Shown here: positions 1 through 64,000 of the stretch, in pieces | How positions within the stretch are numbered: position 1 is the first letter of the stretch | Layout: the number at the start of each line of letters is the position of its first letter | Virus record (IMG/VR): IMGVR_UViG_3300001869_000005 | Location: 1-64,000 of that record | Source of the DNA: a virus | Lineage: Duplodnaviria > Caudoviricetes | Strand: one strand, 5' to 3' | Length of the DNA: 64,000 nt | Made by a program: the position numbers and the translations under genes | The notes under the pieces: generated by a model | Seen by the model: the letters and a program-made list of their open reading frames with translations, nothing else | Told to the model about the DNA's origin: nothing | The model's database searches: none

Positions 1-30
1 CCCGACATATTGTTTTATTTTGAGTCTCTG

Positions 31-62
31 CAAAAGTAGGTAAAAAATATAATATATGCAAT
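31..62 (-). promoter_or_regulatory. Bacteroidota sigma70-type promoter, probably driving the gene starting at ATG 8 (portal position by synteny)
   Basis: Minus strand -7 TACTTTTG (31-38), 20-nt T-rich spacer, -33 ATTG (59-62). Confidence 0.6.
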
Positions 63-90
63 AACATAAGTAATTTATTAATAGGTCTAG

Positions 91-3000
91 TTATTTTTTA
101 TTAAAAACATCTTTGAATTTATAATCATAATTAACTTTAAAGAAATCATCATTACCCAAATAACTAGATTCTGATTCATCAGACCTGGAAGATAATAAAT
201 TTCCATTATACATAATCATTTTATCCTCTCTCAAAAGCATTAACATTATATTTGCAGACACTCTATCAAAGTTACCCTCTGAATTAAATCCTATAAGTTC
301 TTTAATCAACGCTCTATTCCTTATATTAAATAGATTGGGTACAGTAACTTCCTATTCTTCTCTATCAATTAACTCAACTCTAGTAGTAGGTTTAAGCAAC
401 CAGTTTCTTAACAAAGTTCTACCATATGCATTAATCGGAGCAGTAGCTACCGTACCTTTGGCTTTATTTCCAAAAGCACTTCCCTTAATCATATCCTTAT
501 CCTTTAAGAAATCAAGTATATCTGTCAATAAGTAGAGGCTATTCATCCTTGAAAAGTACGCAAACAACCCCTTTTTATTATTTTCATAATTCATTCGCCC
601 ATTAAAAAATAAACACAGTCTTCTGGCCATCTCATAGAAATCATCTGCATACTAAGGTCTACCCGTATATTCTGCAACATAATTGTCTGTCCACAAGTCT
701 AATACAAATATAGAACCTAAAGATAAAGTATCAGAACTATCATCATCATAGGGGTCAGCAGAAAGAATATATCTATTTGCAAATATTTTACCAGTTTTAT
801 CCTTCTCAGGCATTTTATATATTTCTAATGCCCCATGTATCTTATTGTCTTTGTGGGGAAATTCTCTGATTGGTATATCATTAGTAATCTTAAATTCAAC
901 TTCTCCCGACTTACTTAGAACTAAATCTCCAACAAACACATCATCATATTCTCTAGGATTCATATCTATTTGAGCCAAACGTTCTGTTAAATCTGCCATT
1001 GGAAACATATTTACTCCGACCTTAACAATAGCTTCTGCGGGAGTAATAGGAATTTCAGCAATAGTCTTAATAATTGTATTGGGATCACTGGAATTATACT
1101 TTACTTTAAATCTATTTTTTAATATCTATATAAGAGCAGCAATTATATCCGATACTCCATCTTTATTCATACATCCCTTTCTATTAATGTATCCAGGAAA
1201 GAAGAATACAAAGTCTTTTCTACCCTAATTAAATTTGTCAAATACGTTGGGTAGTGCATACATATTATATCCTCTAGGATTATACATAATTTCTTGGGCC
1301 CCAGCAAAATCAGATTCATCATCACCTGCGGTATTATGTGTTATAATGTTATTAGCTAAGTAAGTATGACTTAAACAAGCCGATAGATTGTAAATATCTT
1401 GTAACCCAACATTTTTTATACTCTTTATTTTGTATACAAGTAAATCATCTGAATATCCACATTCTTTTTTACTTTTATTTAGTTCAAACCATTCTTTTAT
1501 TAAATTTAAATTTTTGGTTTTATGGCTTACCAAAAGATTTAAAACATTTGACACTTTTATTAAATTGTTTCTACCACCTATAACTAGTGTATACCAAGAA
1601 TTCTTATCTTTTCTTCCCAATTTTATATTAGGAGAAGTTTTCGTAATACTACCAATTACACCAAATTTTCTCCATAAAATTTGTATCTATTTAAGTATAT
1701 CATCATTTGATTGGGTAATACCCACATAACTTTTTTGTCCACACGAATAAACTGTTCCATCAGTATCATATAAACCAGAAAGAAGATCAATAACATTGTT
1801 CCTATCAAGGGTTTGATAATTATTGGGCAGTCTCTTTTTGGTTTTAGTCTGACCATATATTCCTATATTTCTTAACAAAGGACAGATCTTTCTAATTCTC
1901 ATTTCTTGATAAATCTTTCCTTTCTTAGTAACGTTTGTTTTAAACACAGTATATTCATAAGATTTTTGTATATACTGTTGCAACTCAATGTCTTCTGAAC
2001 TGTATTTAGGTGTCTAATCAAATCCATAACTTCCATCACCTATTAACATTCCTATAAGTCTAGGATCAAATAGTATATCTTTCCCAAATATATTAATTGT
2101 TCTACACTCACAAATTCTATCACCTACACCCAACTAGTCTGCCGGTTTAAACTATTCTTTAAAAACAGTATTTCTTTTGTTGGCGATCTTATATGATACT
2201 TTCCTAGGATGAGAAATTGTCTATGTATATATAGGATGGTCTTTAGAACATCTTAAAATATTACCATTTGTTAATACTATTTCAACACATTCTTTTTTGG
2301 AGACATCTATTAATTTACCAATAGGTTCCTTAGTAATACCATTTGTTAAGTTTTTTAAATTATCTGTAAAATTTATACCATCACTGTATCCAATTATACC
2401 ATCTTCTTTTAAAAGGGCTTCAATTGGTATATTTCTTCCATCTATAGCCCATACTTTTGTTCCTTTACAGACACAACCCAACATATAAATTTGGCCAAAT
2501 GCTATATCCCCTTCCTATACAGAAGGCAATAACACGTTATATAGATCAAGTAACCGAGGAAAAGTTCCCATCTCCTCGATCAAAATGTCACAAGCTCGTT
2601 TACCACGAAGTTTAGATTCATCATCATTAGAGGATACACCAACAACAGAATTAAGAGTACCTTTTTCAATACCTAATTCTGCATCCTTGTATCCCATACG
2701 CCAAATCATATCTTGCATACTATCTCTTAATCGTTTCCTTGGAAACTAAGTAAATTCTGCACAAAAGTCCATCATTGGTATAAATTTACTAAGTGTACCA
2801 TCTTTACCAGATAAATACTCTTTACTAGAAGCAGTTATAATGGACATTGTATTTTTAAAAGCAATCTCATTTTCTCCTATAACAATATTGTGTGCAAGGA
2901 TAGATGCTAAGCAATAACTCTTACTCTTGCCACGACTAGCTAATTCCGCGCAATGTTGACCACCTTCCCAATTGTTATAAAGACCTCCATTTTTAGCCTA

Positions 3001-3516
3001 ATCTTTATAATGAAATCTCCAGTAGACTCCTTCCCACATATGAGGAAAATCCTAAATTCTATTAGCTCTTTTGGTACCTTCAATCATTTCTGCCAACATA
3101 ATTGGAGAATAATTCAAGTAAAAATACATTAGTCCCGTAATCCACTCACCATCAGACTCTCTAACCATACCTACCCAACACCGATCTCTTTCTTGTCTAA
3201 TCCACTTACCAAATTCAGAGTTAATATTAGCATTTGGTTTTAGATGGGTCAATACTCCATGTTTCTTGTAGTACAATGCAGTAGGCCTAAAGTAGTCCAT
3301 ATCTTCGAGAATATGTGGGTTAACTAAGTCAACTATAATTCGTCCTTTAGAATCTCTAGGTCTATCTTTAGCATAACCTCTTTTAGGATCTATTAATGTT
3401 CTTATAAAGGGAACATTATTAATAAAGTCTAACAACTAATCAGACGCCTCTTGTGGTAAAGAATTCAGTAATTCATCTGTGATTTCTGTCTAATATTTAT
3501 TAACCTATATATTCAT
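91..3516 (-). CDS. terL: Terminase large subunit, TAG-recoded, intein-containing (1141 aa precursor, about 760 aa spliced)
   Basis: ORF fragments 91-309, 352-630, 652-1008, 1225-1620, 1687-1983, 2221-2484, 2515-2718 and 3052-3435 share one frame and end in TAG except the final TAA. Motifs: Walker A-like SRGKSKS, Walker B ILIEEMG, motif III G-TAG, nuclease SADPYDDD, C-terminal GNFDRVSA. Confidence 0.95.
1333..2475 (-). mobile_element. Intein (381 aa) with LAGLIDADG homing endonuclease, inserted in terminase ATPase motif III
   Basis: Begins CVCKGTKV after extein MLG; ends ANNIITHN before +1 Thr (TAGDD); block B SKDHP; LAGLIDADG motifs LIGMLIGDGS and LLSGLYDTDGT; five in-frame TAG codons. Confidence 0.93.
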
Positions 3517-3518
3517 GT

Positions 3519-4073
3519 TTAATCATTTAATGAATCTTCAAATACACTTTTCTACCCCTAGCCCCGCATTTTTCCAAACTCTATAAGTTCAGAAGCAATC
3601 GCTTTTTCTGCAGCATCTAAGTCTTTAGCTAGTGATGGAACTTGTTTAATTGTTGCTGTAATTACATTTAAAGTATAGATAGGTTTACCCCTATCATCTG
3701 TTTCATCTAATTTAATATCTCTTAAAAGAGCTCTTAATTTATCAACGGCACACTTAGTATCTTCTAGTAGTAACACAGACATAGACTTAAAACTAAGGAA
3801 AAACTCCATAGCTTCTTGTACCTATTTATCTGGTTTCCAATTATTTGGTAAACCTTCTCCTTCTTTTATAGCATTACTTCTTAATTGATTATCTGTAATA
3901 TATTGATAATCACTTCTTGGATCACACATAAAATATATATAACCCAATTCTAGTAATGCTTTTTCCTTGTTAATTGTTTTATCTCTGTTCCAGAGTTGTT
4001 TAAAGGGTTTTAACATCAAAGCCTCTGGTTCTATTGAAATCTTATAACCCTCGTATTTGAAAAGTTTAATCAT
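3519..4073 (-). CDS. Conserved crAss-like protein upstream of terL (possible small terminase subunit), TAG-recoded, 184 aa
   Basis: ORFs 3822-4073 and 3558-3809 are in frame, joined across TAG; true TAA at 3519-3521 next to the terL ATG. Confidence 0.8.
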
Positions 4074-4088
4074 TTTTTATAAATGTAA

Positions 4089-4120
4089 ATAGCCTGTTAA
4101 GAATTTACTTAGCAGGCTAT
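4089..4120 (-). terminator. Stem-loop between the GroES-like gene and the next gene
   Basis: Inverted repeat ATAGCCTGTTAAG / CTTAGCAGGCTAT. Confidence 0.5.
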
Positions 4121-4125
4121 AATTA

Positions 4126-4554
4126 TTAATTAATAATCTTTTGTTTTGGTGGTATAATTATATGAGCCTTTATTTCTGGATCTGGTTCTTCCGACCATTC
4201 CTCCACAATAAATTCAATATCCCTGTCTTGTAAAAGTAAACACTCTATGCCATTAATAGATACAACATCAAAGTTGTATTTTGTTGTCATATTGTCTGAG
4301 ATAATACCATCTTGTAGAGTATTCTCTTTATGTTCCTTTATTGCAAATCTACTAGGATTAATACACACCAAATCCCCAACCTTTATTTCTCGCACAGAAC
4401 CGCCAATAGCAATTACTTTTTGATACTCCTTTAAACCTGTTTTTGTTTTAGTGGGATCTATAATTCCACCAGTAGTATATTTATCTGCATTGTACCTTTC
4501 CATAGAAGTCACAAGAGCAGTAAACATGGGTTTAATCTTCTTTATTTTCAACAT
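4126..4554 (-). CDS. groES: GroES/Cpn10-like co-chaperonin
   Basis: IKPM..GGIID..KVIAIGGSVREIKVGDLV..LLLQDRDI pattern of the Cpn10 fold. Confidence 0.7.
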   Translation of the reverse strand: MLKIKKIKPMFTALVTSMERYNADKYTTGGIIDPTKTKTGLKEYQKVIAIGGSVREIKVGDLVCINPSRFAIKEHKENTLQDGIISDNMTTKYNFDVVSINGIECLLLQDRDIEFIVEEWSEEPDPEIKAHIIIPPKQKIIN

Positions 4555-4813
4555 TCTTTTTATTCTTTAAATAGTTATATTTAGCCTTCCTTTTTTGCAT
4601 AGTCTCATACGTACAATACAATTTTCCAAGAGAGGGTAAGTTAAAATTAGTTCTTAGTTTAGAAAAATCTTCTTCAGATAAGTCTTCTTTTAGTGGTAAA
4701 GTTTTTGCAGTCTCTCTAATAAACTACCAATAAGATCTGTATGCTTTATTCACCAAGTCTGGAGAAATATTCAATTCTTCACCAATCTGTTTAAATACTT
4801 TAGTATAGTTCAT
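4532..4813 (-). CDS. HU/IHF-like DNA-binding protein, one internal TAG (93 aa)
   Basis: Not in ORF track; MNYTKVFKQIGEELNISPDLVNKAYRSYW(TAG)FIRE...FNLPSLGKL. Confidence 0.75.
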
Positions 4814-5197
4814 TTATTTCAGTTCAAACAATATTAATAGTTTAAACACTCCTGAATCTTCTTCTATATTTGGAATAAATCTTGGATTGATCTTATTATC
4901 TTCTATAACTTTACTTTTTCTTAATTTACCCATAATTACTTGAAAATGGGCAAGACTTATATTACAATCTTCTCTAACCTTACGTTTGGTTTCATCACTC
5001 ATAGTAACCCGATCTAAAATTGCATTATCTTTTATAACCTTACTTAAAGCATATCGCTCTTTTAAAAAGGCTGTGATAATATCCATCTCTCGTGAGGTTA
5101 AATGATGAAATGGTTGTAAGAACTCAAACCAATATCTAAAAAACTTACCTTCTATGGATGTAGGAATGCGTACTACATTGTTAGCATTCTTACTCAT
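4814..5197 (-). CDS. Hypothetical protein (possible winged-helix)
   Basis: 127 aa ORF tightly packed in the operon. Confidence 0.7.
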   Translation of the reverse strand: MSKNANNVVRIPTSIEGKFFRYWFEFLQPFHHLTSREMDIITAFLKERYALSKVIKDNAILDRVTMSDETKRKVREDCNISLAHFQVIMGKLRKSKVIEDNKINPRFIPNIEEDSGVFKLLILFELK

Positions 5198-5202
5198 ACC
5201 TT

Positions 5203-5499
5203 TTAATCTTTTGTATCAGATTTTGTATCAGGCATAACTTCTGGATCTGGAACAGTAATAATTGCTTGAATTTCATCCATTGCGTTTTTAACAAAATCTG
5301 TTTTACCATATTCAAAATATAAATTACTATTTTCTAACACCATGAACAAATAATCCAAACGCTTGAATGCATTTGTCATATTAGCCTCTTGTAGTTTAGT
5401 GTATAGTGCTTTAGCTTGCTCACTGAGTTGATGTGCTACATTACTCAGTTCTTCGTAAGACATTTGTTGTTTCTTCTCCTCTTTAACTTCTTTTGCCAT
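5203..5499 (-). CDS. Hypothetical coiled-coil protein
   Basis: 98 aa ORF, operon packing. Confidence 0.75.
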   Translation of the reverse strand: MAKEVKEEKKQQMSYEELSNVAHQLSEQAKALYTKLQEANMTNAFKRLDYLFMVLENSNLYFEYGKTDFVKNAMDEIQAIITVPDPEVMPDTKSDTKD

Positions 5500-5500
5500 T

Positions 5501-5686
5501 TTATTTTCTATTTAAAAATTTTGTACCATTTTTTTGTTCATATAACTCTTCCCATTCTTTTATATCCATAACCGCTGTTTCAGTATTTCCACAATCATCA
5601 CAATAGTCTGATTCATCTATAATCCTAATAGCCAGAGATAAACATTTTTTACAGTATGTTATAGGTTCTTTATTATACTCGGACAT
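5501..5686 (-). CDS. Small Zn-ribbon protein
   Basis: CKKC and CDDC pairs. Confidence 0.75.
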   Translation of the reverse strand: MSEYNKEPITYCKKCLSLAIRIIDESDYCDDCGNTETAVMDIKEWEELYEQKNGTKFLNRK

Positions 5687-5963
5687 TCTCTAAATACTCT
5701 CTATACCTTCCATATATTTGTTTTTTTAATTCATTAGTTACTCTACTATGTACACCAACACGTTTACTACTATTAACCCTATTGTTGAAGGGTTTGTTTG
5801 GAGCAATAACTCCTATACTAGTAACATGCCCCCTTCTTATAGCCCTTGAAACAGATTTAAATTTACCAACGGCATCAAATGTTTTTAGTCCTTGATTACT
5901 AGCAAGGTATTCTTTAAACTCTTCTTGAGACATTGGTTCTCTTTCTACTTTATTCTCTTCCAT
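5673..5963 (-). CDS. Hypothetical basic protein
   Basis: 96 aa ORF overlapping neighbours. Confidence 0.7.
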   Translation of the reverse strand: MEENKVEREPMSQEEFKEYLASNQGLKTFDAVGKFKSVSRAIRRGHVTSIGVIAPNKPFNNRVNSSKRVGVHSRVTNELKKQIYGRYREYLENVRV

Positions 5964-6112
5964 TAATTAAAGTATATTAGTACAAGTTGCCCTATTGCAT
6001 CTTTTACAATAGTAAAGCAATCTTCTTTTTTTATTTGATTATTGTTTACAAACTCTACTATTGACCGAATATTATTTGCTGAAAAGGTGTTCATCTTCTT
6101 CTCTTCCTCCAT
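5963..6112 (-). CDS. Small hypothetical protein (49 aa)
   Basis: MEEEKKMNTF...; fills the gap and its TAA overlaps the next ATG. Confidence 0.55.
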   Translation of the reverse strand: MEEEKKMNTFSANNIRSIVEFVNNNQIKKEDCFTIVKDAIGQLVLIYFN

Positions 6113-6117
6113 AAACG

Positions 6118-6543
6118 TTATCCTTTACACAATTTGAATAAAAAGTTCATCTTATTTAGTTCGTGAATAAATACTTCAGTTTCACTTTTTATACCAGATA
6201 ATTCTGGTTTATTTTCCAATCCAGTATAGAAGTTTATAGTCTTTACCTTTAGCATTTCCAACATGGTTAAAGGATCTATTGCTTCACAAGATACGCCACT
6301 AATTACATTCGGCGCCATCTTACCGTAGATTCCCATAGAATCTTCTGCTATAAAATCTTGAAAGTCTCCTACAATATCCAGTAGTTCATCTAATTTAACG
6401 TGGATGTTAAGAGCAAATGATGCCCAATGTAAATTCTTAATTTTAGTTTTATAACCCTCTAAGATATTAACATAATTTATAAAATATCCTAAACCCGAAG
6501 TAGTTACCTCTCTTTCCTAGTATTGATCAAATAATGTTTCCAT
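6118..6543 (-). CDS. Dps/ferritin-like protein, TAG at codon 9 (141 aa)
   Basis: Frame extends upstream of ORF 6118-6336 to ATG 6543 through TAG 6517-6519; ferroxidase-like NLHW...HVKLDE...DFIAE. Confidence 0.75.
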
Positions 6544-6544
6544 A

Positions 6545-7465
6545 TTATTTTGGTATTCTTGTTATTAATGATTTCATTTTTTCTTTAGTTAACATATTAA
6601 CCCTACCTCTACTGATTGCTCCACAAGTACATCTAAATAGTTCATACTTAGCAGTTTGAGTATAATGATAACCCTCTATTTTAGTTAGATGAGTGCTACC
6701 ACAATTAGCACATACGGGTTCATTAGAGTCAATATACATACCCACGTTAGGGTGATTTTTAATCCAAGGTCTAAGTTTAAGATATACTTCTTCAAGTATC
6801 TCTACATCCTTCTCATTATATACATTCATATAATGCAATGACTCTTCATCTCCTTCTAAACACTTAGACCATAATTCAAATCCTGTATGAAGTTTGTGGT
6901 CAATACCAAAATATCCAGCAAGAGCATCTAACTTATTAGAACTAAAACCAAATTGTTTCTTTACAATTTGTAGTGTATCAATTTGCTGATAAGGTTTAGT
7001 GGGGGATAACCCATTCATTAGGAACCTACTATTAATCTTAGGTATGTCAAAATTATTACCATTGTGGGCGATTACTATATCTGCTTGATTCATAACATCC
7101 CATAAAGATCTCATAATTCTACCATCATCTTCTTTTTTAACTTCTTCTGAGGTTAGTACATCTGACATTACGTCTACTGAGAATAACCATTTAGCAGACC
7201 ATGATAAACAGAACCATTCTCCTATAGTTTGATCTAAATAAATATTCTGTTGCCATCTTCCCCAAACATAAGCTTTTAATGGAGAGGTTTCAATGTCTAA
7301 AATTAATATTTTTGGAATATGCACTTTTTCATTTCTAACTGCTTTTTTAGCAACATAAATTGTGTCTCTTGTAGTCTTAAAAATTCTTGCTAATGATCCA
7401 GCACCCATATTTAACATATAGGATTTTTTAGTCATTACATCAATAATTTGTTTTAATTCTGCCAT
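6545..7465 (-). CDS. RNase H-like (DEDD) 3'-5' exonuclease with C-terminal Zn ribbon
   Basis: ILDIET, AHNGNNFD, YNEKDV motifs; CANCGS and CTCG. Confidence 0.85.
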   Translation of the reverse strand: MAELKQIIDVMTKKSYMLNMGAGSLARIFKTTRDTIYVAKKAVRNEKVHIPKILILDIETSPLKAYVWGRWQQNIYLDQTIGEWFCLSWSAKWLFSVDVMSDVLTSEEVKKEDDGRIMRSLWDVMNQADIVIAHNGNNFDIPKINSRFLMNGLSPTKPYQQIDTLQIVKKQFGFSSNKLDALAGYFGIDHKLHTGFELWSKCLEGDEESLHYMNVYNEKDVEILEEVYLKLRPWIKNHPNVGMYIDSNEPVCANCGSTHLTKIEGYHYTQTAKYELFRCTCGAISRGRVNMLTKEKMKSLITRIPK

Positions 7466-7483
7466 TCTTATTTATTTAATTTG

Positions 7484-7555
7484 TTGCGAGAGGTAGATTC
7501 GAACTACCGACCACGAGGTTATGAGCCTCATAAACTGCCACTACTCCATCTCGCA
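7484..7555 (-). tRNA. tRNA with CAT anticodon (Met; Ile2 not excluded), CCA not encoded
   Basis: Acceptor TGCGAGA/TCTCGCA, anticodon arm TGAGG-CTCATAA-CCTCG, T arm GGTAG-TTCGAAT-CTACC. Confidence 0.9.
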
Positions 7556-7559
7556 AATT

Positions 7560-7765
7560 TGACCCACTACTTTAGCTTAGGGTCTACAGCTAACTAGAAG
7601 CTTTCTGCAGATAAGTCTAGTGCGCCCAATTGTGTTGAAAGTAATTAACTTACAGGGACAATTGGCTCTATTAGGAGAGGGGACTACAGATGCACTTCTG
7701 CACCTAGGCAAGTTTTTTATTTAATGTGAGGTTCCTCATACCTCATTACAGTTTTTATCCCCTCA
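7560..7765 (-). ncRNA. Candidate structured ncRNA between the two tRNAs
   Basis: No convincing ORF; stems GAGGGGAT/GTCCCCTC, CCAATTG/CAATTGG, CTAGA/TCTAG, GACCC/GGGTC. Confidence 0.45.
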
Positions 7766-7781
7766 AATGATTTTAATTATT

Positions 7782-7857
7782 TGGTCGCCCCACTAGGATT
7801 CGGACCCAGACTAAGAGTTTTAGAGGCTCCTTTGCTAAACCATTACAACATAGGGCA
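7782..7857 (-). tRNA. Amber suppressor tRNA (anticodon CUA), tRNA-Gln-like body, CCA encoded
   Basis: TGCCCTA...GGAGC-CTCTAAA-ACTCT...CTGGG-TCCGAAT-CCTAG-TGGGGCG-A-CCA; anticodon at 7821-7823. Confidence 0.93.
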
Positions 7858-7875
7858 ATATATTCTTAATCCCTT

Positions 7876-8202
7876 TTACATAAAACACTTTTGCATTAAT
7901 TTATCTTTTTCCTCTAGGGTAAGAAAGTCCCATAGGATAAAAAAGTCTACACCATTTTCTTGTTTAAATTTTGTAAAATTTTCAGCCATTGTTGAGAAGT
8001 ATATCCTTCCTTTATCAAAATTAAATTGACAGGTTTTTAAGAATTTCAAAACAATATCTGCGGTTCTATCGTCAATGCTTTTAGGTTGTGTATCCGATTG
8101 GTTAATCGTCTCTTTTAAAGAATTATTATATTCTATCAATATGTTTATATTCTTTTCTAATTCTTTTTGTTCAAAAATAAGCTGTTCTTTTAAATAACTC
8201 AT
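7876..8202 (-). CDS. Hypothetical protein, co-transcribed with the tRNAs
   Basis: 108 aa ORF directly after a promoter. Confidence 0.65.
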   Translation of the reverse strand: MSYLKEQLIFEQKELEKNINILIEYNNSLKETINQSDTQPKSIDDRTADIVLKFLKTCQFNFDKGRIYFSTMAENFTKFKQENGVDFFILWDFLTLEEKDKLMQKCFM

Positions 8203-8228
8203 GTTTTTAATTGTTTTTAATTATAATA

Positions 8229-8260
8229 CAAAGATAAGTAAAAAATCTGAGACTACCAAA
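8229..8260 (-). promoter_or_regulatory. Bacteroidota sigma70-type promoter upstream of the suppressor tRNA operon
   Basis: -33 TTTG (8257-8260), 20-nt spacer, -7 TATCTTTG (8229-8236). Confidence 0.8.
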
Positions 8261-8282
8261 TATTTTGGTAACTATTTTTAAA

Positions 8283-8528
8283 TTATTTTGAGTTTTCTTT
8301 CTTTTTCACAATAAACTGTAGTAAAAAGATAGAGGCAAGTCCTACAATTACTACTCCTGATAGAACTTCAGATGGAACTGATTCTCTAAATTCTCCTGGA
8401 ACCTTATCCCAGGCAATCCAAATTGCACCACATGCCGCAGATAGTCCTGTAAGAATATTCTATATTCCAGTTACAAATGCAGGAGTATGGGAGAAGAATC
8501 TCTGTTTTAGAGTTAGTTTCTTTTTCAT
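8283..8528 (-). CDS. Putative holin / two-TM membrane protein with an internal TAG (81 aa)
   Basis: Not in ORF track; basic N-terminus, hydrophobic segments ILTGLSAACGAIWIAW and VLSGVVIVGLASIFLLQFIV, basic tail; TAG at 8460-8462. Confidence 0.6.
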
Positions 8529-8634
8529 ATTAGTCTTATATAATTTTGTTTTTTATTAGATCTCAAATCAATAATAATATGTAAATACTTTTTACCTATT
8601 TTTATTTTAAATCTATATACGTGTTTTAATATAT

Positions 8635-8844
8635 TCATTTTTTACATATATTATCACTACCTGTCATATAAGTAGTCATTCCTGGTTCTCTTACTTGTTC
8701 TCTTTCAGAACTGCATATAGGGCATTTACATCCACTATCAATTACTCTACCTACTACTTTATCATAGTAGAGAGTTACTTTGTTTTCCACCATTAGATCT
8801 CCGTGAAGAGAGCATAATTCATTTGTACATTTATATATTGGCAT
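8635..8844 (-). CDS. Small Zn-ribbon protein
   Basis: MPIYKC..C...CPIC. Confidence 0.7.
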   Translation of the reverse strand: MPIYKCTNELCSLHGDLMVENKVTLYYDKVVGRVIDSGCKCPICSSEREQVREPGMTTYMTGSDNICKK

Positions 8845-8845
8845 A

Positions 8846-9748
8846 TTATTTTTTCTTTTTTAAATAAAACCTATCATATACTTCAAATGGTTTACCCGCA
8901 CCTAATGGTTCTGCTAATCCTTTAGTATCCCATATATCATAATATGATATATAATTTCCTTCTTTGTCTTTTCCTTTACTTACTTGGTAATTTCCTAATT
9001 CTCCTAACCCACTTCTAGAATTTTTATTAGTCGTTGGAAAAGGATAATATCTAGGAATATTATATTTGTTATCTGATATTTTTGTTATTGGTGCAGAATT
9101 TGCTGTCTTGTTTTTATTTTCTTCATAAATGTCCGTTCCTCTTTCTATCCCATACTATTTTATTAACTCATTCTTATATGCAGTTTTATAATCTCCTCCA
9201 GTTTTTATATCTATTGAATCTATATAATTAGATAAATCTTGCATAAATGGTTCTATTTTAGGATCATTTATAGAAATATAAGTATTTTTATCATTACTGT
9301 TATTTGCAGGTTTATACTTACTTTCAGACAATAAATCATTTACAGGATTATAACCACCATAATAACTTCTTAATTCACTGTATGTATTTATATTACTTTC
9401 ATTCATTGGTCCTGTAAAAATACCTTGTAAACCTTGTGTAAGAGGGGATAATAAGTTTCCTTTAAAATCTTTTCTAGTGGTTATAGGTTCATTGTGATTC
9501 ATAATCTAGTAAGGTAATTTTTCCTATGACTGTTTGTGTTCAACAATCTTTTTAGGAGCAACTAGTTTAATCTAGGTATTATCCTACATCATCATTGTAT
9601 CATTAGGTCTCTATAGATTTAACTTCAATCCACCACCCTCAGCAAAACTGTTGTAATGCTATTTTATATCCTATAGAGAACTCATTCCACCCTTCACATA
9701 AATTCCCATCAATTCAGATCTTTGTGACATACTTAATTTATCCCACAT
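8846..9748 (-). CDS. TAG-recoded hypothetical protein (300 aa), possibly virion-associated
   Basis: ORF 9155-9502 extends in both directions through TAGs; begins MWDKLSMSQRSELM...HYNSFAEGG and ends GNYISYYDIWD...GKPFEVYDRFY. Confidence 0.75.
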
Positions 9749-9773
9749 ATATTTTTAATTTAATTTGTTCATT

Positions 9774-9800
9774 AAAAAAGCCCCTCTTAGTAGAGAGGCT
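9774..9800 (-). terminator. Rho-independent terminator closing the DUF559 unit
   Basis: Minus strand AGCCTCTCT-ACTA-AGAGGGGCT followed by a T tract. Confidence 0.75.
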
Positions 9801-9806
9801 GATTAG

Positions 9807-9929
9807 TTATTTCCAATTGATGTTATCCTTTTTCACATTCCATACATGAGCTGCCATTGTTTTACCTTCACTATTTTCAAGGGACATAAACTCATATACT
9901 TCTTTTTCCTTCTTTACTTTCTTCTCCAT
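9807..9929 (-). CDS. Small hypothetical protein (40 aa)
   Basis: MEKKVKKEKEVYEF...; lies between the nuclease and the terminator. Confidence 0.45.
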   Translation of the reverse strand: MEKKVKKEKEVYEFMSLENSEGKTMAAHVWNVKKDNINWK

Positions 9930-9935
9930 TTGTTT

Positions 9936-10391
9936 TTAAATAAAATCGTTTAACTTCTTAAATACTTTCATGAGATCTTTCATCTCATCATTAGTGTATC
10001 TGAGTACTCTAAATCCTTGTTGTTCTATAAGTAGAGTTCTATACGCATCTTTGATTATTTGTTCAGGAGTAGTATGGTATCCACCGTCAATCTCTATGAG
10101 AACTTTAGTTCCTTTAATTTGAAAATCTGCAATATAGAATTTCTCAATCAGATTTCCTTTATATAAGTAGATTATCTTCTGTTGTTCTAAAGGAATCTTA
10201 AACTTAGAGAGAAATTCATAGAATACCTTTTCAGCTCCTGTAGAATCATTTAATAACTTTTGTCTATTCTCATTTGCTACTCTTTTAAAAAATGTATTAT
10301 TATCCTCCTTAGGAATACTAGTAGTTTGATTTCTCGCACCCGTAAGACTTCCTTTCTTTAACTTAAAGAGTTTTACTTTTAATTCACTCAT
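9936..10391 (-). CDS. DUF559/Vsr-like endonuclease, copy 2
   Basis: FYIADF..IEIDGGYH..DAYRT..GFRVLRYTN. Confidence 0.9.
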   Translation of the reverse strand: MSELKVKLFKLKKGSLTGARNQTTSIPKEDNNTFFKRVANENRQKLLNDSTGAEKVFYEFLSKFKIPLEQQKIIYLYKGNLIEKFYIADFQIKGTKVLIEIDGGYHTTPEQIIKDAYRTLLIEQQGFRVLRYTNDEMKDLMKVFKKLNDFI

Positions 10392-10400
10392 TGTTTTTTA

Positions 10401-10919
10401 TTACTTACTTAAAGTACGATTGATTTTAAGTTTCAAAGAAACCTTATCAGATATTTCTTCATTAATAAATCTTAGTACTTTATATCCATTTTTATTTAAA
10501 TCTACTGTTCTATTATAATCTTTTTCCATCTGTTCTTTTTGAGAATGATATCCCCCGTCTATTTCAATTATTAAATTTGCGGAAGGTATATAAAAATCTG
10601 CAATATAAAACTTTGTAATTTTATTATTCTGATGAATATACACAATCTTCTGAAATTCAAAATGAATGTTTTCCTCCTTTAAAAAAGTATCAAAGGTTTT
10701 TTCTGATTGGGTTCTATTTTTTAGAAGATCTTTTTTAAATTTCTTAGCAGTTGCTATATAAAATTTATTAGATTCTAAATCTTTACCAGACAAATAATAA
10801 GGATCTAATAATTTATTTTTAGATGCTTTTACTTTTTTAGTTCTTTTTTCTGCTCTTTTTTGTGCGGCTTTTTCAAATTTTAATTTTATTGCTACGTTAT
10901 CATAGTTTTTCTTATTCAT
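10401..10919 (-). CDS. DUF559/Vsr-like endonuclease, copy 1, with Lys-rich N-terminal extension
   Basis: FYIADFY..IEIDGGYH..DYNRT..GYKVLRFIN. Confidence 0.9.
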   Translation of the reverse strand: MNKKNYDNVAIKLKFEKAAQKRAEKRTKKVKASKNKLLDPYYLSGKDLESNKFYIATAKKFKKDLLKNRTQSEKTFDTFLKEENIHFEFQKIVYIHQNNKITKFYIADFYIPSANLIIEIDGGYHSQKEQMEKDYNRTVDLNKNGYKVLRFINEEISDKVSLKLKINRTLSK

Positions 10920-10924
10920 AATAA

Positions 10925-11252
10925 TATATTATTATAATTTCTTATGTTTATTCTTTCTTTTAGATCTAATAGATATAGAAGGTCCTAGCCAATTTAATGA
11001 CTAAGCGAGTATTAAACTCTTATATACTTTAACTTTCACAAACTGCGTCTTAATACATTTCTGTATGTATACCCAATTAAGCTCTTATGTCCTCTACCAT
11101 TCAATTGCTAGGTGGCTAAAGTTTGCTTATATTAAAGCTTTTGTCCTATCAGTTAATCTCCACTAAATGTGTACAAACCGATTTAACCCTCTCATGTAGT
11201 TCCTTCTAAGACTAGACTGCTGGGTGAATGTAATTAGCAAATTCATTACGGA
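10925..11252 (-). ncRNA. Candidate ~330-nt non-coding leader RNA upstream of the DUF559 pair
   Basis: Lies between a promoter and the first ATG; no convincing ORF; hairpins ATACA-GAAA-TGTAT, TTAGTCA/TGGCTAG, GAGT/ACTC. Confidence 0.5.
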
Positions 11253-11257
11253 CAGTA

Positions 11258-11288
11258 CAAAGGTAATAAAAAAAATGATATAAACAAA
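11258..11288 (-). promoter_or_regulatory. Bacteroidota sigma70-type promoter
   Basis: -33 TTTG (11285-11288), 19-nt spacer, -7 TACCTTTG. Confidence 0.8.
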
Positions 11289-11321
11289 CAAATAAGCAAT
11301 TTATTTATATCAATATAAAAT

Positions 11322-11714
11322 TTATATTATTTTGTGTAAACAAAGCCGCCGTTCAATTCGAGTTAATGTAAATCCTAAATCTTTTAAACCCCACATATAT
11401 GTTTTCTTTCTTCTGTTATCATCCCACCCAATACACAAGTGATTTATCTTATTTTTATGATCTACATTATTTATAAAATCTATTATACAACTCTTTGCCC
11501 ACAAGAGAGATTTTAATCCATCTCTACCAGTTTGTTGATTCCATTCATATCCATTTTTGCGTTTACCAATCCAGAATACTACATTCCAATAGATTAGGTT
11601 ACTATACCCTTCACATTCAAATGTTAGATTGAGTAATTGTCCAAATTCATTTTTGGTCTTATAGATTACATCATCCCAATCATTTTTAGAAGAATTGATT
11701 TGATATTGATTCAT
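11322..11714 (-). CDS. Hypothetical protein with its own promoter (moron-like)
   Basis: 130 aa ORF flanked by two promoters. Confidence 0.7.
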   Translation of the reverse strand: MNQYQINSSKNDWDDVIYKTKNEFGQLLNLTFECEGYSNLIYWNVVFWIGKRKNGYEWNQQTGRDGLKSLLWAKSCIIDFINNVDHKNKINHLCIGWDDNRRKKTYMWGLKDLGFTLTRIERRLCLHKII

Positions 11715-11736
11715 TGTATTTAATTATTTAATAATA

Positions 11737-11768
11737 CAAAGGTAAATAAAAAATTCCATATATGCAAA
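11737..11768 (-). promoter_or_regulatory. Bacteroidota sigma70-type promoter
   Basis: -33 TTTG (11765-11768), 20-nt spacer, -7 TACCTTTG. Confidence 0.8.
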
Positions 11769-11779
11769 TTTTTAAGGGA

Positions 11780-12640
11780 TTATTTTTAGTAAATGGATAA
11801 AATAATTTTTTTTAAATTTTTTAGAATATTTTTGAAAGTAATTTTTATTGATATGTGTGTGGGATACTATAGTACAACCTCCCGCCCCTAAAATTAAATT
11901 GGATCACTCCCCCCGGTCTAATTGACTAACAAAGCATTACAGTCTAACTTATCCTAAGTTAAGAAGCCTAAGTTAAACAAGCAAATCCCACACATCCTAT
12001 CCTTTAGTACCATTACTAACCATTAACATTAGATACTATGCACAACAGATTAAGAGTTAAAAGAGTACATTCTATAAAGGTCTGTACTGTTCAAGCATGT
12101 TCAATCATATACTACTAATACAATGACTAAGTCTAATAAAGAGTTATTGTACTCTACATTATGCTTAATAGGCTTTGTATGTGCTATGTGTGTATTGATG
12201 TGTATACTACATTAAGTTCTTAGAGGTAGCAGCATCGTCTTGAGCATCGAAGATGCGAAAGACATGCTATGCTACCGATTCCTCTCTCTTCCCGAAGGGA
12301 AGGTTTAGTGTATTCACGAAGTGAATGCATTGTTAATCAGGTTAATCATATCCTATAGGATTAATAAATATGTTCAGGCATTTTTACAAATTGCCCTATT
12401 TATCTTTTATCTCTATAGGAAATTATTAACTCTTTTCATTATTAACCACTTCGACCTATTAATATATCCACTCATTACTAGGCTCGCTATCGCTCGCAGC
12501 GATTTTTATGCTTTATTAATACAATTCAGCAAATCTAATCTTTTTAATAAGCAAATCTACTCACTCCCTTTCCTTCAGCACGCACCTAATTCGAGTTAAT
12601 AGGTGTATCAAATTAAATATTACAAACCCTTTTATATACA
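11780..12640. other. Divergence region between late (minus) and early (plus) blocks; candidate origin, genome end or early promoter region
   Basis: Strand switch, no convincing ORF, C-tracts at 11878-11918, three C(GAA)G hairpins at 12244-12330. Confidence 0.5.
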
Positions 12641-12648
12641 TTACAATT

Positions 12649-12999
12649 ATGGCAAAATTCGTTTTAACCGCATCCAAACCTGCTAATGCAGATGCAACCA
12701 AGTTGAAATTTCATGCAACCATGTCCCCAGAACAATTCAAAGCGCTTTACGCTGATGAAAAGGGTGTTGGTGTATTTATCAATCCCAAAGGTAACAAACA
12801 TCCCAAGGGATACTTCATGGCCTGGAAGGACAATGAAGGTGTTACTTACAACGGTGCTGTATCTACCAAGATTACAACTCCTGAAGAATTCACCAGCCCG
12901 GTTATCAGTGTTGTCAGTACTCCTGACAAACCCGATGAATTGTTCGTATTGATGCACAATCAATCTGAACTTCAGGATAACTCCGTTATCACTTTCTAA
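12649..12999 (+). CDS. First early gene, hypothetical, probably highly expressed
   Basis: 116 aa; many C-ending codons (TTC, ATC, TAC); followed by a strong hairpin. Confidence 0.8.
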   Translation: MAKFVLTASKPANADATKLKFHATMSPEQFKALYADEKGVGVFINPKGNKHPKGYFMAWKDNEGVTYNGAVSTKITTPEEFTSPVISVVSTPDKPDELFVLMHNQSELQDNSVITF

Positions 13000-13007
13000 A
13001 GATTACT

Positions 13008-13047
13008 CCAGTATTGCAACTGTACTCGACAGTTGCTTTACTGGTTT
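13008..13047 (+). terminator. Stem-loop terminator
   Basis: CCAGTATTGCAACTGT...ACAGTTGCTTTACTGG-TTT. Confidence 0.6.
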
Positions 13048-13079
13048 AATGTAATAAAGCAAATCTATTATAGGTTAAC

Positions 13080-13130
13080 TTTTAACCATGTATATTTTTA
13101 TCTTACTATATTTTTAACCATGTATATTTT
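13080..13130. repeat. Direct repeat TTTTAACCATGTATATTTT, two copies plus a partial third
   Basis: Copies near 13080 and 13112. Confidence 0.7.
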
Positions 13131-13136
13131 AATACC

Positions 13137-13274
13137 ATGAAATCTATATTAATCTTTTTATTCTTTGTTATAACTTTCATATACTTTACTTTTGTAGTAT
13201 TCCAAATATATATAGCAATAGGAATTATTGCGATAGCGTTGGGATTATTCATTGGATATATTATGTCCAAATAA
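13137..13274 (+). CDS. Small hydrophobic membrane peptide (45 aa)
   Basis: MKSILIFLFFVITFIYFTFVVFQIYIAIGIIAIALGLFIGYIMSK. Confidence 0.5.
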   Translation: MKSILIFLFFVITFIYFTFVVFQIYIAIGIIAIALGLFIGYIMSK

Positions 13275-13893
13275 AGATATTTATACACCTATATTATATA
13301 GATGTATTTTCAATTAAGCCAACAAGTCAAAATAGGGTATGCTTATTAATTAAGTACTAGATAGATACTATTGGTTTAAGGGTGTTTTTCATAGTTACAT
13401 AATTTGCATTAAATACTTGCTACTATTGTGAACTAAATAGTACAATCTGGTAAGACTTAAAGAAGGTTTACACGGTAAATCTTTAGTCAGATCAAGTGTT
13501 TATTTGTGGTATTTTGTGGTTAATTCAGTGGGTTTTTAGTGAAGTTTTAGCATTATTAAAGTGTTGTTAATTGTTTGTAAGTTATTGAGTGTGAATGGGT
13601 TAGTGTATAAACACACCCCCAACATTTCCCCTTAAATTAAAATCTGTAATTAAACAAAACTTCTAATTGAATAACTCTTTTAACCATTCCATTATTAATT
13701 AATCCTCTAAAATACACAAATTATATCATGAATAAAACCCTATTTACCGTAAAAAATCTTCACCAAATCATCCTTTTAAAAACAGATGATCCGGAAACAG
13801 CATATAATTTATGTATTTCTACTTCAAATACCATCATTTATGATGAGAATAATCAGAAATTAATGCACAGTATTAATAATTAAATAATATATT

Positions 13894-14130
13894 ATGATAA
13901 AAAATATATTCTTACCAAACAATTCCACATTACAAGAATTCTTAATAGAATTTTGTGATAAAAGGAAATTACTCACATTGTCTGGTTTATCCATAATAAC
14001 TGGTATTAATCAGAAACAATTATCCCACTACAAATCTGGTTTACGCAATCCTAATACTAAAACATTATTAGTCTTTAAAACCCTTTTGTATAGATTTGCA
14101 AAAGAATTAGAAAACATTCAAGTGTATTAA
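13894..14130 (+). CDS. XRE-type HTH protein resembling the DNA-binding domain of Bacteroidota HicB-like antitoxins
   Basis: LTLSGLSIITGINQKQLSHYKSGLRNP. Confidence 0.75.
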   Translation: MIKNIFLPNNSTLQEFLIEFCDKRKLLTLSGLSIITGINQKQLSHYKSGLRNPNTKTLLVFKTLLYRFAKELENIQVY

Positions 14131-14150
14131 TAATCAAATCCCATAAAAAT

Positions 14151-14648
14151 ATGAACGAATTTAAAGGACAACTTAAAGGATTTCCACCAGAAGTAGTGGA
14201 AAAGATATTGGAATATCAAGTAAAACAAGGTAATCCTCGTAACATTGAAGTATTTGAAGAACGAATTTGCTCATTAAAAGCTTCTGGAGGCTTTGATTGG
14301 CTTAATACTATTGAAGGATTAGATTTTTGGAATAGAGTATTATTTCACAAAAATTGGAATGTATTCTTTGAAAAATATCCCAAAAATGTATATCCAAAAG
14401 TTATGCTTGTTTCTACCAATAAAGAATTTATTAGTGCAGAAATACGGGTTGTATTCATGGAAAAATGTGACCGCTATTTAGCTTGGTCTAATACAACAAC
14501 TTTAGAAGATTCAGAAAAAGAACCCTATGCAACCACTTGGCCATATGCTAAAGATTTACCTGAAGAACCAGTAATTACAGAAGTAACTTTGGAAGAAGTT
14601 GCTAAAGTAATGAACATACCTTTACAACAATTAAGGATTAAAAAGTAA
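14151..14648 (+). CDS. Hypothetical phage protein
   Basis: 165 aa; C-terminal VTLEEVAKVMNIPLQQLRIKK module. Confidence 0.8.
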   Translation: MNEFKGQLKGFPPEVVEKILEYQVKQGNPRNIEVFEERICSLKASGGFDWLNTIEGLDFWNRVLFHKNWNVFFEKYPKNVYPKVMLVSTNKEFISAEIRVVFMEKCDRYLAWSNTTTLEDSEKEPYATTWPYAKDLPEEPVITEVTLEEVAKVMNIPLQQLRIKK

Positions 14649-15122
14649 TTACTTAAATCTAATAAATGCTAATATTTATCATTGGAATGATACTTACATT
14701 ATATATAGTGTGGTATCACATATGTTTTAAATATTTTTATTTATTATTATTTATTGCCGTGGTTAGAATAACTTATGCCATTAATCCCATTTTGACAAGG
14801 CAATGTGCCTCAACGTATGGCTAAAGAAGCATGGGAAGTCCTATATGGCAGACTCTACTTAGGTAGAAGATCTTATAAATATATAATAAAACAATCCGGT
14901 AATATACATAGAGATTTGCTTAATATAAAGTAAATCTCTAATTTTTAAGCTAGTTTAGTAAAACAGCCACGTGAGTCAACATTAGTTGATATGAAGAAAA
15001 AGGTGGGATGCCTTCCTGTTTTTAAAAAAACTTAATAACTTCACAAGTCATTGAGTGCACCAGTTTCTATTGGATTAACATAAGGCGGGAATAGTAATAT
15101 TCAGAGTTTAAGAAACTAGTTT

Positions 15123-15884
15123 ATGTCAATTTATAGTTTTAGGTGTAAAATGCAAATAATTATTAATCTTAAAAACAAAGATCTTATGACAAGTTTAAAA
15201 GAAATCAATGGTAGATATTATATATCTGCAAAAGTAGTTATGTTTCCTACAAAAGCAGCAACACATATAAAATCTTTTAAAAATGGGATGTTATATGGAG
15301 ATTTTAAAAAATGTTGGATTCGTATGGACGAATTATTTCAACATCTTTATTTCACCTCTGATGAAGAAATTAAAGAAAATGATTGGGTATTAAGAGGTGT
15401 TAAAACAATTCAACAGATAAATAGTTTAAATGCTTATTCTAATACTGGATGCATAACATTAGGATTTGCACAAAAGTATTGTAAAAAAATTATTGCAACA
15501 ACTGATAAATCATTGGGTTTACCAGAATTATCTTATTCTTTTATTCAAAAATATATTGAAGAATATAATAAAGGTAATATAATTACTGATGTTTTAGTTG
15601 AATATGATAAAGTAATGACTACTTTTTTAGATAGATTAGTCCCTCTCATAGATGGTAAAGATATGTATGGAACTTCTTGTAAATACAAATTGGTATTGAA
15701 AAGAAAACCTGATAACACCATTATTGTCAACAAGGTAAAAGATTCTTGGAATAGAGAAGAACATATCCAAGATTTAGAAAGAGTCCTTGAGTTAGGTATG
15801 AATATTAGACAAAACCAAATAACTGGAGATTGTGATAAATCTGGTAAAGAACTTTTAAAAGAATGGATTAAAGAAAATTTATAA
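15123..15884 (+). CDS. Hypothetical phage protein (start may be 15187)
   Basis: 253 aa; QHLYFTSDEEIKE..KKIIATTD. Confidence 0.8.
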   Translation: MSIYSFRCKMQIIINLKNKDLMTSLKEINGRYYISAKVVMFPTKAATHIKSFKNGMLYGDFKKCWIRMDELFQHLYFTSDEEIKENDWVLRGVKTIQQINSLNAYSNTGCITLGFAQKYCKKIIATTDKSLGLPELSYSFIQKYIEEYNKGNIITDVLVEYDKVMTTFLDRLVPLIDGKDMYGTSCKYKLVLKRKPDNTIIVNKVKDSWNREEHIQDLERVLELGMNIRQNQITGDCDKSGKELLKEWIKENL

Positions 15885-16271
15885 ACAATATAAATAAATT
15901 TATTATATGAAAAAACAACATCAATTAATTGATAACAACGGAAAAATATTAGCCAAGAGTTTCAGTCATAAAAGAATTGAAGCCAAAGCCGCCAATGCTA
16001 ACCGTGAAACAAAAGTAGTAATGGTAATGATTAAACGACAATCATAATATAAAGAAGCGGTAGTAATTCTCCGATGAATTGAGGAGCCCAGACTACTGGT
16101 TTAAGCGACATACCCTCAAAGAGATTGACAAAAAGAGTCGCCCACATAAGAAAACTTTATTTGTTTTTTATTCGTTTTTGAGCAAATACATTAAGTTAAG
16201 TTTCCAACACTCAGTCCTACTTGAGATTGGTTATAGACTTTTATTAATTTGAAATTAATTTAAATAAATAT

Positions 16272-16538
16272 ATGCCATATATAGAAATTATCAAAAAAAT
16301 CCTAACAACGGGTCAAATAACTCTAGAAGAGCTTAATATATTTTTAGATGAGTATATTACCAATAGATTAAAACGTCCTGTATCACCTGAGCAATTAAAT
16401 GCTATTGTAGAATTAATTACTAAGGGAGTATTTGATTTAAAATATGCAGCTACTCAAGTAGCAATATTGGCTAATTTAAATGTGTTATCTGTACTGGATG
16501 GAAATAATAGTGTAATTACTACAATTGTTTACGAATAA
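16272..16538 (+). CDS. Hypothetical protein
   Basis: 88 aa ORF. Confidence 0.7.
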   Translation: MPYIEIIKKILTTGQITLEELNIFLDEYITNRLKRPVSPEQLNAIVELITKGVFDLKYAATQVAILANLNVLSVLDGNNSVITTIVYE

Positions 16539-16558
16539 TCAATTAATACTTAGATGTT

Positions 16559-16891
16559 ATGAAATCACTTGAATTAACTCAACAACAAAAGGATAAACTC
16601 CTTGAAATGTGTAAGGTTTTGTTTCCTGAAATATATTCAGAAGACACAAATATTTTCGACATTAGGGGAGGAGATAATGATACTTGGTATATTATGCATT
16701 ATGGTGGTAAAGAATGGGATATTATAATTCATTGGTTTGAATTAATGTGGATTATTCTCAATAAAATCTGTGAAACTAGAGAACCTCTTGAAACACATTA
16801 TTTAAGCACTCAATTTGGAATGGTATGTTTTAACAGATCTAAAGCATCTCATCCAGTAGATTATTTGTACGAAATCTTTAAAGATAAATAA
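16559..16891 (+). CDS. Hypothetical protein
   Basis: 110 aa; KLLEMCKVLFPE..IHWFE..HPVDYLY. Confidence 0.75.
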   Translation: MKSLELTQQQKDKLLEMCKVLFPEIYSEDTNIFDIRGGDNDTWYIMHYGGKEWDIIIHWFELMWIILNKICETREPLETHYLSTQFGMVCFNRSKASHPVDYLYEIFKDK

Positions 16892-17059
16892 ATATGAGAA
16901 CATTTAAAAACATTATAATTGTCTTGCTTATTCCATTTTTTAGAGTTACTAAGAAAATGGAGTATGCTATGACTTATCGTAATAAATATCGCGTAAGATA
17001 TTATATCTTATACTTTATTAAAATCGCTGATTTTTATATTTACCTTAATAATAGAAATT

Positions 17060-17215
17060 ATGACTAATCAGAAAAAAGTTGAACGATTAACCAGAGAAGG
17101 TTACCTCGTTACAGAACATCCACATATGATGGCAAAATTTGTAGTAAGTAAAGATGATAAGATTTGGGTAGCTAAAAACATACACCAAATATTTAAACCA
17201 ATTTTTGGATATTAA
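17060..17215 (+). CDS. Small hypothetical protein (51 aa)
   Basis: MTNQKKVERL...IFGY. Confidence 0.5.
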   Translation: MTNQKKVERLTREGYLVTEHPHMMAKFVVSKDDKIWVAKNIHQIFKPIFGY

Positions 17216-17233
17216 CATGTAATATTTAATATT

Positions 17234-17440
17234 ATGAAAACTTCAAAACCCTATAAACAATCAAACCCGATTTGTCCACACGACAAACAAGAATGTAAAC
17301 CTAATTTCACTGGGTTTATGAAAATGGATGGTTACTTAGATTGTTCTAATTGTCCTCGCTATTGTAATGGTGTAAGAGCCACGGGTGGTATGCCAGGACT
17401 TGCAATGATTTGTAATTGTTTTAAAAAGTTATTTAAATAA
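17234..17440 (+). CDS. Small Cys-rich protein
   Basis: 68 aa with several Cys pairs. Confidence 0.6.
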   Translation: MKTSKPYKQSNPICPHDKQECKPNFTGFMKMDGYLDCSNCPRYCNGVRATGGMPGLAMICNCFKKLFK

Positions 17441-17773
17441 TCCTTGTGAATTATTTGAAATATAGTTGAAAAACATTGACTCAACTTTAAATAAGAATGA
17501 GAATTGAAAGATTCTAAGTATTGTTCTCCTTTAGCAAGAGAATGGAGTATAGAGTAAACGTTGCAGTGCACGCCTTACTACAATACTAATGAGATGCTAA
17601 GCAAAATGATTATGGTTGAAGCTTAGATGAAGTAGAATAAAGCTAAGGGTTTGGCTCTACAGAATTTCTAAGAAACCCCGAAAGACCCACAGTAATTATT
17701 GTGACCGGACCAAGTAATGTTGACGGTGCTAAGATTTCTGAAATATCTTTGAAATAAATACTATCCACCAGGA
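17441..17773 (+). ncRNA. Candidate large structured ncRNA, possibly ROOL-like
   Basis: Non-coding gap of about 400 nt; end pairing TCCTTGTG/CACCAGGA; many hairpins; two segments recalled as ROOL-like (unverified). Confidence 0.5.
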
Positions 17774-17847
17774 GATACAATCTGTTAGTATTTCATAATA
17801 TAGAAATGAGTCAGATTATTTATTTTTAAATTAAAAACAATTTATAA

Positions 17848-18213
17848 GTGTATAGAATTATGTCAGAACAAGAAATCTTAAAAATAATAACAGATAATTT
17901 TCTCTGTATAAGAAGATTACCCTTTGAAGTAGTTTCTTACTGGACTTATAAAGAAGGAGACGAACTTAAAAAATGGGTTGATTCTAAAGGGAATCCTAGT
18001 AAATCACAGAAATCTTTGGTTATTCGAGAAGATGGGAAAAAATTACTTAAAGAAGTAAGAATTATTGAACAAGGTGGTTGGTGGTATGTTAAACCCATTA
18101 ATAATACTGATAGTACTATCAGATTCAGTAGAGAATATGATAAATTCTTTGCACCTACTTTAGAAGAAGCTATTAAACTTTATTTAAATTCAAAATTATG
18201 CCAAAAGAAATAA
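17848..18213 (+). CDS. Hypothetical protein
   Basis: 121 aa ORF. Confidence 0.7.
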   Translation: MYRIMSEQEILKIITDNFLCIRRLPFEVVSYWTYKEGDELKKWVDSKGNPSKSQKSLVIREDGKKLLKEVRIIEQGGWWYVKPINNTDSTIRFSREYDKFFAPTLEEAIKLYLNSKLCQKK

Positions 18214-18455
18214 ATTTAGGAGAAATATTCGATAACAATTTTGATTGTTATACAGAAACAATGGACACTATTAATATTCAAGCAATGTCAAAAGAAGGTT
18301 TTATTAAACAAGTTAAATTAATTTGTAAACAAACACTTGAATTAGCAGTAGAAAATGCTCAAATAAAAGCATGTAACGAGTATATGGGAGAAAAATTTGG
18401 ATATTTAACCATAAATAAACAATCAATCTTAAATACAATTAACCAAATAAAATAA
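18198..18455 (+). CDS. Hypothetical protein
   Basis: 85 aa ORF. Confidence 0.7.
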   Translation: MPKEINLGEIFDNNFDCYTETMDTINIQAMSKEGFIKQVKLICKQTLELAVENAQIKACNEYMGEKFGYLTINKQSILNTINQIK

Positions 18456-18458
18456 TTT

Positions 18459-18680
18459 ATGGCACAAAAAAGAACTGACATATTTGGTGTTGAACCAGAA
18501 ATAGGTGATTTAATAGCATTTAATCCAGCACATTATAAAGGATTATGTGTAAGTAGATGTGTTGGCTTCTCACAATCTGGATTACCAGAAGTAGAAGCGG
18601 ATAAAAACAGTAACTATGGCTTTCTAAACAATAATCTTAATTATACTCCTAAAACAGGATTTGTAGTACATAAACAATAA
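18459..18680 (+). CDS. Hypothetical protein (small beta-barrel-like)
   Basis: DIFGVEPEIGDLIAF. Confidence 0.7.
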   Translation: MAQKRTDIFGVEPEIGDLIAFNPAHYKGLCVSRCVGFSQSGLPEVEADKNSNYGFLNNNLNYTPKTGFVVHKQ

Positions 18681-19002
18681 AATATAAAATCAAATTAGAT
18701 TGGAGCAAACAATATGAATGTAGTAATATAAACTATTTACAGATAGTTGTGTTTGTGTAAATATACATCTTGCTTTTTAAGTAGAAGCCTGAGTACTATT
18801 AAAGTACAGTGTATTCCCTGTAAGGACTAATTTGATTTTTTAATTATAAACTTATTACAATATAATAGTGATAATATTTAGAATAGCCAGTTATAAGGTG
18901 ACATAAAGCAGTCACATTTTAAAGGAGTTAATATTACCTTAAAGATCCGCAATAACTGTGATAGATATTAAAATAGCCTATTTGAGTAATAAGTTTTAAA
19001 AC

Positions 19003-19376
19003 GGGCCTGATTGGATTAGATCCTAAAGGATTTGGTATAAAAACATGCAAAGGACTCATTCCTTTAACAAAAGTGAGAAAACAATAAAAGGCAAATCTAA
19101 TATGATTTCCTTCGGTTTTGCAGCACCTCGTGTGTATGCAATGGCTTCTTGAGCTTAATCCCGACGAGTTGATAACTAACTTTGGAACAGAATAGTTATA
19201 GAATTCCTATGGTTCTTAGCCCTTAAAACTAAGTGGTGGAAAGATGGAGAATTCTTCATCCCCAGTTTAAGTAACTTTTTCAAAGACAACATAGAAAAGA
19301 ACTATTTAAAATCTAAGCATGTATAATTTTTATATTAAAACTATAGGAGACCGCGGTTCGAGCCCGCGCAGGTCCA
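19003..19376 (+). ncRNA. ssrA: tmRNA with predicted tag (A)GKSNMISFGFAAPRVYAMAS
   Basis: Acceptor GGGCCTG/CAGGTCC-A with G3.U70; T arm CGCGG-TTCGAGC-CCGCG; 3' GGAGAC; tag ORF 19090-19152. Confidence 0.9.
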
Positions 19377-19410
19377 CTTAATTACTTAATTATCAACAAC
19401 ATGATTATAT

Positions 19411-19680
19411 ATGAAAAAGAAAAAAGTAACAGCAAATGATTTATTAAATCTTTGGCTAACAAAATACCACAATACAACTATTGAAGAAGTAGTATTACTC
19501 CATCCAGAAGCATCTAAAACTCCTGATTGGTTTAAACTATATCCCTGTACTACAGCCCAATCAGATGAATGGGTAGCTGAATCCAAAACATTGCTTAAAA
19601 AAGATGGCTATTCTACATATGTAATCAACCATGATTGGCCTTGGATATTTTTAGATATAGCCCCATATATAAAGGATTAA
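19411..19680 (+). CDS. Hypothetical protein
   Basis: 89 aa ORF. Confidence 0.7.
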   Translation: MKKKKVTANDLLNLWLTKYHNTTIEEVVLLHPEASKTPDWFKLYPCTTAQSDEWVAESKTLLKKDGYSTYVINHDWPWIFLDIAPYIKD

Positions 19681-19820
19681 ACTATGTTTAAATTTAATTT
19701 TAATCATCAAAAACTAACGGGAGAATTTCATAAGCATTGTCGTACTAAATTAGGCTTTAAGAAGTTAGCCAATCGTAGAAGAAAAAATTTATTAATTAAA
19801 TTACAAAAACAAGAGGAATT

Positions 19821-20390
19821 ATGAAACTAGGAACTAAAAGCATCTTATTTGGGGTGCATCAATTTATTTTACACCCAATCTTTGTAGCAATTGCTTATAC
19901 ACGTTTATATGGATTTTCCTTTGATATAAGAATATGGGTTGCTTTTATAGTTCATGATTGGGGTTATTGGGGTAAATTTGATATGGATGGTGAAGAAGGT
20001 AAGATTCATCCTGAATTAGGGGCTATAATTATGCATAAATTGTTTGATTCTAAAACTCTAATATGTGATTTAGAAACTTATAGAGGTGGTATTTATTGTA
20101 CGTACTCTAAAAAATGGTCTGATTTTACATTGTATCATTCAAGATTCTATGCAACCAGAGATGAAATTAACCCATCTAAACTCTGTTATGCGGATAAGTT
20201 AGCATTTTGTATATGCCCTTGTTGGTTATTTATAATATTAACCAATCTTACAGGAGAAATCCATGAATATATGAATAAGTCACAAGATACTCCATCAGTA
20301 TTAGTTCATTCTATAAAGAATCAAAAGGCGTGGTATGACCAAATATACACCCACATTAAAAATTGGGTTGGTAGAAATTATAACAATTAA
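19821..20390 (+). CDS. HD-domain-like metal-dependent phosphohydrolase
   Basis: H..VHDWG..HPELGA..YHS..ADK pattern. Confidence 0.6.
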   Translation: MKLGTKSILFGVHQFILHPIFVAIAYTRLYGFSFDIRIWVAFIVHDWGYWGKFDMDGEEGKIHPELGAIIMHKLFDSKTLICDLETYRGGIYCTYSKKWSDFTLYHSRFYATRDEINPSKLCYADKLAFCICPCWLFIILTNLTGEIHEYMNKSQDTPSVLVHSIKNQKAWYDQIYTHIKNWVGRNYNN

Positions 20391-20982
20391 AAATATGTTT
20401 ACAAGAATAAAAAATTGGCTTAATTCCATTTTATCTTCTATAAGATACAAATATTCATTCCTAAAAGTATTGAATTCCCCATTTAGAGGATTAAAACTTA
20501 CTTGGTATTTTGGTAAGATAGTACATGGAACTCCTTATTTTTTACCAAGAAGAATAATTAAATCTAAAACTAAACCAGGATATAATGAATTTATTCCAAT
20601 TAAATACTTTGGATACCAATTTACATCACTTGGTTGGAAAACTAAATGGACTGCTACTGATTATAGATTTGAATGGAACCCTTGTATATCCATAGTTTTA
20701 TTTGGTAAACAATTGTTTATTGGTATTGTACCTAATATTAATGAAGAAAGTATGCCTGATTGTTATTGGGAAGCTTGGCTAATGTATGAACATGATACTG
20801 ATAAAACTAAATCAAAATTAGAAAGGCTTAAAGAGTTAATTAGTAAATACAGTTGTACTTGGACTCACTCTAAAGGAGATGAAAAAGTATCAGTAAACCA
20901 TTATAAATATATTCTAAAAGAGAAGTATTTAAAATTAGTTGATATTGAAGCAACTGTTGAAAAAGAAATAGAAGATATATAA
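20335..20982 (+). CDS. Hypothetical protein (start may be 20395)
   Basis: 215 aa; LGWKTKW..RFEWNP. Confidence 0.75.
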   Translation: MTKYTPTLKIGLVEIITIKNMFTRIKNWLNSILSSIRYKYSFLKVLNSPFRGLKLTWYFGKIVHGTPYFLPRRIIKSKTKPGYNEFIPIKYFGYQFTSLGWKTKWTATDYRFEWNPCISIVLFGKQLFIGIVPNINEESMPDCYWEAWLMYEHDTDKTKSKLERLKELISKYSCTWTHSKGDEKVSVNHYKYILKEKYLKLVDIEATVEKEIEDI

Positions 20983-20993
20983 TAAATTAAAGT

Positions 20994-21458
20994 ATGAAAA
21001 CAAAACCTTTTGACTTAAATGCCATTAAAAATGGTGCTAAATGGGGAATATTTGAATGTAATGTCTTTCAAACGCCTTGTTGTGCGGATGCGTGGAATCA
21101 TGTTGAATTATTATTTTCTGAAACCAAAATGGCTATAATATATTGTGGGTTAAATATAGTAAATGACGCAGGAATTTTTCACGGAAGTATCGCATCAGTA
21201 TATCAAATCCTTCTCATAGAAGAACCCAAACTAGCATCTGATTTATCAGATTTGAAAGTTGGTGATAAAGTATATGATTTGGTTTATGGTCGAGGTAAAA
21301 TTGATCATCTATCAACATTAATAAATGTTAAATTTGATTATACAGGAGCAATAATCCAATATAATTTTAATGGAATACAATATTGTTCTTACCAGAATTA
21401 TAGATGTAATCAATCTCTTTTTCTCACTGAAATCAAATTTGAAATTCCTGAAGTATGA
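20994..21458 (+). CDS. Hypothetical protein
   Basis: 154 aa; C-terminal KVGDKVYDLVYGRG module. Confidence 0.7.
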   Translation: MKTKPFDLNAIKNGAKWGIFECNVFQTPCCADAWNHVELLFSETKMAIIYCGLNIVNDAGIFHGSIASVYQILLIEEPKLASDLSDLKVGDKVYDLVYGRGKIDHLSTLINVKFDYTGAIIQYNFNGIQYCSYQNYRCNQSLFLTEIKFEIPEV

Positions 21459-21469
21459 GTTATTAATGA

Positions 21470-21875
21470 TTATTCTGCACCAATAGGCAGCTTTTAGGAA
21501 TACTGTCGGTCACAGTCTTAGCATCTAAGTATTTATACTGAAATCACAAGACCTCATTCCGCACTATTATAAAAGTAGACTGGGAAAACGTTTGGGAATG
21601 AATAATTTATTAAAGGGCTAGAAATTGATCCCTAACAAAAGATGATTCCTTTAAGCAATTAAAGGTTAGTACAGGTAAAGATAAACATGGTTATTAGATG
21701 GGTCATTACGACATAAATCTCTAACCGACGGCGTAATAATACGGTAGGTACTAAACTGAAAGGTAATCGGTATTGTCACCCTTGAGTAAGGTGATCAGGA
21801 AAGATGTGAAAATTCTGCACATACAATACTAATAGTACTCAGCTTTGACCTTAGCTCTTATAACAGCGGTTATAA
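21470..21875 (+). ncRNA. Candidate cluster of structured ncRNA domains
   Basis: 420-nt gap; stems TAGTAC/GTACTA, GTATTGT/ACAATAC, CACC/GGTG; possible TGAGTA/TACTCA pseudoknot. Confidence 0.45.
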
Positions 21876-21878
21876 GGT

Positions 21879-22250
21879 ATGAAGGTGCTAAATATGATGA
21901 ACAATGCAGAAATCCTACTGACTGTGCATACAGAGGCTAGGTTGTCTCAAATGAGACAAGAAGTAACAATTGATGTTACAGAAGAAAGAGAAGTAAATGG
22001 CAAAACACTTACAAAGAGGTATCAAAAACCCCATCTTGTAAGACTTCCTGGTGTTGCTTCCAGAAAAACTACAATCTCTGAAGAAACTGTAGATTTTCTA
22101 AGTTCCCCTCATTCACAAATACCAGAATGGTATCGTGCAAAGTGGAATGGCAACAAATCGTGGGATGTGTTAACTAAGGATGAAAAATTACAACAACATT
22201 TTGCAAGGATGGCCTATCCGCACTCCTTTTCGTATGTTTATGTAAGTTAA
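21879..22250 (+). CDS. Hypothetical protein
   Basis: 123 aa ORF followed by a hairpin at about 22269-22302. Confidence 0.7.
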   Translation: MKVLNMMNNAEILLTVHTEARLSQMRQEVTIDVTEEREVNGKTLTKRYQKPHLVRLPGVASRKTTISEETVDFLSSPHSQIPEWYRAKWNGNKSWDVLTKDEKLQQHFARMAYPHSFSYVYVS

Positions 22251-22327
22251 ATCCTTTAACAGATTCTAAAATTCTACTGTGTTGCGAAACAAAGTAGAAT
22301 TTGCTTTTAAATTTAATTAATTAATAT

Positions 22328-22690
22328 ATGAATACAAGTGTAATTAAAATTGATTCAGAATATATTGAATTTGATAACGGCATCAAATTATTTTCTGAAC
22401 ATGAACAAGATTGTTGCGAGTCCCATTATTTATCCTTTGCAGATTTAACCCTAGAAGATTTTAAAGGAATGGAATTTAATTTAGACAAAGATGATTTCTT
22501 TGAACGAATTGAAGGATATGGGATTGCTCTCAAGCCATTGAATAATTTTCCTGTAAGAATTCCTGGATATGCATCAAACAATGGATACTATTCATCACAA
22601 CTTGAGTTGTGTCTACAAGATGGAAAAGGGTTTGAAAAAACATTTGATATTACTAAATGTCAAAACTGGGACGAAGATGAAGAAGATTAA
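22328..22690 (+). CDS. Hypothetical protein
   Basis: HEQDCCE..SNNGYYS motif. Confidence 0.75.
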   Translation: MNTSVIKIDSEYIEFDNGIKLFSEHEQDCCESHYLSFADLTLEDFKGMEFNLDKDDFFERIEGYGIALKPLNNFPVRIPGYASNNGYYSSQLELCLQDGKGFEKTFDITKCQNWDEDEED

Positions 22691-22913
22691 ACTCATAGGC
22701 TATTCACCGAATGCAAATACTAGTACAGTATAGAGAAACTAATTACTTAGAAGTACTAGATTCCGCCAAGGGAAGTTATTTATAATAGGTTTATGTGCTT
22801 GGAAACGCATGAATAGCCATAACATAGAAACTACTAGTACTATTAATCAATTTGATTAGTGGTATTAGTAGTTTATTTATATAGATTAAATGAAATTATT
22901 AATATAAACCTAT

Positions 22914-23339
22914 ATGTATAGAAAAGAAAGTAAATATTTTGAAACAGAATATGGAATTGATGGTGCAACAAGAATTCATATTTTTGAGAAATACATAACT
23001 AGACCTACATGGTTTAGATTAACCATTTATGGTAGTCCTACAGCAAATTGTCAGGTATGCTCATTAGCTTATATTAGTGATGCCATAACATTTATTAAAC
23101 CCGCAAAATTAGCGCCAATTATAAAACAACTTGTACGGTACTATCAAGAAAACTGTAACAAACGAATTATACTAATGGATGTTAACCAAGAATTAACTGA
23201 GTCCATAATCTCTACATTTGCTCCGTTTACCGAAAGAATAGTGCTTCAATCTAAATATGACAGTACTAATAAAAGTAAAATGGAAATCCTCATGATAGCT
23301 CTTACCCCTAGGCACTTATTAAACATCCGCAAATATTAA
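22914..23339 (+). CDS. Hypothetical protein, paralog of 25932-26312
   Basis: Shared P..NCQV, MD, PF and STN.S.M motifs. Confidence 0.7.
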   Translation: MYRKESKYFETEYGIDGATRIHIFEKYITRPTWFRLTIYGSPTANCQVCSLAYISDAITFIKPAKLAPIIKQLVRYYQENCNKRIILMDVNQELTESIISTFAPFTERIVLQSKYDSTNKSKMEILMIALTPRHLLNIRKY

Positions 23340-23340
23340 G

Positions 23341-23841
23341 ATGGCTAAAAGATACATCATTTCTGATCCTCATTTTGGTCACTTTAATATCATTGCATTT
23401 GCTAATAGACCCTTCACAACTGTTGAAGAAATGGATGAAGGTATTATTGAACGATGGAATTCTGTAGTCAATTCAGAAGACCGTGTATTTGTAGCTGGTG
23501 ATATTGCAATGTCTAGAAAGTACGTTGAAAAGATTCAATACTGCAATGGCCACAAAATACTTCTTCCAGGCAATCATGATATATATCCAGCTAAAGACTA
23601 TCTCAAGTACTTTGAAGACATTCGTGCTTATATGGTTGAAGATAATATCTTAATCTCTCATATGCCCCTTTTATTAGGTAATCGCATTGGTAGATTTATT
23701 GGTAACATTCATGGGCATACTCACAATATAGATCTTGAAGATTCAAGATATCTCAATATCAGTTGGGAAAAACTAAATGGCTATCCTATTCTATTAGAAG
23801 ATGCTAAGGATATGTTAATATCACAAATATTAAATGGTTAA
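23341..23841 (+). CDS. Calcineurin-like metallophosphoesterase
   Basis: SDPHFGH, GD, GNHD, HGHTH. Confidence 0.9.
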   Translation: MAKRYIISDPHFGHFNIIAFANRPFTTVEEMDEGIIERWNSVVNSEDRVFVAGDIAMSRKYVEKIQYCNGHKILLPGNHDIYPAKDYLKYFEDIRAYMVEDNILISHMPLLLGNRIGRFIGNIHGHTHNIDLEDSRYLNISWEKLNGYPILLEDAKDMLISQILNG

Positions 23842-23843
23842 TT

Positions 23844-24524
23844 ATGCAAACTTATACAAAGATTAATACTTTATACAAAAGAGATCCAGAAACTAAAAAT
23901 ATCATTTTGGGAGATTATTCTCTCCCTGAATTTTATTATTTAAAGGATCTGATTTGGGAATGCACTGAAAAAATTGATGGTACAAATATTAAAATCGGTT
24001 TTGATGGAAATAATATAACATTTGAGGGCAAAACTGAAAATGCAAATATACCAAAACACTTATTAGCCAAATTAGAATCTTTATTTACTGTTGAAGCATT
24101 AAAAGAAGTGTTTCCTGATAAATTTGATGAACTTGGAAATATTATTCCCACAAATGTTATCCTTTATGGTGAGGGATATGGTAAAAAGATTCAAAGTGGT
24201 GGAAATTATATCAAAGATGATGTAAATTTCATATTATTTGATGTTAAAATCGGTAATTGGTGGTTACAATACAATGATTGTAAAACAATTGCAGAACAAT
24301 TAAGAATTGATGTTGTTCCGCTAATAGGCCATGTAACCTTACAACAAGCTGAAGACTATGTTATAAAAGGATTTAAATCTACAATTGCTGAAAACAAAGA
24401 GTACCAAGCTGAGGGTTTAGTTTGTAAACCTTTATATGGGTTATTAAACAGAGGTGGGGGTAGAATAATTGTAAAAATTAAAACAGTTGATTATCGAAAA
24501 CTAAAAGCAAATGGATTATCCTGA
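23844..24524 (+). CDS. RNA ligase, Rnl2-like
   Basis: EKIDGTN, LYGEGYG, FILFD, EGLVCKP, VKIK. Confidence 0.85.
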   Translation: MQTYTKINTLYKRDPETKNIILGDYSLPEFYYLKDLIWECTEKIDGTNIKIGFDGNNITFEGKTENANIPKHLLAKLESLFTVEALKEVFPDKFDELGNIIPTNVILYGEGYGKKIQSGGNYIKDDVNFILFDVKIGNWWLQYNDCKTIAEQLRIDVVPLIGHVTLQQAEDYVIKGFKSTIAENKEYQAEGLVCKPLYGLLNRGGGRIIVKIKTVDYRKLKANGLS

Positions 24525-24810
24525 AATAGATAAGTTTGACGAAAAAACTATTCGTAGAATACATTTACCAATTCCCATTCCTAATGAATTATATAAAGAA
24601 CTATATTCTAAAGGAATATTAAAGAAAGAACAACTTGAAGTTGGGAAGACTTATTTAGGTAAATGCAGAAATGCTGATAAAGCCCTATGGACTGGAACTG
24701 TATTTATATATAAACGACTTAAATTTGGTTTTACATTCGATGAAGAAATCAATCATTTACAAGATGATGAAGATGGGTCAGATTTATTTATACCTTTAAA
24801 AGAAATATAA
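24511..24810 (+). CDS. Hypothetical protein
   Basis: 99 aa, overlaps the ligase stop. Confidence 0.7.
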   Translation: MDYPEIDKFDEKTIRRIHLPIPIPNELYKELYSKGILKKEQLEVGKTYLGKCRNADKALWTGTVFIYKRLKFGFTFDEEINHLQDDEDGSDLFIPLKEI

Positions 24811-24832
24811 ACACTTAAAATTTAGATTAATT

Positions 24833-25216
24833 ATGACAGTAAAAACCGCTCAAGAACTATTACCTCTTTTAAATGCATTTATAGAGGGTAAAACAATTCA
24901 ATATAGCATTTCGGTGTCACCATCGGATTGGAAAGACACTAAAGACCCTCAATTTGGAACTGGCCTAAAATACCGAATCAAACCAGAACCCAAAACAGCA
25001 TCTCTTACAATTGAAGATTTGTATGAACATTTCAGAAAGGGGACTATTTTTACAAAGGTTAATTCTAAAAAACACTTTTTAAGAATTTCATCACTTAGTA
25101 TCCAAGATAAAGCAATTATTACACCTTTATCTTTTTCATCAATTGACGTTTCTGAATTTTTAAAGGCTTTTTTATTTGAAGACGGTTCACCACTTACTAA
25201 AATAATTGAAGAGTAA
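24833..25216 (+). CDS. Hypothetical phage protein
   Basis: AFIEGKTIQ..YRIKPEP. Confidence 0.75.
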   Translation: MTVKTAQELLPLLNAFIEGKTIQYSISVSPSDWKDTKDPQFGTGLKYRIKPEPKTASLTIEDLYEHFRKGTIFTKVNSKKHFLRISSLSIQDKAIITPLSFSSIDVSEFLKAFLFEDGSPLTKIIEE

Positions 25217-25280
25217 TATGAAAATTCAAATCCCAACTCATTTCAGATTTAAATAAATAAACAATTTAGACTAATTTATT

Positions 25281-25730
25281 ATGGTAACATTTAATGACTT
25301 TATCTTATTTTATATAGTATTTACTATAGTATTGCTTCTTATTCCTGCTATTCCGTATATTTGGATATATACATACAAAAGAAATAACAAGAAATTAGCA
25401 GTTAAATATGCTGAACTTGTGTATAAAAAATACAACAACAGTAGATCAAAAATTGCTCAAGAATTAAAAGTATATTTATGGGATGTTATTCGTATAAATT
25501 ATCCTAATGTTTCTATAAATAAAGTTGATAGCATTAGGGAAAGAGTCTTTAAACAATGGTATAAATCCCTTATAGACTCAGAAATTGAATTGGCTCGTTA
25601 TAATCCCAGATTTAGAAATACAATAAATTTGAAGGATTTAAAATGTGGTAAATATCCTTGGTTTTTAGCAAAGGATAAACTTTGTAGAATGGCTTTTTTA
25701 AGAAAAGTCATATTGGATAATAAATTTTAA
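25281..25730 (+). CDS. Hypothetical membrane-anchored protein
   Basis: N-terminal TM helix. Confidence 0.7.
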   Translation: MVTFNDFILFYIVFTIVLLLIPAIPYIWIYTYKRNNKKLAVKYAELVYKKYNNSRSKIAQELKVYLWDVIRINYPNVSINKVDSIRERVFKQWYKSLIDSEIELARYNPRFRNTINLKDLKCGKYPWFLAKDKLCRMAFLRKVILDNKF

Positions 25731-25931
25731 AAATTTAAGAATATGTTCATAGATATGTTAAATAATTGGACTGAAAAAAAGATAAATTGCAGCAAAGAAA
25801 ACTATTCTTCAACTGAATCAAACAATTCTTTTACTCAAATAGAAGATGTGAATAACTCAGAAGATGTAGAAGAAACACCACTAACAGTAGGGTATCCAGT
25901 ATAACAATGAAAACAAATATAATTTAAAACA

Positions 25932-26312
25932 ATGGATGATATGACATTAGAAATAACTACCACTGTAGATCAAGCCCACATTATAAAATATAAAGAAATT
26001 GGATATAATTGGGGTACTGTTTGTGCTCCTTTTAATAACTGTCAAGTATTTACAATTGGTTGGGCTGCTGCAGTTTTTCACAAAAGGTACAATGATCAGC
26101 ATATAAAAATGTTTCTTTCTGAGGCAATTAAACTTGTTAATATGCGCTCACTTTGTGTTATGGATATACACGATTCAAAGGTGCAAGATGTTATCACAGC
26201 TCTTTCTCCATTTATTAAGGAAGTTCGTTCTAAGATGCCCTATAAAAGCACAAATAATAGTAACATGTGTATTATATTAGTTGAATTTGATTTAACTAAA
26301 ATCTGTAAATGA
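25932..26312 (+). CDS. Hypothetical protein, paralog of 22914-23339
   Basis: PFNNCQV..YKSTNNSNM. Confidence 0.7.
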   Translation: MDDMTLEITTTVDQAHIIKYKEIGYNWGTVCAPFNNCQVFTIGWAAAVFHKRYNDQHIKMFLSEAIKLVNMRSLCVMDIHDSKVQDVITALSPFIKEVRSKMPYKSTNNSNMCIILVEFDLTKICK

Positions 26313-26728
26313 TGAATAAAATGTTGATAGGATTAAGTGATATTAAAACAATATCTATTTCAAAATGGTTAAACGCTAGTCCTATTGGTACAGATATAGA
26401 CTTAATAATACTTCATTCTTATGAAGAATTTAAAAATCATGTTACAATAAACGGATTGCCAAACGGAATAGTTTTTAGTTATGACTATGGCCCTACTAGA
26501 GATGATATAGAAGCTGTAAAATTTCTTACAAGATATTGTATGAATTATATCCTTCCATTACCTCCAATTTCTCAAACTAGTACAGACACTGTAAGAAGAG
26601 GTATAATTGATAATGTTCTGAATAAATATAATGAATTTTACAAATCTTTAAATATTGTGTCGGTTATAAAAGAAGAACAAATAGTCGATCCTTTTGGAGA
26701 CGGCACTGATTTAGGATTACCATTTTAA
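26309..26728 (+). CDS. Degenerate cyclic-phosphate-processing receiver-like protein
   Basis: SYEEF..GLP..VFSYDYG..AVKFL..YC..LP spacing, with acidic and His sites replaced. Confidence 0.5.
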   Translation: MMNKMLIGLSDIKTISISKWLNASPIGTDIDLIILHSYEEFKNHVTINGLPNGIVFSYDYGPTRDDIEAVKFLTRYCMNYILPLPPISQTSTDTVRRGIIDNVLNKYNEFYKSLNIVSVIKEEQIVDPFGDGTDLGLPF

Positions 26729-26750
26729 TTAATTTTTTAATACAATAGAT

Positions 26751-27116
26751 ATGAATAATAATTTTAACAACTTTCCGTATATATATCACACCAAAGGTTC
26801 TGCAAGTAATAGAGTACCCAGAGTTACTATTGTTGGAGTTGTAGGTGATAAAACTCTTGATATTGCTGCCTCAAGGTGTAGCAAAAATGATCAATTCTGT
26901 AAAAAACAAGGCCGGGATATAGCTATAAATCGTCTTAAAGAAGGACAATTTATTGCGCAAATTCCTATTGAAGAAGTTGGCACAAATCTTACACTACATA
27001 ATTTTGTAGATTGTGCTAAACTTGCTGCAGATACAGTTTTAAAATCTGGAGTGCATCAAAAACTTGCAATTGTGTTGGTTCCCCAGCCTATGAAAGCAGT
27101 GTGTGAAATATTGTAA
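26751..27116 (+). CDS. Hypothetical phage protein
   Basis: RCSKNDQFCKKQGRDIA motif. Confidence 0.75.
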   Translation: MNNNFNNFPYIYHTKGSASNRVPRVTIVGVVGDKTLDIAASRCSKNDQFCKKQGRDIAINRLKEGQFIAQIPIEEVGTNLTLHNFVDCAKLAADTVLKSGVHQKLAIVLVPQPMKAVCEIL

Positions 27117-27129
27117 TTAAAACCCTATT

Positions 27130-27663
27130 ATGTTCAACATAAAAGAAATAAATTTAAAAGAGTATAAATACCCCGGTTTTGAGCCAGGGGATATACTACA
27201 AGATAATATTACTGGAACCCAATGCAACTGTTTAGATATAAAAAGTGCAGAAGCTTTGGGTTTAAGTAATGAAGAAATTCCAAAAGAATACATATTTATT
27301 CTAGTAGATAGAATAAATAAAGACTATGATATCAAATCAAATAGTTGGACTAATCCAGAGTTATATACTTGTGTATCAAAAAGAAATTCTCCAAAAAGAC
27401 CTAGAGCTTATAGCCCAAATGATTTCATGCCAGATTTAGATCCAGCGGGTCCGATACTTAGAAATGTAAATCAACGAATAGCCCAGAATCTAATTGATTT
27501 AGAAGAACTTAATAGACGAGAAAGAGGTTTGCGTGATATAGACGCTGAACGACTTGTTCAACAAGCTGCGGGTATAAGAGTTGAAAATAATGCAGGAATA
27601 GGTTTCGATATACACGGAGAAATGGATTTACCAAATTGGTTTAATGCCGAGGATAACCTATAA
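27130..27663 (+). CDS. Hypothetical protein
   Basis: 177 aa ORF. Confidence 0.7.
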   Translation: MFNIKEINLKEYKYPGFEPGDILQDNITGTQCNCLDIKSAEALGLSNEEIPKEYIFILVDRINKDYDIKSNSWTNPELYTCVSKRNSPKRPRAYSPNDFMPDLDPAGPILRNVNQRIAQNLIDLEELNRRERGLRDIDAERLVQQAAGIRVENNAGIGFDIHGEMDLPNWFNAEDNL

Positions 27664-27668
27664 ATCCA

Positions 27669-27872
27669 ATGAGCATCAAAAGAAAACATTTAGGTATAAC
27701 TTACAAATTAGTAAGTAGTACAGAACCTCGATTAGCTAAAGTGTTATTAGCAATTAGACACGTTGATAACAACTTACCCAAAAAGCCAAGGATTCAAAAA
27801 GAATTATCTCAATTAGAGATATTTGAATCTAATCTACAAAAACAAATTAGAGACTATAAATTAAATAAATAG
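27669..27872 (+). CDS. Small basic protein ending in TAG, in frame with the next gene
   Basis: TAG 27870-27872, then ATT AAA ATG(27879). Confidence 0.65.
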   Translation: MSIKRKHLGITYKLVSSTEPRLAKVLLAIRHVDNNLPKKPRIQKELSQLEIFESNLQKQIRDYKLNK

Positions 27873-27878
27873 ATTAAA

Positions 27879-28376
27879 ATGGGTAGAATAACAGAAACAA
27901 AAGAATTGACAATTACTCCTCCAGAAGGATATGTAATTGATGAAAGTAAATCTACATTTACTAATATTGTATTTAAAAAGATTCCTAAAGAAGATAAACT
28001 TCCTACTAAATGGGAAGATTTAAAATATATTCATGGATATTATGTTGACTCGTCTGGAGACGTTAAAAAGGTTGAAAATGAACAGTTAATACCCTGTAAA
28101 AATTCTGCAACAGTATTTACAACTAGGGAACAAGCCCAAGCATCTATCGCACTAGCACAATTATCTCAGCTTAAAAAGGCTTATAATGGTGATTGGGAAC
28201 CTGATTGGAATACCTCAGAATATAAATATGCCATAGCTTTTAAAGGAAATGATATCCAAGGATTTACAGCCGCGCGTTTTTCAATATTTTTAGCATTTAA
28301 AACTGCAGAATTAAGAGATAAATTCTTAAAGAATTTTAAAGACTTGATTGAACAGGCTAAACCTTTGTTGGGATGA
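27879..28376 (+). CDS. Hypothetical Bacteroidota-phage protein
   Basis: YNGDWEPDW..LAFKTAELRDKFL..F.DLI. Confidence 0.8.
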   Translation: MGRITETKELTITPPEGYVIDESKSTFTNIVFKKIPKEDKLPTKWEDLKYIHGYYVDSSGDVKKVENEQLIPCKNSATVFTTREQAQASIALAQLSQLKKAYNGDWEPDWNTSEYKYAIAFKGNDIQGFTAARFSIFLAFKTAELRDKFLKNFKDLIEQAKPLLG

Positions 28377-28445
28377 AATTAAAGAGAGTCTTATTAAATA
28401 AAAACATGTTTATGTAAGACTCTCTTATTACTTTAATAATAATTA

Positions 28446-29669
28446 ATGAGTAAAAAACTAACTAAAGACAATGTACAAGATGAAGCAGTAGAACTTAGTA
28501 AAACAAACAATAGATTATTACTTAAACATGGGACTGGACTTGGTAAGTCATTAAGTTTTATAAGAATACAAGAATACCACAAACCCAAATCCGTATATAT
28601 AATAGTTGCAGAAAGAAGTCATGTTCAAAATTGGATTAACGAATACAAAAAGCATGGCAAAGAAGAATTATTAAAAACAGTTACATTCTTTTGTTACGCT
28701 TCTTTAAAAAAGTATGCTAATACAAGTGTAGACATGATTTGTTTAGATGAAGGACATCATGTATCTTCAGATATACGGTTAGATTATTTATCTTCCATAA
28801 GATACAATAATTTAATCCTATTATCCGCAACTATAAAAAACGATCAAATACAAAAGATTGAGGATGTCACAGGTGTTTTTTATAAATATAAAATTCCTTT
28901 GGCCGATGCAATAGAAGCTGAAATAATACCAACTCCTACGTTTTATCTTATTCCTTTAGAATTAAATAATGTCATAACAGAACTTATTGAATTCTCACGA
29001 GGAAACAAGCAAAAACAAGAAAAAATATATTGTGAATTTAAGGATAGATTCAAGTATATAACTAATAAGAAAGATTATCCTGATTTATACCTGATTATAA
29101 GGTGTACTCAAAGTCAAAAAGAACAATACATTACTAGCCAATACTCTTATTATAAAAATAAATATTTTATGACAAGAACTATTATGGCTAAAAATAAATG
29201 GTTGCTCACAGGAACCGAGAGAAAAAGATATTTAGCGGATATAAAAACATCTTATGTTCAAAAATTACTTACAAAGTTTCAAAATAAAAGATTTATATGC
29301 TTTTGTGGCAGTATAAAACAAGCAAGAATCTTATCAGAAGATAAAAATTTAATATGTTCAGATCATTACGACATTGGTAAAATAGAAATGTTTAATGAAG
29401 GGCTTATTAATAATTTGTTTGTTGTAAATATGCTAAAAGAGGGTGAAAATTTAAATAATGTTGAAATTGGGGTAATAGTACAATTAGATGGAGAAACTGG
29501 CTCTTTTATTCAAAAAAGTGGTAGAATTATGAGATCAAAAAATCCTATAATATATCTATTTTACTTTAAAGGAACAAGAGATGAAGTTTACTTAGATAAT
29601 GTACTAAAAGAAATAAGTATAGAACATATTCGTACTATAGACAATGTTGATAATATTAATTTAATATAA
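28446..29669 (+). CDS. Superfamily 2 helicase
   Basis: GTGLGKS, DEGH, LSAT, QKSGRIMR. Confidence 0.9.
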   Translation: MSKKLTKDNVQDEAVELSKTNNRLLLKHGTGLGKSLSFIRIQEYHKPKSVYIIVAERSHVQNWINEYKKHGKEELLKTVTFFCYASLKKYANTSVDMICLDEGHHVSSDIRLDYLSSIRYNNLILLSATIKNDQIQKIEDVTGVFYKYKIPLADAIEAEIIPTPTFYLIPLELNNVITELIEFSRGNKQKQEKIYCEFKDRFKYITNKKDYPDLYLIIRCTQSQKEQYITSQYSYYKNKYFMTRTIMAKNKWLLTGTERKRYLADIKTSYVQKLLTKFQNKRFICFCGSIKQARILSEDKNLICSDHYDIGKIEMFNEGLINNLFVVNMLKEGENLNNVEIGVIVQLDGETGSFIQKSGRIMRSKNPIIYLFYFKGTRDEVYLDNVLKEISIEHIRTIDNVDNINLI

Positions 29670-29673
29670 ACTG

Positions 29674-29979
29674 ATGATTATGGATGATAGAAATAATGAT
29701 CCTAGTGGTGTTGAGATTAGAACTGATTACATTAAACCGTATGCAATTATAAAATTGGGTACAAAAGTTGCTAAAATTATAGCAGATGGTTACAATTCTG
29801 CCTCTGCAGAAGAAAAATTAACAACTTGTGTTAGAATATTAAGTTTAACCGAAGAAGAATTAACAAGTGTAGCTAAAGTTAAGTTTATTGGAGATATTAT
29901 GACTCGACCAAAAAAGGAAAGAATTAAAATAGCTAATAAATTATATTTTCTTTTAGAACAATCTGCTGAAGAAGTTTAA
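29674..29979 (+). CDS. Hypothetical protein
   Basis: 101 aa ORF. Confidence 0.7.
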   Translation: MIMDDRNNDPSGVEIRTDYIKPYAIIKLGTKVAKIIADGYNSASAEEKLTTCVRILSLTEEELTSVAKVKFIGDIMTRPKKERIKIANKLYFLLEQSAEEV

Positions 29980-29981
29980 AC

Positions 29982-30593
29982 ATGACCATAACTATAAATG
30001 ATGTCTTAATACAACAAAAAGAACTTACTGTAGCAGAATTTTTATATCTTCTACCAATGTATCTTAGAATAGACATAAATAGTGTGGATAAAAGATCCCT
30101 TTCTGAAAGAGGATTTATTGGAGAACGTCTAAGATTTAACACTGAAACCAATAAAATAGAAAGACAAGGGCATTTTATGATGGATAAAGGCAATGGACTT
30201 ATAAGAGATATATTATTAGATTCTGATGATGCTGTAGCCCCTGTAGACAGTTTAGAAGGGCTTGCAAAAGCAATGCAAGAATTATTTCCTAAAGGAAAAA
30301 AAGATGGCACCAATTATTATTGGAGAGGAAATACACCTGAAATAATAAGGAAGTTACAAATCTTTTTTAAAAGATATGGAGATATACCAAATGAACAAGT
30401 TATAGATGCAACAAGGCACTATGTAGAATCTTTTAGAGATTCAAATAGTCCTTATATGCAACTATTAAAATATTTTATCTGGAAAGATAAAATAGACGGC
30501 TCACAGGATTCAGCGCTATTAACATACATTGAAAATTACAGTAAAGACGAGATACAACCTATGAATAATGACTGGACTACTAATTTAAAATAA
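29982..30593 (+). CDS. Replication-associated protein upstream of DnaB (possible initiator or loader)
   Basis: ELFPKG..YWRG..YMQLLKYFIWK; synteny. Confidence 0.6.
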   Translation: MTITINDVLIQQKELTVAEFLYLLPMYLRIDINSVDKRSLSERGFIGERLRFNTETNKIERQGHFMMDKGNGLIRDILLDSDDAVAPVDSLEGLAKAMQELFPKGKKDGTNYYWRGNTPEIIRKLQIFFKRYGDIPNEQVIDATRHYVESFRDSNSPYMQLLKYFIWKDKIDGSQDSALLTYIENYSKDEIQPMNNDWTTNLK

Positions 30594-30595
30594 TT

Positions 30596-31750
30596 ATGTC
30601 TGAGTTATTTGATAGAGTTGTTAATAATTTAATATCAAGAAAAGAAAGAATAGAAAGTGGTCAAATTAATTGTATTCCTTTTGGATTACCTCGATTTGAA
30701 AAAGACTTTCCTGGAGTAGAACAAAAAACTTATTACCAAATAACTGCCTCAACAAAAGTTGGTAAGACACAGATTACAGATTTCCTATTTATGTATCAAA
30801 CATTAATGTATGCATATAGACATAAGGAACAAGTAAGAATTAAAGTGTTTTATTTTAGCCTGGAAATGTCAAAAGAGCAAAAGTATCAACAAATGCTTTG
30901 TCACATTCTATTCAGAATGAGTAAAGGTAAAATACGAATAGACCCAAAAGATCTTAGAAGTACTAAAGCGGACAAACCACTTCCACAACAAATTTTAGAG
31001 ATACTTGGGACAGATGAATATCAAGATTTCTTTGAATTTTTTGAAAAAAATGTTGTTTTTATCGACCAAATTCGCAACCCTTTTGGAATTTACAATTTTG
31101 TAAGAGATTATGCTAGCACACATGGCACTCAGCATAAAAAAAGAGTTGATTTTACTGATAATAACACTGGAGAAGTAAAGAAACACGAAATTGATGATTA
31201 TTATGAACCAGATGATCCTGATGAATATGTAATGGTCATAGTAGATCATATGGCTCTACTAACTCCAGAAAAAGGAATGACTACTCGTGATGCAATGATA
31301 GAATTATCAGCAAAGTATTTTATCAAAATGAGAAATAAATTTAAGTATATTCCTGTAGCAGTAATCCAACAAGCAGCAATGCAGGAATCTAATGAGAATA
31401 AAAAACTTAATAAATTGAGACCCACTTTAGATGGTTTTGGTGATGCCAAAGTAATATCAAGGGATGGGGACCTCATATTAGGATTATTTGCCCCTTATAG
31501 GCACGAAATTCCTGAATATATGGGATATAATATAACCCACTGGAAAGATAACATTAGATTTCTAGAAATAATAGCTGGTAGAGAAGGAGGAGGAGGCACA
31601 CTATGCCCCTTATTCTTTGATGGTGGTGTTAATTATTTCTTTGAATTACCTTTACCTACCGATACTGTAGAGCTTAGTAAAGCCGAAGTATTAGTAGATA
31701 GAGTTAAAAATAATAAAGTATTTATGAAGGCATGTCGCCATAAAAAATAA
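30596..31750 (+). CDS. dnaB: DnaB-like replicative helicase
   Basis: ASTKVGKT, YFSLEM, VIVDH, VIQQ. Confidence 0.88.
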   Translation: MSELFDRVVNNLISRKERIESGQINCIPFGLPRFEKDFPGVEQKTYYQITASTKVGKTQITDFLFMYQTLMYAYRHKEQVRIKVFYFSLEMSKEQKYQQMLCHILFRMSKGKIRIDPKDLRSTKADKPLPQQILEILGTDEYQDFFEFFEKNVVFIDQIRNPFGIYNFVRDYASTHGTQHKKRVDFTDNNTGEVKKHEIDDYYEPDDPDEYVMVIVDHMALLTPEKGMTTRDAMIELSAKYFIKMRNKFKYIPVAVIQQAAMQESNENKKLNKLRPTLDGFGDAKVISRDGDLILGLFAPYRHEIPEYMGYNITHWKDNIRFLEIIAGREGGGGTLCPLFFDGGVNYFFELPLPTDTVELSKAEVLVDRVKNNKVFMKACRHKK

Positions 31751-31753
31751 TAA

Positions 31754-32431
31754 ATGGGTAGAATTTTAATTGTATTAGGTCCAACTGGATCTGGTAAAAG
31801 CAGAAGTGTCAAAAACTTAAACCCCGATGAGACATTGATTATCAATGTATTAAAAAAGGATTTACCTTTTAGGGGTTCGAGGGCTATGTATTCTGCAGAA
31901 AAAAAGAATATTGTCTCAATTTCAGATTGGGATAAAATAGTAAACTTTATAGGTGTTGTAAATAATATGCCTAATGTTAAACAACTCATAATTGACGATT
32001 CTCGATTTATCATGGAGAAGGAATTTATGAGAAGAGCTAAAGATGTGGGTTATGGTAAATTCACAGAGTTTGCACAACATTTTCAAGCAATTATAGAAGC
32101 TGCTGAAAATTCAAGAGAAGATTTGATAGTAATTCTTATGATGCACGATGATGATGTTTTAAATGATAAAGCAATCGTTGGTAAAAAGGTTAAACTAGTA
32201 GGTAAAATGGTTGAAGATCACTACAATCCTATTGAAGTAGTCCCAATTTGTCTATATTGTAAACCTACATTTGAAAAAAATGGAGAAGCTGCATATCAAT
32301 TCTTTACTCAAAAAGTAATGCTTGATTCTGTAGAAATACCTGCTAAATCACCCGAAGGAATGTTTGATTTAAAGATTCCTAATGATCTCAGCATTGTAAT
32401 AAATGCTATGAATTCCTATTATGAAGAATAA
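31754..32431 (+). CDS. AAA-type ATPase (Sak4-like)
   Basis: GPTGSGKS, IIDD, AKSPEGMF. Confidence 0.8.
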   Translation: MGRILIVLGPTGSGKSRSVKNLNPDETLIINVLKKDLPFRGSRAMYSAEKKNIVSISDWDKIVNFIGVVNNMPNVKQLIIDDSRFIMEKEFMRRAKDVGYGKFTEFAQHFQAIIEAAENSREDLIVILMMHDDDVLNDKAIVGKKVKLVGKMVEDHYNPIEVVPICLYCKPTFEKNGEAAYQFFTQKVMLDSVEIPAKSPEGMFDLKIPNDLSIVINAMNSYYEE

Positions 32432-32447
32432 TTTAAAAGAAAAAAAG

Positions 32448-33344
32448 ATGAGTAAAGTTGCGATGATGGCCTGGGGTAGTGGCCAAGATACTACCGTAGA
32501 ACAAGTTGGATATAAGAAATATATCGGAGTAGGAGTTTGTAATGTAATTGCAATCAATCCTACAAAAACACAAATAGAACAAATTTATGGTTCTGCTCCT
32601 GATAAAGACCCCGAATACATCGGTAAAGATCCAGAAGGTAAAGACCAAATTAGAATAGACTGTATCCTTAAAACAGTTCCTGAAAAAAACAATGGAATTG
32701 AAGCAATTAGTAAAGTAAGTTTCTTTTTAAAGAAAGCTCTTCGTATCAGTTCAACTGGTAAAATTCAAGTAGTTAACAAATATGGTGAATTTGCATATAT
32801 TGAAGAGGCCCTTGCTAAAAAGGGTGAACTTCCCGATAATATGCAATGGTATTTAGCGCCTTATCGTCCTGCAATGGATGGTGAAGAAAATCTAACCCAC
32901 TTTTTAAAAACCTTCTTAGGAATTCAAACTAGAAGTTGGAAAGATGCTAATGGTAAAGAACATCAAGTTGAAGATTTAGCTACAGCAGAAGCTCAATTAG
33001 AAGACATTCAAAAATATTTCTCTGGAAATGTTAAAGAATTAGTTGATCTACTTGCTTTACAAAAGGATAATACAATCAAAGTAGTGTTTGGGGTAAAATC
33101 AACAGATGATGGCAAAGAGTATCAAGATGTATTTACCCGTAAATTCCTTCGTGGAAATGCTCGTAACAACTCTGCACTTGATTCTGAAATTACTAAATCT
33201 CAAGCAGCAGGAGCATACCCTAAAACTGTATTCTCCAGCGCTCCTTTACAGGAATATACTGTAGCGGCTACTGTATTTAGTAATACCCCCACAACTCCTC
33301 CAGCACCGGCTAATGTTGAAGATTGGTTTGGCGCAGGTAAATAA
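32448..33344 (+). CDS. Putative single-stranded DNA-binding protein
   Basis: Between ATPase and primase; Pro-rich then acidic/aromatic tail EDWF. Confidence 0.6.
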   Translation: MSKVAMMAWGSGQDTTVEQVGYKKYIGVGVCNVIAINPTKTQIEQIYGSAPDKDPEYIGKDPEGKDQIRIDCILKTVPEKNNGIEAISKVSFFLKKALRISSTGKIQVVNKYGEFAYIEEALAKKGELPDNMQWYLAPYRPAMDGEENLTHFLKTFLGIQTRSWKDANGKEHQVEDLATAEAQLEDIQKYFSGNVKELVDLLALQKDNTIKVVFGVKSTDDGKEYQDVFTRKFLRGNARNNSALDSEITKSQAAGAYPKTVFSSAPLQEYTVAATVFSNTPTTPPAPANVEDWFGAGK

Positions 33345-33351
33345 GTAATAA

Positions 33352-34359
33352 ATGTTTGCACAAGGGAGAAACGAATCACATGTAGACAAAGTATTAACTA
33401 TTCCCGAAATAGACATTCTTAATTTCTATTTAGGTATCAATGAAATACCATGTCTTATAAATTCTCCTTTAAGAGTTGATAATAATCCATCATTTGGTAT
33501 TAACACCACTGATGGAATAAAATTGCACTTTAAAGATTTCTCAACACAAGAAGCTGGAGGTACTTTTGATTTACTCATGAAGTACTTCCAGCTTTCTTTT
33601 AATGAGTTATTAGAGAAGATTTATCAAGACATGTCTCCTGGATATACACAGAATGGTTCATTTATAGTCCCACACAGAACAAAGGGAAAAATAAGTTATA
33701 ATAGTAACACTGAACTCAAATGTAAAACTAGGGACTGGAAAGATTATGATATTGCTTATTGGGAATCCTATGGGATATCGTTACCTTGGTTACAATTTGG
33801 TAATGTATATCCTATATCTCATACAATTATTCATAACATTGACACTGATCAGACTTATACATTTGCTGCTGAAAAGTATGCTTATGTGTATGTAGAATTT
33901 AAGGATGATGTAGAAAGTTTAAAAACATATCAACCATTTAGTCAAAAACGCAAGTGGGTAAATAAACATGATTCATCTGTGTGGGATTTATGGCAACAAT
34001 TACCTGAATCTGGAGAAACTCTTATCATTACCTCTTCTAGAAAGGACGCTCTATGCATTTGGGAGAATGCCAGCATTCCTGCTTGTAGTCTTCAGGCAGA
34101 ATCATATTTGCCTAAAGAACACGTCGTAGAAGAGCTTAAAAACAGGTTTACAAACGTATATATCCTATATGATAATGACTTTGACAAAAAAGAAAACTGG
34201 GGTGAACATCTTGGTGCTAAAATGTCAGAAAAATATGGTTTAACCCAATTACATTTACCTATAGAACTTAAAGCAAAAGATGTAAGCGATCTATGTAAAA
34301 TGTATGGAAGAAATACAGTAAATAAAACAATTAACTTATTAATAACAAATCATGAGTAA
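33352..34359 (+). CDS. dnaG: DNA primase (TOPRIM)
   Basis: SPLRVDNNPSF, ITSSRKD, LYDND, KDVSD. Confidence 0.88.
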   Translation: MFAQGRNESHVDKVLTIPEIDILNFYLGINEIPCLINSPLRVDNNPSFGINTTDGIKLHFKDFSTQEAGGTFDLLMKYFQLSFNELLEKIYQDMSPGYTQNGSFIVPHRTKGKISYNSNTELKCKTRDWKDYDIAYWESYGISLPWLQFGNVYPISHTIIHNIDTDQTYTFAAEKYAYVYVEFKDDVESLKTYQPFSQKRKWVNKHDSSVWDLWQQLPESGETLIITSSRKDALCIWENASIPACSLQAESYLPKEHVVEELKNRFTNVYILYDNDFDKKENWGEHLGAKMSEKYGLTQLHLPIELKAKDVSDLCKMYGRNTVNKTINLLITNHE

Positions 34360-34585
34360 AGTAAGTACATTTAAAACTCTGGGTACTAAATATCCAGAAT
34401 TCAAAAATCTATCAACAAATCATTTTTCTCAACTTAATAGACTACAGGAGATATATCCAATTGTAAGAACATTACGAGAAGATTATCCTGCAGCTAAAAC
34501 TGAATTTTATAATTATCCAACTATTCCCACAAAGGATTTGGGTAAGAAAATATTTGTATTTATTCAAAATAATTTAACCAATTAA
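34352..34585 (+). CDS. Hypothetical protein
   Basis: 77 aa ORF. Confidence 0.6.
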   Translation: MSKVSTFKTLGTKYPEFKNLSTNHFSQLNRLQEIYPIVRTLREDYPAAKTEFYNYPTIPTKDLGKKIFVFIQNNLTN

Positions 34586-34594
34586 ATAATTTTT

Positions 34595-34620
34595 GGGGAA
34601 GATAATCTCTTCCCCTTTTT
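34595..34620 (+). terminator. Rho-independent terminator
   Basis: GGGGAAGA-TAATC-TCTTCCCC-TTTTT. Confidence 0.8.
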
Positions 34621-34644
34621 ATAAACCCTTATAGATTTTTAAAA

Positions 34645-35139
34645 ATGGATGAAGAACTCGACATTTACAACGAATTAGCAAATCTAAGACCCTTTAAAGG
34701 GTCAGAGGATTGTTTAACTCCAGAAGAGTATTTAAAACTATATTTTGACTTAGGAAGACCTGAAACAAAGTTTAGAAATGGCACAATACAATGTTCCAGA
34801 GATTGTAACAGAAGCTTTTTTGATTTATACTATCTTACAAAAGCCAAATTCAATGATGTTACATTAGAGGACGTTGCAAAAATTCTTATTAATTTATGTG
34901 AAGATTATGGTAATACGGGCATAAGTGCCTTATTTTGTCCCAATATTGAAAAAGTAGTATTTACTAATTTTTCGGAAAAAGGTTATGAATTAGAAGACTA
35001 TAGTTTCTTTTATGACCAAGATTCTCTTATGACTAATGACCGGGATACTGAAAAATATGGTGTTGATAATATATCTTTTTTAGATATAATCTCATTATCT
35101 GGTAAAAAAAGAAGGGAAATTATTACTATAATATATTAA
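34645..35139 (+). CDS. Hypothetical protein, tandem paralog 1
   Basis: QC..NRSFFDLYYLTKAKF. Confidence 0.75.
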   Translation: MDEELDIYNELANLRPFKGSEDCLTPEEYLKLYFDLGRPETKFRNGTIQCSRDCNRSFFDLYYLTKAKFNDVTLEDVAKILINLCEDYGNTGISALFCPNIEKVVFTNFSEKGYELEDYSFFYDQDSLMTNDRDTEKYGVDNISFLDIISLSGKKRREIITIIY

Positions 35140-35141
35140 TT

Positions 35142-35636
35142 ATGGAAGAAAAACAATTATATGTAATTCCTAAAGAAATTGAGGATGACTTATCTAGATT
35201 AGTTCCTTATAAAGGAAGTGAAGAAATTACTGATCCTATAGAATATATTCTTAATTATATAAACATAGGGGCACCTTCAACATTTTACAATGATGGGGAA
35301 TTACAATGTAGAAGTGGAAGAAACAGAAGTTTCTTGGACTTGTATTTTCTAACTAAGGCAAAATTTCCTGAAATTACATTGTCAGAATTTGCTAAAATCT
35401 TTTTAGAATTGCACGAGGTTCCCTATGGAAACAGGTTTAAGATTATAGTATATGTATGTGGGAATATCCAAAAACCCGTATTATATATGGGATATAGCAT
35501 TTATGGGGGGGCACTAAGTATTTCTACTGTGGAGCATATGGAGAAGTATTTATTCCGTAGTACATATACAGATATTACAATAGCACAAATCTTTGATTTA
35601 GTTGGATTAGATTATTATCATTTTATAAAAGAATAA
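35142..35636 (+). CDS. Hypothetical protein, tandem paralog 2
   Basis: QC..NRSFLDLYFLTKAKF. Confidence 0.75.
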   Translation: MEEKQLYVIPKEIEDDLSRLVPYKGSEEITDPIEYILNYINIGAPSTFYNDGELQCRSGRNRSFLDLYFLTKAKFPEITLSEFAKIFLELHEVPYGNRFKIIVYVCGNIQKPVLYMGYSIYGGALSISTVEHMEKYLFRSTYTDITIAQIFDLVGLDYYHFIKE

Positions 35637-35638
35637 TT

Positions 35639-36004
35639 ATGTATATTGGAGTTTATGGAACCCTTAAAAAGGGTCAACACGCAAATTGGATGTTAGCGAA
35701 CAGTCCTTTTATTGGAGAATTTAGGACAGACATACCTTTTCAAATGTATAATTTAGGGGCATATCCAGCATTAATCGCAGATGAAGAAAGTCATCCCATT
35801 ACATTAGAAGTATATGCTGTTACCGATGAAGACATTTTAAATTGTCTTAATACGTATGAAGGATATCCAAGTCTTTATCAAAAAAGTGAAATCATGGTGG
35901 ATAAGAAAGAATGGACAGAAGCTATAGAAGTAACAATCTATACTATGAAGAATAACCATAAAGATAGATTTATGAGTGTTGTAGAATCTGGTAATTGGAA
36001 ATAA
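35639..36004 (+). CDS. Gamma-glutamylcyclotransferase (AIG2-like)
   Basis: VYGTLKKG, YPAL, EVY, YEGYP. Confidence 0.9.
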   Translation: MYIGVYGTLKKGQHANWMLANSPFIGEFRTDIPFQMYNLGAYPALIADEESHPITLEVYAVTDEDILNCLNTYEGYPSLYQKSEIMVDKKEWTEAIEVTIYTMKNNHKDRFMSVVESGNWK

Positions 36005-36021
36005 TTTAAAATTAAAAAAAT

Positions 36022-36801
36022 ATGTTCGTACAAATTAGAAGTAAAAATGATACTGCTGCTGCCCTTAGAGGTAAAGTAGTTACTAGAAAAAGAACAGTAC
36101 TGCGTTTGGGTAGTAATACCTCAACTGATCAAATCTTTCCAGAAGGAGTTCGTAGAGGTAAAGAAATCGTTGAAATCAATACAGTTGAAGCGTGTCATAA
36201 TAGTGGTAACAAAATTACCATGAAACAAATGTTTGATGCTGCTGGAATAATTACTGCAGAATGGAAACCTTTGAATGAAGTCTTTGAAGAAAATAATGTC
36301 ATAGATTGGGATCATTTCCCAGCCATCATTAAACACAAAAATTCCAGTAAAGGAAATGGTATTTTCTATATTGAAGACGGTGATCAATTAAGAACTTTTC
36401 AAAATGAACACAACAATCTTTCTAATTACATTATTGAGAAATTTTACAATTATGTAAAAGAATATCGACTCCATGTCACAAAAGATGGTTGTTTCTATAC
36501 ATGTCGTAAAATGCTTAGAGATGATGCACAAGAAAGATGGCATCGTCACGACAGTAATTCTGTATGGATTCTTGAAGAGAATGAATTATTTGATAAACCA
36601 TCAAATTGGGATGCAATTGTTGCTGAGTGTGTAAAAGCTATGCAATCAGTTGGTCTTGATATCTCCGCAATTGACATTAAGGTGAATAAACAACGTGAAC
36701 CTAAATTTATTATTTTGGAGACAAATTCTGGGCCTGCCTTGGCAACTATTACTACAGAAAAATATATCAATAAATTACAAGAAATCGTAGATGAATTTTG
36801 A
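36022..36801 (+). CDS. ATP-grasp peptide ligase
   Basis: KGNGI, EYRLHV, AIDI, ILETNSGP. Confidence 0.88.
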   Translation: MFVQIRSKNDTAAALRGKVVTRKRTVLRLGSNTSTDQIFPEGVRRGKEIVEINTVEACHNSGNKITMKQMFDAAGIITAEWKPLNEVFEENNVIDWDHFPAIIKHKNSSKGNGIFYIEDGDQLRTFQNEHNNLSNYIIEKFYNYVKEYRLHVTKDGCFYTCRKMLRDDAQERWHRHDSNSVWILEENELFDKPSNWDAIVAECVKAMQSVGLDISAIDIKVNKQREPKFIILETNSGPALATITTEKYINKLQEIVDEF

Positions 36802-37591
36802 TCAGACTAGAAATTTTTATACTGTATACAAATATAAATTCTTAGATTCAACGGAATGGACTGTTCCTTTACAAACTAATTGTTTTGGTACATTTTTTTC
36901 AGATACTAAAGTAAAAAATGCTATAGAAACAGAATCTTCAAAAAGTATAGAATTTAATATATTTGTTAACACTGACCCTAAAAGTAATACCGCTCTTTGT
37001 AATTTATGTTTATTAAACAAAGAAGAAGTTATTAGTTTCCTTGACGAGATTAAACAATGGATAAACTTTTCTTATACATTAGAATACGAAGAAAAATGTT
37101 TTTACATTAATTTAATCACTAGTACTAATCTTCTAGGTAATAAATTACTATTAACTTTAGTAAGATTCTTATGGGAAGGTCCTTTTAATATTTGTTTAAA
37201 AGAGGCAATAGAGTTAAAAAAAAGAAATTATTTCCCAAAGTTGACTCTTTTGTATACACATCTTTTAGTGCAAACATCTTTATATAGGGATTGCGCTCAG
37301 CCACACGGATTAATTTCTCATCCAACTAAGCCTATTCCAATTTATACAAAGTTAAAGTTAAAAAATAAACTTAAAATCCCAGCAAACGATCGTAACCCAG
37401 TGAATAATTTCTTTAATAATCCTGGAGGAGATTTTACTTTTTATGCAGGAGGATCTTTGTATAAAACAAATACCCCCAACAATTTATTTTTAAAAGATGG
37501 GAAGTTGGCAATGGAAGATGCAGACATTAGTAGTCGTGTAGAAAATTATCATAATATTAATTATAAAACATTATTTGGTGAACAAAAATAA
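36791..37591 (+). CDS. Hypothetical protein in the ligase cluster
   Basis: 266 aa, overlaps neighbours. Confidence 0.75.
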   Translation: MNFDQTRNFYTVYKYKFLDSTEWTVPLQTNCFGTFFSDTKVKNAIETESSKSIEFNIFVNTDPKSNTALCNLCLLNKEEVISFLDEIKQWINFSYTLEYEEKCFYINLITSTNLLGNKLLLTLVRFLWEGPFNICLKEAIELKKRNYFPKLTLLYTHLLVQTSLYRDCAQPHGLISHPTKPIPIYTKLKLKNKLKIPANDRNPVNNFFNNPGGDFTFYAGGSLYKTNTPNNLFLKDGKLAMEDADISSRVENYHNINYKTLFGEQK

Positions 37592-38225
37592 ATTAAAAGT
37601 ATATGTTGTTGGACCTTCTACAGGATATGCAAGATTCATTCAGGATTATGTACTAGTTAATAATATGGCTTCTGCAGATATTATACTATTTACAGGAGGA
37701 GCAGATGTGAATCCAAAACTGTATGGGGAAGAAGCTCATCCTACAACATATTTTAATATGGAACGGGATTTATTTGAAATACAAGAGTATAAGAAATCTC
37801 TAGAAGTGCCTAATGTTTTAAGAGTCGGAATCTGCCGCGGAAATCAGCTCTTGGGTATGTTAAATGGTTGTAAACTAGTACAAGATGTAACCCATCACGC
37901 AATTGGTAAAACCCATAAGGTTATTGTCTATGGAGAAGAGCCGACTATTTTTGATACTACTTCTTTACACCATCAAATGGTGTATCCCTATAACATAAAC
38001 AAAGATGAGTATGATATTTTAGCGGGTTCTTATCCTAAACTATCTGCTCATTATTATGGGGGAGGAATATCCTGGAAAGACTATTACAAAGAAGTAGAAG
38101 TAATCTATTTTCCAAAAACAAATTCTCTTGGAATACAAGGGCATCCGGAAATGATGGACAATTATAGTCCATTCGTTAAATATCTTAATTCAATAATTTT
38201 ATCTAAATTAAATAAAAATGGTTAA
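37575..38225 (+). CDS. Class I glutamine amidotransferase-like (peptidase C26)
   Basis: FTGGADV, GICRG, HHQ, QGHPE. Confidence 0.9.
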   Translation: MVNKNKLKVYVVGPSTGYARFIQDYVLVNNMASADIILFTGGADVNPKLYGEEAHPTTYFNMERDLFEIQEYKKSLEVPNVLRVGICRGNQLLGMLNGCKLVQDVTHHAIGKTHKVIVYGEEPTIFDTTSLHHQMVYPYNINKDEYDILAGSYPKLSAHYYGGGISWKDYYKEVEVIYFPKTNSLGIQGHPEMMDNYSPFVKYLNSIILSKLNKNG

Positions 38226-39096
38226 TGTTAATTATATAGATCATGTTACAATTGGATCTGATCCAGAATTATTTATTTTTAATAATAAAACAAAAACAGT
38301 TGTATCCTCTATTGGATTAATTCCTGGACATAAAAAAGATGCATTTGTTCCAGAAGGATTTCCAGAAGGTTTTGGTTTACAAACAGATAACATCCTTGGG
38401 GAATTTAATATTCCTCCAGTTGTTGTTAATTCTAATCGCCCTGTTGTAGCATTAGAATTTCTTCAGCACATAAACCGAATGAAGGATTATATCAGGGATT
38501 TTGTTAAAATCGTAAATCCAGATTATGACATAAAGTGTAGTGCTTCTGAAATGGTGCCAAATGATCAACTTTGTAGTGATGAAGCCACTCAGTTCGGATG
38601 CGATCCAGATTATAATGTATACACCTTGGGCCAAAATATGGCACCAGAAGGAACTAAAACAAATCTCCGGAGTACAGGCTGCCACATTCATTGTGGATAT
38701 AAAAACCCAACGCTACAAACGTCTTTAAGTCTTATAAAAGTATTAGATTTATATCTGGGAGTTCCTTCAGTATTAATTGATGCTGATACTAGAAGACGTT
38801 CCCTATATGGCAAAGCTGGTTGTTTTAGATTAACAGATTATGGATTAGAATATAGGGTTCTTTCTGGTTATTTCATAAAAACAGATGAACTTATTAATTG
38901 GATGTTTAATCAAACATTACAAGCAATTAATTATTTTAATACTTGTCTGGAACAGGCTTCTTCAGAAGGAAATTTAGAAAACTTTAATATTGATTCATAT
39001 TTACCTTCACAAGGATCAATATTAAATAGTATTAACAATGGTAACAAAATATCAGCAAAAAGATTAATTACAAAGTATGGTATTGAATTAGTATAA
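38218..39096 (+). CDS. phiEco32-like COOH-NH2 ligase type 2
   Basis: GSDPE, DNILGEFNIPP, FGCDPD, HIH, RRSLYGKAG, EYRVLS. Confidence 0.9.
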   Translation: MVNVNYIDHVTIGSDPELFIFNNKTKTVVSSIGLIPGHKKDAFVPEGFPEGFGLQTDNILGEFNIPPVVVNSNRPVVALEFLQHINRMKDYIRDFVKIVNPDYDIKCSASEMVPNDQLCSDEATQFGCDPDYNVYTLGQNMAPEGTKTNLRSTGCHIHCGYKNPTLQTSLSLIKVLDLYLGVPSVLIDADTRRRSLYGKAGCFRLTDYGLEYRVLSGYFIKTDELINWMFNQTLQAINYFNTCLEQASSEGNLENFNIDSYLPSQGSILNSINNGNKISAKRLITKYGIELV

Positions 39097-39158
39097 CTAC
39101 TATTTTATTTACAGATAGTCTTTTTCTTTGAATTATTAATTAAAAAATAAAAAAGTAA

Positions 39159-40682
39159 ATGTTAAATATAATTCTTATATCTTTATTAATACACTATATA
39201 ATTCTATTAATAAAAAAACCTAATTTAAATGTTCTAAATTGTGGAATATTTGGATACGTAGGCATAGAAAGACACCTAGATAAGAAAAGTTTTCTTACTC
39301 TAGGTTGTGTAAACGATTCTCGTGGGGGCGACTCTACAGGAATTTTTATTGATAGGCAATTTGAATATGGAGTAGGCCCTAAAAAATACTTTTCTGACTT
39401 TTTTCCAGACAGTGAGTTACTTAAAAATACAACCACTGCCAAAATTGCATTAGGGCATTGCAGAAAAGCTTCTGTAGGAGCCATTAATGCAGACACTGCT
39501 CAACCCGTGGTAATAAAAAACAGAGATACTGGGAAACCAGAATTTGTATTACTACATAATGGTACATTATTAAACCATAAAGAATTAGCTAAAAAATATT
39601 TATCTAATACACCAGATACATATACAGATAGTCAAATTATGGCTTATATTATTTACTATAATGGATTCGATGTTTTAGCAGAATATGAGGGAGCCGGGGT
39701 ATTTGTAATTGCTGACTATAGAAAAACCCCAAATTCTCCAGACATTTATATGTTTAAGGGAGAATCTTTACAGTATTCTTACTCTAAGGATATAAGTGAA
39801 GAACGACCTATTTATATTTCTATAGAAGATAGAGGTATATGGTTTTCATCAATTCAAGATTTTTTAGAAACCACTCGTTATGGGGATGGATTGATACGCA
39901 CATTAAAAGGTAATCGCCTTTATCATATTAAAAATGGAGAAATAAAATCTCATACTGCATATGATAGAAGTACAAGACATCAATCTGCAATAATTCAAAC
40001 TTATAATACATATGCTCGTCGAGAATTTGAAGATTATGATGAATATTTACCTGCTGCAAAAGCTATAACTGGCCAAAATAATAGAGGAGCTACTTTTGTT
40101 TGCACAGATTATGTTACTCCAACTATTCGTCCAGCAACAAAATTAATTTTTGTAGATGGAAAATATGTAATGGACAACATAAATGCTCATGGTAAGTATA
40201 AATTAAGCGCTTACGGATATCAAACAACCTTTGAATCTGAAACTAATTTGGACTTTTGGTTTTTTGGAGGAGTATTATTGTATAATGAAAAGTGCTATAA
40301 AATTCTCACTGAAATTTTTAACTTGTTCGGGTTAGAAGATGTACAGGATTTTATAGATGGATTCCCAGAGGTTGTATACCCCTATAGTCCTTTAGTATGT
40401 TGGGATATTACGGATAAAAAATATGTAAAGTATGATTCTACAAAATCTGTTTTCTTTACTGGCACTATGGGAATAATATTAGATGGAGATGATTGTGAAT
40501 ATACATTTGTTGATGGTAAGTTAATAACAAAAACAACTTATCCATATTCTGCAGATAAATTACAAATATCTCGATTTAAAAAAGCAGCAGAAAAATTTAA
40601 AGATATTAAAGTTGCAGCAGAAGTAAAAGATATCTGTGATTGGTTGGGTTATTTTACCGAAGTTAATAAAGAAGAAAATTAA
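39159..40682 (+). CDS. Class II (Ntn) glutamine amidotransferase with a hydrophobic N-terminal leader
   Basis: CGIFG, RGGDSTG, GHCRKAS, HNGT, DSQ. Confidence 0.88.
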   Translation: MLNIILISLLIHYIILLIKKPNLNVLNCGIFGYVGIERHLDKKSFLTLGCVNDSRGGDSTGIFIDRQFEYGVGPKKYFSDFFPDSELLKNTTTAKIALGHCRKASVGAINADTAQPVVIKNRDTGKPEFVLLHNGTLLNHKELAKKYLSNTPDTYTDSQIMAYIIYYNGFDVLAEYEGAGVFVIADYRKTPNSPDIYMFKGESLQYSYSKDISEERPIYISIEDRGIWFSSIQDFLETTRYGDGLIRTLKGNRLYHIKNGEIKSHTAYDRSTRHQSAIIQTYNTYARREFEDYDEYLPAAKAITGQNNRGATFVCTDYVTPTIRPATKLIFVDGKYVMDNINAHGKYKLSAYGYQTTFESETNLDFWFFGGVLLYNEKCYKILTEIFNLFGLEDVQDFIDGFPEVVYPYSPLVCWDITDKKYVKYDSTKSVFFTGTMGIILDGDDCEYTFVDGKLITKTTYPYSADKLQISRFKKAAEKFKDIKVAAEVKDICDWLGYFTEVNKEEN

Positions 40683-40686
40683 ATAT

Positions 40687-42024
40687 ATGGTTGATAATAA
40701 AAAACAAACTGTTTTTGATTACGAAAATCAAGAAGAAATTTCTATGGATTCTGCATATGTAAGGCGCTTAATTCAAGGAATTGTAGAAATACAGGGAAGA
40801 ATTCCAAAAATGGGGTATTTCACTCCAAATAGAGCAAAAAACATTGTTGTAGAAGTTAAGGGAGGCACATATGTAGCTCTTTCCAAAGATATATTTATTG
40901 ATAAATTCTTAGTATATAACAATAATACTGGAAAATATGGATATCATATAGGAAAAGATGATTTAAATTACATTAAAACTTTTTCTTTACACAAAGGCTC
41001 CGGTGATTTTCCTTACAGTTCTATAACAAGAGATTACAATGCTCAAAGAAATTTAGAGAAATTTGCTAGTACAGCAAAAGCGTGTCATGTAAATCCTTCT
41101 AAATACAAATCCTTAGTCCCTTATACATTTGGATTAGAATATGAAACTTCTGCCGGGTATGTACCAGAAGAACTGTGCTATTCAAAAGGATTAATACCTC
41201 TAAGAGATGGTTCAATCACAGGAGTTGAATATGCTTCTATAGTAATGAATTCACAAACTGGGTTTGAACTATTAAGGGAACAATTGGATGTATTAAAAAC
41301 TTATACAGAGTATGACAAGGAGTGTTCATTGCATATTCATTTTGGTGGATATCCTGTAGATGAAAAAGCAATCACCGTTTTATATTTTATTTTTGAAAGG
41401 CTGCAATATGCATTACATCATAATGAAATTGTGCCGCATTACACATTCAGTACTTGCAAATATAAAAGCAGTGGTAAAGATTATTGTAAAATGCTTCCAG
41501 GACGAGATACTTTTAACTCAATTTATGAGTTTTTAAGTGGTGGGGGAACTCCATTTTTAGGAAGTTTTACAATACCTCATCCGGGAGATCAACGACATGA
41601 TACTAAATGGAATATCCATTCGCGGTATTATGCTATGAACCTTATCAATATGTGTTTTTATCAGACTCCTAAAACAGTAGAAATGCGGTTTTTAAGACCG
41701 TCTTATAATTACAACAAAATTGTAAATTGGATCTTTATATTTAGTAGTATATTGCAATTTGCTAATAAATATGCTATAGAATCTACAAAAGGTTTAAAAT
41801 ATAATACAATTTACAACAAAATTTGTAATTTATTTGATGGGAGCATTAGTGATTTTGAAAGAATTTTTACAGAAGTATATCCTTCAGAAATTGTTTCAGA
41901 ATTAATGAATTTCTTAACAACACTTTCTGCAATTAATCACAAACAGATACAATTAGGAGATTATATTGGCAAATTAGACAAATTTGATGATAGTCTAATT
42001 ACAACTAATGCATTAGAAGTTTGA
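40687..42024 (+). CDS. Putative amidoligase
   Basis: FGLEYET, DGSI, EYAS, CSLHIH, RYYAMN, TVEMR. Confidence 0.85.
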   Translation: MVDNKKQTVFDYENQEEISMDSAYVRRLIQGIVEIQGRIPKMGYFTPNRAKNIVVEVKGGTYVALSKDIFIDKFLVYNNNTGKYGYHIGKDDLNYIKTFSLHKGSGDFPYSSITRDYNAQRNLEKFASTAKACHVNPSKYKSLVPYTFGLEYETSAGYVPEELCYSKGLIPLRDGSITGVEYASIVMNSQTGFELLREQLDVLKTYTEYDKECSLHIHFGGYPVDEKAITVLYFIFERLQYALHHNEIVPHYTFSTCKYKSSGKDYCKMLPGRDTFNSIYEFLSGGGTPFLGSFTIPHPGDQRHDTKWNIHSRYYAMNLINMCFYQTPKTVEMRFLRPSYNYNKIVNWIFIFSSILQFANKYAIESTKGLKYNTIYNKICNLFDGSISDFERIFTEVYPSEIVSELMNFLTTLSAINHKQIQLGDYIGKLDKFDDSLITTNALEV

Positions 42025-42731
42025 TGAGTTTACCATTTTTTAAAGGTTGGAAACACCTTATAAATTCATCAACAGTAAAAGACATTATTTCTATTCTGGA
42101 TGTGGCTTACCAAGGCGGTAAAGTCACTCCAGAAAAGAAAGATGTTTTTAAATGTTTTATGAAATGCCCATATGATAAACTTAAAGTAGTAATTATTGGT
42201 TTAGATCCATACCCTCAAAAAGGAATAGCTACAGGATTAGCATTTGCTAATAAACCAAATACCACAACATTAAGTCCTTCATTAAGTGTTATTAAAGAGG
42301 CTCTATTTAACCCACATGATCTAATTATATGGCCTGAGGGTAAAAATACAACTGATTTAAAAAATAATTTTGATATAAGTTTAGAATATTGGGCAGAACA
42401 AGGAGTTTTATTACTAAATTCTGCTTTAACAACAATGTTAAACAATCCAGAGGCACATATAGATTTATGGAGACCTTTTATATCAAAATTATTAATAAGT
42501 TTATCAGATAGAAATCCTGGAATTGTTTATATATTGTTTGGACGAGTTGCAAAAAATCTATCAGTCTATATTAATCACAATACTAATTGCGTCCTTATGG
42601 AAAATCATCCTGCCGCTTTTGCTCGATATGAACAAGAAATGGGAGATGATGTATTTATTGAGGCAAATAAGTATTTAAAAAGTCAGTATAATGAAACAAT
42701 TGATTGGTGTGGATACAGAAGACTTGGATGA
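42024..42731 (+). CDS. ung: Uracil-DNA glycosylase
   Basis: KVVIIGLDPYP, GLAF, WAEQGVLLLN, HPA. Confidence 0.9.
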   Translation: MSLPFFKGWKHLINSSTVKDIISILDVAYQGGKVTPEKKDVFKCFMKCPYDKLKVVIIGLDPYPQKGIATGLAFANKPNTTTLSPSLSVIKEALFNPHDLIIWPEGKNTTDLKNNFDISLEYWAEQGVLLLNSALTTMLNNPEAHIDLWRPFISKLLISLSDRNPGIVYILFGRVAKNLSVYINHNTNCVLMENHPAAFARYEQEMGDDVFIEANKYLKSQYNETIDWCGYRRLG

Positions 42732-43188
42732 TCAATTAGAAAATAAAAAAGTTAAGAATACCAAAAGAGTCCTATATGATGGGATTTATTTTAGAAGTAA
42801 ACTAGAAGTAAATTGTTATAAACGACTTATTATAGCGGGCTTTACTCCTTTATATGAGCCACACAAATTTAGACTTATTGATAAGTTAATTCTTGATAGG
42901 GTGCAATACTTTTGCCCCTATAAAGAAAAAAAACTAAAAAAGTATGGCCCATATCCAAGGATTATTCAAGGAATAACTTATACTCCAGATTTTTATATCT
43001 TCTACAAGAACATTCATATTTATTTTGATACTAAAGGACATCCAAATGATGTCTATCCTCTAAAGAAAAAGATGTTTTTAAGAAAACTAAGTGAACTTTC
43101 ACAGGGAACGGGTGAACAGTATATCTTTTTTGAACCGCACAACATTGGGCAAATACAACAAAGTATTAATGTAATATTATCATTATGA
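42691..43188 (+). CDS. PD-(D/E)xK endonuclease
   Basis: FRSKLE, YTPDF, DTKG. Confidence 0.8.
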   Translation: MKQLIGVDTEDLDDQLENKKVKNTKRVLYDGIYFRSKLEVNCYKRLIIAGFTPLYEPHKFRLIDKLILDRVQYFCPYKEKKLKKYGPYPRIIQGITYTPDFYIFYKNIHIYFDTKGHPNDVYPLKKKMFLRKLSELSQGTGEQYIFFEPHNIGQIQQSINVILSL

Positions 43189-43457
43189 GTTTATTAAAAA
43201 AAATTATAAGTTTAACTAATAGTATTCCTAAAAAAGATGTTACTATTTTTGAAAAATGTATTACAGAAAGAAGATTTGATGATGCATTAGACCTTATTAC
43301 TTCTATAATTATATTAATTAATAGAGCAGAAGAAAAATCTTATTATTTTGAAATAGACGTAGAACCCCTATTCTTACTACAGACATATTTAATTTTCTAT
43401 ATAGATCAACTTAATATTTATGAAACAAATGAATCTAACATAATTAAAAATGATTAA
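43185..43457 (+). CDS. Hypothetical protein
   Basis: 90 aa ORF. Confidence 0.65.
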   Translation: MSLLKKIISLTNSIPKKDVTIFEKCITERRFDDALDLITSIIILINRAEEKSYYFEIDVEPLFLLQTYLIFYIDQLNIYETNESNIIKND

Positions 43458-44496
43458 AAAGAGTATTAAGGAATTGGCATGGGATGTTCCAGAAGATGTT
43501 TATAGGGCTTCCCCAGCTTTTTCTTATTCAACATTAGCAACTTTTGAAAGAGAAGGTGCTAAATGTATTCCCCATCTACATGATAAAAAGAATTCGGAAC
43601 CATTACGTTTTGGTTCTTTAGTAGATACACTATTAACTGCTCCTGAAGAAATGGATGATAAGTTCTTCATTGTTAAAATAAGTAAACCATCTGAAGCAAT
43701 TGCTTCAATTGCAAATTTAATTTGGGAGCAAAGTGATAAATCCATTAAAGTTTTAACACAGTTTCCAGGAGAAATAATTTTAAAAGCAGCAAATGAAGTT
43801 GGTTATGGTATGTTTTGGAAAGACACTACCCGGTTAGATAAAATTATAGGAGAAGGTTCCACTTATTTTAAACAACTGGCCTTAGCAGGAAATAAGATGA
43901 TTATTTCAGATGCAGATTATGCATTGGGTCAATCAAATGTTGAAACACTCAAATTAAATAAATTTACAAAAGATTTATTTTATGATAATCCATTTGAAAC
44001 AGACATTGAAGCTCACTATCAATTGAAATTTAAAACTTCGTTTGATAATTTAGAGGTTAGATGCATGATGGATCGCGTAATTTGTGATCATAACAAGAAA
44101 ATCATTTATCCAATTGATTTAAAAACTACAGGCAAGCCAGAAGAAGTATTCTATGAATCCTTTATAACGTGGTCTTATTGGATACAAAGCAACATGTACT
44201 CCCAAATTCTGGAAAAAGTAATTTCTGAAGATGAATATTTCAAAGATTTTACAATTTATCCTTTTGAATTTGTATGTATTAACCGTTATAATAAATCTCC
44301 TCTCATTTGGGTAGACAATAATAACCTTACTACAGGAGATAGATTAGATAAGAATAATATACGCCATAAGTATTGGAAAACCCTCGCAAAGGAGCTTAAA
44401 TGGCATTTAGATAGTGGTATTTTTAACTATTCCTATGACTCTATTATGAGCAATGGAATAAGAGTACTGAACAGTATAAAAGTTATAGATGAGTAA
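43450..44496 (+). CDS. PD-(D/E)xK exonuclease (exonuclease VIII-like)
   Basis: SYS, FGSLVD, RCMMD, IDLKTT, Q..MY. Confidence 0.85.
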   Translation: MIKKSIKELAWDVPEDVYRASPAFSYSTLATFEREGAKCIPHLHDKKNSEPLRFGSLVDTLLTAPEEMDDKFFIVKISKPSEAIASIANLIWEQSDKSIKVLTQFPGEIILKAANEVGYGMFWKDTTRLDKIIGEGSTYFKQLALAGNKMIISDADYALGQSNVETLKLNKFTKDLFYDNPFETDIEAHYQLKFKTSFDNLEVRCMMDRVICDHNKKIIYPIDLKTTGKPEEVFYESFITWSYWIQSNMYSQILEKVISEDEYFKDFTIYPFEFVCINRYNKSPLIWVDNNNLTTGDRLDKNNIRHKYWKTLAKELKWHLDSGIFNYSYDSIMSNGIRVLNSIKVIDE

Positions 44497-44536
44497 AAAT
44501 TGTTTTAAATATAAATATTATACTAATAATTAAAAT

Positions 44537-45097
44537 ATGATAGGAAGCGTAATAACTACAATCCTCGTTCTCAGTGTGTTGTATATGTTTGGAAAGATGT
44601 TTGTAAAACATCTCAAAGCAGTAATGAAAGAAGAATTTCAATATTACTTTGGATTTATAAAAAAGAATACAACTACTTATCAATATACAGTTTCTTTTAA
44701 AGAAGTGTATGAAAAAGATGGCTTAAATTTACCTGTATTAAAGGTAAAAATAGGAAATAAAAAGTGTAATTTACTATTAGATAGTGGTGCAAATGTTAAT
44801 ATTTTAAACAAATCTGTTTTTGATGCAGTTAATGTAGAGAATAAATTAGTATTAGAAAATGAAGAAGACCCTATAATTTTTGGAGGAGGCTCCTCAAAAT
44901 CAGATGGTATTGCACAAATACCATTTTCTTATAAAACTATTAAATTCAATGAAACATTTGATGTTATGGATTTAAGTGAATGTTTTGATAAGGTCTCTCC
45001 AAATAATATTACAATAGACGGAGTTTTAGGAAATAAATTCTTTAAAGATAACCAATGGTCTTTGGACTTTGATAAAATGATTGTATGGGTGAAATAA
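44537..45097 (+). CDS. Membrane-anchored retropepsin-like aspartic protease
   Basis: N-terminal TM; LLLDSGAN; DGVLG. Confidence 0.85.
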   Translation: MIGSVITTILVLSVLYMFGKMFVKHLKAVMKEEFQYYFGFIKKNTTTYQYTVSFKEVYEKDGLNLPVLKVKIGNKKCNLLLDSGANVNILNKSVFDAVNVENKLVLENEEDPIIFGGGSSKSDGIAQIPFSYKTIKFNETFDVMDLSECFDKVSPNNITIDGVLGNKFFKDNQWSLDFDKMIVWVK

Positions 45098-45348
45098 TTA
45101 AGTTAAAATCTAGAAACAATGAAACAAGTTTAATACAATTACATCCTTTAAATACAGATAAGGAAAGTAAAACATATAAACTTGTAACTAATGCTGAATA
45201 CATGAGATGTGGTTACACAGACAATGGTCTAATGTTTATAGATCCTCCTGGTGGGCCCTTTCTACAAGTAGGTGAAAGTATAAACAATAGAGTTATTAAA
45301 AGTATAGACCATTCTTATGAAGTAGGATATCTTATAACTTTTGAATGA
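45085..45348 (+). CDS. Hypothetical protein
   Basis: FIDPPGGPFL.VG. Confidence 0.7.
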   Translation: MGEIIKLKSRNNETSLIQLHPLNTDKESKTYKLVTNAEYMRCGYTDNGLMFIDPPGGPFLQVGESINNRVIKSIDHSYEVGYLITFE

Positions 45349-47405
45349 AAAAATATCTAGTAACAAATCAATTTAAGTTATTTGAGTCTGAGGCATATAC
45401 CTGTATTTCTGCAGAAGAATCTTTGCAATTATTAGATAAATTAAAAATAATTGGAGTAGATACAGAAACAGATGGATTTGACGTTTTTACTAAAGCGTTA
45501 AAGTCTGTCCAATTGGGTTGTTTTGATTTTCAAATAATGATAGATTGTAGTACAGTTGATATACTGGCCTATAAAGAATTTTTAGAAAGAAAAGATAAAC
45601 TATTTTTATTTTGGAATGCTAAATTTGATCTAAAATTCCTGTATAAGAAAGGAATAGTCCCAAAAAAAATCTATGATGGTTATCTTGCGGAAAGATTATT
45701 ATGGCAAGGGTATAAACCAGGAAGTCATTCTATGAGTCTAGCTTCCGCTTCTGAAAATTATTTAGGAATACATATGGATAAATCCGTTAGGGGTGAAATT
45801 ATCTACAGGGACATTAATGAAAGCATTGTAGTTTACGGTTGTACGGATGTAAAATACTTAGAGAAAATAAAAGAATTACAAGAGATAGAATTGATTAAAC
45901 AAAATCTATTAACGGCCCTTACAATAGAAAATGAATTTGTTAAAGTTTTGTCGTATATTGAATACAGTGGCATTAAATTGGATCCCATTAAATGGAGGGC
46001 CAAAATGGACAAAGATCAGTATAACCTGGAAGAAGCCATTGTAAACATTAATAATTGGATTATAAACGCAAGTAAACAAGATCCTTTTTTACATAAATAT
46101 GTTAAAATAGACAAACAAGGGGATTTATGGTCTGGATTTAACGATACGCCAGTGTGTATAATTAATTGGAATTCGTCCAAGCAATTAATACCTTTATTTG
46201 AGCATCTTGGATTTGATTTATCCACAAAAGATAAAAAAACAGGATTAATTAAAAAATCAGTAGAAGCTAAAATCATAGACATACAAAAAGATAAATCTAC
46301 AATTACTATCCCCTATTTGGAATATACTAGTAGGGCTAAAGTGGTTAGCACTTATGGGCAAACTTTTATTAATCAGATTAATCCAATAACTCATAGAATT
46401 CACACTCAATTTAATCAACTAATGGACACTGGTCGATTAAGTTGTGGGGGAAAAAATAAAAATACCAGGGAAGAATATGTGAATATTCAAAATTTACCCT
46501 CAGATGAGGAAACTAGACATAGTTTTGTTGCCCAAGAAGGCTATAGCCTCATAGACTGCGATTATACTGCCCAAGAGGATTTTGTTTTTACAGAATTATC
46601 CCAAGAGCCTAAATTAATTGAGTTCTACAACGATATTAAAAGAAAAAGAGATGGGCATAGTTTTGTAGCTAAAATTTGTTTTCCTGCGGAATTGGCTGAT
46701 TTAGAAGAAGAGGAAGTTAAAGAGAAAAGACCCGATTTAAGGGCTTTGGCTAAAAAAGCTAAATTTAGTATTCATTATGGGGGTAACGGTTCCACAATTG
46801 CCAAAAACTTATCTCTACCAGAAGAACAGGGTTACGGTATTGAAAAAGCCTATCTTAGTGGATTTAGCAATATTAATAACTACTTCAAACAGGTTAAAAA
46901 AGATATGTGGGATAAAGGATATATTTTAATATCTTCTTTAACTGGCCATAAAATGTTTATACCCAATTGGGAAGAATTAAAAGAAGAAGAGGCTTGTTTT
47001 AATAATGAATTTTGGGAACAATATAAGTTAATTAAAAGAGTTTGGGTTGAGAGTGGTGCCGACATAGAAAATAAACCAAAGATGATGCAAAGAATAAGTC
47101 AATTCTTTAAGTCTAAAAGTGGATACGAAAGAAATTCATTAAATGCCCCAGTACAAGGAACAAGCGCCATTATTACAAAAATAGCGGGAATTAAATACTT
47201 CAATCATCTTGTAGATAATAATTTGTTATTTAAGGTGTGGATTCCAAATTGTGTACACGATGAATACTTAGTAGAAACTCCAGATGAACTAATCAAACAA
47301 GAATCTAAGGCTCTGCAAATAGCAATGAATAGTGCTGGGGACATATTCTGTAAATCTGTTAAATTAAGGGCTGTACCAGAAGTTGCAAAATGTTGGGTAC
47401 ATTAA
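45345..47405 (+). CDS. polA: Family A DNA polymerase with 3'-5' exonuclease
   Basis: DTET, NAKFD, TGRLS, NIQN, DYTAQE, KKAKFSIHYG, NAPVQGT, VHDE. Confidence 0.95.
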   Translation: MKKYLVTNQFKLFESEAYTCISAEESLQLLDKLKIIGVDTETDGFDVFTKALKSVQLGCFDFQIMIDCSTVDILAYKEFLERKDKLFLFWNAKFDLKFLYKKGIVPKKIYDGYLAERLLWQGYKPGSHSMSLASASENYLGIHMDKSVRGEIIYRDINESIVVYGCTDVKYLEKIKELQEIELIKQNLLTALTIENEFVKVLSYIEYSGIKLDPIKWRAKMDKDQYNLEEAIVNINNWIINASKQDPFLHKYVKIDKQGDLWSGFNDTPVCIINWNSSKQLIPLFEHLGFDLSTKDKKTGLIKKSVEAKIIDIQKDKSTITIPYLEYTSRAKVVSTYGQTFINQINPITHRIHTQFNQLMDTGRLSCGGKNKNTREEYVNIQNLPSDEETRHSFVAQEGYSLIDCDYTAQEDFVFTELSQEPKLIEFYNDIKRKRDGHSFVAKICFPAELADLEEEEVKEKRPDLRALAKKAKFSIHYGGNGSTIAKNLSLPEEQGYGIEKAYLSGFSNINNYFKQVKKDMWDKGYILISSLTGHKMFIPNWEELKEEEACFNNEFWEQYKLIKRVWVESGADIENKPKMMQRISQFFKSKSGYERNSLNAPVQGTSAIITKIAGIKYFNHLVDNNLLFKVWIPNCVHDEYLVETPDELIKQESKALQIAMNSAGDIFCKSVKLRAVPEVAKCWVH

Positions 47406-47438
47406 GATTGGCAATCAAATTTATTTTAAAATTAAAAT

Positions 47439-47753
47439 ATGGAAGAAATAATAAAAGAATTAAATAATTTAAAAATTCTTCAAAAAAGTGGAGAGTGGGT
47501 AGAAGATTTACCAGAAGAATTATACGAAAAATATTTTAAACGTAATTGCATTGATGAAGAAATAGACATTGAGAAACACCGATGGTATGAAACATCTATT
47601 TCAGTTTATGATACTTCTAAAGGTTTAATAGGAGTAAGACACGCTTCTCAACTCTACTCAGAATCATCAATGTGGGAAGATTTAGGATATACTATCAAAT
47701 TTTTTGAAATGGAGTCATTTGAAATAATCACTTTTAGGAAAAAATATGAGTGA
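47439..47753 (+). CDS. Hypothetical protein
   Basis: HRWYE motif. Confidence 0.7.
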   Translation: MEEIIKELNNLKILQKSGEWVEDLPEELYEKYFKRNCIDEEIDIEKHRWYETSISVYDTSKGLIGVRHASQLYSESSMWEDLGYTIKFFEMESFEIITFRKKYE

Positions 47754-48051
47754 AGAAAAATCTATAAGATACAACGAGGGCAAACCAAAGTGGAGTCTAG
47801 TTCATTACGACTCCCTTATACCAATGATAAGAGTTCTTGAATTTGGAGCTAAAAAATATGCTCCATTCAATTGGCAAAAAGGATTAGATTTAAAAGAAAT
47901 TCTTGAATCTATGCAACGCCATCTAGCAAAACTTATGGATAATGAGGAAATAGATACAGAATCTGGAATATCTCATATGGGTCATATCCAAGCAAATGCA
48001 ATGTTTTATAATTATCATAAAAATAAAGAAAACATCTTAAAAGATCTATAA
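47746..48051 (+). CDS. dATP/dGTP diphosphohydrolase domain protein (DUF5664-like)
   Basis: GKPKWSL, FGAKKY..NW.KG, RH, DTESGISH..H. Confidence 0.85.
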   Translation: MSEEKSIRYNEGKPKWSLVHYDSLIPMIRVLEFGAKKYAPFNWQKGLDLKEILESMQRHLAKLMDNEEIDTESGISHMGHIQANAMFYNYHKNKENILKDL

Positions 48052-48052
48052 T

Positions 48053-48235
48053 ATGGTGGTAAAACAAGAACACTCCTTATGCATACAAATAAGTGATGAA
48101 AAAGAATATTATATATTTTATGCTATAATTGAAAAAATTCTTGCAAAAAATAAGGAAATAGGATTTAATAGATATAAATTAACCGCAGAAGAATCTGCCT
48201 TTTTAGAAGAACTTTATGAAAACATTAAAAAATGA
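48053..48235 (+). CDS. Small hypothetical protein
   Basis: 60 aa, coupled to neighbours. Confidence 0.55.
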   Translation: MVVKQEHSLCIQISDEKEYYIFYAIIEKILAKNKEIGFNRYKLTAEESAFLEELYENIKK

Positions 48236-49131
48236 AATTACTATCACCTTCTTTTAATATAATAGAGCAAGAAAATAATTATAATCTCTACAAACATATT
48301 GCACACTGTTATTCAAGTGTGTATAAACAACCAACTCCTTCAACAGCAGAAGGTTGTGAAAAACTTGTAGAATTATGTGAAGACAGTAAAAATTATAAAA
48401 TTCTTGCACATGGAGCAGTGTATCTTGTTTTACCTCTAATGAATCACTATGTAGATAAATACAAAGATGGGATAAAGTGCCATTGTTATGAAAGTATTGG
48501 GGACAGTAAGTTATATGTTACAACAACCTATGACCAGATAATAATAAATAATTATTACACTGACTTAGCATATCTTTCAAGATATACACCTCTACATGAG
48601 AAATTTGTAACAATAAAATTTGTTGTTGATAAAATAAGTGCGACTCGTTTGTGCAATGCTGGTGAAAAATTTAATATAACCTCCAGTTCCCTATTTTCAT
48701 TTGCTGAAAAAAAAGATGTTTCTTTTATAATCCCATCATGGGCTTCTATCGAAGAAGGTTCATATACACCAATTATTATTAATGGAGTTAAGAAGTATAA
48801 AAACCCCCTAAATGAGACTAATTATAGTTGGTGTAAAAATGATAGCACTGAGAAATTAACTGAGGAACAAGAGAATTCTATTAAACAGCAAAATACTTCT
48901 TATGGTTTTTTAAACAGACGGTCTGAAATAGAAGAAAAAATAAAAGACATGTCTAACAATAAAGATTTTAAATTAGCAAACTATAAGAACTTCTTAGGTC
49001 ATTTTGGAGTATATGAATTAGTTATGACCGCAACTCTAGCAGATTGGAAAAAATTTACAAATACAAAAATACTAACTATCGGAGGGACAACGCTAAATCA
49101 ACTCTTCTTATTAATTCAATCACAATTATGA
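48232..49131 (+). CDS. ThyX-like protein, apparently catalytically degenerate
   Basis: Scaffold MKLLSPSFNIIEQ, LAHGAVYL, VTIKFVVD, ELVMT..DWKKF is retained; RHRx7S motif absent. Confidence 0.65.
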   Translation: MKLLSPSFNIIEQENNYNLYKHIAHCYSSVYKQPTPSTAEGCEKLVELCEDSKNYKILAHGAVYLVLPLMNHYVDKYKDGIKCHCYESIGDSKLYVTTTYDQIIINNYYTDLAYLSRYTPLHEKFVTIKFVVDKISATRLCNAGEKFNITSSSLFSFAEKKDVSFIIPSWASIEEGSYTPIIINGVKKYKNPLNETNYSWCKNDSTEKLTEEQENSIKQQNTSYGFLNRRSEIEEKIKDMSNNKDFKLANYKNFLGHFGVYELVMTATLADWKKFTNTKILTIGGTTLNQLFLLIQSQL

Positions 49132-49298
49132 ATGTAAAATTTTGTGAAAATAATAAACAAATTAAGCAAAGAAATTTAAAATTATTGCCAATGAGAGGAG
49201 ATTTAATATCTTTTGATAAAAAAGATTATTATGTTGTTGATTCTATTGAACATCATTATGAATTAAATTGCATAATTATAAGACTTACAAAAATATGA
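49128..49298 (+). CDS. Small hypothetical protein
   Basis: MNVKF..LPMRGDLI; ATGA-coupled on both sides. Confidence 0.55.
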   Translation: MNVKFCENNKQIKQRNLKLLPMRGDLISFDKKDYYVVDSIEHHYELNCIIIRLTKI

Positions 49299-50065
49299 AA
49301 GTAATAACTATAGGAGATGTGCATGGGGAAAGTGTTATTTGGAAAATAGCAGATTTAAAAAAACTCCAAGAATCTCCTAAAGAAATCCCTCAATACGATG
49401 CATATATTTTTTTAGGAGATTATGTAGATACATATAATCCTCTTTTAAAAGCTCCTAAAATTATTAGTAATTTTAAGAAAATAATTCAATTAAAACAGAA
49501 TTATCCCGATAATGTAATTTTACTTCTAGGAAATCATGATTTGGCCTATTTATTAGGACATTTCTTATTTCCTTGTAGTGGGCATGATCGTAACTATGAC
49601 AAAGAAATTCAAAAGTTATTTTTAGATAATATTGAATTGTTTTGTCCTCTATATTCACTTAATAATTACGTATTTACCCATGCAGGGATATCTCAAAAAT
49701 GGTTAGATAGATTTAATTTTACACATGGTATTAAAACCTCTTCTATTCCAGTAAAAACTATAAATAATAGTTTCTATAAAGCTATAGCAGACAAAAATCA
49801 TATGGATGTAAGTGATCCAATATTTGATTGTGGGATGATTAGAGGGGGAGGAAACATAGTCGGAGGCATATTTTGGGCAGATTTTAGAGAAACTTTTAAA
49901 GACATTGTCCCAGGGTATAAACAAATTGTTGGGCATACCCCAGTTAAAAAAATCGTGACACTAGATAACAAAAAGGAGGAAGACTCTTTTGGTAGTATTA
50001 CCTATATAAATACCATCCCAACAGATGGACCACTTGAATCTATGTATTTAGAATTAGATATTTAA
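49295..50065 (+). CDS. Metallophosphoesterase
   Basis: GDVHG, GDYVD, GNHD, THAG, GHT. Confidence 0.9.
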   Translation: MKVITIGDVHGESVIWKIADLKKLQESPKEIPQYDAYIFLGDYVDTYNPLLKAPKIISNFKKIIQLKQNYPDNVILLLGNHDLAYLLGHFLFPCSGHDRNYDKEIQKLFLDNIELFCPLYSLNNYVFTHAGISQKWLDRFNFTHGIKTSSIPVKTINNSFYKAIADKNHMDVSDPIFDCGMIRGGGNIVGGIFWADFRETFKDIVPGYKQIVGHTPVKKIVTLDNKKEEDSFGSITYINTIPTDGPLESMYLELDI

Positions 50066-50100
50066 TTACTGTTTTCATTAAAGGGTTTTACAGTAATAAC

Positions 50101-50136
50101 AAAAAGAAGGGTAATTTAATTATTACTCTTCTTTTT
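50101..50136 (+). terminator. Rho-independent terminator
   Basis: AAAAAGAAGGGTAAT...ATTACTCTTCTTTTT. Confidence 0.65.
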
Positions 50137-50173
50137 AAATTAATTTTAATTAACCAAAAAATATAAAAACAAG

Positions 50174-50368
50174 ATGAAAAATCAGACTTGCGAATATAAA
50201 TATAAAATAGGATGTACAGCATATTGTGAAATAAGACACAATAATTGCACTCCATGCACAGAGGTCGTAAGCAGGTGCAATGAAGCTAAACTTATCGACA
50301 GTAGAAAAACACCTAAAATGTATTATTCATTTAAAGATAGGTCACTTAAAGAATCTATAAAGCCATGA
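50174..50368 (+). CDS. Small Cys-rich protein
   Basis: 64 aa ORF. Confidence 0.55.
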   Translation: MKNQTCEYKYKIGCTAYCEIRHNNCTPCTEVVSRCNEAKLIDSRKTPKMYYSFKDRSLKESIKP

Positions 50369-50568
50369 CCGAACATAAAATTGGCGAAGTGTTTCTGGAT
50401 ACAGAGAAATTTCATGAGCCTAAAAAGGTAAAACGTATTCAAGGGAGTAACCTAAAGTCAAACTGCAGGCTATGCGTATACTATGGTAAATCCGCAAAAA
50501 TTTGCGCTAATGTTTTTTGCGAAGGAGTGTTTTATATTGAAACAGACGAACCATTAACAACTGAATAA
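50365..50568 (+). CDS. Small Cys-rich protein
   Basis: CRLC..C..C; ATGA overlap. Confidence 0.6.
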   Translation: MTEHKIGEVFLDTEKFHEPKKVKRIQGSNLKSNCRLCVYYGKSAKICANVFCEGVFYIETDEPLTTE

Positions 50569-50738
50569 TGAAAACACTTGAAAAAAATACTTTGAAACTG
50601 CTGAAGGTTAACAGAAGCGATTACAACAAGGCATATATTGACATTGAAAGCATTTTACTTGATGTCTATAATCAAGGGCGAATGGTTGGTAAAAAAGAGG
50701 GAAAGAAGTTACTGAAAATCTTAATTAAACAGTTATGA
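50568..50738 (+). CDS. Small hypothetical protein (56 aa)
   Basis: TAATG and ATGA coupling to neighbours. Confidence 0.55.
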   Translation: MKTLEKNTLKLLKVNRSDYNKAYIDIESILLDVYNQGRMVGKKEGKKLLKILIKQL

Positions 50739-51451
50739 TACAGCAAGAAAAAGAACGGAAGGATATAATCAGAGCCGTAACAGAACTTTATAATGGCGTT
50801 GATAAGATTGATTTATCAGCATTGGTAGAATGTGTTTTACAAAGACAGAGTGAACTCCACAAACTTAGTGAAGAAAGTAAAGCAAAGATTACGGAACTTT
50901 TATGGGCGTTTTCCTGTGACGCATCCTCTGATCCAAAAGAAATCACAGAGGAAATCATACGCATTGCGTCAATGGGTTATCCATCCGAAAATATCCAGGT
51001 TGAACCTCTGACATTTAGGGATCAGGATGCGCCAATGAAAAAATTAGTTGTACCGAGTACGGGAACTGGGAAAATGGGTATTACACACCCTAAAGTTATA
51101 GTAGAAGTTAGTGCCCCACCATCCGACCTTATTGGACAGGCAGATAAAGAGTTGATTGAGAAAATAGAAACAATACTTGATCATAATTCAATTGAGGTAA
51201 CAAAAGGAAATTACGCAACGGGAGAATTTGCCGTTGATAGCTCCGATTTTATTACTGTCGCTACTGAAATTGCCCAATTTCTACCATCTATGGTGAGCAA
51301 AGAACAGATGCTTGAATTTTCTATTTTTTGCCAAGATTATGAATTTATTAATGGTGAGTGGTACTATAAATATGGGCATGGATCACATTTTACAAATGAT
51401 CAATTTTATAAACAATTTGAAAAAATTAACATTAAAAAAGGGAAAGTCTAA
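50735..51451 (+). CDS. Hypothetical protein
   Basis: 238 aa ORF. Confidence 0.7.
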   Translation: MIQQEKERKDIIRAVTELYNGVDKIDLSALVECVLQRQSELHKLSEESKAKITELLWAFSCDASSDPKEITEEIIRIASMGYPSENIQVEPLTFRDQDAPMKKLVVPSTGTGKMGITHPKVIVEVSAPPSDLIGQADKELIEKIETILDHNSIEVTKGNYATGEFAVDSSDFITVATEIAQFLPSMVSKEQMLEFSIFCQDYEFINGEWYYKYGHGSHFTNDQFYKQFEKINIKKGKV

Positions 51452-51475
51452 ATGACTCTCCCTTTTCTTTTTTTT
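51434..51475. terminator. Bidirectional terminator at the convergence of the early and late blocks
   Basis: A tract-GGGAAAGTC-TAAAT-GACTCTCCC-T tract. Confidence 0.8.
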
Positions 51476-51492
51476 ACCACTCGTTTGTTTTA

Positions 51493-54400
51493 TTAATTCA
51501 CTTTCAAGAACACCAATGCTTGATCTGGATTAAACACCTTATACAAGGTTCTATTCATTGGAACTGTTTCTAACCAGAATTTCTCACCTTTATACATTCC
51601 TTTATATCTGCCACTCTAAATTTTATCCCCATAGTTAAAGATATTAAACACTTCTAAGACTCTCTGTACATAATCACTTGCCGCAGCAGGAGATTTAACA
51701 ATAGTCATTAACTACTTAGGTAATAACCAAGTAGGAGTCATAGCGCCAATTTCAGTCTATAAACGCCTCAATTCATACTCAGCAAAGTGACTAAACCATG
51801 TATCTTCATCTGGCCATTCAACTAATCCAAGAGATAGGGTCAACAATGCAAATGTACCAAGTTCAGTAAAAGCTCGTTTAATATTACTCTTTTCTAATTT
51901 AGATAATTTGCCCCATTCCTCGCTTACAAGTGCAAACTAGAAACCTTTTAAATCTTTAGCAAATGATGCCATAAAATTATAAAATGATCTATAATATCCT
52001 TCTGTCCAATCTCCTGCCTAATAGTTATATTGGGCTTTACCAGCCCTTCTATTCCAAGCCGCTGGCATCCACTTTCTAAACATATAAACTAGTCGCATGA
52101 TAGCATACTTCTAGCTCATATTCATGTCTTGCTTATTGTAGATTCCCTATAGTGATTGATTTACATATTTAATTCTATTATAAATTTCGTCTCTATCTTT
52201 ATTAGTGAATTCACTTCCGTCTAATTTGGTGTAACCCTTTTTAACAACTAATTTACCACCAAATTTTAAATCAGTTCCTTTAAATGGAACTACTTCCATT
52301 GCATCAATTAAATCTACTTCTTTTCCAGAAGAATCTTTCATTTTAATCTTACTCAACATTGCTAATCCAGATACACTAGACATCTAATGTTCACCAGCAC
52401 GAGTAAGGAAGAAAAGAGTGCTTGTATTCATAAATCTTGCTAAACCCTTCTGATCCATCTATAATTCGTTGGCCCTACTTTCTGCATCCTGTGCAATATT
52501 GAAGTATTCTATTATAAGTGACAATTTATCTGTTTTAATTCTATTTCCAATATTTCCTAATAGACCCGGTAACATCTATGTATATGTCTTATTTGCTTTA
52601 GCTAAATCCTTTATGTTGTAGTATTGACCAGAAACCGCTTCAATCATCATCATTACATTACCTGTAGCCATATTGGAAGTACCAGCTAATGCATTCAATG
52701 CTAAATTATTAAGCGAGGTCATTCTATTTACAAAATCTGCAGTTTTACCTTTATCTATTTTACTATTTCCAAATGTACCCTCATCTTCTTTGAATCTACC
52801 ATAAATCTACATATCCATATAGTCATTGAACTTAGCAAGTGTATTAGAAGCACTCGACTACTTAGTCATTTTATTACTAAATTCTCTACCATATCCTTGA
52901 ATAGTCTACATAACAGGTTTACCGTTTTCAGTTATGTCTACAACTCGCCTTTTCATTACATCTCTGGTTAATTCTAAAAGATGTATTGCTGAACTCATTT
53001 CATTAAATTCTACAGCCATACTTGCATATGCGGCTAATGAGGAAGTAGCATCTGTAGACAAGTCGTTCATATTATCTAGTTTACTTACAAAATAGATTGG
53101 TAAAGTCATTACTTTATTACCTTCAAAATCTATAAGATTTGATTTATCCATTAACTATTCACCGCCAAATTCAATATCTTTTTCTCTCCTATAAAGTAAA
53201 TCTTTGGCGCTTTCTGTAACTGTATTAAACGCCCCTTTTACAGATTTAGAACCTTTAATTCGTTCAATTAAATCTCTACGAATCTATACAGCATTGTAAT
53301 TGTTTCCAGACCCTTGTGGTAAGAATGAATCCAATTCTTTTTTAATGCGCATAAAATTATCATAATATTCTTTCTATGCAGCATTTAGTTTATTATATTT
53401 ATCTGAAGCATATATACTTCTGTCGGGTAGACTATTTTCATCAACCGTTTCTGTATTAGCCTAATACCAATCATATAAATCTTTCTATCTAGCTTCCCAC
53501 TATTCTTGAGTAGGATGTAATCCATATTTAACATCAAGTCTTTTTCTCTCCGCATCTTTGGCCATTTCAAAGGCAGTATAATCTAATTCAGCAATGTATT
53601 TGCCAGTCAAATTACCATCCTTATCTCTATCATGCATAAAATCTGTGTTTTTGAATCCTTTAGATTCTAACACTGCTTGCATTGATTGTAATTCTTTAAT
53701 GTAATCTAATGTCCTTCTAATAGAATTCTATTTAAATGAATCAACACTGTGATTAAACAGCCTTAACATCTAATCAGATGAATCGGCCATAGAGTCCATC
53801 CATCTGTCAAAGAAACCAATATCCTATGAGGAGTGGTCTAACAGTTCTTCTAAAGTAATAGTTTGTCCTTTTAACTTACCCATCTTCATTACTAAAGAGT
53901 CCCCTACAAAGGGTCTAAAAAAGTCTAATGCTAATGCATAACTAATATCCTTATACTATACATCTAATGCTATACATAAGTCTGACAATTCTGATAAATT
54001 CCTCTTTAATTCATCTGGAAACTATTTAGTATCTTCCAAAGTATCTCTAGCAGCCTCATCTCTTAACTCTTTTACACTTTGACCATAAGATGCTGTAAAA
54101 TTCTTAATAGTTCTTAACATACCCGCCATCTAATTTGTGGTTGTAGCACCACTAGTACCATCCTACATTTTAACAAACGTAGCCTAATGAGACTTCAATT
54201 CAGTCGCAGCATTGGTAATAAACATATTTATACCATTGATAAATTGACCTTTTTCAATCTCATCATTTAATCCATTTATATAATCAGTGTTTAATTCCTC
54301 TACAATACCATGAATTTCCCTTTTTTCTGCAATCTTTTTCTATTTAATCTTATTCTAAATGATTGTAGTGAGAATTTCTTTCTATTTCTCCACCCTATCT

Positions 54401-55524
54401 TCTAGGGCAAATAATTTAGTTCTATTTCTCTATAGATTCTTTATATCAATCTAATCTGCAACTCTATTAGCTAGTATGTCTTGAGCAAATTCACCAACTT
54501 CTTGGTTAACCTACTCTATCGCTTTCTGTAAATCCTATTCTAAACCCTTCTTAGTTAATCCATTAAAGAATTGTTTAATTGCATCAAAAAACCTAGTCAA
54601 TAAATTCTTATAAGGCACATTAGGAATCGACTCATTTTTAAGCCAATATTTAGATACTAACTATCCAAGTGCTTCTTTAGCTAACAAAAGACCGTCTCCT
54701 TTATACTATGCCTCATACGCACCATATGATTCACCCAGGATTTCCTAAACTACTCCTTCCTATCCAATAAGATTTAAAAGTCTACTTACTATAGGATGAT
54801 TCTATCCAAGTAATTCAATTATAGCATGCGCAAATTCTTCAGGAACTGCCTTTTCACCCCTATCATCTCTACTTATTCTAATAACCTCTAGGAGCCCATC
54901 TACGGTCTTTTTAGCTGTTAAAGTATCCATAACACCATTAATACCCATCTATTCTTCTACTTCATTTAAAAAGCCATCTGAGATACCATAAGACTTGCCT
55001 AACTCTCTTAATCTTTTGTTTAAAGCTATATTAACATCCTATTCTTTTTCTAAATTCTATTGAGAATATAAAATAGTAGCGTATGGATCATCTCTGCCTT
55101 CTACTATTTTTATATGACGTTTTCCATTAGCTGCTCTATTAGACTACATGTGGTAAGATAGAGATAAAGGATTACTTGGGCTGTTAAACTTTTTTACAAT
55201 TTCCCTAGCCATTTCCATAGTATAATTCTTTACCGCACCGTTTGAATTATATCTACCTTCCTAATGGTCTAGTTCATCTATATAAGATTCCTATGATTGT
55301 AACCCCATTAATACTTTAACTGGGCCAATTATAAATTCACCATTCTCATCAACCGGTAATACCTATTTATATTCATCTATCTTTTCTGGATCAGTTAAAC
55401 CTTTATATATTTGTGTCGCATTCTAATAGGTGGTAGATTGGAGCAAACCTCTATTTAGTTTGCTCTCAATCACATTACCATTCCTATCAGTAATCGGCAT
55501 CACTGTTATACACGAATTTGCCAT
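51493..55524 (-). CDS. Large virion cargo/ejection protein, TAG-recoded (1343 aa)
   Basis: Fragments 52147-52383, 52906-53151 and 53500-53682 share one frame and end in TAG; ATG 55524, TAA 51493; hydrophobic segment near the C-terminus. Confidence 0.85.
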
Positions 55525-55529
55525 ATTAA

Positions 55530-58500
55530 TTATTTAGTTTTACAAAATACTTGTCCATTCTCATCAGTAGGTTCATAAGTACTCTACATAATCTCTCTCT
55601 ACATTTGTTTAAATTTTTCAGTAAAATTACCCTATTTATGTTCTACTACAGGAGGAGGAGTTTCATTTTCAAATCCTTCCATAGGCATAGATTCTGGGCC
55701 TTCAACATCCTCATCTTCATATCCCTTGTATTTAGCATCAATTTGAGAAGTCATATCTTCCATATTTAATCCATTTTGATACTCTAAGAACTTATTAGGT
55801 ATTCCTATAGGATTATCTATAAGAGTGTATTGAGTTATATAGTAATCTCCTCCATCATCATTAACTAATTCGCTTGTTCCAATTACAGTATAATAGTATT
55901 CTACTCCATTTAATTTTTTCATAATTATCGGGAAATTAACCCCATCCCTAACCATTAATTGTCCATTGGTTTTTCCATCTGCAGAAGTACGAACATCAAT
56001 AGTTTCATTTAGACTTTTTCCAACCAGAAATACAGAATCATTAATTTCATTCACTTCCGGTACAAACTTTCTCACATTTCTATGATTCATTAAGTATTGG
56101 TCTATAAACCCTCTATAAGCATCTTCTTTAGTAAACATCAAGTTCAATTTAATTAGCGTTCGTCTATATCCTGGAATTACTAATCTAATATTTACAGGGG
56201 CTAAATGAATAAAACTAGTTGGCCCAAATGCCAATCCATTTCTAAAGTAACTATATGCAAATAAATCCTTAGCTAATTTAGCACCTTCTTCACCCATAGA
56301 AAGTAACGAATCCCAATCTCTTGTTACAGTGTCTTTCTAATTAGGAGAAAGTGAGCCAACATTGTTAAAGGTAATTATTTTTTTATCTTTATCATCATTG
56401 ATTACTGTTAAGCCTTTAATAAATGCTAATTCACCAAGTTCTTTATTGGATTTTTTTATCTTTTCAAATTCATCTGGAAATTTATTAATGTAGTAATTCC
56501 TCTTCTATTCAGCTTCTTTAGCAGTTTTGCCACCAAAGAATTCTAACTCAGAAGTAATGTATACAAATAGATCTGCATAAATCTATTTAACCTATTTAGC
56601 AGTTAAACTCCCTTTAGAGAATTCAGATCGTTTGGTTAAATTTTTAATCTAACTAACTACATATCTAAAAGATTCTTGTGTGTATGGATAATATTGACTC
56701 AAAAGTAATTCTGCAGTTTCTAATCCAAGTGTATAATTAGCCTAAACTATTGGTAAAGGGCTACTATTAATTTTTTCTCTTAATTGATTAATATTTTCTT
56801 TTTTAGTAAAACTCTTATCTTTTAATATATTAGTTTTGATCAAATCTGCACTCTCAAGAGGAAAATTCTTACTCTTACTTTCTATCATCAATTCTTTAAC
56901 ATCGTCAATCTTTAAATCTGTATCTGCTTGATGAGGCCCTGTAGATCCTCCAGTAGTATCACTACGCATAGATGAAACTATACGTGAAAGTATCTACGAC
57001 GGTTCATTTAAAGCCTTAAACGCATTAGCAATCTTTAATTGGAATACATAATACTATCTATGTTCAGTTGGAGTTAATTCTTTCCCTTTTGCTATGGCAT
57101 TAGCATAAACAATTGCTGTAGCCATATCACTTTGAGATAATTCAGAATTCTTATAATCTTGTTCTTCTTTTGAATATTTAGTTTCACCAAAGAACTATTC
57201 AATTGTCTTTTTAACAGAATCTCTTTTACTTACTCCACTATCACTTAATAATTCATAATTGTCACTCATTTCAACCACAATAGGCTAAGACAAAAACAAA
57301 CCAATTGTTCCATGAGTGTGGCCCTATCTAGCTAAAAACATTGCTAGATCTGCAGTAAACCCATTTAAATTTAAGTCACTCAATACAGGGTCTTTTACAG
57401 CATCTACAGAGGCTGCTACATACTCAGATGTGTTTCTACTAATATATTGTTTATGTTCATTTAGTATATCATGCAGACTCAAATACTCCTTATTACCTAA
57501 CTTAACACCAAATCCTTTTTTAATTGTTAGTTCGGTTCCCTGTATAACAGAATGATTTGCATTGTGATTTGCAAAAACACCAATTAGTGCTCCAGCAGTA
57601 TGATTAGCTTTGTGGAAATTTGTCTAAGTAGAAGGACTAAGAGGATCTAATTGCTGTTTATACTTTTCAGATCTTTCATCTAATTCCTTTAAACTTAAAC
57701 TATTCAAGTACTTGGGAACATTTCCTTTAGATTCTACTAGTAGATTTCTATATTCTGCAAGAGAAATTCCCTTTAATACATTGATAACTCTAGCAGATTT
57801 CTTTAATCCATCAAAACCACCAGGATTAATCATATTTAATACAGTGTCAGCATTTGTAAGAATTCCCCACATAGTATCAATGATTTCATTATTTCTGGCT
57901 TTTAATGTATTCTAATCAACTGATTTATTTACATCATATTTAACCTTTTCAATTATTTCTCCCAGAAGATAATCTTTTTTGTTTTCTTGCCAAGTATTAT
58001 AAATGTTACGTTCAGTACTATCTTCTGCATATACTTTACTACCATTTTCATCAACAACTTCTATATCCTTAATATATGTGATTCCCTTAATTGTTTTAAA
58101 CTATTCAGAGTTTACACTAGAATCTCCACCTAACTATTCTATTAACTCCTTAATAAATCCATTTCTATCATATTTATTCCTGGTAGAAAATTCAGGAAGC
58201 ATTATATATAATTTATCCACGTCAAAGTCAAGACCAGCTATTGTGGTAATTTCCTTAGGGAACATAATTGTACTACCAGACTATTGTGGTAAAAAACCTT
58301 TAATATATAAAGGAAATATTGAATATTTATTCTCAGTTGGAATTCTATAACCAATTAATTTCCTTAATTCTTCTGGTAATACCTTCATAGGATCACCATT
58401 TTTATCCTTTAAATTTTTATGTACTGCATCTATATCTAGTTCACCTGTTTTTGGATCCATAAATTCCTTAAAATACTTAGAAGAATACCAAGGCATATAG

Positions 58501-61500
58501 GTTTCAATGTATTCAATGTGTTTTTCATTTTTGTCATTAGTCCCCCATTTGATATTTAAATCATCTTGTACTCCAAATGATGTTACATGTACAAGAGAAC
58601 CACCTTTAGTCTTCTATTTAGTAATCTCATTCTTAATTCCTGAATGCAATAGACTCTAAGTACGGTCTGAATGAATCTAATCACTGTATGGAAGTGTAGG
58701 AAATCCATCTTCTGCAATTTCAAGAGCTTTAGCCATTTCTGGATTATATCTTTTATTGCCATTAACTTCCTTTTTTAATGTATTGTTGACGGCTTCTTTA
58801 TCTCCCAATTCATCAACAGTCTTATAAAAAGAAGTTATTAGATTCTCAATATTTAGATCGTCAAAGTGTTTACTAATCTCCGCTTTATTATATTTCTTTC
58901 CATTAACAATATAGTCAATCCCTTCTTTTAAATCACCTTTAATAAGTTTTTTAGCCTAAGTACCAATCCCCTAATTGGTATCCATGTAGTGACTAGGCAC
59001 AGGTTGTACAAGAGCATAATCCTCGTAAGAAAGACTATGTACTACCTAAGGATTGTATCGTCCTACATTAGAGCTTATAGACTCCTGTAGGTATCCTTTA
59101 ATTGCTTCTTTAGTAGTAAATTTATGCACATCTAACGCACCCTATCCTCCGACTTTTACAGCACTGGAAAACTATACTACATCAATCTGATTCTCTTCCA
59201 TAAATTCTTCAATAGCCGAAAGCTAAGGAGACTTTCTTAATATATTAGAAAAGATTAATAGGAATTCTGCATTCTTATTTTGTATAGGAGTTTTAAGTGA
59301 ATAATCCTAAGTAATCTTCCTTTTTTCATCTTTAACTAGTCCAGGATTAGCGATCTACGTATACATAAAAGGTTTTTTGGGTTGCCAAATTACATTGAAA
59401 TCTTCAACATCAAATTTAACATCCTCACCTTTTTGCATCTTTTTAAGTTTATCAAAAACTCTCTGCATTTCATCAGTCCACTAGCCAGACATATCCATAA
59501 TTGCTCTATAGGAAGAAAGAGTTCTATATGCTTGAGCATCAGTTACTTCTACATTGTTATTACTATATTTATCTAATATAAAATCTCTATCTTTTGCGGT
59601 AAGCATTTCTTTTTTGACAAATCCATTCAAAGCTTCTTTAATATCTTCTAAAGTATTTGAAACGGATTTAAAATCCTTTAGAAATACTGTATTTTCAATA
59701 TCTCTACCATATTCCGAAGTAGTGTCTAATCTTAATCCTGGAGTATGAATTTGTTTCATACGTTTCTATATATCTCCCAGATTCTTGTAATAAGCTAAAT
59801 CAGTAGTAGTGATCTACAACATCTATGATTGAGCATACCGTTGATTCCAGAAGTAATTTTTCAACTCCTTTTCAGCATTTTCTATACTACTAAGATTCTA
59901 TAGATGTTTAAGAGTCTTTCCATCATCAGTCATTTTGAACAAACCGATCTTTCTATATCTTATTTTTTCCTGTTCATACAATGCATCTGTTTCATCCTTG
60001 ATAATTTGTTTCAATTCTGTCCTGAATTCTTCCATAGTTTCAGGCATATCCTCATTTAATTTTTTATCAAATAAAGGCATATAGTTGTTTAGGAATGGAA
60101 GAAATTGAAATTCTAAACCCCTTTTTTCAAAATTATCAATAGGGGCCATTAACCCCTTAGCAATTTGTTCTTGTCTATTTCTAACTATCTTAATTCTATC
60201 ATATTCCTACATAGCTAAATCATAGAATCCATTTAAAAGAGTATTTTCCCAATCACCGCTAGTATCAGTTGTATATTTATGAAACTTTACAAACTCTGCA
60301 GAAGGGGCATCAGCTAAAATAAATACTGGATACCACGCTACTTTATTATTAACATCTGAATAGTACTCATTAATCATCATCATTGTGTGATCTAATGGGC
60401 TCAATTTAGAGTACTCCTTTTTATTGTAATTTAAATTAGTTTTATGTTGAATTAATTCTCTTGATTTAGGATCTGTAACCAAATCTCTAATCCATGAGTT
60501 CCTATATTTTCCATTTGAATAAAACCAATTATACTATTTGTATTCCTTTTCAAAAAATGCCTATAACTCTTCCTCTGAATATTCCGTTCCCTTTAACTTA
60601 TTCATTAAGTCTGCCATATATGAAGGAGCCGTATATGAGTAATAACTCTTCTAGTTCGCATATACAGAACTTTTCATCAATTGGGTTAAAGACCTTGATA
60701 AGATCTCTGCAATACTTTTATAATCACTTTTAAAGGTATTGGCAAAGTCTAAATGTACTGCCTTACTGTCATTTAATTTAGTGGTAATTCTAGTAAGATT
60801 GTCCAATAATTTAACAAACATGTGATTAATATTCACAGTCATACCTTTTACATTGGGCACTTCTGGAATATAATTTAATGCTTCTAAAAGACTGGTTACA
60901 TCTGTATCTACTCCTACTGTAGCCAATACATCTCTTATCCTACCAATATTATCATTTACATATGCAGTAATCTCTTCAATGGGTTTACCTTTAATAGATT
61001 TAACCATCTCATCAATAGTAGCTCTAACTACTTCAAGATTATCCCGGTCAATATTACCAGCATCATCATATAATGAATTAAAGGATAATAGAGTTTTACT
61101 TTCCATAGTAGCTCTCCATTCGTCCATAAGGTATCTAACTCCATCTGGTTTATTCAATTCTTTGGTCATATATGTGTAAGATCCATCAGCCATTTTCTTT
61201 CGTATCTAAATCCAATAGGACATAAATACTTTTCTAAAATCCTGATAGAACACACTATGTAATTTCTAATCTTTCATTAAAGCACTTACAATACTATTAA
61301 CCCAAGGTTTAGTATTAGCTAATCGTCTAAGTATAGGTAACATCTATCTGGAATTAGTCATACCACTCAATTGTTCAATTAGTATTCCATGAACTACTTC
61401 ACTATCTAAATATACTGGCATATCTAAATCATCTAATGTTTCCGCTTTTTTAAAGTCTAATTTAGGAATTTGCATAAGTATCTTCCGAGTCTATTGACTT

Positions 61501-62474
61501 AATGCTTGTGTAGGATCAATGTGTTTATGTTTAATCATCCATCCATCCTTCACAGGATCATCGTCATTATCCTATATAACTCCTTCACCATCCTATAAGA
61601 GTGATTCAGGGATTTCTTCAGTCTCTAATCCTTTAAATATAGTTAGTTCATTATTAATAAACTTAACATCAACTTTTTCATAATCCGCAAGTAATCTAGG
61701 AGTTTCTCTAGTAAGCAATTCAAAATTCTCAACCACTTTTTTAAATTCGCTCATCTAATAATCTGTAAATATAACACTATTTGTGCTCTATTTGAGAAAG
61801 TAGTTCTTTACAAACTTATATATGTTTTCAACTCCATATTCATTGATAATTTCTTCTCGTGTAGAATTAGGTCTTAGTTTTGCTTGAATACCACTCACGT
61901 GTCTTATAAATTCTCTAGCAACTAGATTAACTCTATCAATTCGCATTTGTGGTCTATATACTTTATCTAATGCATTTGAAATGGTGATTTCTTTTATTTT
62001 AAAAATATCTTTGGCTGTCTATTCAATTTCTTTAACTTCATCTGTGTTTTCTATAGGAGTTTCAGTAGGAGTGGGTTGGATAGATTCAACAAGGGTAAAT
62101 TCAATATCTTCATCTGGATTATTTTTAACTATATATATACCAGCACCTTGGCCCTAATAATTCTAAATAAAGATCCTATCTCCTGTTTTAAGTCCATATT
62201 CATCCAGATCTAAAGCAGCATCTTGGTCTGTTGTAAAAGTAGGATAATTAGTTTCAATATTATTAGCAATCCCCAAATAATCCTTGAATTCTTCTTCTGT
62301 TGGATACGGTAATTCTTTTATTTTATTACTCAGATAGTCCGCTACAATCTATTTATCTAATGTTTTCTCTAGGTATGTACCTACATTATTAGCAGCAACA
62401 ACAGGATCTAGTCCTGTTGCTTTTGCTAATTTTATAATTCTTTCATCTGGGATGAAACAAAATACTTTACTCAT
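55530..62474 (-). CDS. Virion-packaged RNA polymerase (crAss/phi14:2 gp66-like), TAG-recoded (2314 aa)
   Basis: Catalytic GLDFDVDKLY (DFDVD at 58215-58229) and GYRIPT; all fragments in one frame and ending in TAG. Confidence 0.92.
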
Positions 62475-62480
62475 ATTTTA

Positions 62481-64000
62481 TTATTTTACACAGTTAATTG
62501 CATGTTCTTTTTGTTCTTGAGTTAAAGCGTCAAATGATTCGGGAGTAAACCCTTCTTTCATAAGAGGACCTTTTAAAAAACTTTCAAGATTTGCAAAGTT
62601 AGGTATTTTTTCTGACATTTCCTAATTTTTTGGAACATTTGTTTTACTATTTTTGAAATCAGTTGCTTTTTCACCAAAACTACCCATTAAACTTGGATCT
62701 AAATCCAATTCAAAGTCGAGAAGAGGAGAAGAAGAAGTACTTTTAGAGGTTAATTCATCAATTTTTTCAACAGGAACATTCTGTTTATGAACATCTCCGT
62801 TTGTTTTATAGGCTAATGTGTTCACATTCAATATAGACCCATCTTGAACTTTCCACTCCTGTTCATTAATTTTATGATCTTGTATGAATGTGGGGCCAAA
62901 TTTACCAGCAACACCATCTCTAATATAAGCTAAATCTACAATGGGTTTAATTTTAACCGCAGACATGATTAAATTATTATCTTCGTCAACAACAAACCCA
63001 TTATCTACAAAATATTTATCTCCTTTATAAGTTACTTCAGTTCCTTTAATCACACTCTCAGATTCAACTACTGGCTTGGGTTTTAAAGGAGTTGGTTTCT
63101 TATACAAAGTCTTATTAGTATCCAAACTAGGGGCTACAAAATCAATAGGAGTCCCTGATGGAGTTTTAGCCTATAGATAGAACCACACACCCTTTACACC
63201 TGATTTGACCATAGCAGTCTTTAAAATGTTACTATCATAGATCTTCTCATTGTATCCAGGAGAATTAATCTAACTTGCATCTACGTTGAATAGAATGTTA
63301 TTCTTATACAAGGATTCATAAATCTAATCTTTGATAGAGTCAACATCATTTCTAACTAACTTCTTTGCAGGATAGACCTTATTTGGGTTTTTATCTTGTT
63401 TAGTTAAATAAATCCTATCTGCTTTCTATAATTCTCTATATACACCATCTTCCCCTAAATCTTCCCGTCTAATAATAAGGGTAGTTTTATCTTCACTTAA
63501 ACCAATATGAATTGCCTATTTATTTTGACTAATACTCTAGCCATTCTCATCCTTTTTACTTTCGCCTAAGAATAATGCTTTAGATAATTCATTGTATCCT
63601 TCAGTAGCATCTTCAGGTTGACGAGTATTTGCCAATATATCAACCGCTTTTTCAATCTATTGAAACATTGGGTTAGCCTATGTTGTTACATCTGCTCTGT
63701 TGAACTCCTCTTTATTAAAAGTTTTAATGGTTAAAGGAACAGACGCATAATTACCATCACCCATCAATTCGTGCATATAAACCATTCCTGGTTTTGTTGG
63801 AGGAATTATCTTATTTATACTAACATGTGGATGGTTAAAATAAAAGCTTAATCCCTTAGATGCAATAGAGAATACTAATTTAGTTTTATCTACACCCTTT
63901 TTAGGATCATTTAAATCTGTATCATTACCTCTATCCTATTCAACATATCCACCATTGACCTAACCAACTACACCTGTCTCAGTAATTTTACCTGTTTCAG
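62481..64000 (-). CDS. Large virion cargo protein, C-terminal part (partial), TAG-recoded
   Basis: Frame of 62622-63125 continues through TAG codons to TAA 62481 and upstream towards the window edge. Confidence 0.8.

Follow-up and report, generated by a model that had tools for sequence, protein, structure and literature searches.

The question raised by this locus is how a phage reads minus-strand genes that are repeatedly broken by in-frame TAG codons, and whether its plus-strand genes are read by the same rules. The window analysed here, a stretch of 64,000 nucleotides (positions 1 to 64,000 of IMG/VR record IMGVR_UViG_3300001869_000005), represents two thirds of a genome of 97,972 bp which, judging from its sequence, is that of a complete gut-type crAss-like phage of the Steigviridae ("beta" crAss-like) and a relative of crAss001. 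CheckV gives a completeness of 100%, the GC content is uniform at about 30% throughout, and IMG/VR classes the record as "linear", without terminal repeats. The portal protein is at most 74% identical to that of any phage-collection record and 88% identical to that of one IMG/VR contig, values which indicate that the genome is a distinct lineage.

When genes were called with translation table 11, only short ORFs were found on the minus strand of positions 1-12,000 and 51,493-64,000, the longest one in the 51-64 kb region being 221 aa. When TAG was read as Gln, four long minus-strand ORFs (1141, 1343, 2314 and 1715 aa) opened in the window, and the minus arm as a whole gave full-length terminase (TerL), portal, major capsid protein (MCP) and three giant virion-RNAP/cargo proteins. 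Neither TAA nor TGA was found in frame in the four long ORFs, anywhere else in the minus arm or in the alignments with two recoded relatives, while 297 in-frame TAG were counted in the 18,627 codons of the minus arm, where they account for 38% of Gln codons; TAA is the stop of 44 out of 45 genes in this arm. The initial annotation had described the terminase, HU-like, Dps-like, putative holin and RNAP/cargo genes as interrupted by TAG, which is indeed the case, with 16, 1, 1, 1 and 47/51/39 codons, respectively. This arm carries packaging, capsid, tail and lysis genes along with a virion-packaged RNA polymerase.

TerL (91..3516, minus strand, as are all features up to position 10919; phrog_6681, E 1.4e-87) has 1141 aa, 16 in-frame TAG and a TAA end. 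A LAGLIDADG intein (Pfam LAGLIDADG_3, E 8.6e-12, and Intein_splicing) with five TAG inside interrupts it at about residues 386-730; the exteins are 89-91% identical to those of a relative, G001, whose TerL has no intein. Next to it lie a 184-aa protein like crAss001 gp16 with three TAG (3519..4073; 50% identity to crAss001 7873-8394), a GroES-like co-chaperonin related to gp15 (4126..4554; 48% identity), a 93-aa HU-like protein related to gp14 (4532..4813; 54% identity to crAss001 7152-7400, "protein HU"), a 141-aa Dps-like protein (6118..6543; 40% identity to gp7, "putative DpsA", and a weak Pfam DUF5856 match under the cut-off) and a 306-aa protein resembling a DNA polymerase exonuclease subunit (6545..7465; phrog_403, E 1.2e-98). 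Beyond the tRNA genes described below are an 81-aa putative holin with two hydrophobic segments (8283..8528), a 300-aa protein, orf300, in which 8 of 14 Gln codons are TAG and for which PHROG and Pfam profiles gave no family match (8846..9748), and two tandem DUF559/Vsr-like endonuclease genes (9936..10919; Pfam DUF559, E 4.8e-14 and 3.3e-18). At the other end of the window, also on the minus strand, are the virion RNAP subunits similar to crAss001 gp49 (51493..55524; 1343 aa, 47 TAG vs 24 CAR, 38% identity to crAss001 53454-57482) and gp50 (55530..62474; 2314 aa, 51 TAG vs 49 CAR, with a DFDVD motif at residue 1416), followed by the C-terminal part of a giant gp47-like virion protein (62481..64000), whose ORF runs past the window to 67628 and has 1715 aa and 39 TAG in all.

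Comparison with homologues pointed to Gln as the residue inserted at TAG. With X placed at TAG in the portal protein, the 17 TAG columns held Gln in 62% of cells in an alignment of 43 standard-code relatives, compared with 50% at CAR columns and 3% at all others, so that the enrichment anticipated in the initial annotation was recovered; in three of these columns Q is invariant, and in a fourth it occurs in 38 of 39 sequences. Across all late proteins aligned with crAss001, Q was found opposite TAG in 70/247 positions and opposite CAR in 117/353, against a background of 4.1%. In the sister genome G001, TAG faces TAG in 128 of 261 positions, CAA in 55 and CAG in 7, while CAA lies opposite TAG in 51/332, a pattern of TAG/CAA swapping that is best read as synonymous-type exchange. 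Likewise, Gln makes up 4.2% of the late arm if TAG codons are included and 2.6% if they are not, compared with 4.1% in the crAss001 orthologues. The genome has a single code, genetic code 15, in which TAG stands for Gln.

The plus-strand arm (12649..51451) contains genes for helicases, a Sak4-like protein, primase, PolA, exonuclease, RNA ligases and an amidoligase cluster. Its 46 ORFs of at least 100 aa, among them the 686-aa PolA, contain no in-frame TAG in 10,144 codons, and all 46 end in TAA or TGA (TAG 0/46), even though out-of-frame TAG is as dense in this arm as in the late one. The only candidate TAG-terminated ORF of the arm has 67 codons (27669..27872, plus strand); suppression there would fuse it to the next gene, since it is in frame with the ATG at 27879, and the G001 homologue matches only the downstream 165-aa part of the region. 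TAG is never needed as a terminator in the whole genome. A split genetic code had been proposed in the initial annotation, and what stands of this is the use of TAG as a sense codon, 297 times in the late arm and not once in the early arm; there is no second code in the early arm, where TAG is neither sense nor stop. Because TAG is absent in both roles, either code gives the same reading of the early arm, and an unmodified host ribosome can translate it. Nor does the partition strictly follow the strand, as the minus arm has TAG-free islands made up of a 108-aa ORF (orf108), two tRNAs and the exonuclease gene (0/10 Gln codons), the DUF559 pair (0/14), the GroES-like gene (0/4) and an 832-aa tail protein (0/20); the first reading had already recognized the exonuclease, DUF559 and GroES-like genes as free of TAG. 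The same two-arm partition was seen in two DTR-complete relatives, G001 and G003. Both arms are syntenic with the early/middle and late modules of crAss001 defined by RNA-seq (PMC8375218), from which we infer their expression timing.

The suppressor tRNA that the initial annotation had matched to these codons was recovered at 7782..7857 (minus strand) by ARAGORN and Rfam (tRNA, 42.3 bits). It has a CUA anticodon, an encoded CCA and a weak first pair, U1-G72, and belongs to the family of CTA tRNAs of recoded Crassvirales annotated as tRNA-Gln, being 84-86% identical to those of cr53_1, cr60_1 and cr7_1. Its charging with Gln is inferred from the alignments and the anticodon. A tRNA-Met(CAT) lies beside it (7483..7555, minus strand; ARAGORN, Rfam), and the same adjacency upstream of TerL is found in the Suoliviridae phage cr60_1; these two are the only tRNA genes of the phage, compared with 25 in crAss001. 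Directly upstream of the suppressor tRNA, orf108 (7876..8202, minus strand; TAG 0/7 Gln codons) is likely the leader gene of the tRNA unit. A motif resembling Bacteroidota promoters (TTTG...TAnnTTTG) was found by pattern search 27 nt upstream of orf108 (8229..8260, minus strand); such motifs are not above chance in number (9 found vs 5.6 expected), and it is the intergenic position of this one that is suggestive. Farther upstream in the direction of transcription are the putative holin gene and orf300. No RF-1/PCRF or class-Ic synthetase domain was found in the complete genome, which encodes neither RF2 nor GlnRS nor an antagonist of RF1, and an absence first noted for the window extends to all 97,972 bp.

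The fraction of Gln codons that are TAG differs among late genes (chi2 107.6, df 29, p 6e-11), from 0.67 in a spanin-like gene, 0.66 in the gp49-like gene (binomial p 1.7e-6 against the arm mean) and 0.51 in the gp50-like gene to 0.14 in MCP and zero in the 832-aa tail protein; the exonuclease gene also falls below the arm mean (binomial p 0.017). The graded load proposed earlier is real in this sense, but the single TAG of the HU, Dps and putative holin genes reflects small gene size, since one TAG among three Gln codons (0.33 in each) matches the arm-wide mean of 0.38. The base following TAG is a purine in 78% of cases and C in 3.7%, vs 63% and 13% after CAR (p 1.4e-6). A following purine and the avoidance of C make a suppression-friendly context in E. 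coli amber suppression.

The explanation that we consider best, and very probable, combines a late arm in code 15, an early arm that the host code can read and a phage tRNA(CUA) that enables late translation. After injection, early and middle genes would be translated with the standard code of the host. The suppressor tRNA, part of a small unit free of TAG that sits at the head of the late arm with a putative host-type promoter in front of it, would then be transcribed and charged with Gln by the host GlnRS, giving full-length late proteins; without it, late genes would be cut at about codon 38 (median). The minimum role of TAG would then be that of a safety lock on the late, lysis and virion-RNAP proteins. 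As every phage stop is TAA or TGA, RF2 alone could carry out all phage termination, and the phage could cope with host RF1 being lost or out-competed. For ORFs with about 50 UAG to be read through, suppression must prevail almost completely over host RF1, and no phage factor for RF1 loss or out-competition was found in the complete genome. Since the suppressor tRNA is on the late strand, its synthesis may coincide with that of the late mRNAs, in which case it would serve as a lock rather than a timer. The TAG-containing orf300 and putative holin gene upstream of the tRNA, the chance-level number of promoter motifs and a first TAG that is not placed early in genes also speak against this explanation. 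That recoding serves as a timing switch is a hypothesis published by Borges et al. (bioRxiv 10.1101/2021.08.26.457843); the sequence cannot prove it, and the data would fit passive tolerance of TAG equally well.

Such tolerance, a real code change in which TAG has no regulatory role, is possible, if somewhat improbable. With a late suppressor tRNA, a CAR-to-TAG change would make no difference to a late gene but be lethal in an early one, and both the partition and the uneven load would simply reflect when genes are expressed, how old they are and how an AT-rich genome drifts. The fast turnover of TAG positions agrees with this, as 49% are common with the 88%-identical G001 and about 5% with G003, and so does the finding that the first TAG comes no earlier in genes than a random pick among Gln codons (P 0.19). 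Better conserved genes also tend to have a lower TAG fraction (Spearman -0.43, p 0.06), and most of the late-arm genes without TAG (the 832-aa tail protein, the exonuclease and the DUF559 pair) are accessory or swapped genes that relatives lack, which would fit recent import from standard-code sources. However, passive tolerance does not readily account for the above-average TAG use of the spanin-like and virion-RNAP genes, for the lysis-gene bias seen across many crAss-like genomes (Borges et al.) or for the purging of TAG as an early-gene stop, which needs selection beyond tolerance.

It is rather unlikely that, as Yutin et al. 2021 hypothesized (PMC7886860), the suppressor tRNA mainly harms host or competitor expression by read-through of UAG stops, late TAG being secondary. 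A phage that never uses TAG as a stop would be immune to its own suppressor, and its tmRNA could deal with read-through products, but tmRNA is not tied to recoding among relatives, and this leaves unexplained both the large share of TAG among late Gln codons and the avoidance of sense TAG in early genes.

That TAG encodes pyrrolysine, Glu, Lys or Tyr is very improbable. ARAGORN calls the tRNA "Pyl" from its anticodon alone, and E and K, the next commonest residues in TAG columns, are the ones that usually take the place of Gln at CAR columns too. TAG columns resemble CAR columns in all comparisons, and several TAG columns have an invariant Q. An artefact, either decayed pseudogenes or a chimeric assembly joining a recoded phage to one with the standard code, can be dismissed almost entirely despite the linear record without terminal repeats, given its completeness, its uniform GC, its complete synteny with crAss001, the same pattern in two independent DTR-complete relatives and frames interrupted by TAG alone, never by TAA or TGA.

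The whole recoding pattern has already been described (Yutin 2021, Borges 2021, Peters 2022). The recoded phages of Yutin et al. (Nat Commun) belong to the same order and the same Beta/Steigviridae group, read TAG as Gln with a phage suppressor tRNA, and combine an intein with alternative coding in one gene, as TerL does here; our genome shows no difference in kind. As in the genomes studied by Borges et al., replication genes are standard-compatible, structural and lysis genes are recoded together as one unit, and the spanin gene prefers TAG (here 10 TAG vs 5 CAR); unlike in theirs, it is the virion RNAP subunits that prefer TAG most strongly, and this genome lacks the release factor/synthetase "code-change module" of Jade or Lak phages. 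Code 15 was shown by metaproteomics in two crAss-like phages of the same order (Peters et al. 2022, PMC9523058), with peptide evidence for the decoding that we predict from sequence comparison. crAss001 (Kehishuvirus primarius) matches our genome in gene content and order (portal about 70% identical, MCP 84%), including homologues of gp44-gp50, but uses the standard code, with TAG stops in 13 of 86 ORFs and no CTA tRNA.

The phage also encodes a tmRNA. Relative to crAss001 the virion-RNAP block is inverted: gp50-gp49, which are on the middle-gene strand in crAss001, are here on the late strand and form its most TAG-rich part.

The record is a single IMG/VR contig of 97,972 bp with a CheckV completeness of 100%, the window being its first 64 kb. 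The GC content is about 30% throughout, and the sign changes of GC skew, near 12-14 kb and near 51 kb, agree with two arms transcribed divergently: a plus-strand early arm (12,649-51,451) carrying helicases, a Sak4-like protein, a primase, PolA, an exonuclease, RNA ligases and an amidoligase cluster, and a minus-strand late arm carrying the virion, packaging and lysis genes. The portal, major capsid protein (MCP), terminase (TerL) and other virion proteins match crAss-like families in PHROG, and the best matches in the phage collection are all Steigviridae, a placement made from pairwise identities (portal 70-74% to named genera: 73.6% to cr128_1, 73.0% to bajarodcaudo virus 1 and 70.2% to crAss001). 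Gene-by-gene tblastn showed complete synteny with the standard-code phage crAss001 (DpsA, HU, GroES-like, gp16, TerL, portal, MCP, tail gp42-gp46 and RNAP/cargo gp47, gp49 and gp50). The Crassvirales hallmark genes are present in crAss synteny, including a giant RNAP with a DFDxD-type motif (DFDVD in the gp50-like ORF), although the three giant ORFs had no PHROG family match and owe their identity to tblastn against crAss001 only. Among the two recoded, DTR-complete relatives used for comparison, G001 and G003, the former has a portal 88% identical to that of the present phage.

Translated with table 11, the minus strand between 1 and 12 kb and between 51.5 and 64 kb contains short ORFs only. 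When TAG is read as a residue, the same strand opens into TerL (91-3516, minus; 1141 aa, 16 TAG) and the giant virion RNAP/cargo genes, namely the gp49-like (51493-55524, minus; 1343 aa, 47 TAG), gp50-like (55530-62474, minus; 2314 aa, 51 TAG) and gp47-like ORFs (62481-67628, minus, running past the window end; 1715 aa, 39 TAG), and the remaining late arm, to 97,852, opens likewise. With TAG read, TerL, portal, MCP and the RNAP subunits attain the lengths of their crAss001 homologues. The initial annotation had described late genes interrupted by TAG and ending in TAA; indeed, the 45 late genes (18,627 codons) hold 297 TAG, 414 CAA and 76 CAG in frame, no in-frame TAA or TGA, and a TAA stop in 44 cases. 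Its observation that plus-strand genes lack internal TAG was borne out as well, since the 10,144 codons of the early arm include 269 CAA and 49 CAG and not a single TAG. Out-of-frame TAG is equally frequent in the two arms (0.047 and 0.056 per codon), so that the absence of TAG from the early arm is specific to the reading frame. We regard it as secure that TAG is a sense codon in this genome.

The picture of a split code stood only in part. TAG is confined to the late arm, as had been proposed, but there is one code overall, and the early arm, which uses TAG neither as sense nor as stop codon, is readable under either code; moreover, the minus arm itself holds TAG-free islands. About a quarter of the early genes end in TGA, and TAG is the stop of none of the 46 early ORFs that reach 100 aa, compared with 13 of 86 in crAss001, an outcome whose chance by our arithmetic is 0.85^46, or about 6e-4. 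No ORF of at least 100 aa has a TAG stop on either arm. The early arm's only candidate TAG stop belongs to a doubtful 67-codon ORF (27669-27872, plus), where the TAG is in frame with the ATG of the next gene six bases on, so that the region 27669-28376 would give two proteins under the standard code and a 235-aa fusion under suppression. The G001 homologue comprises the downstream part only, which suggests that 27669-27872 could be a short gene in its own right, joined to its neighbour when UAG is suppressed. The two-arm partition is kept in G001 and G003 even though they share only 49% and about 5% of the TAG positions, respectively; what is maintained is therefore the pattern and not the individual codons.

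The assignment of TAG to glutamine, also put forward in the initial annotation, is supported by alignment. In the portal, where an X was placed at TAG positions to avoid bias, the 17 TAG columns contained Gln in 62% of the cells from 43 standard-code IMG/VR relatives, compared with 50% in CAA/CAG columns and 3% in all other columns; Q is invariant in columns 117, 521 and 609 and occurs in 38 of 39 sequences in column 39. When all late proteins were compared with crAss001, Q stood opposite TAG at 70 of 247 positions (28%) and opposite CAA or CAG at 117 of 353, against a background of 4.1%. In the comparison with G001, 261 TAG codons were matched by TAG in 128 cases, CAA in 55 and CAG in 7, and reciprocally 51 of 332 CAA codons faced a TAG. 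Given this TAG/CAA exchange, TAG behaves as a synonymous Gln codon. Gln makes up 4.2% of the late arm when TAG is counted, like the crAss001 orthologues, and 2.6% when it is not. The name tRNA-Pyl, which ARAGORN gave to the suppressor tRNA from its anticodon only, was rejected on the alignment evidence. Gln at UAG has been demonstrated in two other crAss-like phages (PMC9523058).

The matching phage suppressor tRNA that had been noted earlier is a tRNA(CUA) at 7782-7857 on the minus strand, which together with a tRNA-Met (7483-7555, minus) makes up the genome's entire tRNA set. Its CCA end is encoded, its first pair, U1-G72, is weak, and its discriminator base is A73. In E. coli, recognition of tRNA-Gln by GlnRS is favoured by a weak first pair and by U35, and by analogy the features of this tRNA would favour Gln identity too. 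It belongs to the CTA tRNA family of recoded Crassvirales, annotated as tRNA-Gln in RefSeq. Its identity to the tRNAs of the Suoliviridae cr53_1, cr60_1 and cr7_1 is 84-86%, while their TerL proteins are only about 32-36% identical, and the closest relatives, G001 and G003, have tRNAs that are only 74% identical to it. In cr60_1, the same suppressor-Met pair lies just upstream of an intein-bearing TerL. These sequence comparisons hint that the tRNA cassette moves laterally between crAss families. Descent of the suppressor from a crAss001-type tRNA-Gln(UUG) was considered, and the identity of 54% between the two proved uninformative. Between the two tRNAs lies a 226-nt non-coding spacer (7556-7781, minus), visibly less AT-rich than its surroundings. 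It gave no hit in Rfam with E values up to 1 and could represent either a processed RNA or the remnant of a tRNA.

The tRNA pair sits in a mosaic at the head of the minus arm, where TAG-free units (orf130, a pair of DUF559 genes, orf108 with the two tRNAs and an exonuclease, and several small genes) occur alongside TAG-bearing ones (orf300 with 8 TAG, and the holin-like, Dps-like and HU-like genes; orf numbers give lengths in amino acids). Both flanks of tRNA(CUA), orf108 and the exonuclease, are free of TAG. Three intergenic promoter-like motifs of the Bacteroidota type (TTTG...TAnnTTTG) each precede a TAG-free unit at the arm head: one at 8229-8260 (minus), 27 nt ahead of orf108, the immediate upstream neighbour of tRNA(CUA), and two at 11258-11292 and 11737-11768 (minus), before the DUF559 unit and orf130. 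Because such motifs are not above chance in the window (9 found, 5.6 expected), they provide a positional hint only, and a sigma-70 scan was uninformative (79 found, 83 expected).

Domain searches for the release factor RF-1/PCRF (PF00472, PF03462) and for the Glu/Gln-tRNA synthetase catalytic domain (PF00749) gave no match in the complete genome, although control genomes were matched; for these domains, the lack noted for the window holds for the whole phage. In this it is unlike the Jade, Lak and Agate phages, which have a code-change module with a release factor and/or a synthetase. Since all phage stops are TAA or TGA, RF2 can terminate every phage gene. The base following in-frame TAG in all minus-arm genes, at 91-11714 and 51493-64000 of the window and in the remainder of the late arm, is a purine in 78% of cases and C in 3.7%, compared with 63% and 13% after CAA/CAG (p 1.4e-6; p 0.009 for CAG alone). 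In E. coli, a purine after UAG is a suppression-friendly context. By analogy, this bias fits selection on TAG codons for being suppressed efficiently in the presence of RF1. A further reading, which we consider rather improbable, is that TAG is a translational lock which re-times proteins independently of transcription and depends on a postulated early phage factor neutralising host RF1. In its favour, about 50 UAG in one ORF, the purine bias and the restriction to RF2-readable stops would indicate that the phage competes actively with RF1, and the gp50-like and gp49-like RNAP subunits, whose crAss001 counterparts are middle genes, lie here on the late strand with the highest TAG density of the genome. 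Under this reading the lock may also spread as a small mobile cassette, as its tRNA is more identical to those of Suoliviridae than to that of the sister genome.

The TAG load was said to be graded, dense in the cargo and RNAP genes, reduced to one codon in the HU, Dps and holin genes, and nil in others. Our codon counts agree with the single TAG in the HU-like (4532-4813), Dps-like (6118-6543) and holin-like small membrane protein genes (8283-8528), and with its absence from the GroES-like gene, the exonuclease (6545-7465) and the two DUF559 genes. Heterogeneity among genes is also real (chi2 107.6, df 29, p 6e-11). However, in the three single-TAG genes TAG represents one third of the Gln codons, close to the arm mean of 0.38, and the single codon reflects their small size only. 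A high TAG share is found in the gp49-like (0.66, p 1.7e-6) and gp50-like (0.51) genes and, beyond the window, in a putative spanin gene (86447-87127; 10 of 15 Gln codons, 0.67, p 0.03, in a single genome), whereas two other lysis-region genes and the holin-like gene, whose functions are putative and which were likewise counted in a single genome, are at the arm mean. The more conserved a gene is, the lower its TAG share tends to be (Spearman -0.43, p 0.06). The low extreme is formed by MCP (0.14) and by an 832-aa tail-region protein (90096-92594 of the genome, minus; 12096-14594 of contig part L002), which has no TAG among 20 Gln codons (p 1e-4) amid TAG-rich neighbours and is absent from G001, G003 and crAss001. 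The whole tail-fibre module at 87.1-95.5 kb has no counterpart in these three genomes and seems to be a host-range cassette acquired in recent times from a standard-code source.

In crAss001, RNA-seq has distinguished early (0-10 min), middle (10-30 min, replication) and late (30-60 min; structural, terminase, chaperone and lysis) transcription, with modules following ORF orientation, gp49 and gp50 being middle and gp47 late (PMC8375218). From synteny with this phage we infer that the TAG-free arm would correspond to early and middle genes and the TAG arm to late genes. The gp50-gp49 block (51493-62474, minus) is inverted onto the late strand here and in G001, whereas crAss001 and G003 have it on the strand of the replication genes; in both inverted genomes it has the highest TAG use. 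In G003, with the crAss001 orientation, the gp50-like gene has 3 TAG and 110 CAA/CAG codons and the gp49-like gene 32 and 35.

Borges et al. reported crAss-like phages in which TAG is recoded, replication genes keep the standard code and lysis genes show a bias, and proposed a timing model (bioRxiv 10.1101/2021.08.26.457843); a timer or lock function, which had also been suggested as a timing switch for the present phage, is their hypothesis. Late proteins would stop at a median codon 38 under the host code, and the early genes and those flanking the tRNA are readable in the standard code, as the timing-lock model requires. The first TAG is not placed early as a designed block would be, its position being compatible with that expected if Gln codons were picked at random (P 0.19). 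Passive tolerance of TAG in late genes explains most of the data equally well. Between a timer and a safety lock on the late, lysis and virion-RNAP proteins, we favour the lock, given that tRNA(CUA) is found at the head of the late arm.

The phenomenon is already known in crAss-like phages (Yutin et al., Borges et al., Peters et al.) and the lineage is new. The finding opens no new question; it adds one more clean example of a phage that, during infection, alters how a standard-code host decodes, with an early arm that is fully TAG-free. In practice, annotation of this genome needs code 15 or a two-code gene caller, as table 11 shreds more than half of the proteome, including TerL, portal, MCP, tail and lysis genes and the virion RNAP. 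The standard-code, experimentally timed crAss001, the present lineage and its inverted recoded RNAP block offer a possible comparison system, which could address whether recoding controls timing and how some 50 UAG per ORF can be decoded in the face of RF1.

A phage-encoded one-piece tmRNA is present in the early arm (19003-19379, plus; RF00023, 73.4 bits against a cut-off of 47), with a G3-U70 acceptor pair and a 20-residue tag predicted by ARAGORN to end in ...YAMAS before a TGA stop. The G001 homologue (65.8 bits) has compensatory changes in the T-arm and keeps the tag frame with synonymous changes and an end in ...MAA. The gene is absent from the recoded G003 as well as from five standard-code relatives, and blastn against the phage collection gave no match; a role as recoding accessory is not supported by this distribution. 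Since tmRNA resolves UAG stalls in RF1-free E. coli (PMC6207430), some functional connection between tmRNA and recoding is conceivable.

The early arm also contains a cluster at 35639-42024 (plus) with an ATP-grasp enzyme, glutamine amidotransferases, a COOH-NH2 ligase and an amidoligase. It was found in the recoded G003 (ligase 57% identical), and in G001 by matching ORF sizes, and is absent from crAss001 and four other standard-code relatives (four standard-code relatives by another count). Its occurrence in the standard-code Steigviridae phage cr108_1, whose portal has no internal stops, and commonly in unrelated Pseudomonas and enterobacterial phages, shows that it is not specific to recoding.

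Finally, residues ~386-730 of TerL (91-3516, minus) form a LAGLIDADG intein that is missing from the closest relatives (extein identity 89-91%) and that has homologues in the standard-code relative L042 (54%) and in the Suoliviridae cr53_1 (36%). The intein contains five TAG codons, so that the homing endonuclease also needs the suppressor tRNA.

Follow-up and report, generated by a model that had tools for sequence, protein, structure and literature searches.

Layout of the unit

The window analysed here is a 64,000-nucleotide stretch of viral DNA. On its minus strand, a Bacteroidota-type promoter leads into a 338-nt leader, followed by two nuclease genes, a 40-aa open reading frame (ORF) and a terminator. 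The features are listed in the direction of transcription.

11258-11292, minus strand: promoter, with -33 TTTG, a T-rich spacer and -7 TACCTTTG at 11265-11258 (pattern scan)
10920-11257, minus strand: leader without ORFs, 338 nt from the -7 motif to the ATG at 10919
11077-11119, minus strand: candidate core junction of the leader, matched by a structure descriptor; the same helices covary strongly in an RNA family
11045-11066, minus strand: GAAA-tetraloop hairpin (11066-11053), then ACGC (11048-11045), by sequence and descriptor match
10972-10986, minus strand: 3' block AGGACCTTCTATATC, putative counterpart of the AGGUCUCUUUAUA block of the RNA family, at the end of the RNA element
10401-10919, minus strand: nuclease 1, 172 aa, DUF559/Vsr-like, with a Lys/Arg-rich N-terminal region (Pfam 3.3e-18, 66.0 bits)
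9936-10391, minus strand: nuclease 2, 151 aa, DUF559/Vsr-like paralogue (Pfam 4.8e-14, 52.6 bits)
9807-9929, minus strand: 40-aa ORF with an orthologue in the relative L004 and without a family match
9779-9800, minus strand: intrinsic terminator at the end of the unit, with a 9-pair stem and a T-run

The promoter spans 11292-11258 in the pattern scan (TTTG, 19 to 23 nucleotides, TACCTTTG). It belongs to the -33/-7 type of Bacteroidota and for that reason is not listed in a sigma-70 consensus scan. The -7 motif TTAYCTTTG also occurs behind a T-rich spacer at 11745-11737 and 8237-8229, each time with an ATG 23-27 nt downstream. In L004, the nearest relative of the window, the promoter is kept at about 2075-2107. 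The L004 orthologue of the 40-aa ORF (3036-3158) is of equal length and has the same ends (MEKKVKKEKEVYEF...VWNVKKDNINWK). The terminator has a counterpart in L004 at about 3507-3530 with a single loop change, and the terminator scan gives 2 such sites against 0.3 expected. Promoter, 40-aa ORF and terminator had all been proposed in a first-pass annotation of this DNA, and all are present. The next gene (8846-9748) requires eight TAG read-throughs. tRNAs lie downstream of the unit in the window and likewise in its relatives. No link of the unit to the neighbouring strand-switch region was found.

Searches with blastn against GenBank phages return no match for the unit or for the leader, and the flanking proteins have no relatives in IMG/VR or among phages. 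A DNA-pattern scan of IMG/VR for leaders of the window type gives 43 matches, all of which, except the contig of L004, are chance matches by HMM. A second such scan returns the L004 contig only, and a scan of JGI metagenomes with nuclease 2 finds nothing related beyond that contig. The sequencing runs that carry DNA of the stretch are peat metagenomes and one brine metagenome, with no RNA run among those listed for it. The contigs from these metagenomes are fragmentary and add no new leader variants; among them are the L004 type and a further, third relative with the Zn-ribbon gene after the terminator.

A promoter-proximal RNA family in crAss-like phages

The leader contains no credible ORF in its 338 nt in either the standard or the TAG=Q code. 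The longest open frames have 50-57 codons, and the 57-codon frame begins within the promoter. GC content is 0.33 over 11000-11300 and 0.22-0.26 in the flanks, and a hairpin with a GAAA loop (ATACA-GAAA-TGTAT) is present at 11066-11053, both as first described. The folding energy of the window leader is no better than that of shuffled sequences (z = -0.17; z = -0.78 for the L004 leader). The support for structure in the window leader comes only from its comparison with relatives.

The pattern AACTAATAATATATAAMCG matches 55 IMG/VR contigs, mostly of 75-105 kb, and all of these matches are one element. A TAnnTTTG promoter motif is located 49-279 nt upstream of the conserved block in 47 of the 48 distinct sequences. 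The RNA family is also found in cr106_1 and in Kehishuvirus 'tikkala', where the stretch is unannotated, and a variant is found in PhiCrAss001. The RNA is 180-320 nt long, forms a three-way junction and has a hypervariable 5' part. The core structure was counted on 29 family sequences, with 500 shuffles as a control. Within it, 90.5% of cells pair and 116 cells are changed on both sides, compared with 41.9±4.7 in the shuffles, none of which reaches 116. The covariation score is 0.635, compared with 0.197 or less when the partners are slid. The structure is strand-specific, since G-U pairs are present. The S/S' pair is GC in 13 sequences and CG in 12. The closing helix GAGAU/GUCUC is 95.6% paired, shows no covariation and is unproven.

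Rfam has no family over the leader or the window (at gathering thresholds and at E up to 10) or over six relatives (E up to 1), and no published description of the RNA was found in a literature search. The family appears to be undescribed so far. A role as a Y RNA partner of the phage TROVE protein, which is mentioned for PhiCrAss001 (PMC8375218), was considered and rejected. TROVE occurs only in PhiCrAss001 and cr106_1 and is absent from the genomes of the window, L004, L141 and 'tikkala'.

The window leader is connected to this family through L004. The two leaders are homologous (nhmmer E 0.0036), with 13 compensatory pairs in their pairwise fold. The L004 leader matches an RNA subfamily HMM at the expected place (E 2e-4) and is matched by a strict structure descriptor that has no matches in 30 genome shuffles. 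A relaxed descriptor, derived from the family and defined post hoc, has its sole match in the 98-kb genome in the window leader, compared with 0.05 matches per genome in shuffles. In the matched junction, predicted helix Pa pairs TTAGC (11119-11115) with GC[T]TAA (11082-11077) and predicted helix Pb' pairs ACC (11113-11111) with GGT (11098-11096). The AGAGG motif follows at 11095-11091. G 11094 of this motif is matched by the C that follows ACG, in line with the S / ACG-S' rule of the family. Two Pa pairs differ on both sides between the window and L004 (T-A vs G-C; C-G vs A-T). The L004 hairpin stem is different yet still paired, and its S/S' pair is C with G, not G with C. L005 and L151 show local similarity to the 3' block AGGACCTTCTATATC at the corresponding position, a similarity that is not significant alone against shuffles. 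The context is also that of the family: a host-type promoter, then an ORF-free leader, then DUF559, at the head of an operon upstream of tRNAs and near the tRNA array.

The 338 nt could instead be a long 5' UTR that is drifting, or a relic of a lost gene, with a convergent or chance resemblance to the family. The window leader is missed by the covariance model R1 (no more than 4 bits on the correct strand) and by the HMMs, and in BLAST its resemblance to family members does not exceed what shuffled sequences give. The folding energy agrees with this reading, as does the lack of the invariant AU-rich block AACUAAUAAUAUAUAAACG, which is absent from both the window and L004 and has the GAAA hairpin in its place. 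The HMM match of the homologous L004 leader, the single genome-wide descriptor match, the shared context and the preservation of pairing in Pa, S/S' and the GAAA hairpin all argue against it. Further, the leader indels between the window and L004 are not multiples of three. A drifting or relict leader is therefore decidedly unlikely. The block AACUAAUAAUAUAUAAACG is absent from PhiCrAss001 too; it set the limits of the sample and may not be needed to define the family. Since R1 and the HMMs miss the window leader, its membership rests on the chain of homology through L004, the post-hoc descriptor and synteny. On this sequence evidence, the window leader is probably a divergent member of the family of promoter-proximal structured RNAs in crAss-like phages and is very likely a real structured RNA.

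The nucleases and their patchy distribution

Both nucleases score above the curated cut-off of 20.6 bits for DUF559 (Pfam PF04480). They are paralogues, as had been claimed, with 42% identity over 119 aa and with FYIADF and IEIDGGYH in both. An alignment of 15 sequences that contains both window proteins has invariant D108, E119, D121, H125 and D134 (numbered as in nuclease 1), in keeping with the acidic and histidine catalytic residues of the family (D ... E-x-D ... H). Nuclease 1 alone matches PDB 3hrl at 7.4e-8 and 3r3p, the I-Bth0305I domain, at 3.8e-4. A profile of the window nucleases and their relatives matches 3hrl at 1.4e-14 and the 3r3p catalytic domain at 3.3e-6, and PvuRts1I is also matched. 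Generic DUF559 (3hrl) is thus a better-scoring match to the window nucleases than I-Bth0305I. These matches to solved structures suggest a Vsr-like fold for both nucleases. Neither gene has an in-frame TAG, as first noted; there are none in 323 codons, where about 6 would be expected if TAG were used as often as in the recoded genes (1.4-3.5%). Such a lack is consistent with early expression or with acquisition from another source. The first reading, of Vsr/DUF559-type nucleases with a host-type promoter that are expressed without suppression, is upheld.

The nuclease genes are not evenly distributed among close relatives. The nuclease 1 sequence is exact in four contigs and is absent from L004, which has an orthologue of nuclease 2 at 2423-2869 (81% protein and 82% DNA identity). 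The locus L161 differs from L136 and L167 by a clean indel of about 430 bp that contains the nuclease gene. RNAs that are nearly identical can have or lack a nuclease gene, and in one RNA cluster a DUF559 gene is present in one of nine members. The nearest relative and all other loci have a single nuclease. Homing genes are recognised by being present in some close relatives and absent from others at one locus whose flanks are conserved, and this pattern is found here. Judged by sequence comparison, the DUF559/Vsr-like genes of crAss-like phages look like free-standing homing genes. A group I intron is rejected for the window: there is no Intron_gpI match (E up to 10), and the flanking ORFs are whole genes, missing from L004 separately.

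The closest characterised system is in part similar. I-Bth0305I is a proven phage homing endonuclease of the EDxHD type with a Vsr fold (PDB 3r3p; Taylor et al. 2011, PMC3239194). Like I-Bth0305I, the window nucleases are phage-borne and have an extra N-terminal region before a predicted Vsr-like catalytic domain. Unlike I-Bth0305I, which lies within a group I intron in recA, the window genes are free-standing behind an RNA leader, and they read IEIDGGYH where I-Bth0305I reads IEVNGVYW. Free-standing homing endonuclease genes of phages include T4 seg and mob and the ICP1 HEGs (Barth et al. 2023, PMC10448857). The window genes resemble these as small intergenic nuclease genes that are patchy among close relatives, adjoin conserved sequence and use upstream promoters. 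They differ in being DUF559/Vsr-like, not GIY-YIG, HNH or T5orf172, and in that the conserved neighbour is an RNA element and not an essential protein gene.

The same genes could be domesticated phage weapons, used in host DNA degradation or phage exclusion and kept at the first-expressed early locus. With their host-type promoter and frames free of TAG, the genes are predicted to be expressed ahead of the code switch, two intact tandem paralogues are kept with their catalytic residues, and the relatives by fold include restriction enzymes such as PvuRts1I. However, sporadic occurrence through indels among close relatives marks a selfish gene and not a conserved phage function, and the nearest relative lives without nuclease 1. 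The weapon explanation is unlikely.

Relation of the RNA to the nucleases

A DUF559 gene lies behind the RNA in 10 of 51 RNA loci and in 10 of 31 RNA lineages; the other 41 loci have none. These genes begin 120-475 nt past the conserved block, always on the same strand, and are the first ORF where checked. In the reverse direction, R1 detects the RNA at three of the best 80 viral DUF559 loci, and L004 is a fourth by HMM.

The first-pass annotation had proposed a ribonucleoprotein in which the leader serves the DUF559 nucleases, potentially a heterodimer, as a guide, scaffold or inhibitor. The RNA is directly upstream of the nucleases and would be co-transcribed with them, and its 5' part is hypervariable, as a guide would be. 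The closest IMG/VR relatives of nuclease 1 (L003-L006 and L016) are all behind long promoter-driven leaders, and a third of the RNA lineages have the gene right behind the RNA. The distribution nevertheless contradicts this proposal. The RNA mostly occurs without DUF559 and most DUF559 loci lack the RNA (about 4 of 80 have it), and nuclease genes are gained and lost as clean insertions or deletions between close relatives with near-identical RNAs. The proteins, of 151-172 aa, consist of a Vsr-like domain and a basic tail only, without a known RNA-binding module. HEARO and the other omega-RNA models give no match. Since the nearest relative and all other loci each carry one nuclease, nothing calls for a heterodimer. 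A dedicated RNA-nuclease system is therefore highly improbable. Of the original claim for the leader, the non-coding, structured RNA very likely stands, and its partnership with the nucleases does not, since the two occur independently.

In OMEGA systems, the RNA and the nuclease strictly co-occur, and the proteins have RuvC (and HNH) domains and RNA-binding parts. Like HEARO/IscB and the omega-RNA of TnpB, the window unit has a non-coding RNA of a few hundred nucleotides beside a small nuclease gene in a mobile context. Unlike them, its RNA and nuclease are independent, Rfam contains no match for the RNA, and the protein is little more than a Vsr-like domain (Vsr-like families only in Pfam).

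The unit is probably a leader RNA behind which selfish, homing-type nuclease genes have inserted, and the nucleases are probably not partners of the RNA. Under this explanation, host RNA polymerase would transcribe a structured leader RNA of about 300 nt from the promoter. The leader family would head an early or accessory operon of crAss-like phages that usually runs into a tRNA array. The leader may act in cis on its own transcript, for example on elongation, stability or processing, or it may be a small RNA released from the 5' end of the transcript. The two DUF559/Vsr-like genes would have inserted between the leader and the downstream genes, borrowing the promoter of the leader. They are predicted to encode protein-only, site-specific DNA endonucleases. 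During co-infection, these would cut related, nuclease-free phage genomes near this locus, and the nuclease genes would be copied in on break repair.

DUF559 behind the RNA in a third of lineages is more than would be expected if insertion sites were random. The RNA and the nucleases may therefore be functionally tied in some way, for example by a target in the RNA gene or by shared regulation. One tentative extension, which is somewhat less probable than not, is that the RNA is a class with its own function and that its gene or junction is the homing target of a DUF559 lineage. Such a class would be conserved across many crAss-like phages, both Steigviridae-type and more distant, and would be made by host RNA polymerase right where an operon begins. 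Its role could be, for example, processive antitermination, processing of the tRNA operon or trapping of a host factor. The put RNA of phage HK022 is a promoter-proximal leader RNA of about 70 nt with two stem-loops. By analogy, the crAss-like RNA is also structured, heads a phage operon and directly follows a promoter for host polymerase. Unlike put, the family is 180-320 nt long with a three-way junction and has no sequence or structure match to it. Antitermination by the leader RNA, after the example of put, is a guess.

In the human gut, no viruses are more abundant than the crAss-like phages. Rfam and a literature search yielded no conserved regulatory RNA for them, and here a structured, strongly covarying RNA lies right behind a host-type promoter in dozens of their genomes. 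The RNA is directly testable because cultured phages carry it ('tikkala') or a variant of it (PhiCrAss001). For the window itself, the idea of an RNA-guided nuclease gives way to an ordinary explanation. Nucleases of the Vsr/DUF559 type repeatedly occupy the slot behind the RNA, which bears on DNA exchange among crAss-like genomes. If the tentative extension is true, the RNA gene would be a landing pad for selfish nucleases.

Genomic setting and layout of the unit

The window covers the first 64 kb of a virus record of 97,972 bp, which is rated complete and has the genome layout of a crAss-like phage. The window DNA occurs in peat metagenome sequencing runs. The long late genes on the minus strand contain 16-51 TAGs per gene and are open only when TAG codes for an amino acid. 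The following features are referred to below; L004 is the nearest relative of the window.

Features of the window
19003-19379, plus strand: full-length tmRNA gene (Rfam, 73.4 bits; ARAGORN tag peptide GKSNMISFGFAAPRVYAMAS)
11322-11714, minus strand: 130-aa gene upstream of the unit, absent from L004
11292-11258, minus strand: Bacteroidota-type promoter (TTTG, T-rich spacer, TACCTTTG)
8846-9748, minus strand: 300-aa recoded gene with 8 TAGs, downstream of the unit, absent from L004
7782-7857 and 7483-7555, minus strand: suppressor tRNA (anticodon CUA) and tRNA-Met, 3' of a third host-type promoter copy (8260-8229)

The suppressor tRNA(CUA)/tRNA-Met pair is flanked on both sides by TAG-recoded genes, and this TAG-recoding phage also carries a full-length tmRNA gene.

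All features that the first-pass annotation assigned to the unit are present, all on the minus strand. The 338 nt behind the promoter contain no credible ORF in the standard or the recoded reading, have a G+C content above that of the flanks, and include the GAAA-loop hairpin (11066-11053). The leader is followed by two DUF559 nucleases of 172 aa (3.3e-18) and 151 aa (4.8e-14), which share 42% identity and both keep the conserved residues. The unit ends with an ORF of 40 aa and a good terminator. Near-identical promoter copies occur at 11768-11737 and 8260-8229, each with an ATG just 23-27 nt downstream. The leader has no match in Rfam, and its folding energy is not better than that of shuffled sequence.

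The two nucleases are TAG-free, as had been claimed: their 323 codons contain zero TAGs, where about 6 are expected at the 1.4-3.5% TAG use of recoded genes. This would fit either expression by the host polymerase before suppression or import from standard-code phages. A DUF559 homologue in the viral contigs L161 and L006 (L006 2531-2968) is open only via read-through of one in-frame TAG, unlike the window copies, so this nuclease lineage exists in both code states.

A structured RNA family in crAss-like phages

The RNA family came to light when the sequence preceding the closest DUF559 homologues was inspected in viral contigs. In five crAss-sized contigs (L003, L005, which is cr106_1, L006, L016 and L022), a TAnnTTTG promoter and 300-470 ORF-free bases precede the nuclease, whereas more distant homologues mostly lack such a promoter and leader. 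A long conserved block is common to L005, L006 and L016. A scan of IMG/VR with 19 bases of this block returns 55 contigs, mostly 75-105 kb in length. All 55 carry one element, in which the promoter leads into a variable 5' part and then a conserved ~104-nt core; behind the core come variable hairpins, followed by the 3' block AGGUCUCUUUAUA. Because the sample was drawn via one conserved block, it is biased toward variants having that block.

The core structure was read from the alignment and then counted on 29 distinct sequences. It is a three-way junction of helices Pa, Pb' and Pc, plus two long-range pairs. Pairing is kept in 90.5% of cells, and 13 of the 15 core pairs show double-sided change. 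There are 116 double-changed cells, compared with 41.9±4.7 in shuffles (0 of 500 shuffles reach 116), and the covariation score is 0.635 (slid partners, ≤0.197). Some of the core pairs are G-U (at one of them, 12 sequences have U-G), which restricts the structure to this strand and hence to RNA. A closing helix, GAGAU/GUCUC, was also proposed; it is 95.6% paired yet invariant, and for this reason is unproven. The Pc hairpin loop (alignment A7, columns 40-57) is 14 nt long and has two forms, GAAAGUAAAGGAUA and GAGAAUAAAGGGUA. Three positions change in concert between them (A/G, G/A, A/G), a joint switch that suggests a non-canonical or tertiary contact.

The element is also present, unannotated, in the cultured Kehishuvirus 'tikkala' (112 bits with R1, the covariance model of the family). 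In PhiCrAss001 (MH675552.1, 628-998), gp3 is preceded by the same promoter and by an ORF-free leader of 340 nt. The RNA core there (~838-912) is clearly homologous to the family but lacks the otherwise invariant AU-rich 19-mer, and the element carries no annotation in that record. The RNA as a partner of the PhiCrAss001 TROVE protein was considered and rejected. The family has no match in Rfam, and a full-text literature search found no description of such a crAss-like leader RNA.

The window leader and its nearest relative

L004 is a 98,996-bp IMG/VR contig (L083, L122 and L128 denote the same record). It has the same promoter, followed by an ORF-free leader of ~315 nt. Nuclease 1 is absent from L004, so this leader leads straight into the nuclease 2 orthologue (82% DNA and 81% protein identity); L004 keeps both the 40-aa ORF and the terminator. 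The two leaders have diverged much further than the gene that follows (nhmmer E 0.0036; islands of identity). A group I intron reading of the unit was rejected on the Rfam search and the L004 comparison. The L004 unit contains 58-aa and 95-aa ORFs instead of the 130-aa and 300-aa genes of the window. The stretch from the strand switch to the tRNAs is a hot spot of gene gain and loss. In run X4, a brine metagenome, a third phage relative has 4 differences in 91 bases over window 9771-9861 and, as in L004, a Zn-ribbon gene directly behind the terminator; the same run has stretches identical to the window.

The window leader is not scored by R1 or the HMMs, and in BLAST it resembles family members no more than shuffled sequences do. 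The L004 leader is recognised, exactly at the expected place, by a short-hairpin subfamily HMM constructed without L004 (E 2e-4). It also matches a strict descriptor of the family features, which has 0 matches in 30 shuffled genomes. A descriptor relaxed post hoc, run over the whole 98-kb genome on both strands, has a single match, in the window leader at 11119-11045 (0.05 matches per shuffled genome). Comparison of the window with L004 shows double-sided changes that leave pairing intact in two Pa pairs, in the S/S' pair and in one GAAA-hairpin pair. A consensus fold of the two leaders keeps 41 pairs, 13 via double-sided changes, which in two sequences only is suggestive but weak support for the fold. 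The promoter, leader, DUF559 gene and downstream tRNAs are shared context. Direct tests of membership fail but the indirect evidence is reasonable, and the window leader probably belongs to the family. Leaders of the window type number just two in the collections searched.

Nuclease distribution and proposed mechanism

A profile built from the window nucleases and related proteins has matches to 3hrl, a DUF559 protein of solved structure (1.4e-14), to the PvuRts1I nuclease domain and to 3r3p (3.3e-6). The structure 3r3p shows the catalytic domain of I-Bth0305I. This phage homing endonuclease, the founding member of the EDxHD family, has a Vsr fold and works as a homodimer whose footprint spans ~60 bp (PMC3239194). 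Free-standing homing genes that adjoin conserved sequence and mark the limits of phage-to-phage exchange are well documented (PMC10448857). The tandem paralogues of the window are best read as two free-standing homing genes stacked in one slot.

The first-pass annotation proposed that the RNA and the nucleases form one RNA-associated system, and their distribution speaks against this. Downstream sequence of 1 kb or more is available for 51 family loci, of which 10 have a DUF559 gene behind the RNA (10 of 31 lineages clustered at ≥90% identity; 1 of 9 members in the largest mixed cluster). Its start is always 120-475 nt past the conserved block on the same strand, and it is the first ORF where checked. 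Conversely, of the viral DUF559 loci that match best, 80 in all, only 3 have the RNA by R1, and L004 adds a fourth. Elsewhere, the RNA precedes unrelated small ORFs, including gp3/gp4-like genes. Relative to L136 and L167, contig L161 has a clean insertion of ~430 bp, which contains the nuclease gene and sits between a conserved ribosome-binding stretch and the next gene. Such a patchy, indel-type distribution is what a selfish gene that keeps taking one slot would give, not a two-part machine.

If the predicted nucleases are active, it is moderately likely that they would cut nuclease-free alleles near the locus and then spread by repair. The RNA may work in cis on its own transcript or be released as a small RNA; no intrinsic terminator lies between the RNA and the next gene in the loci inspected, which favours a leader.
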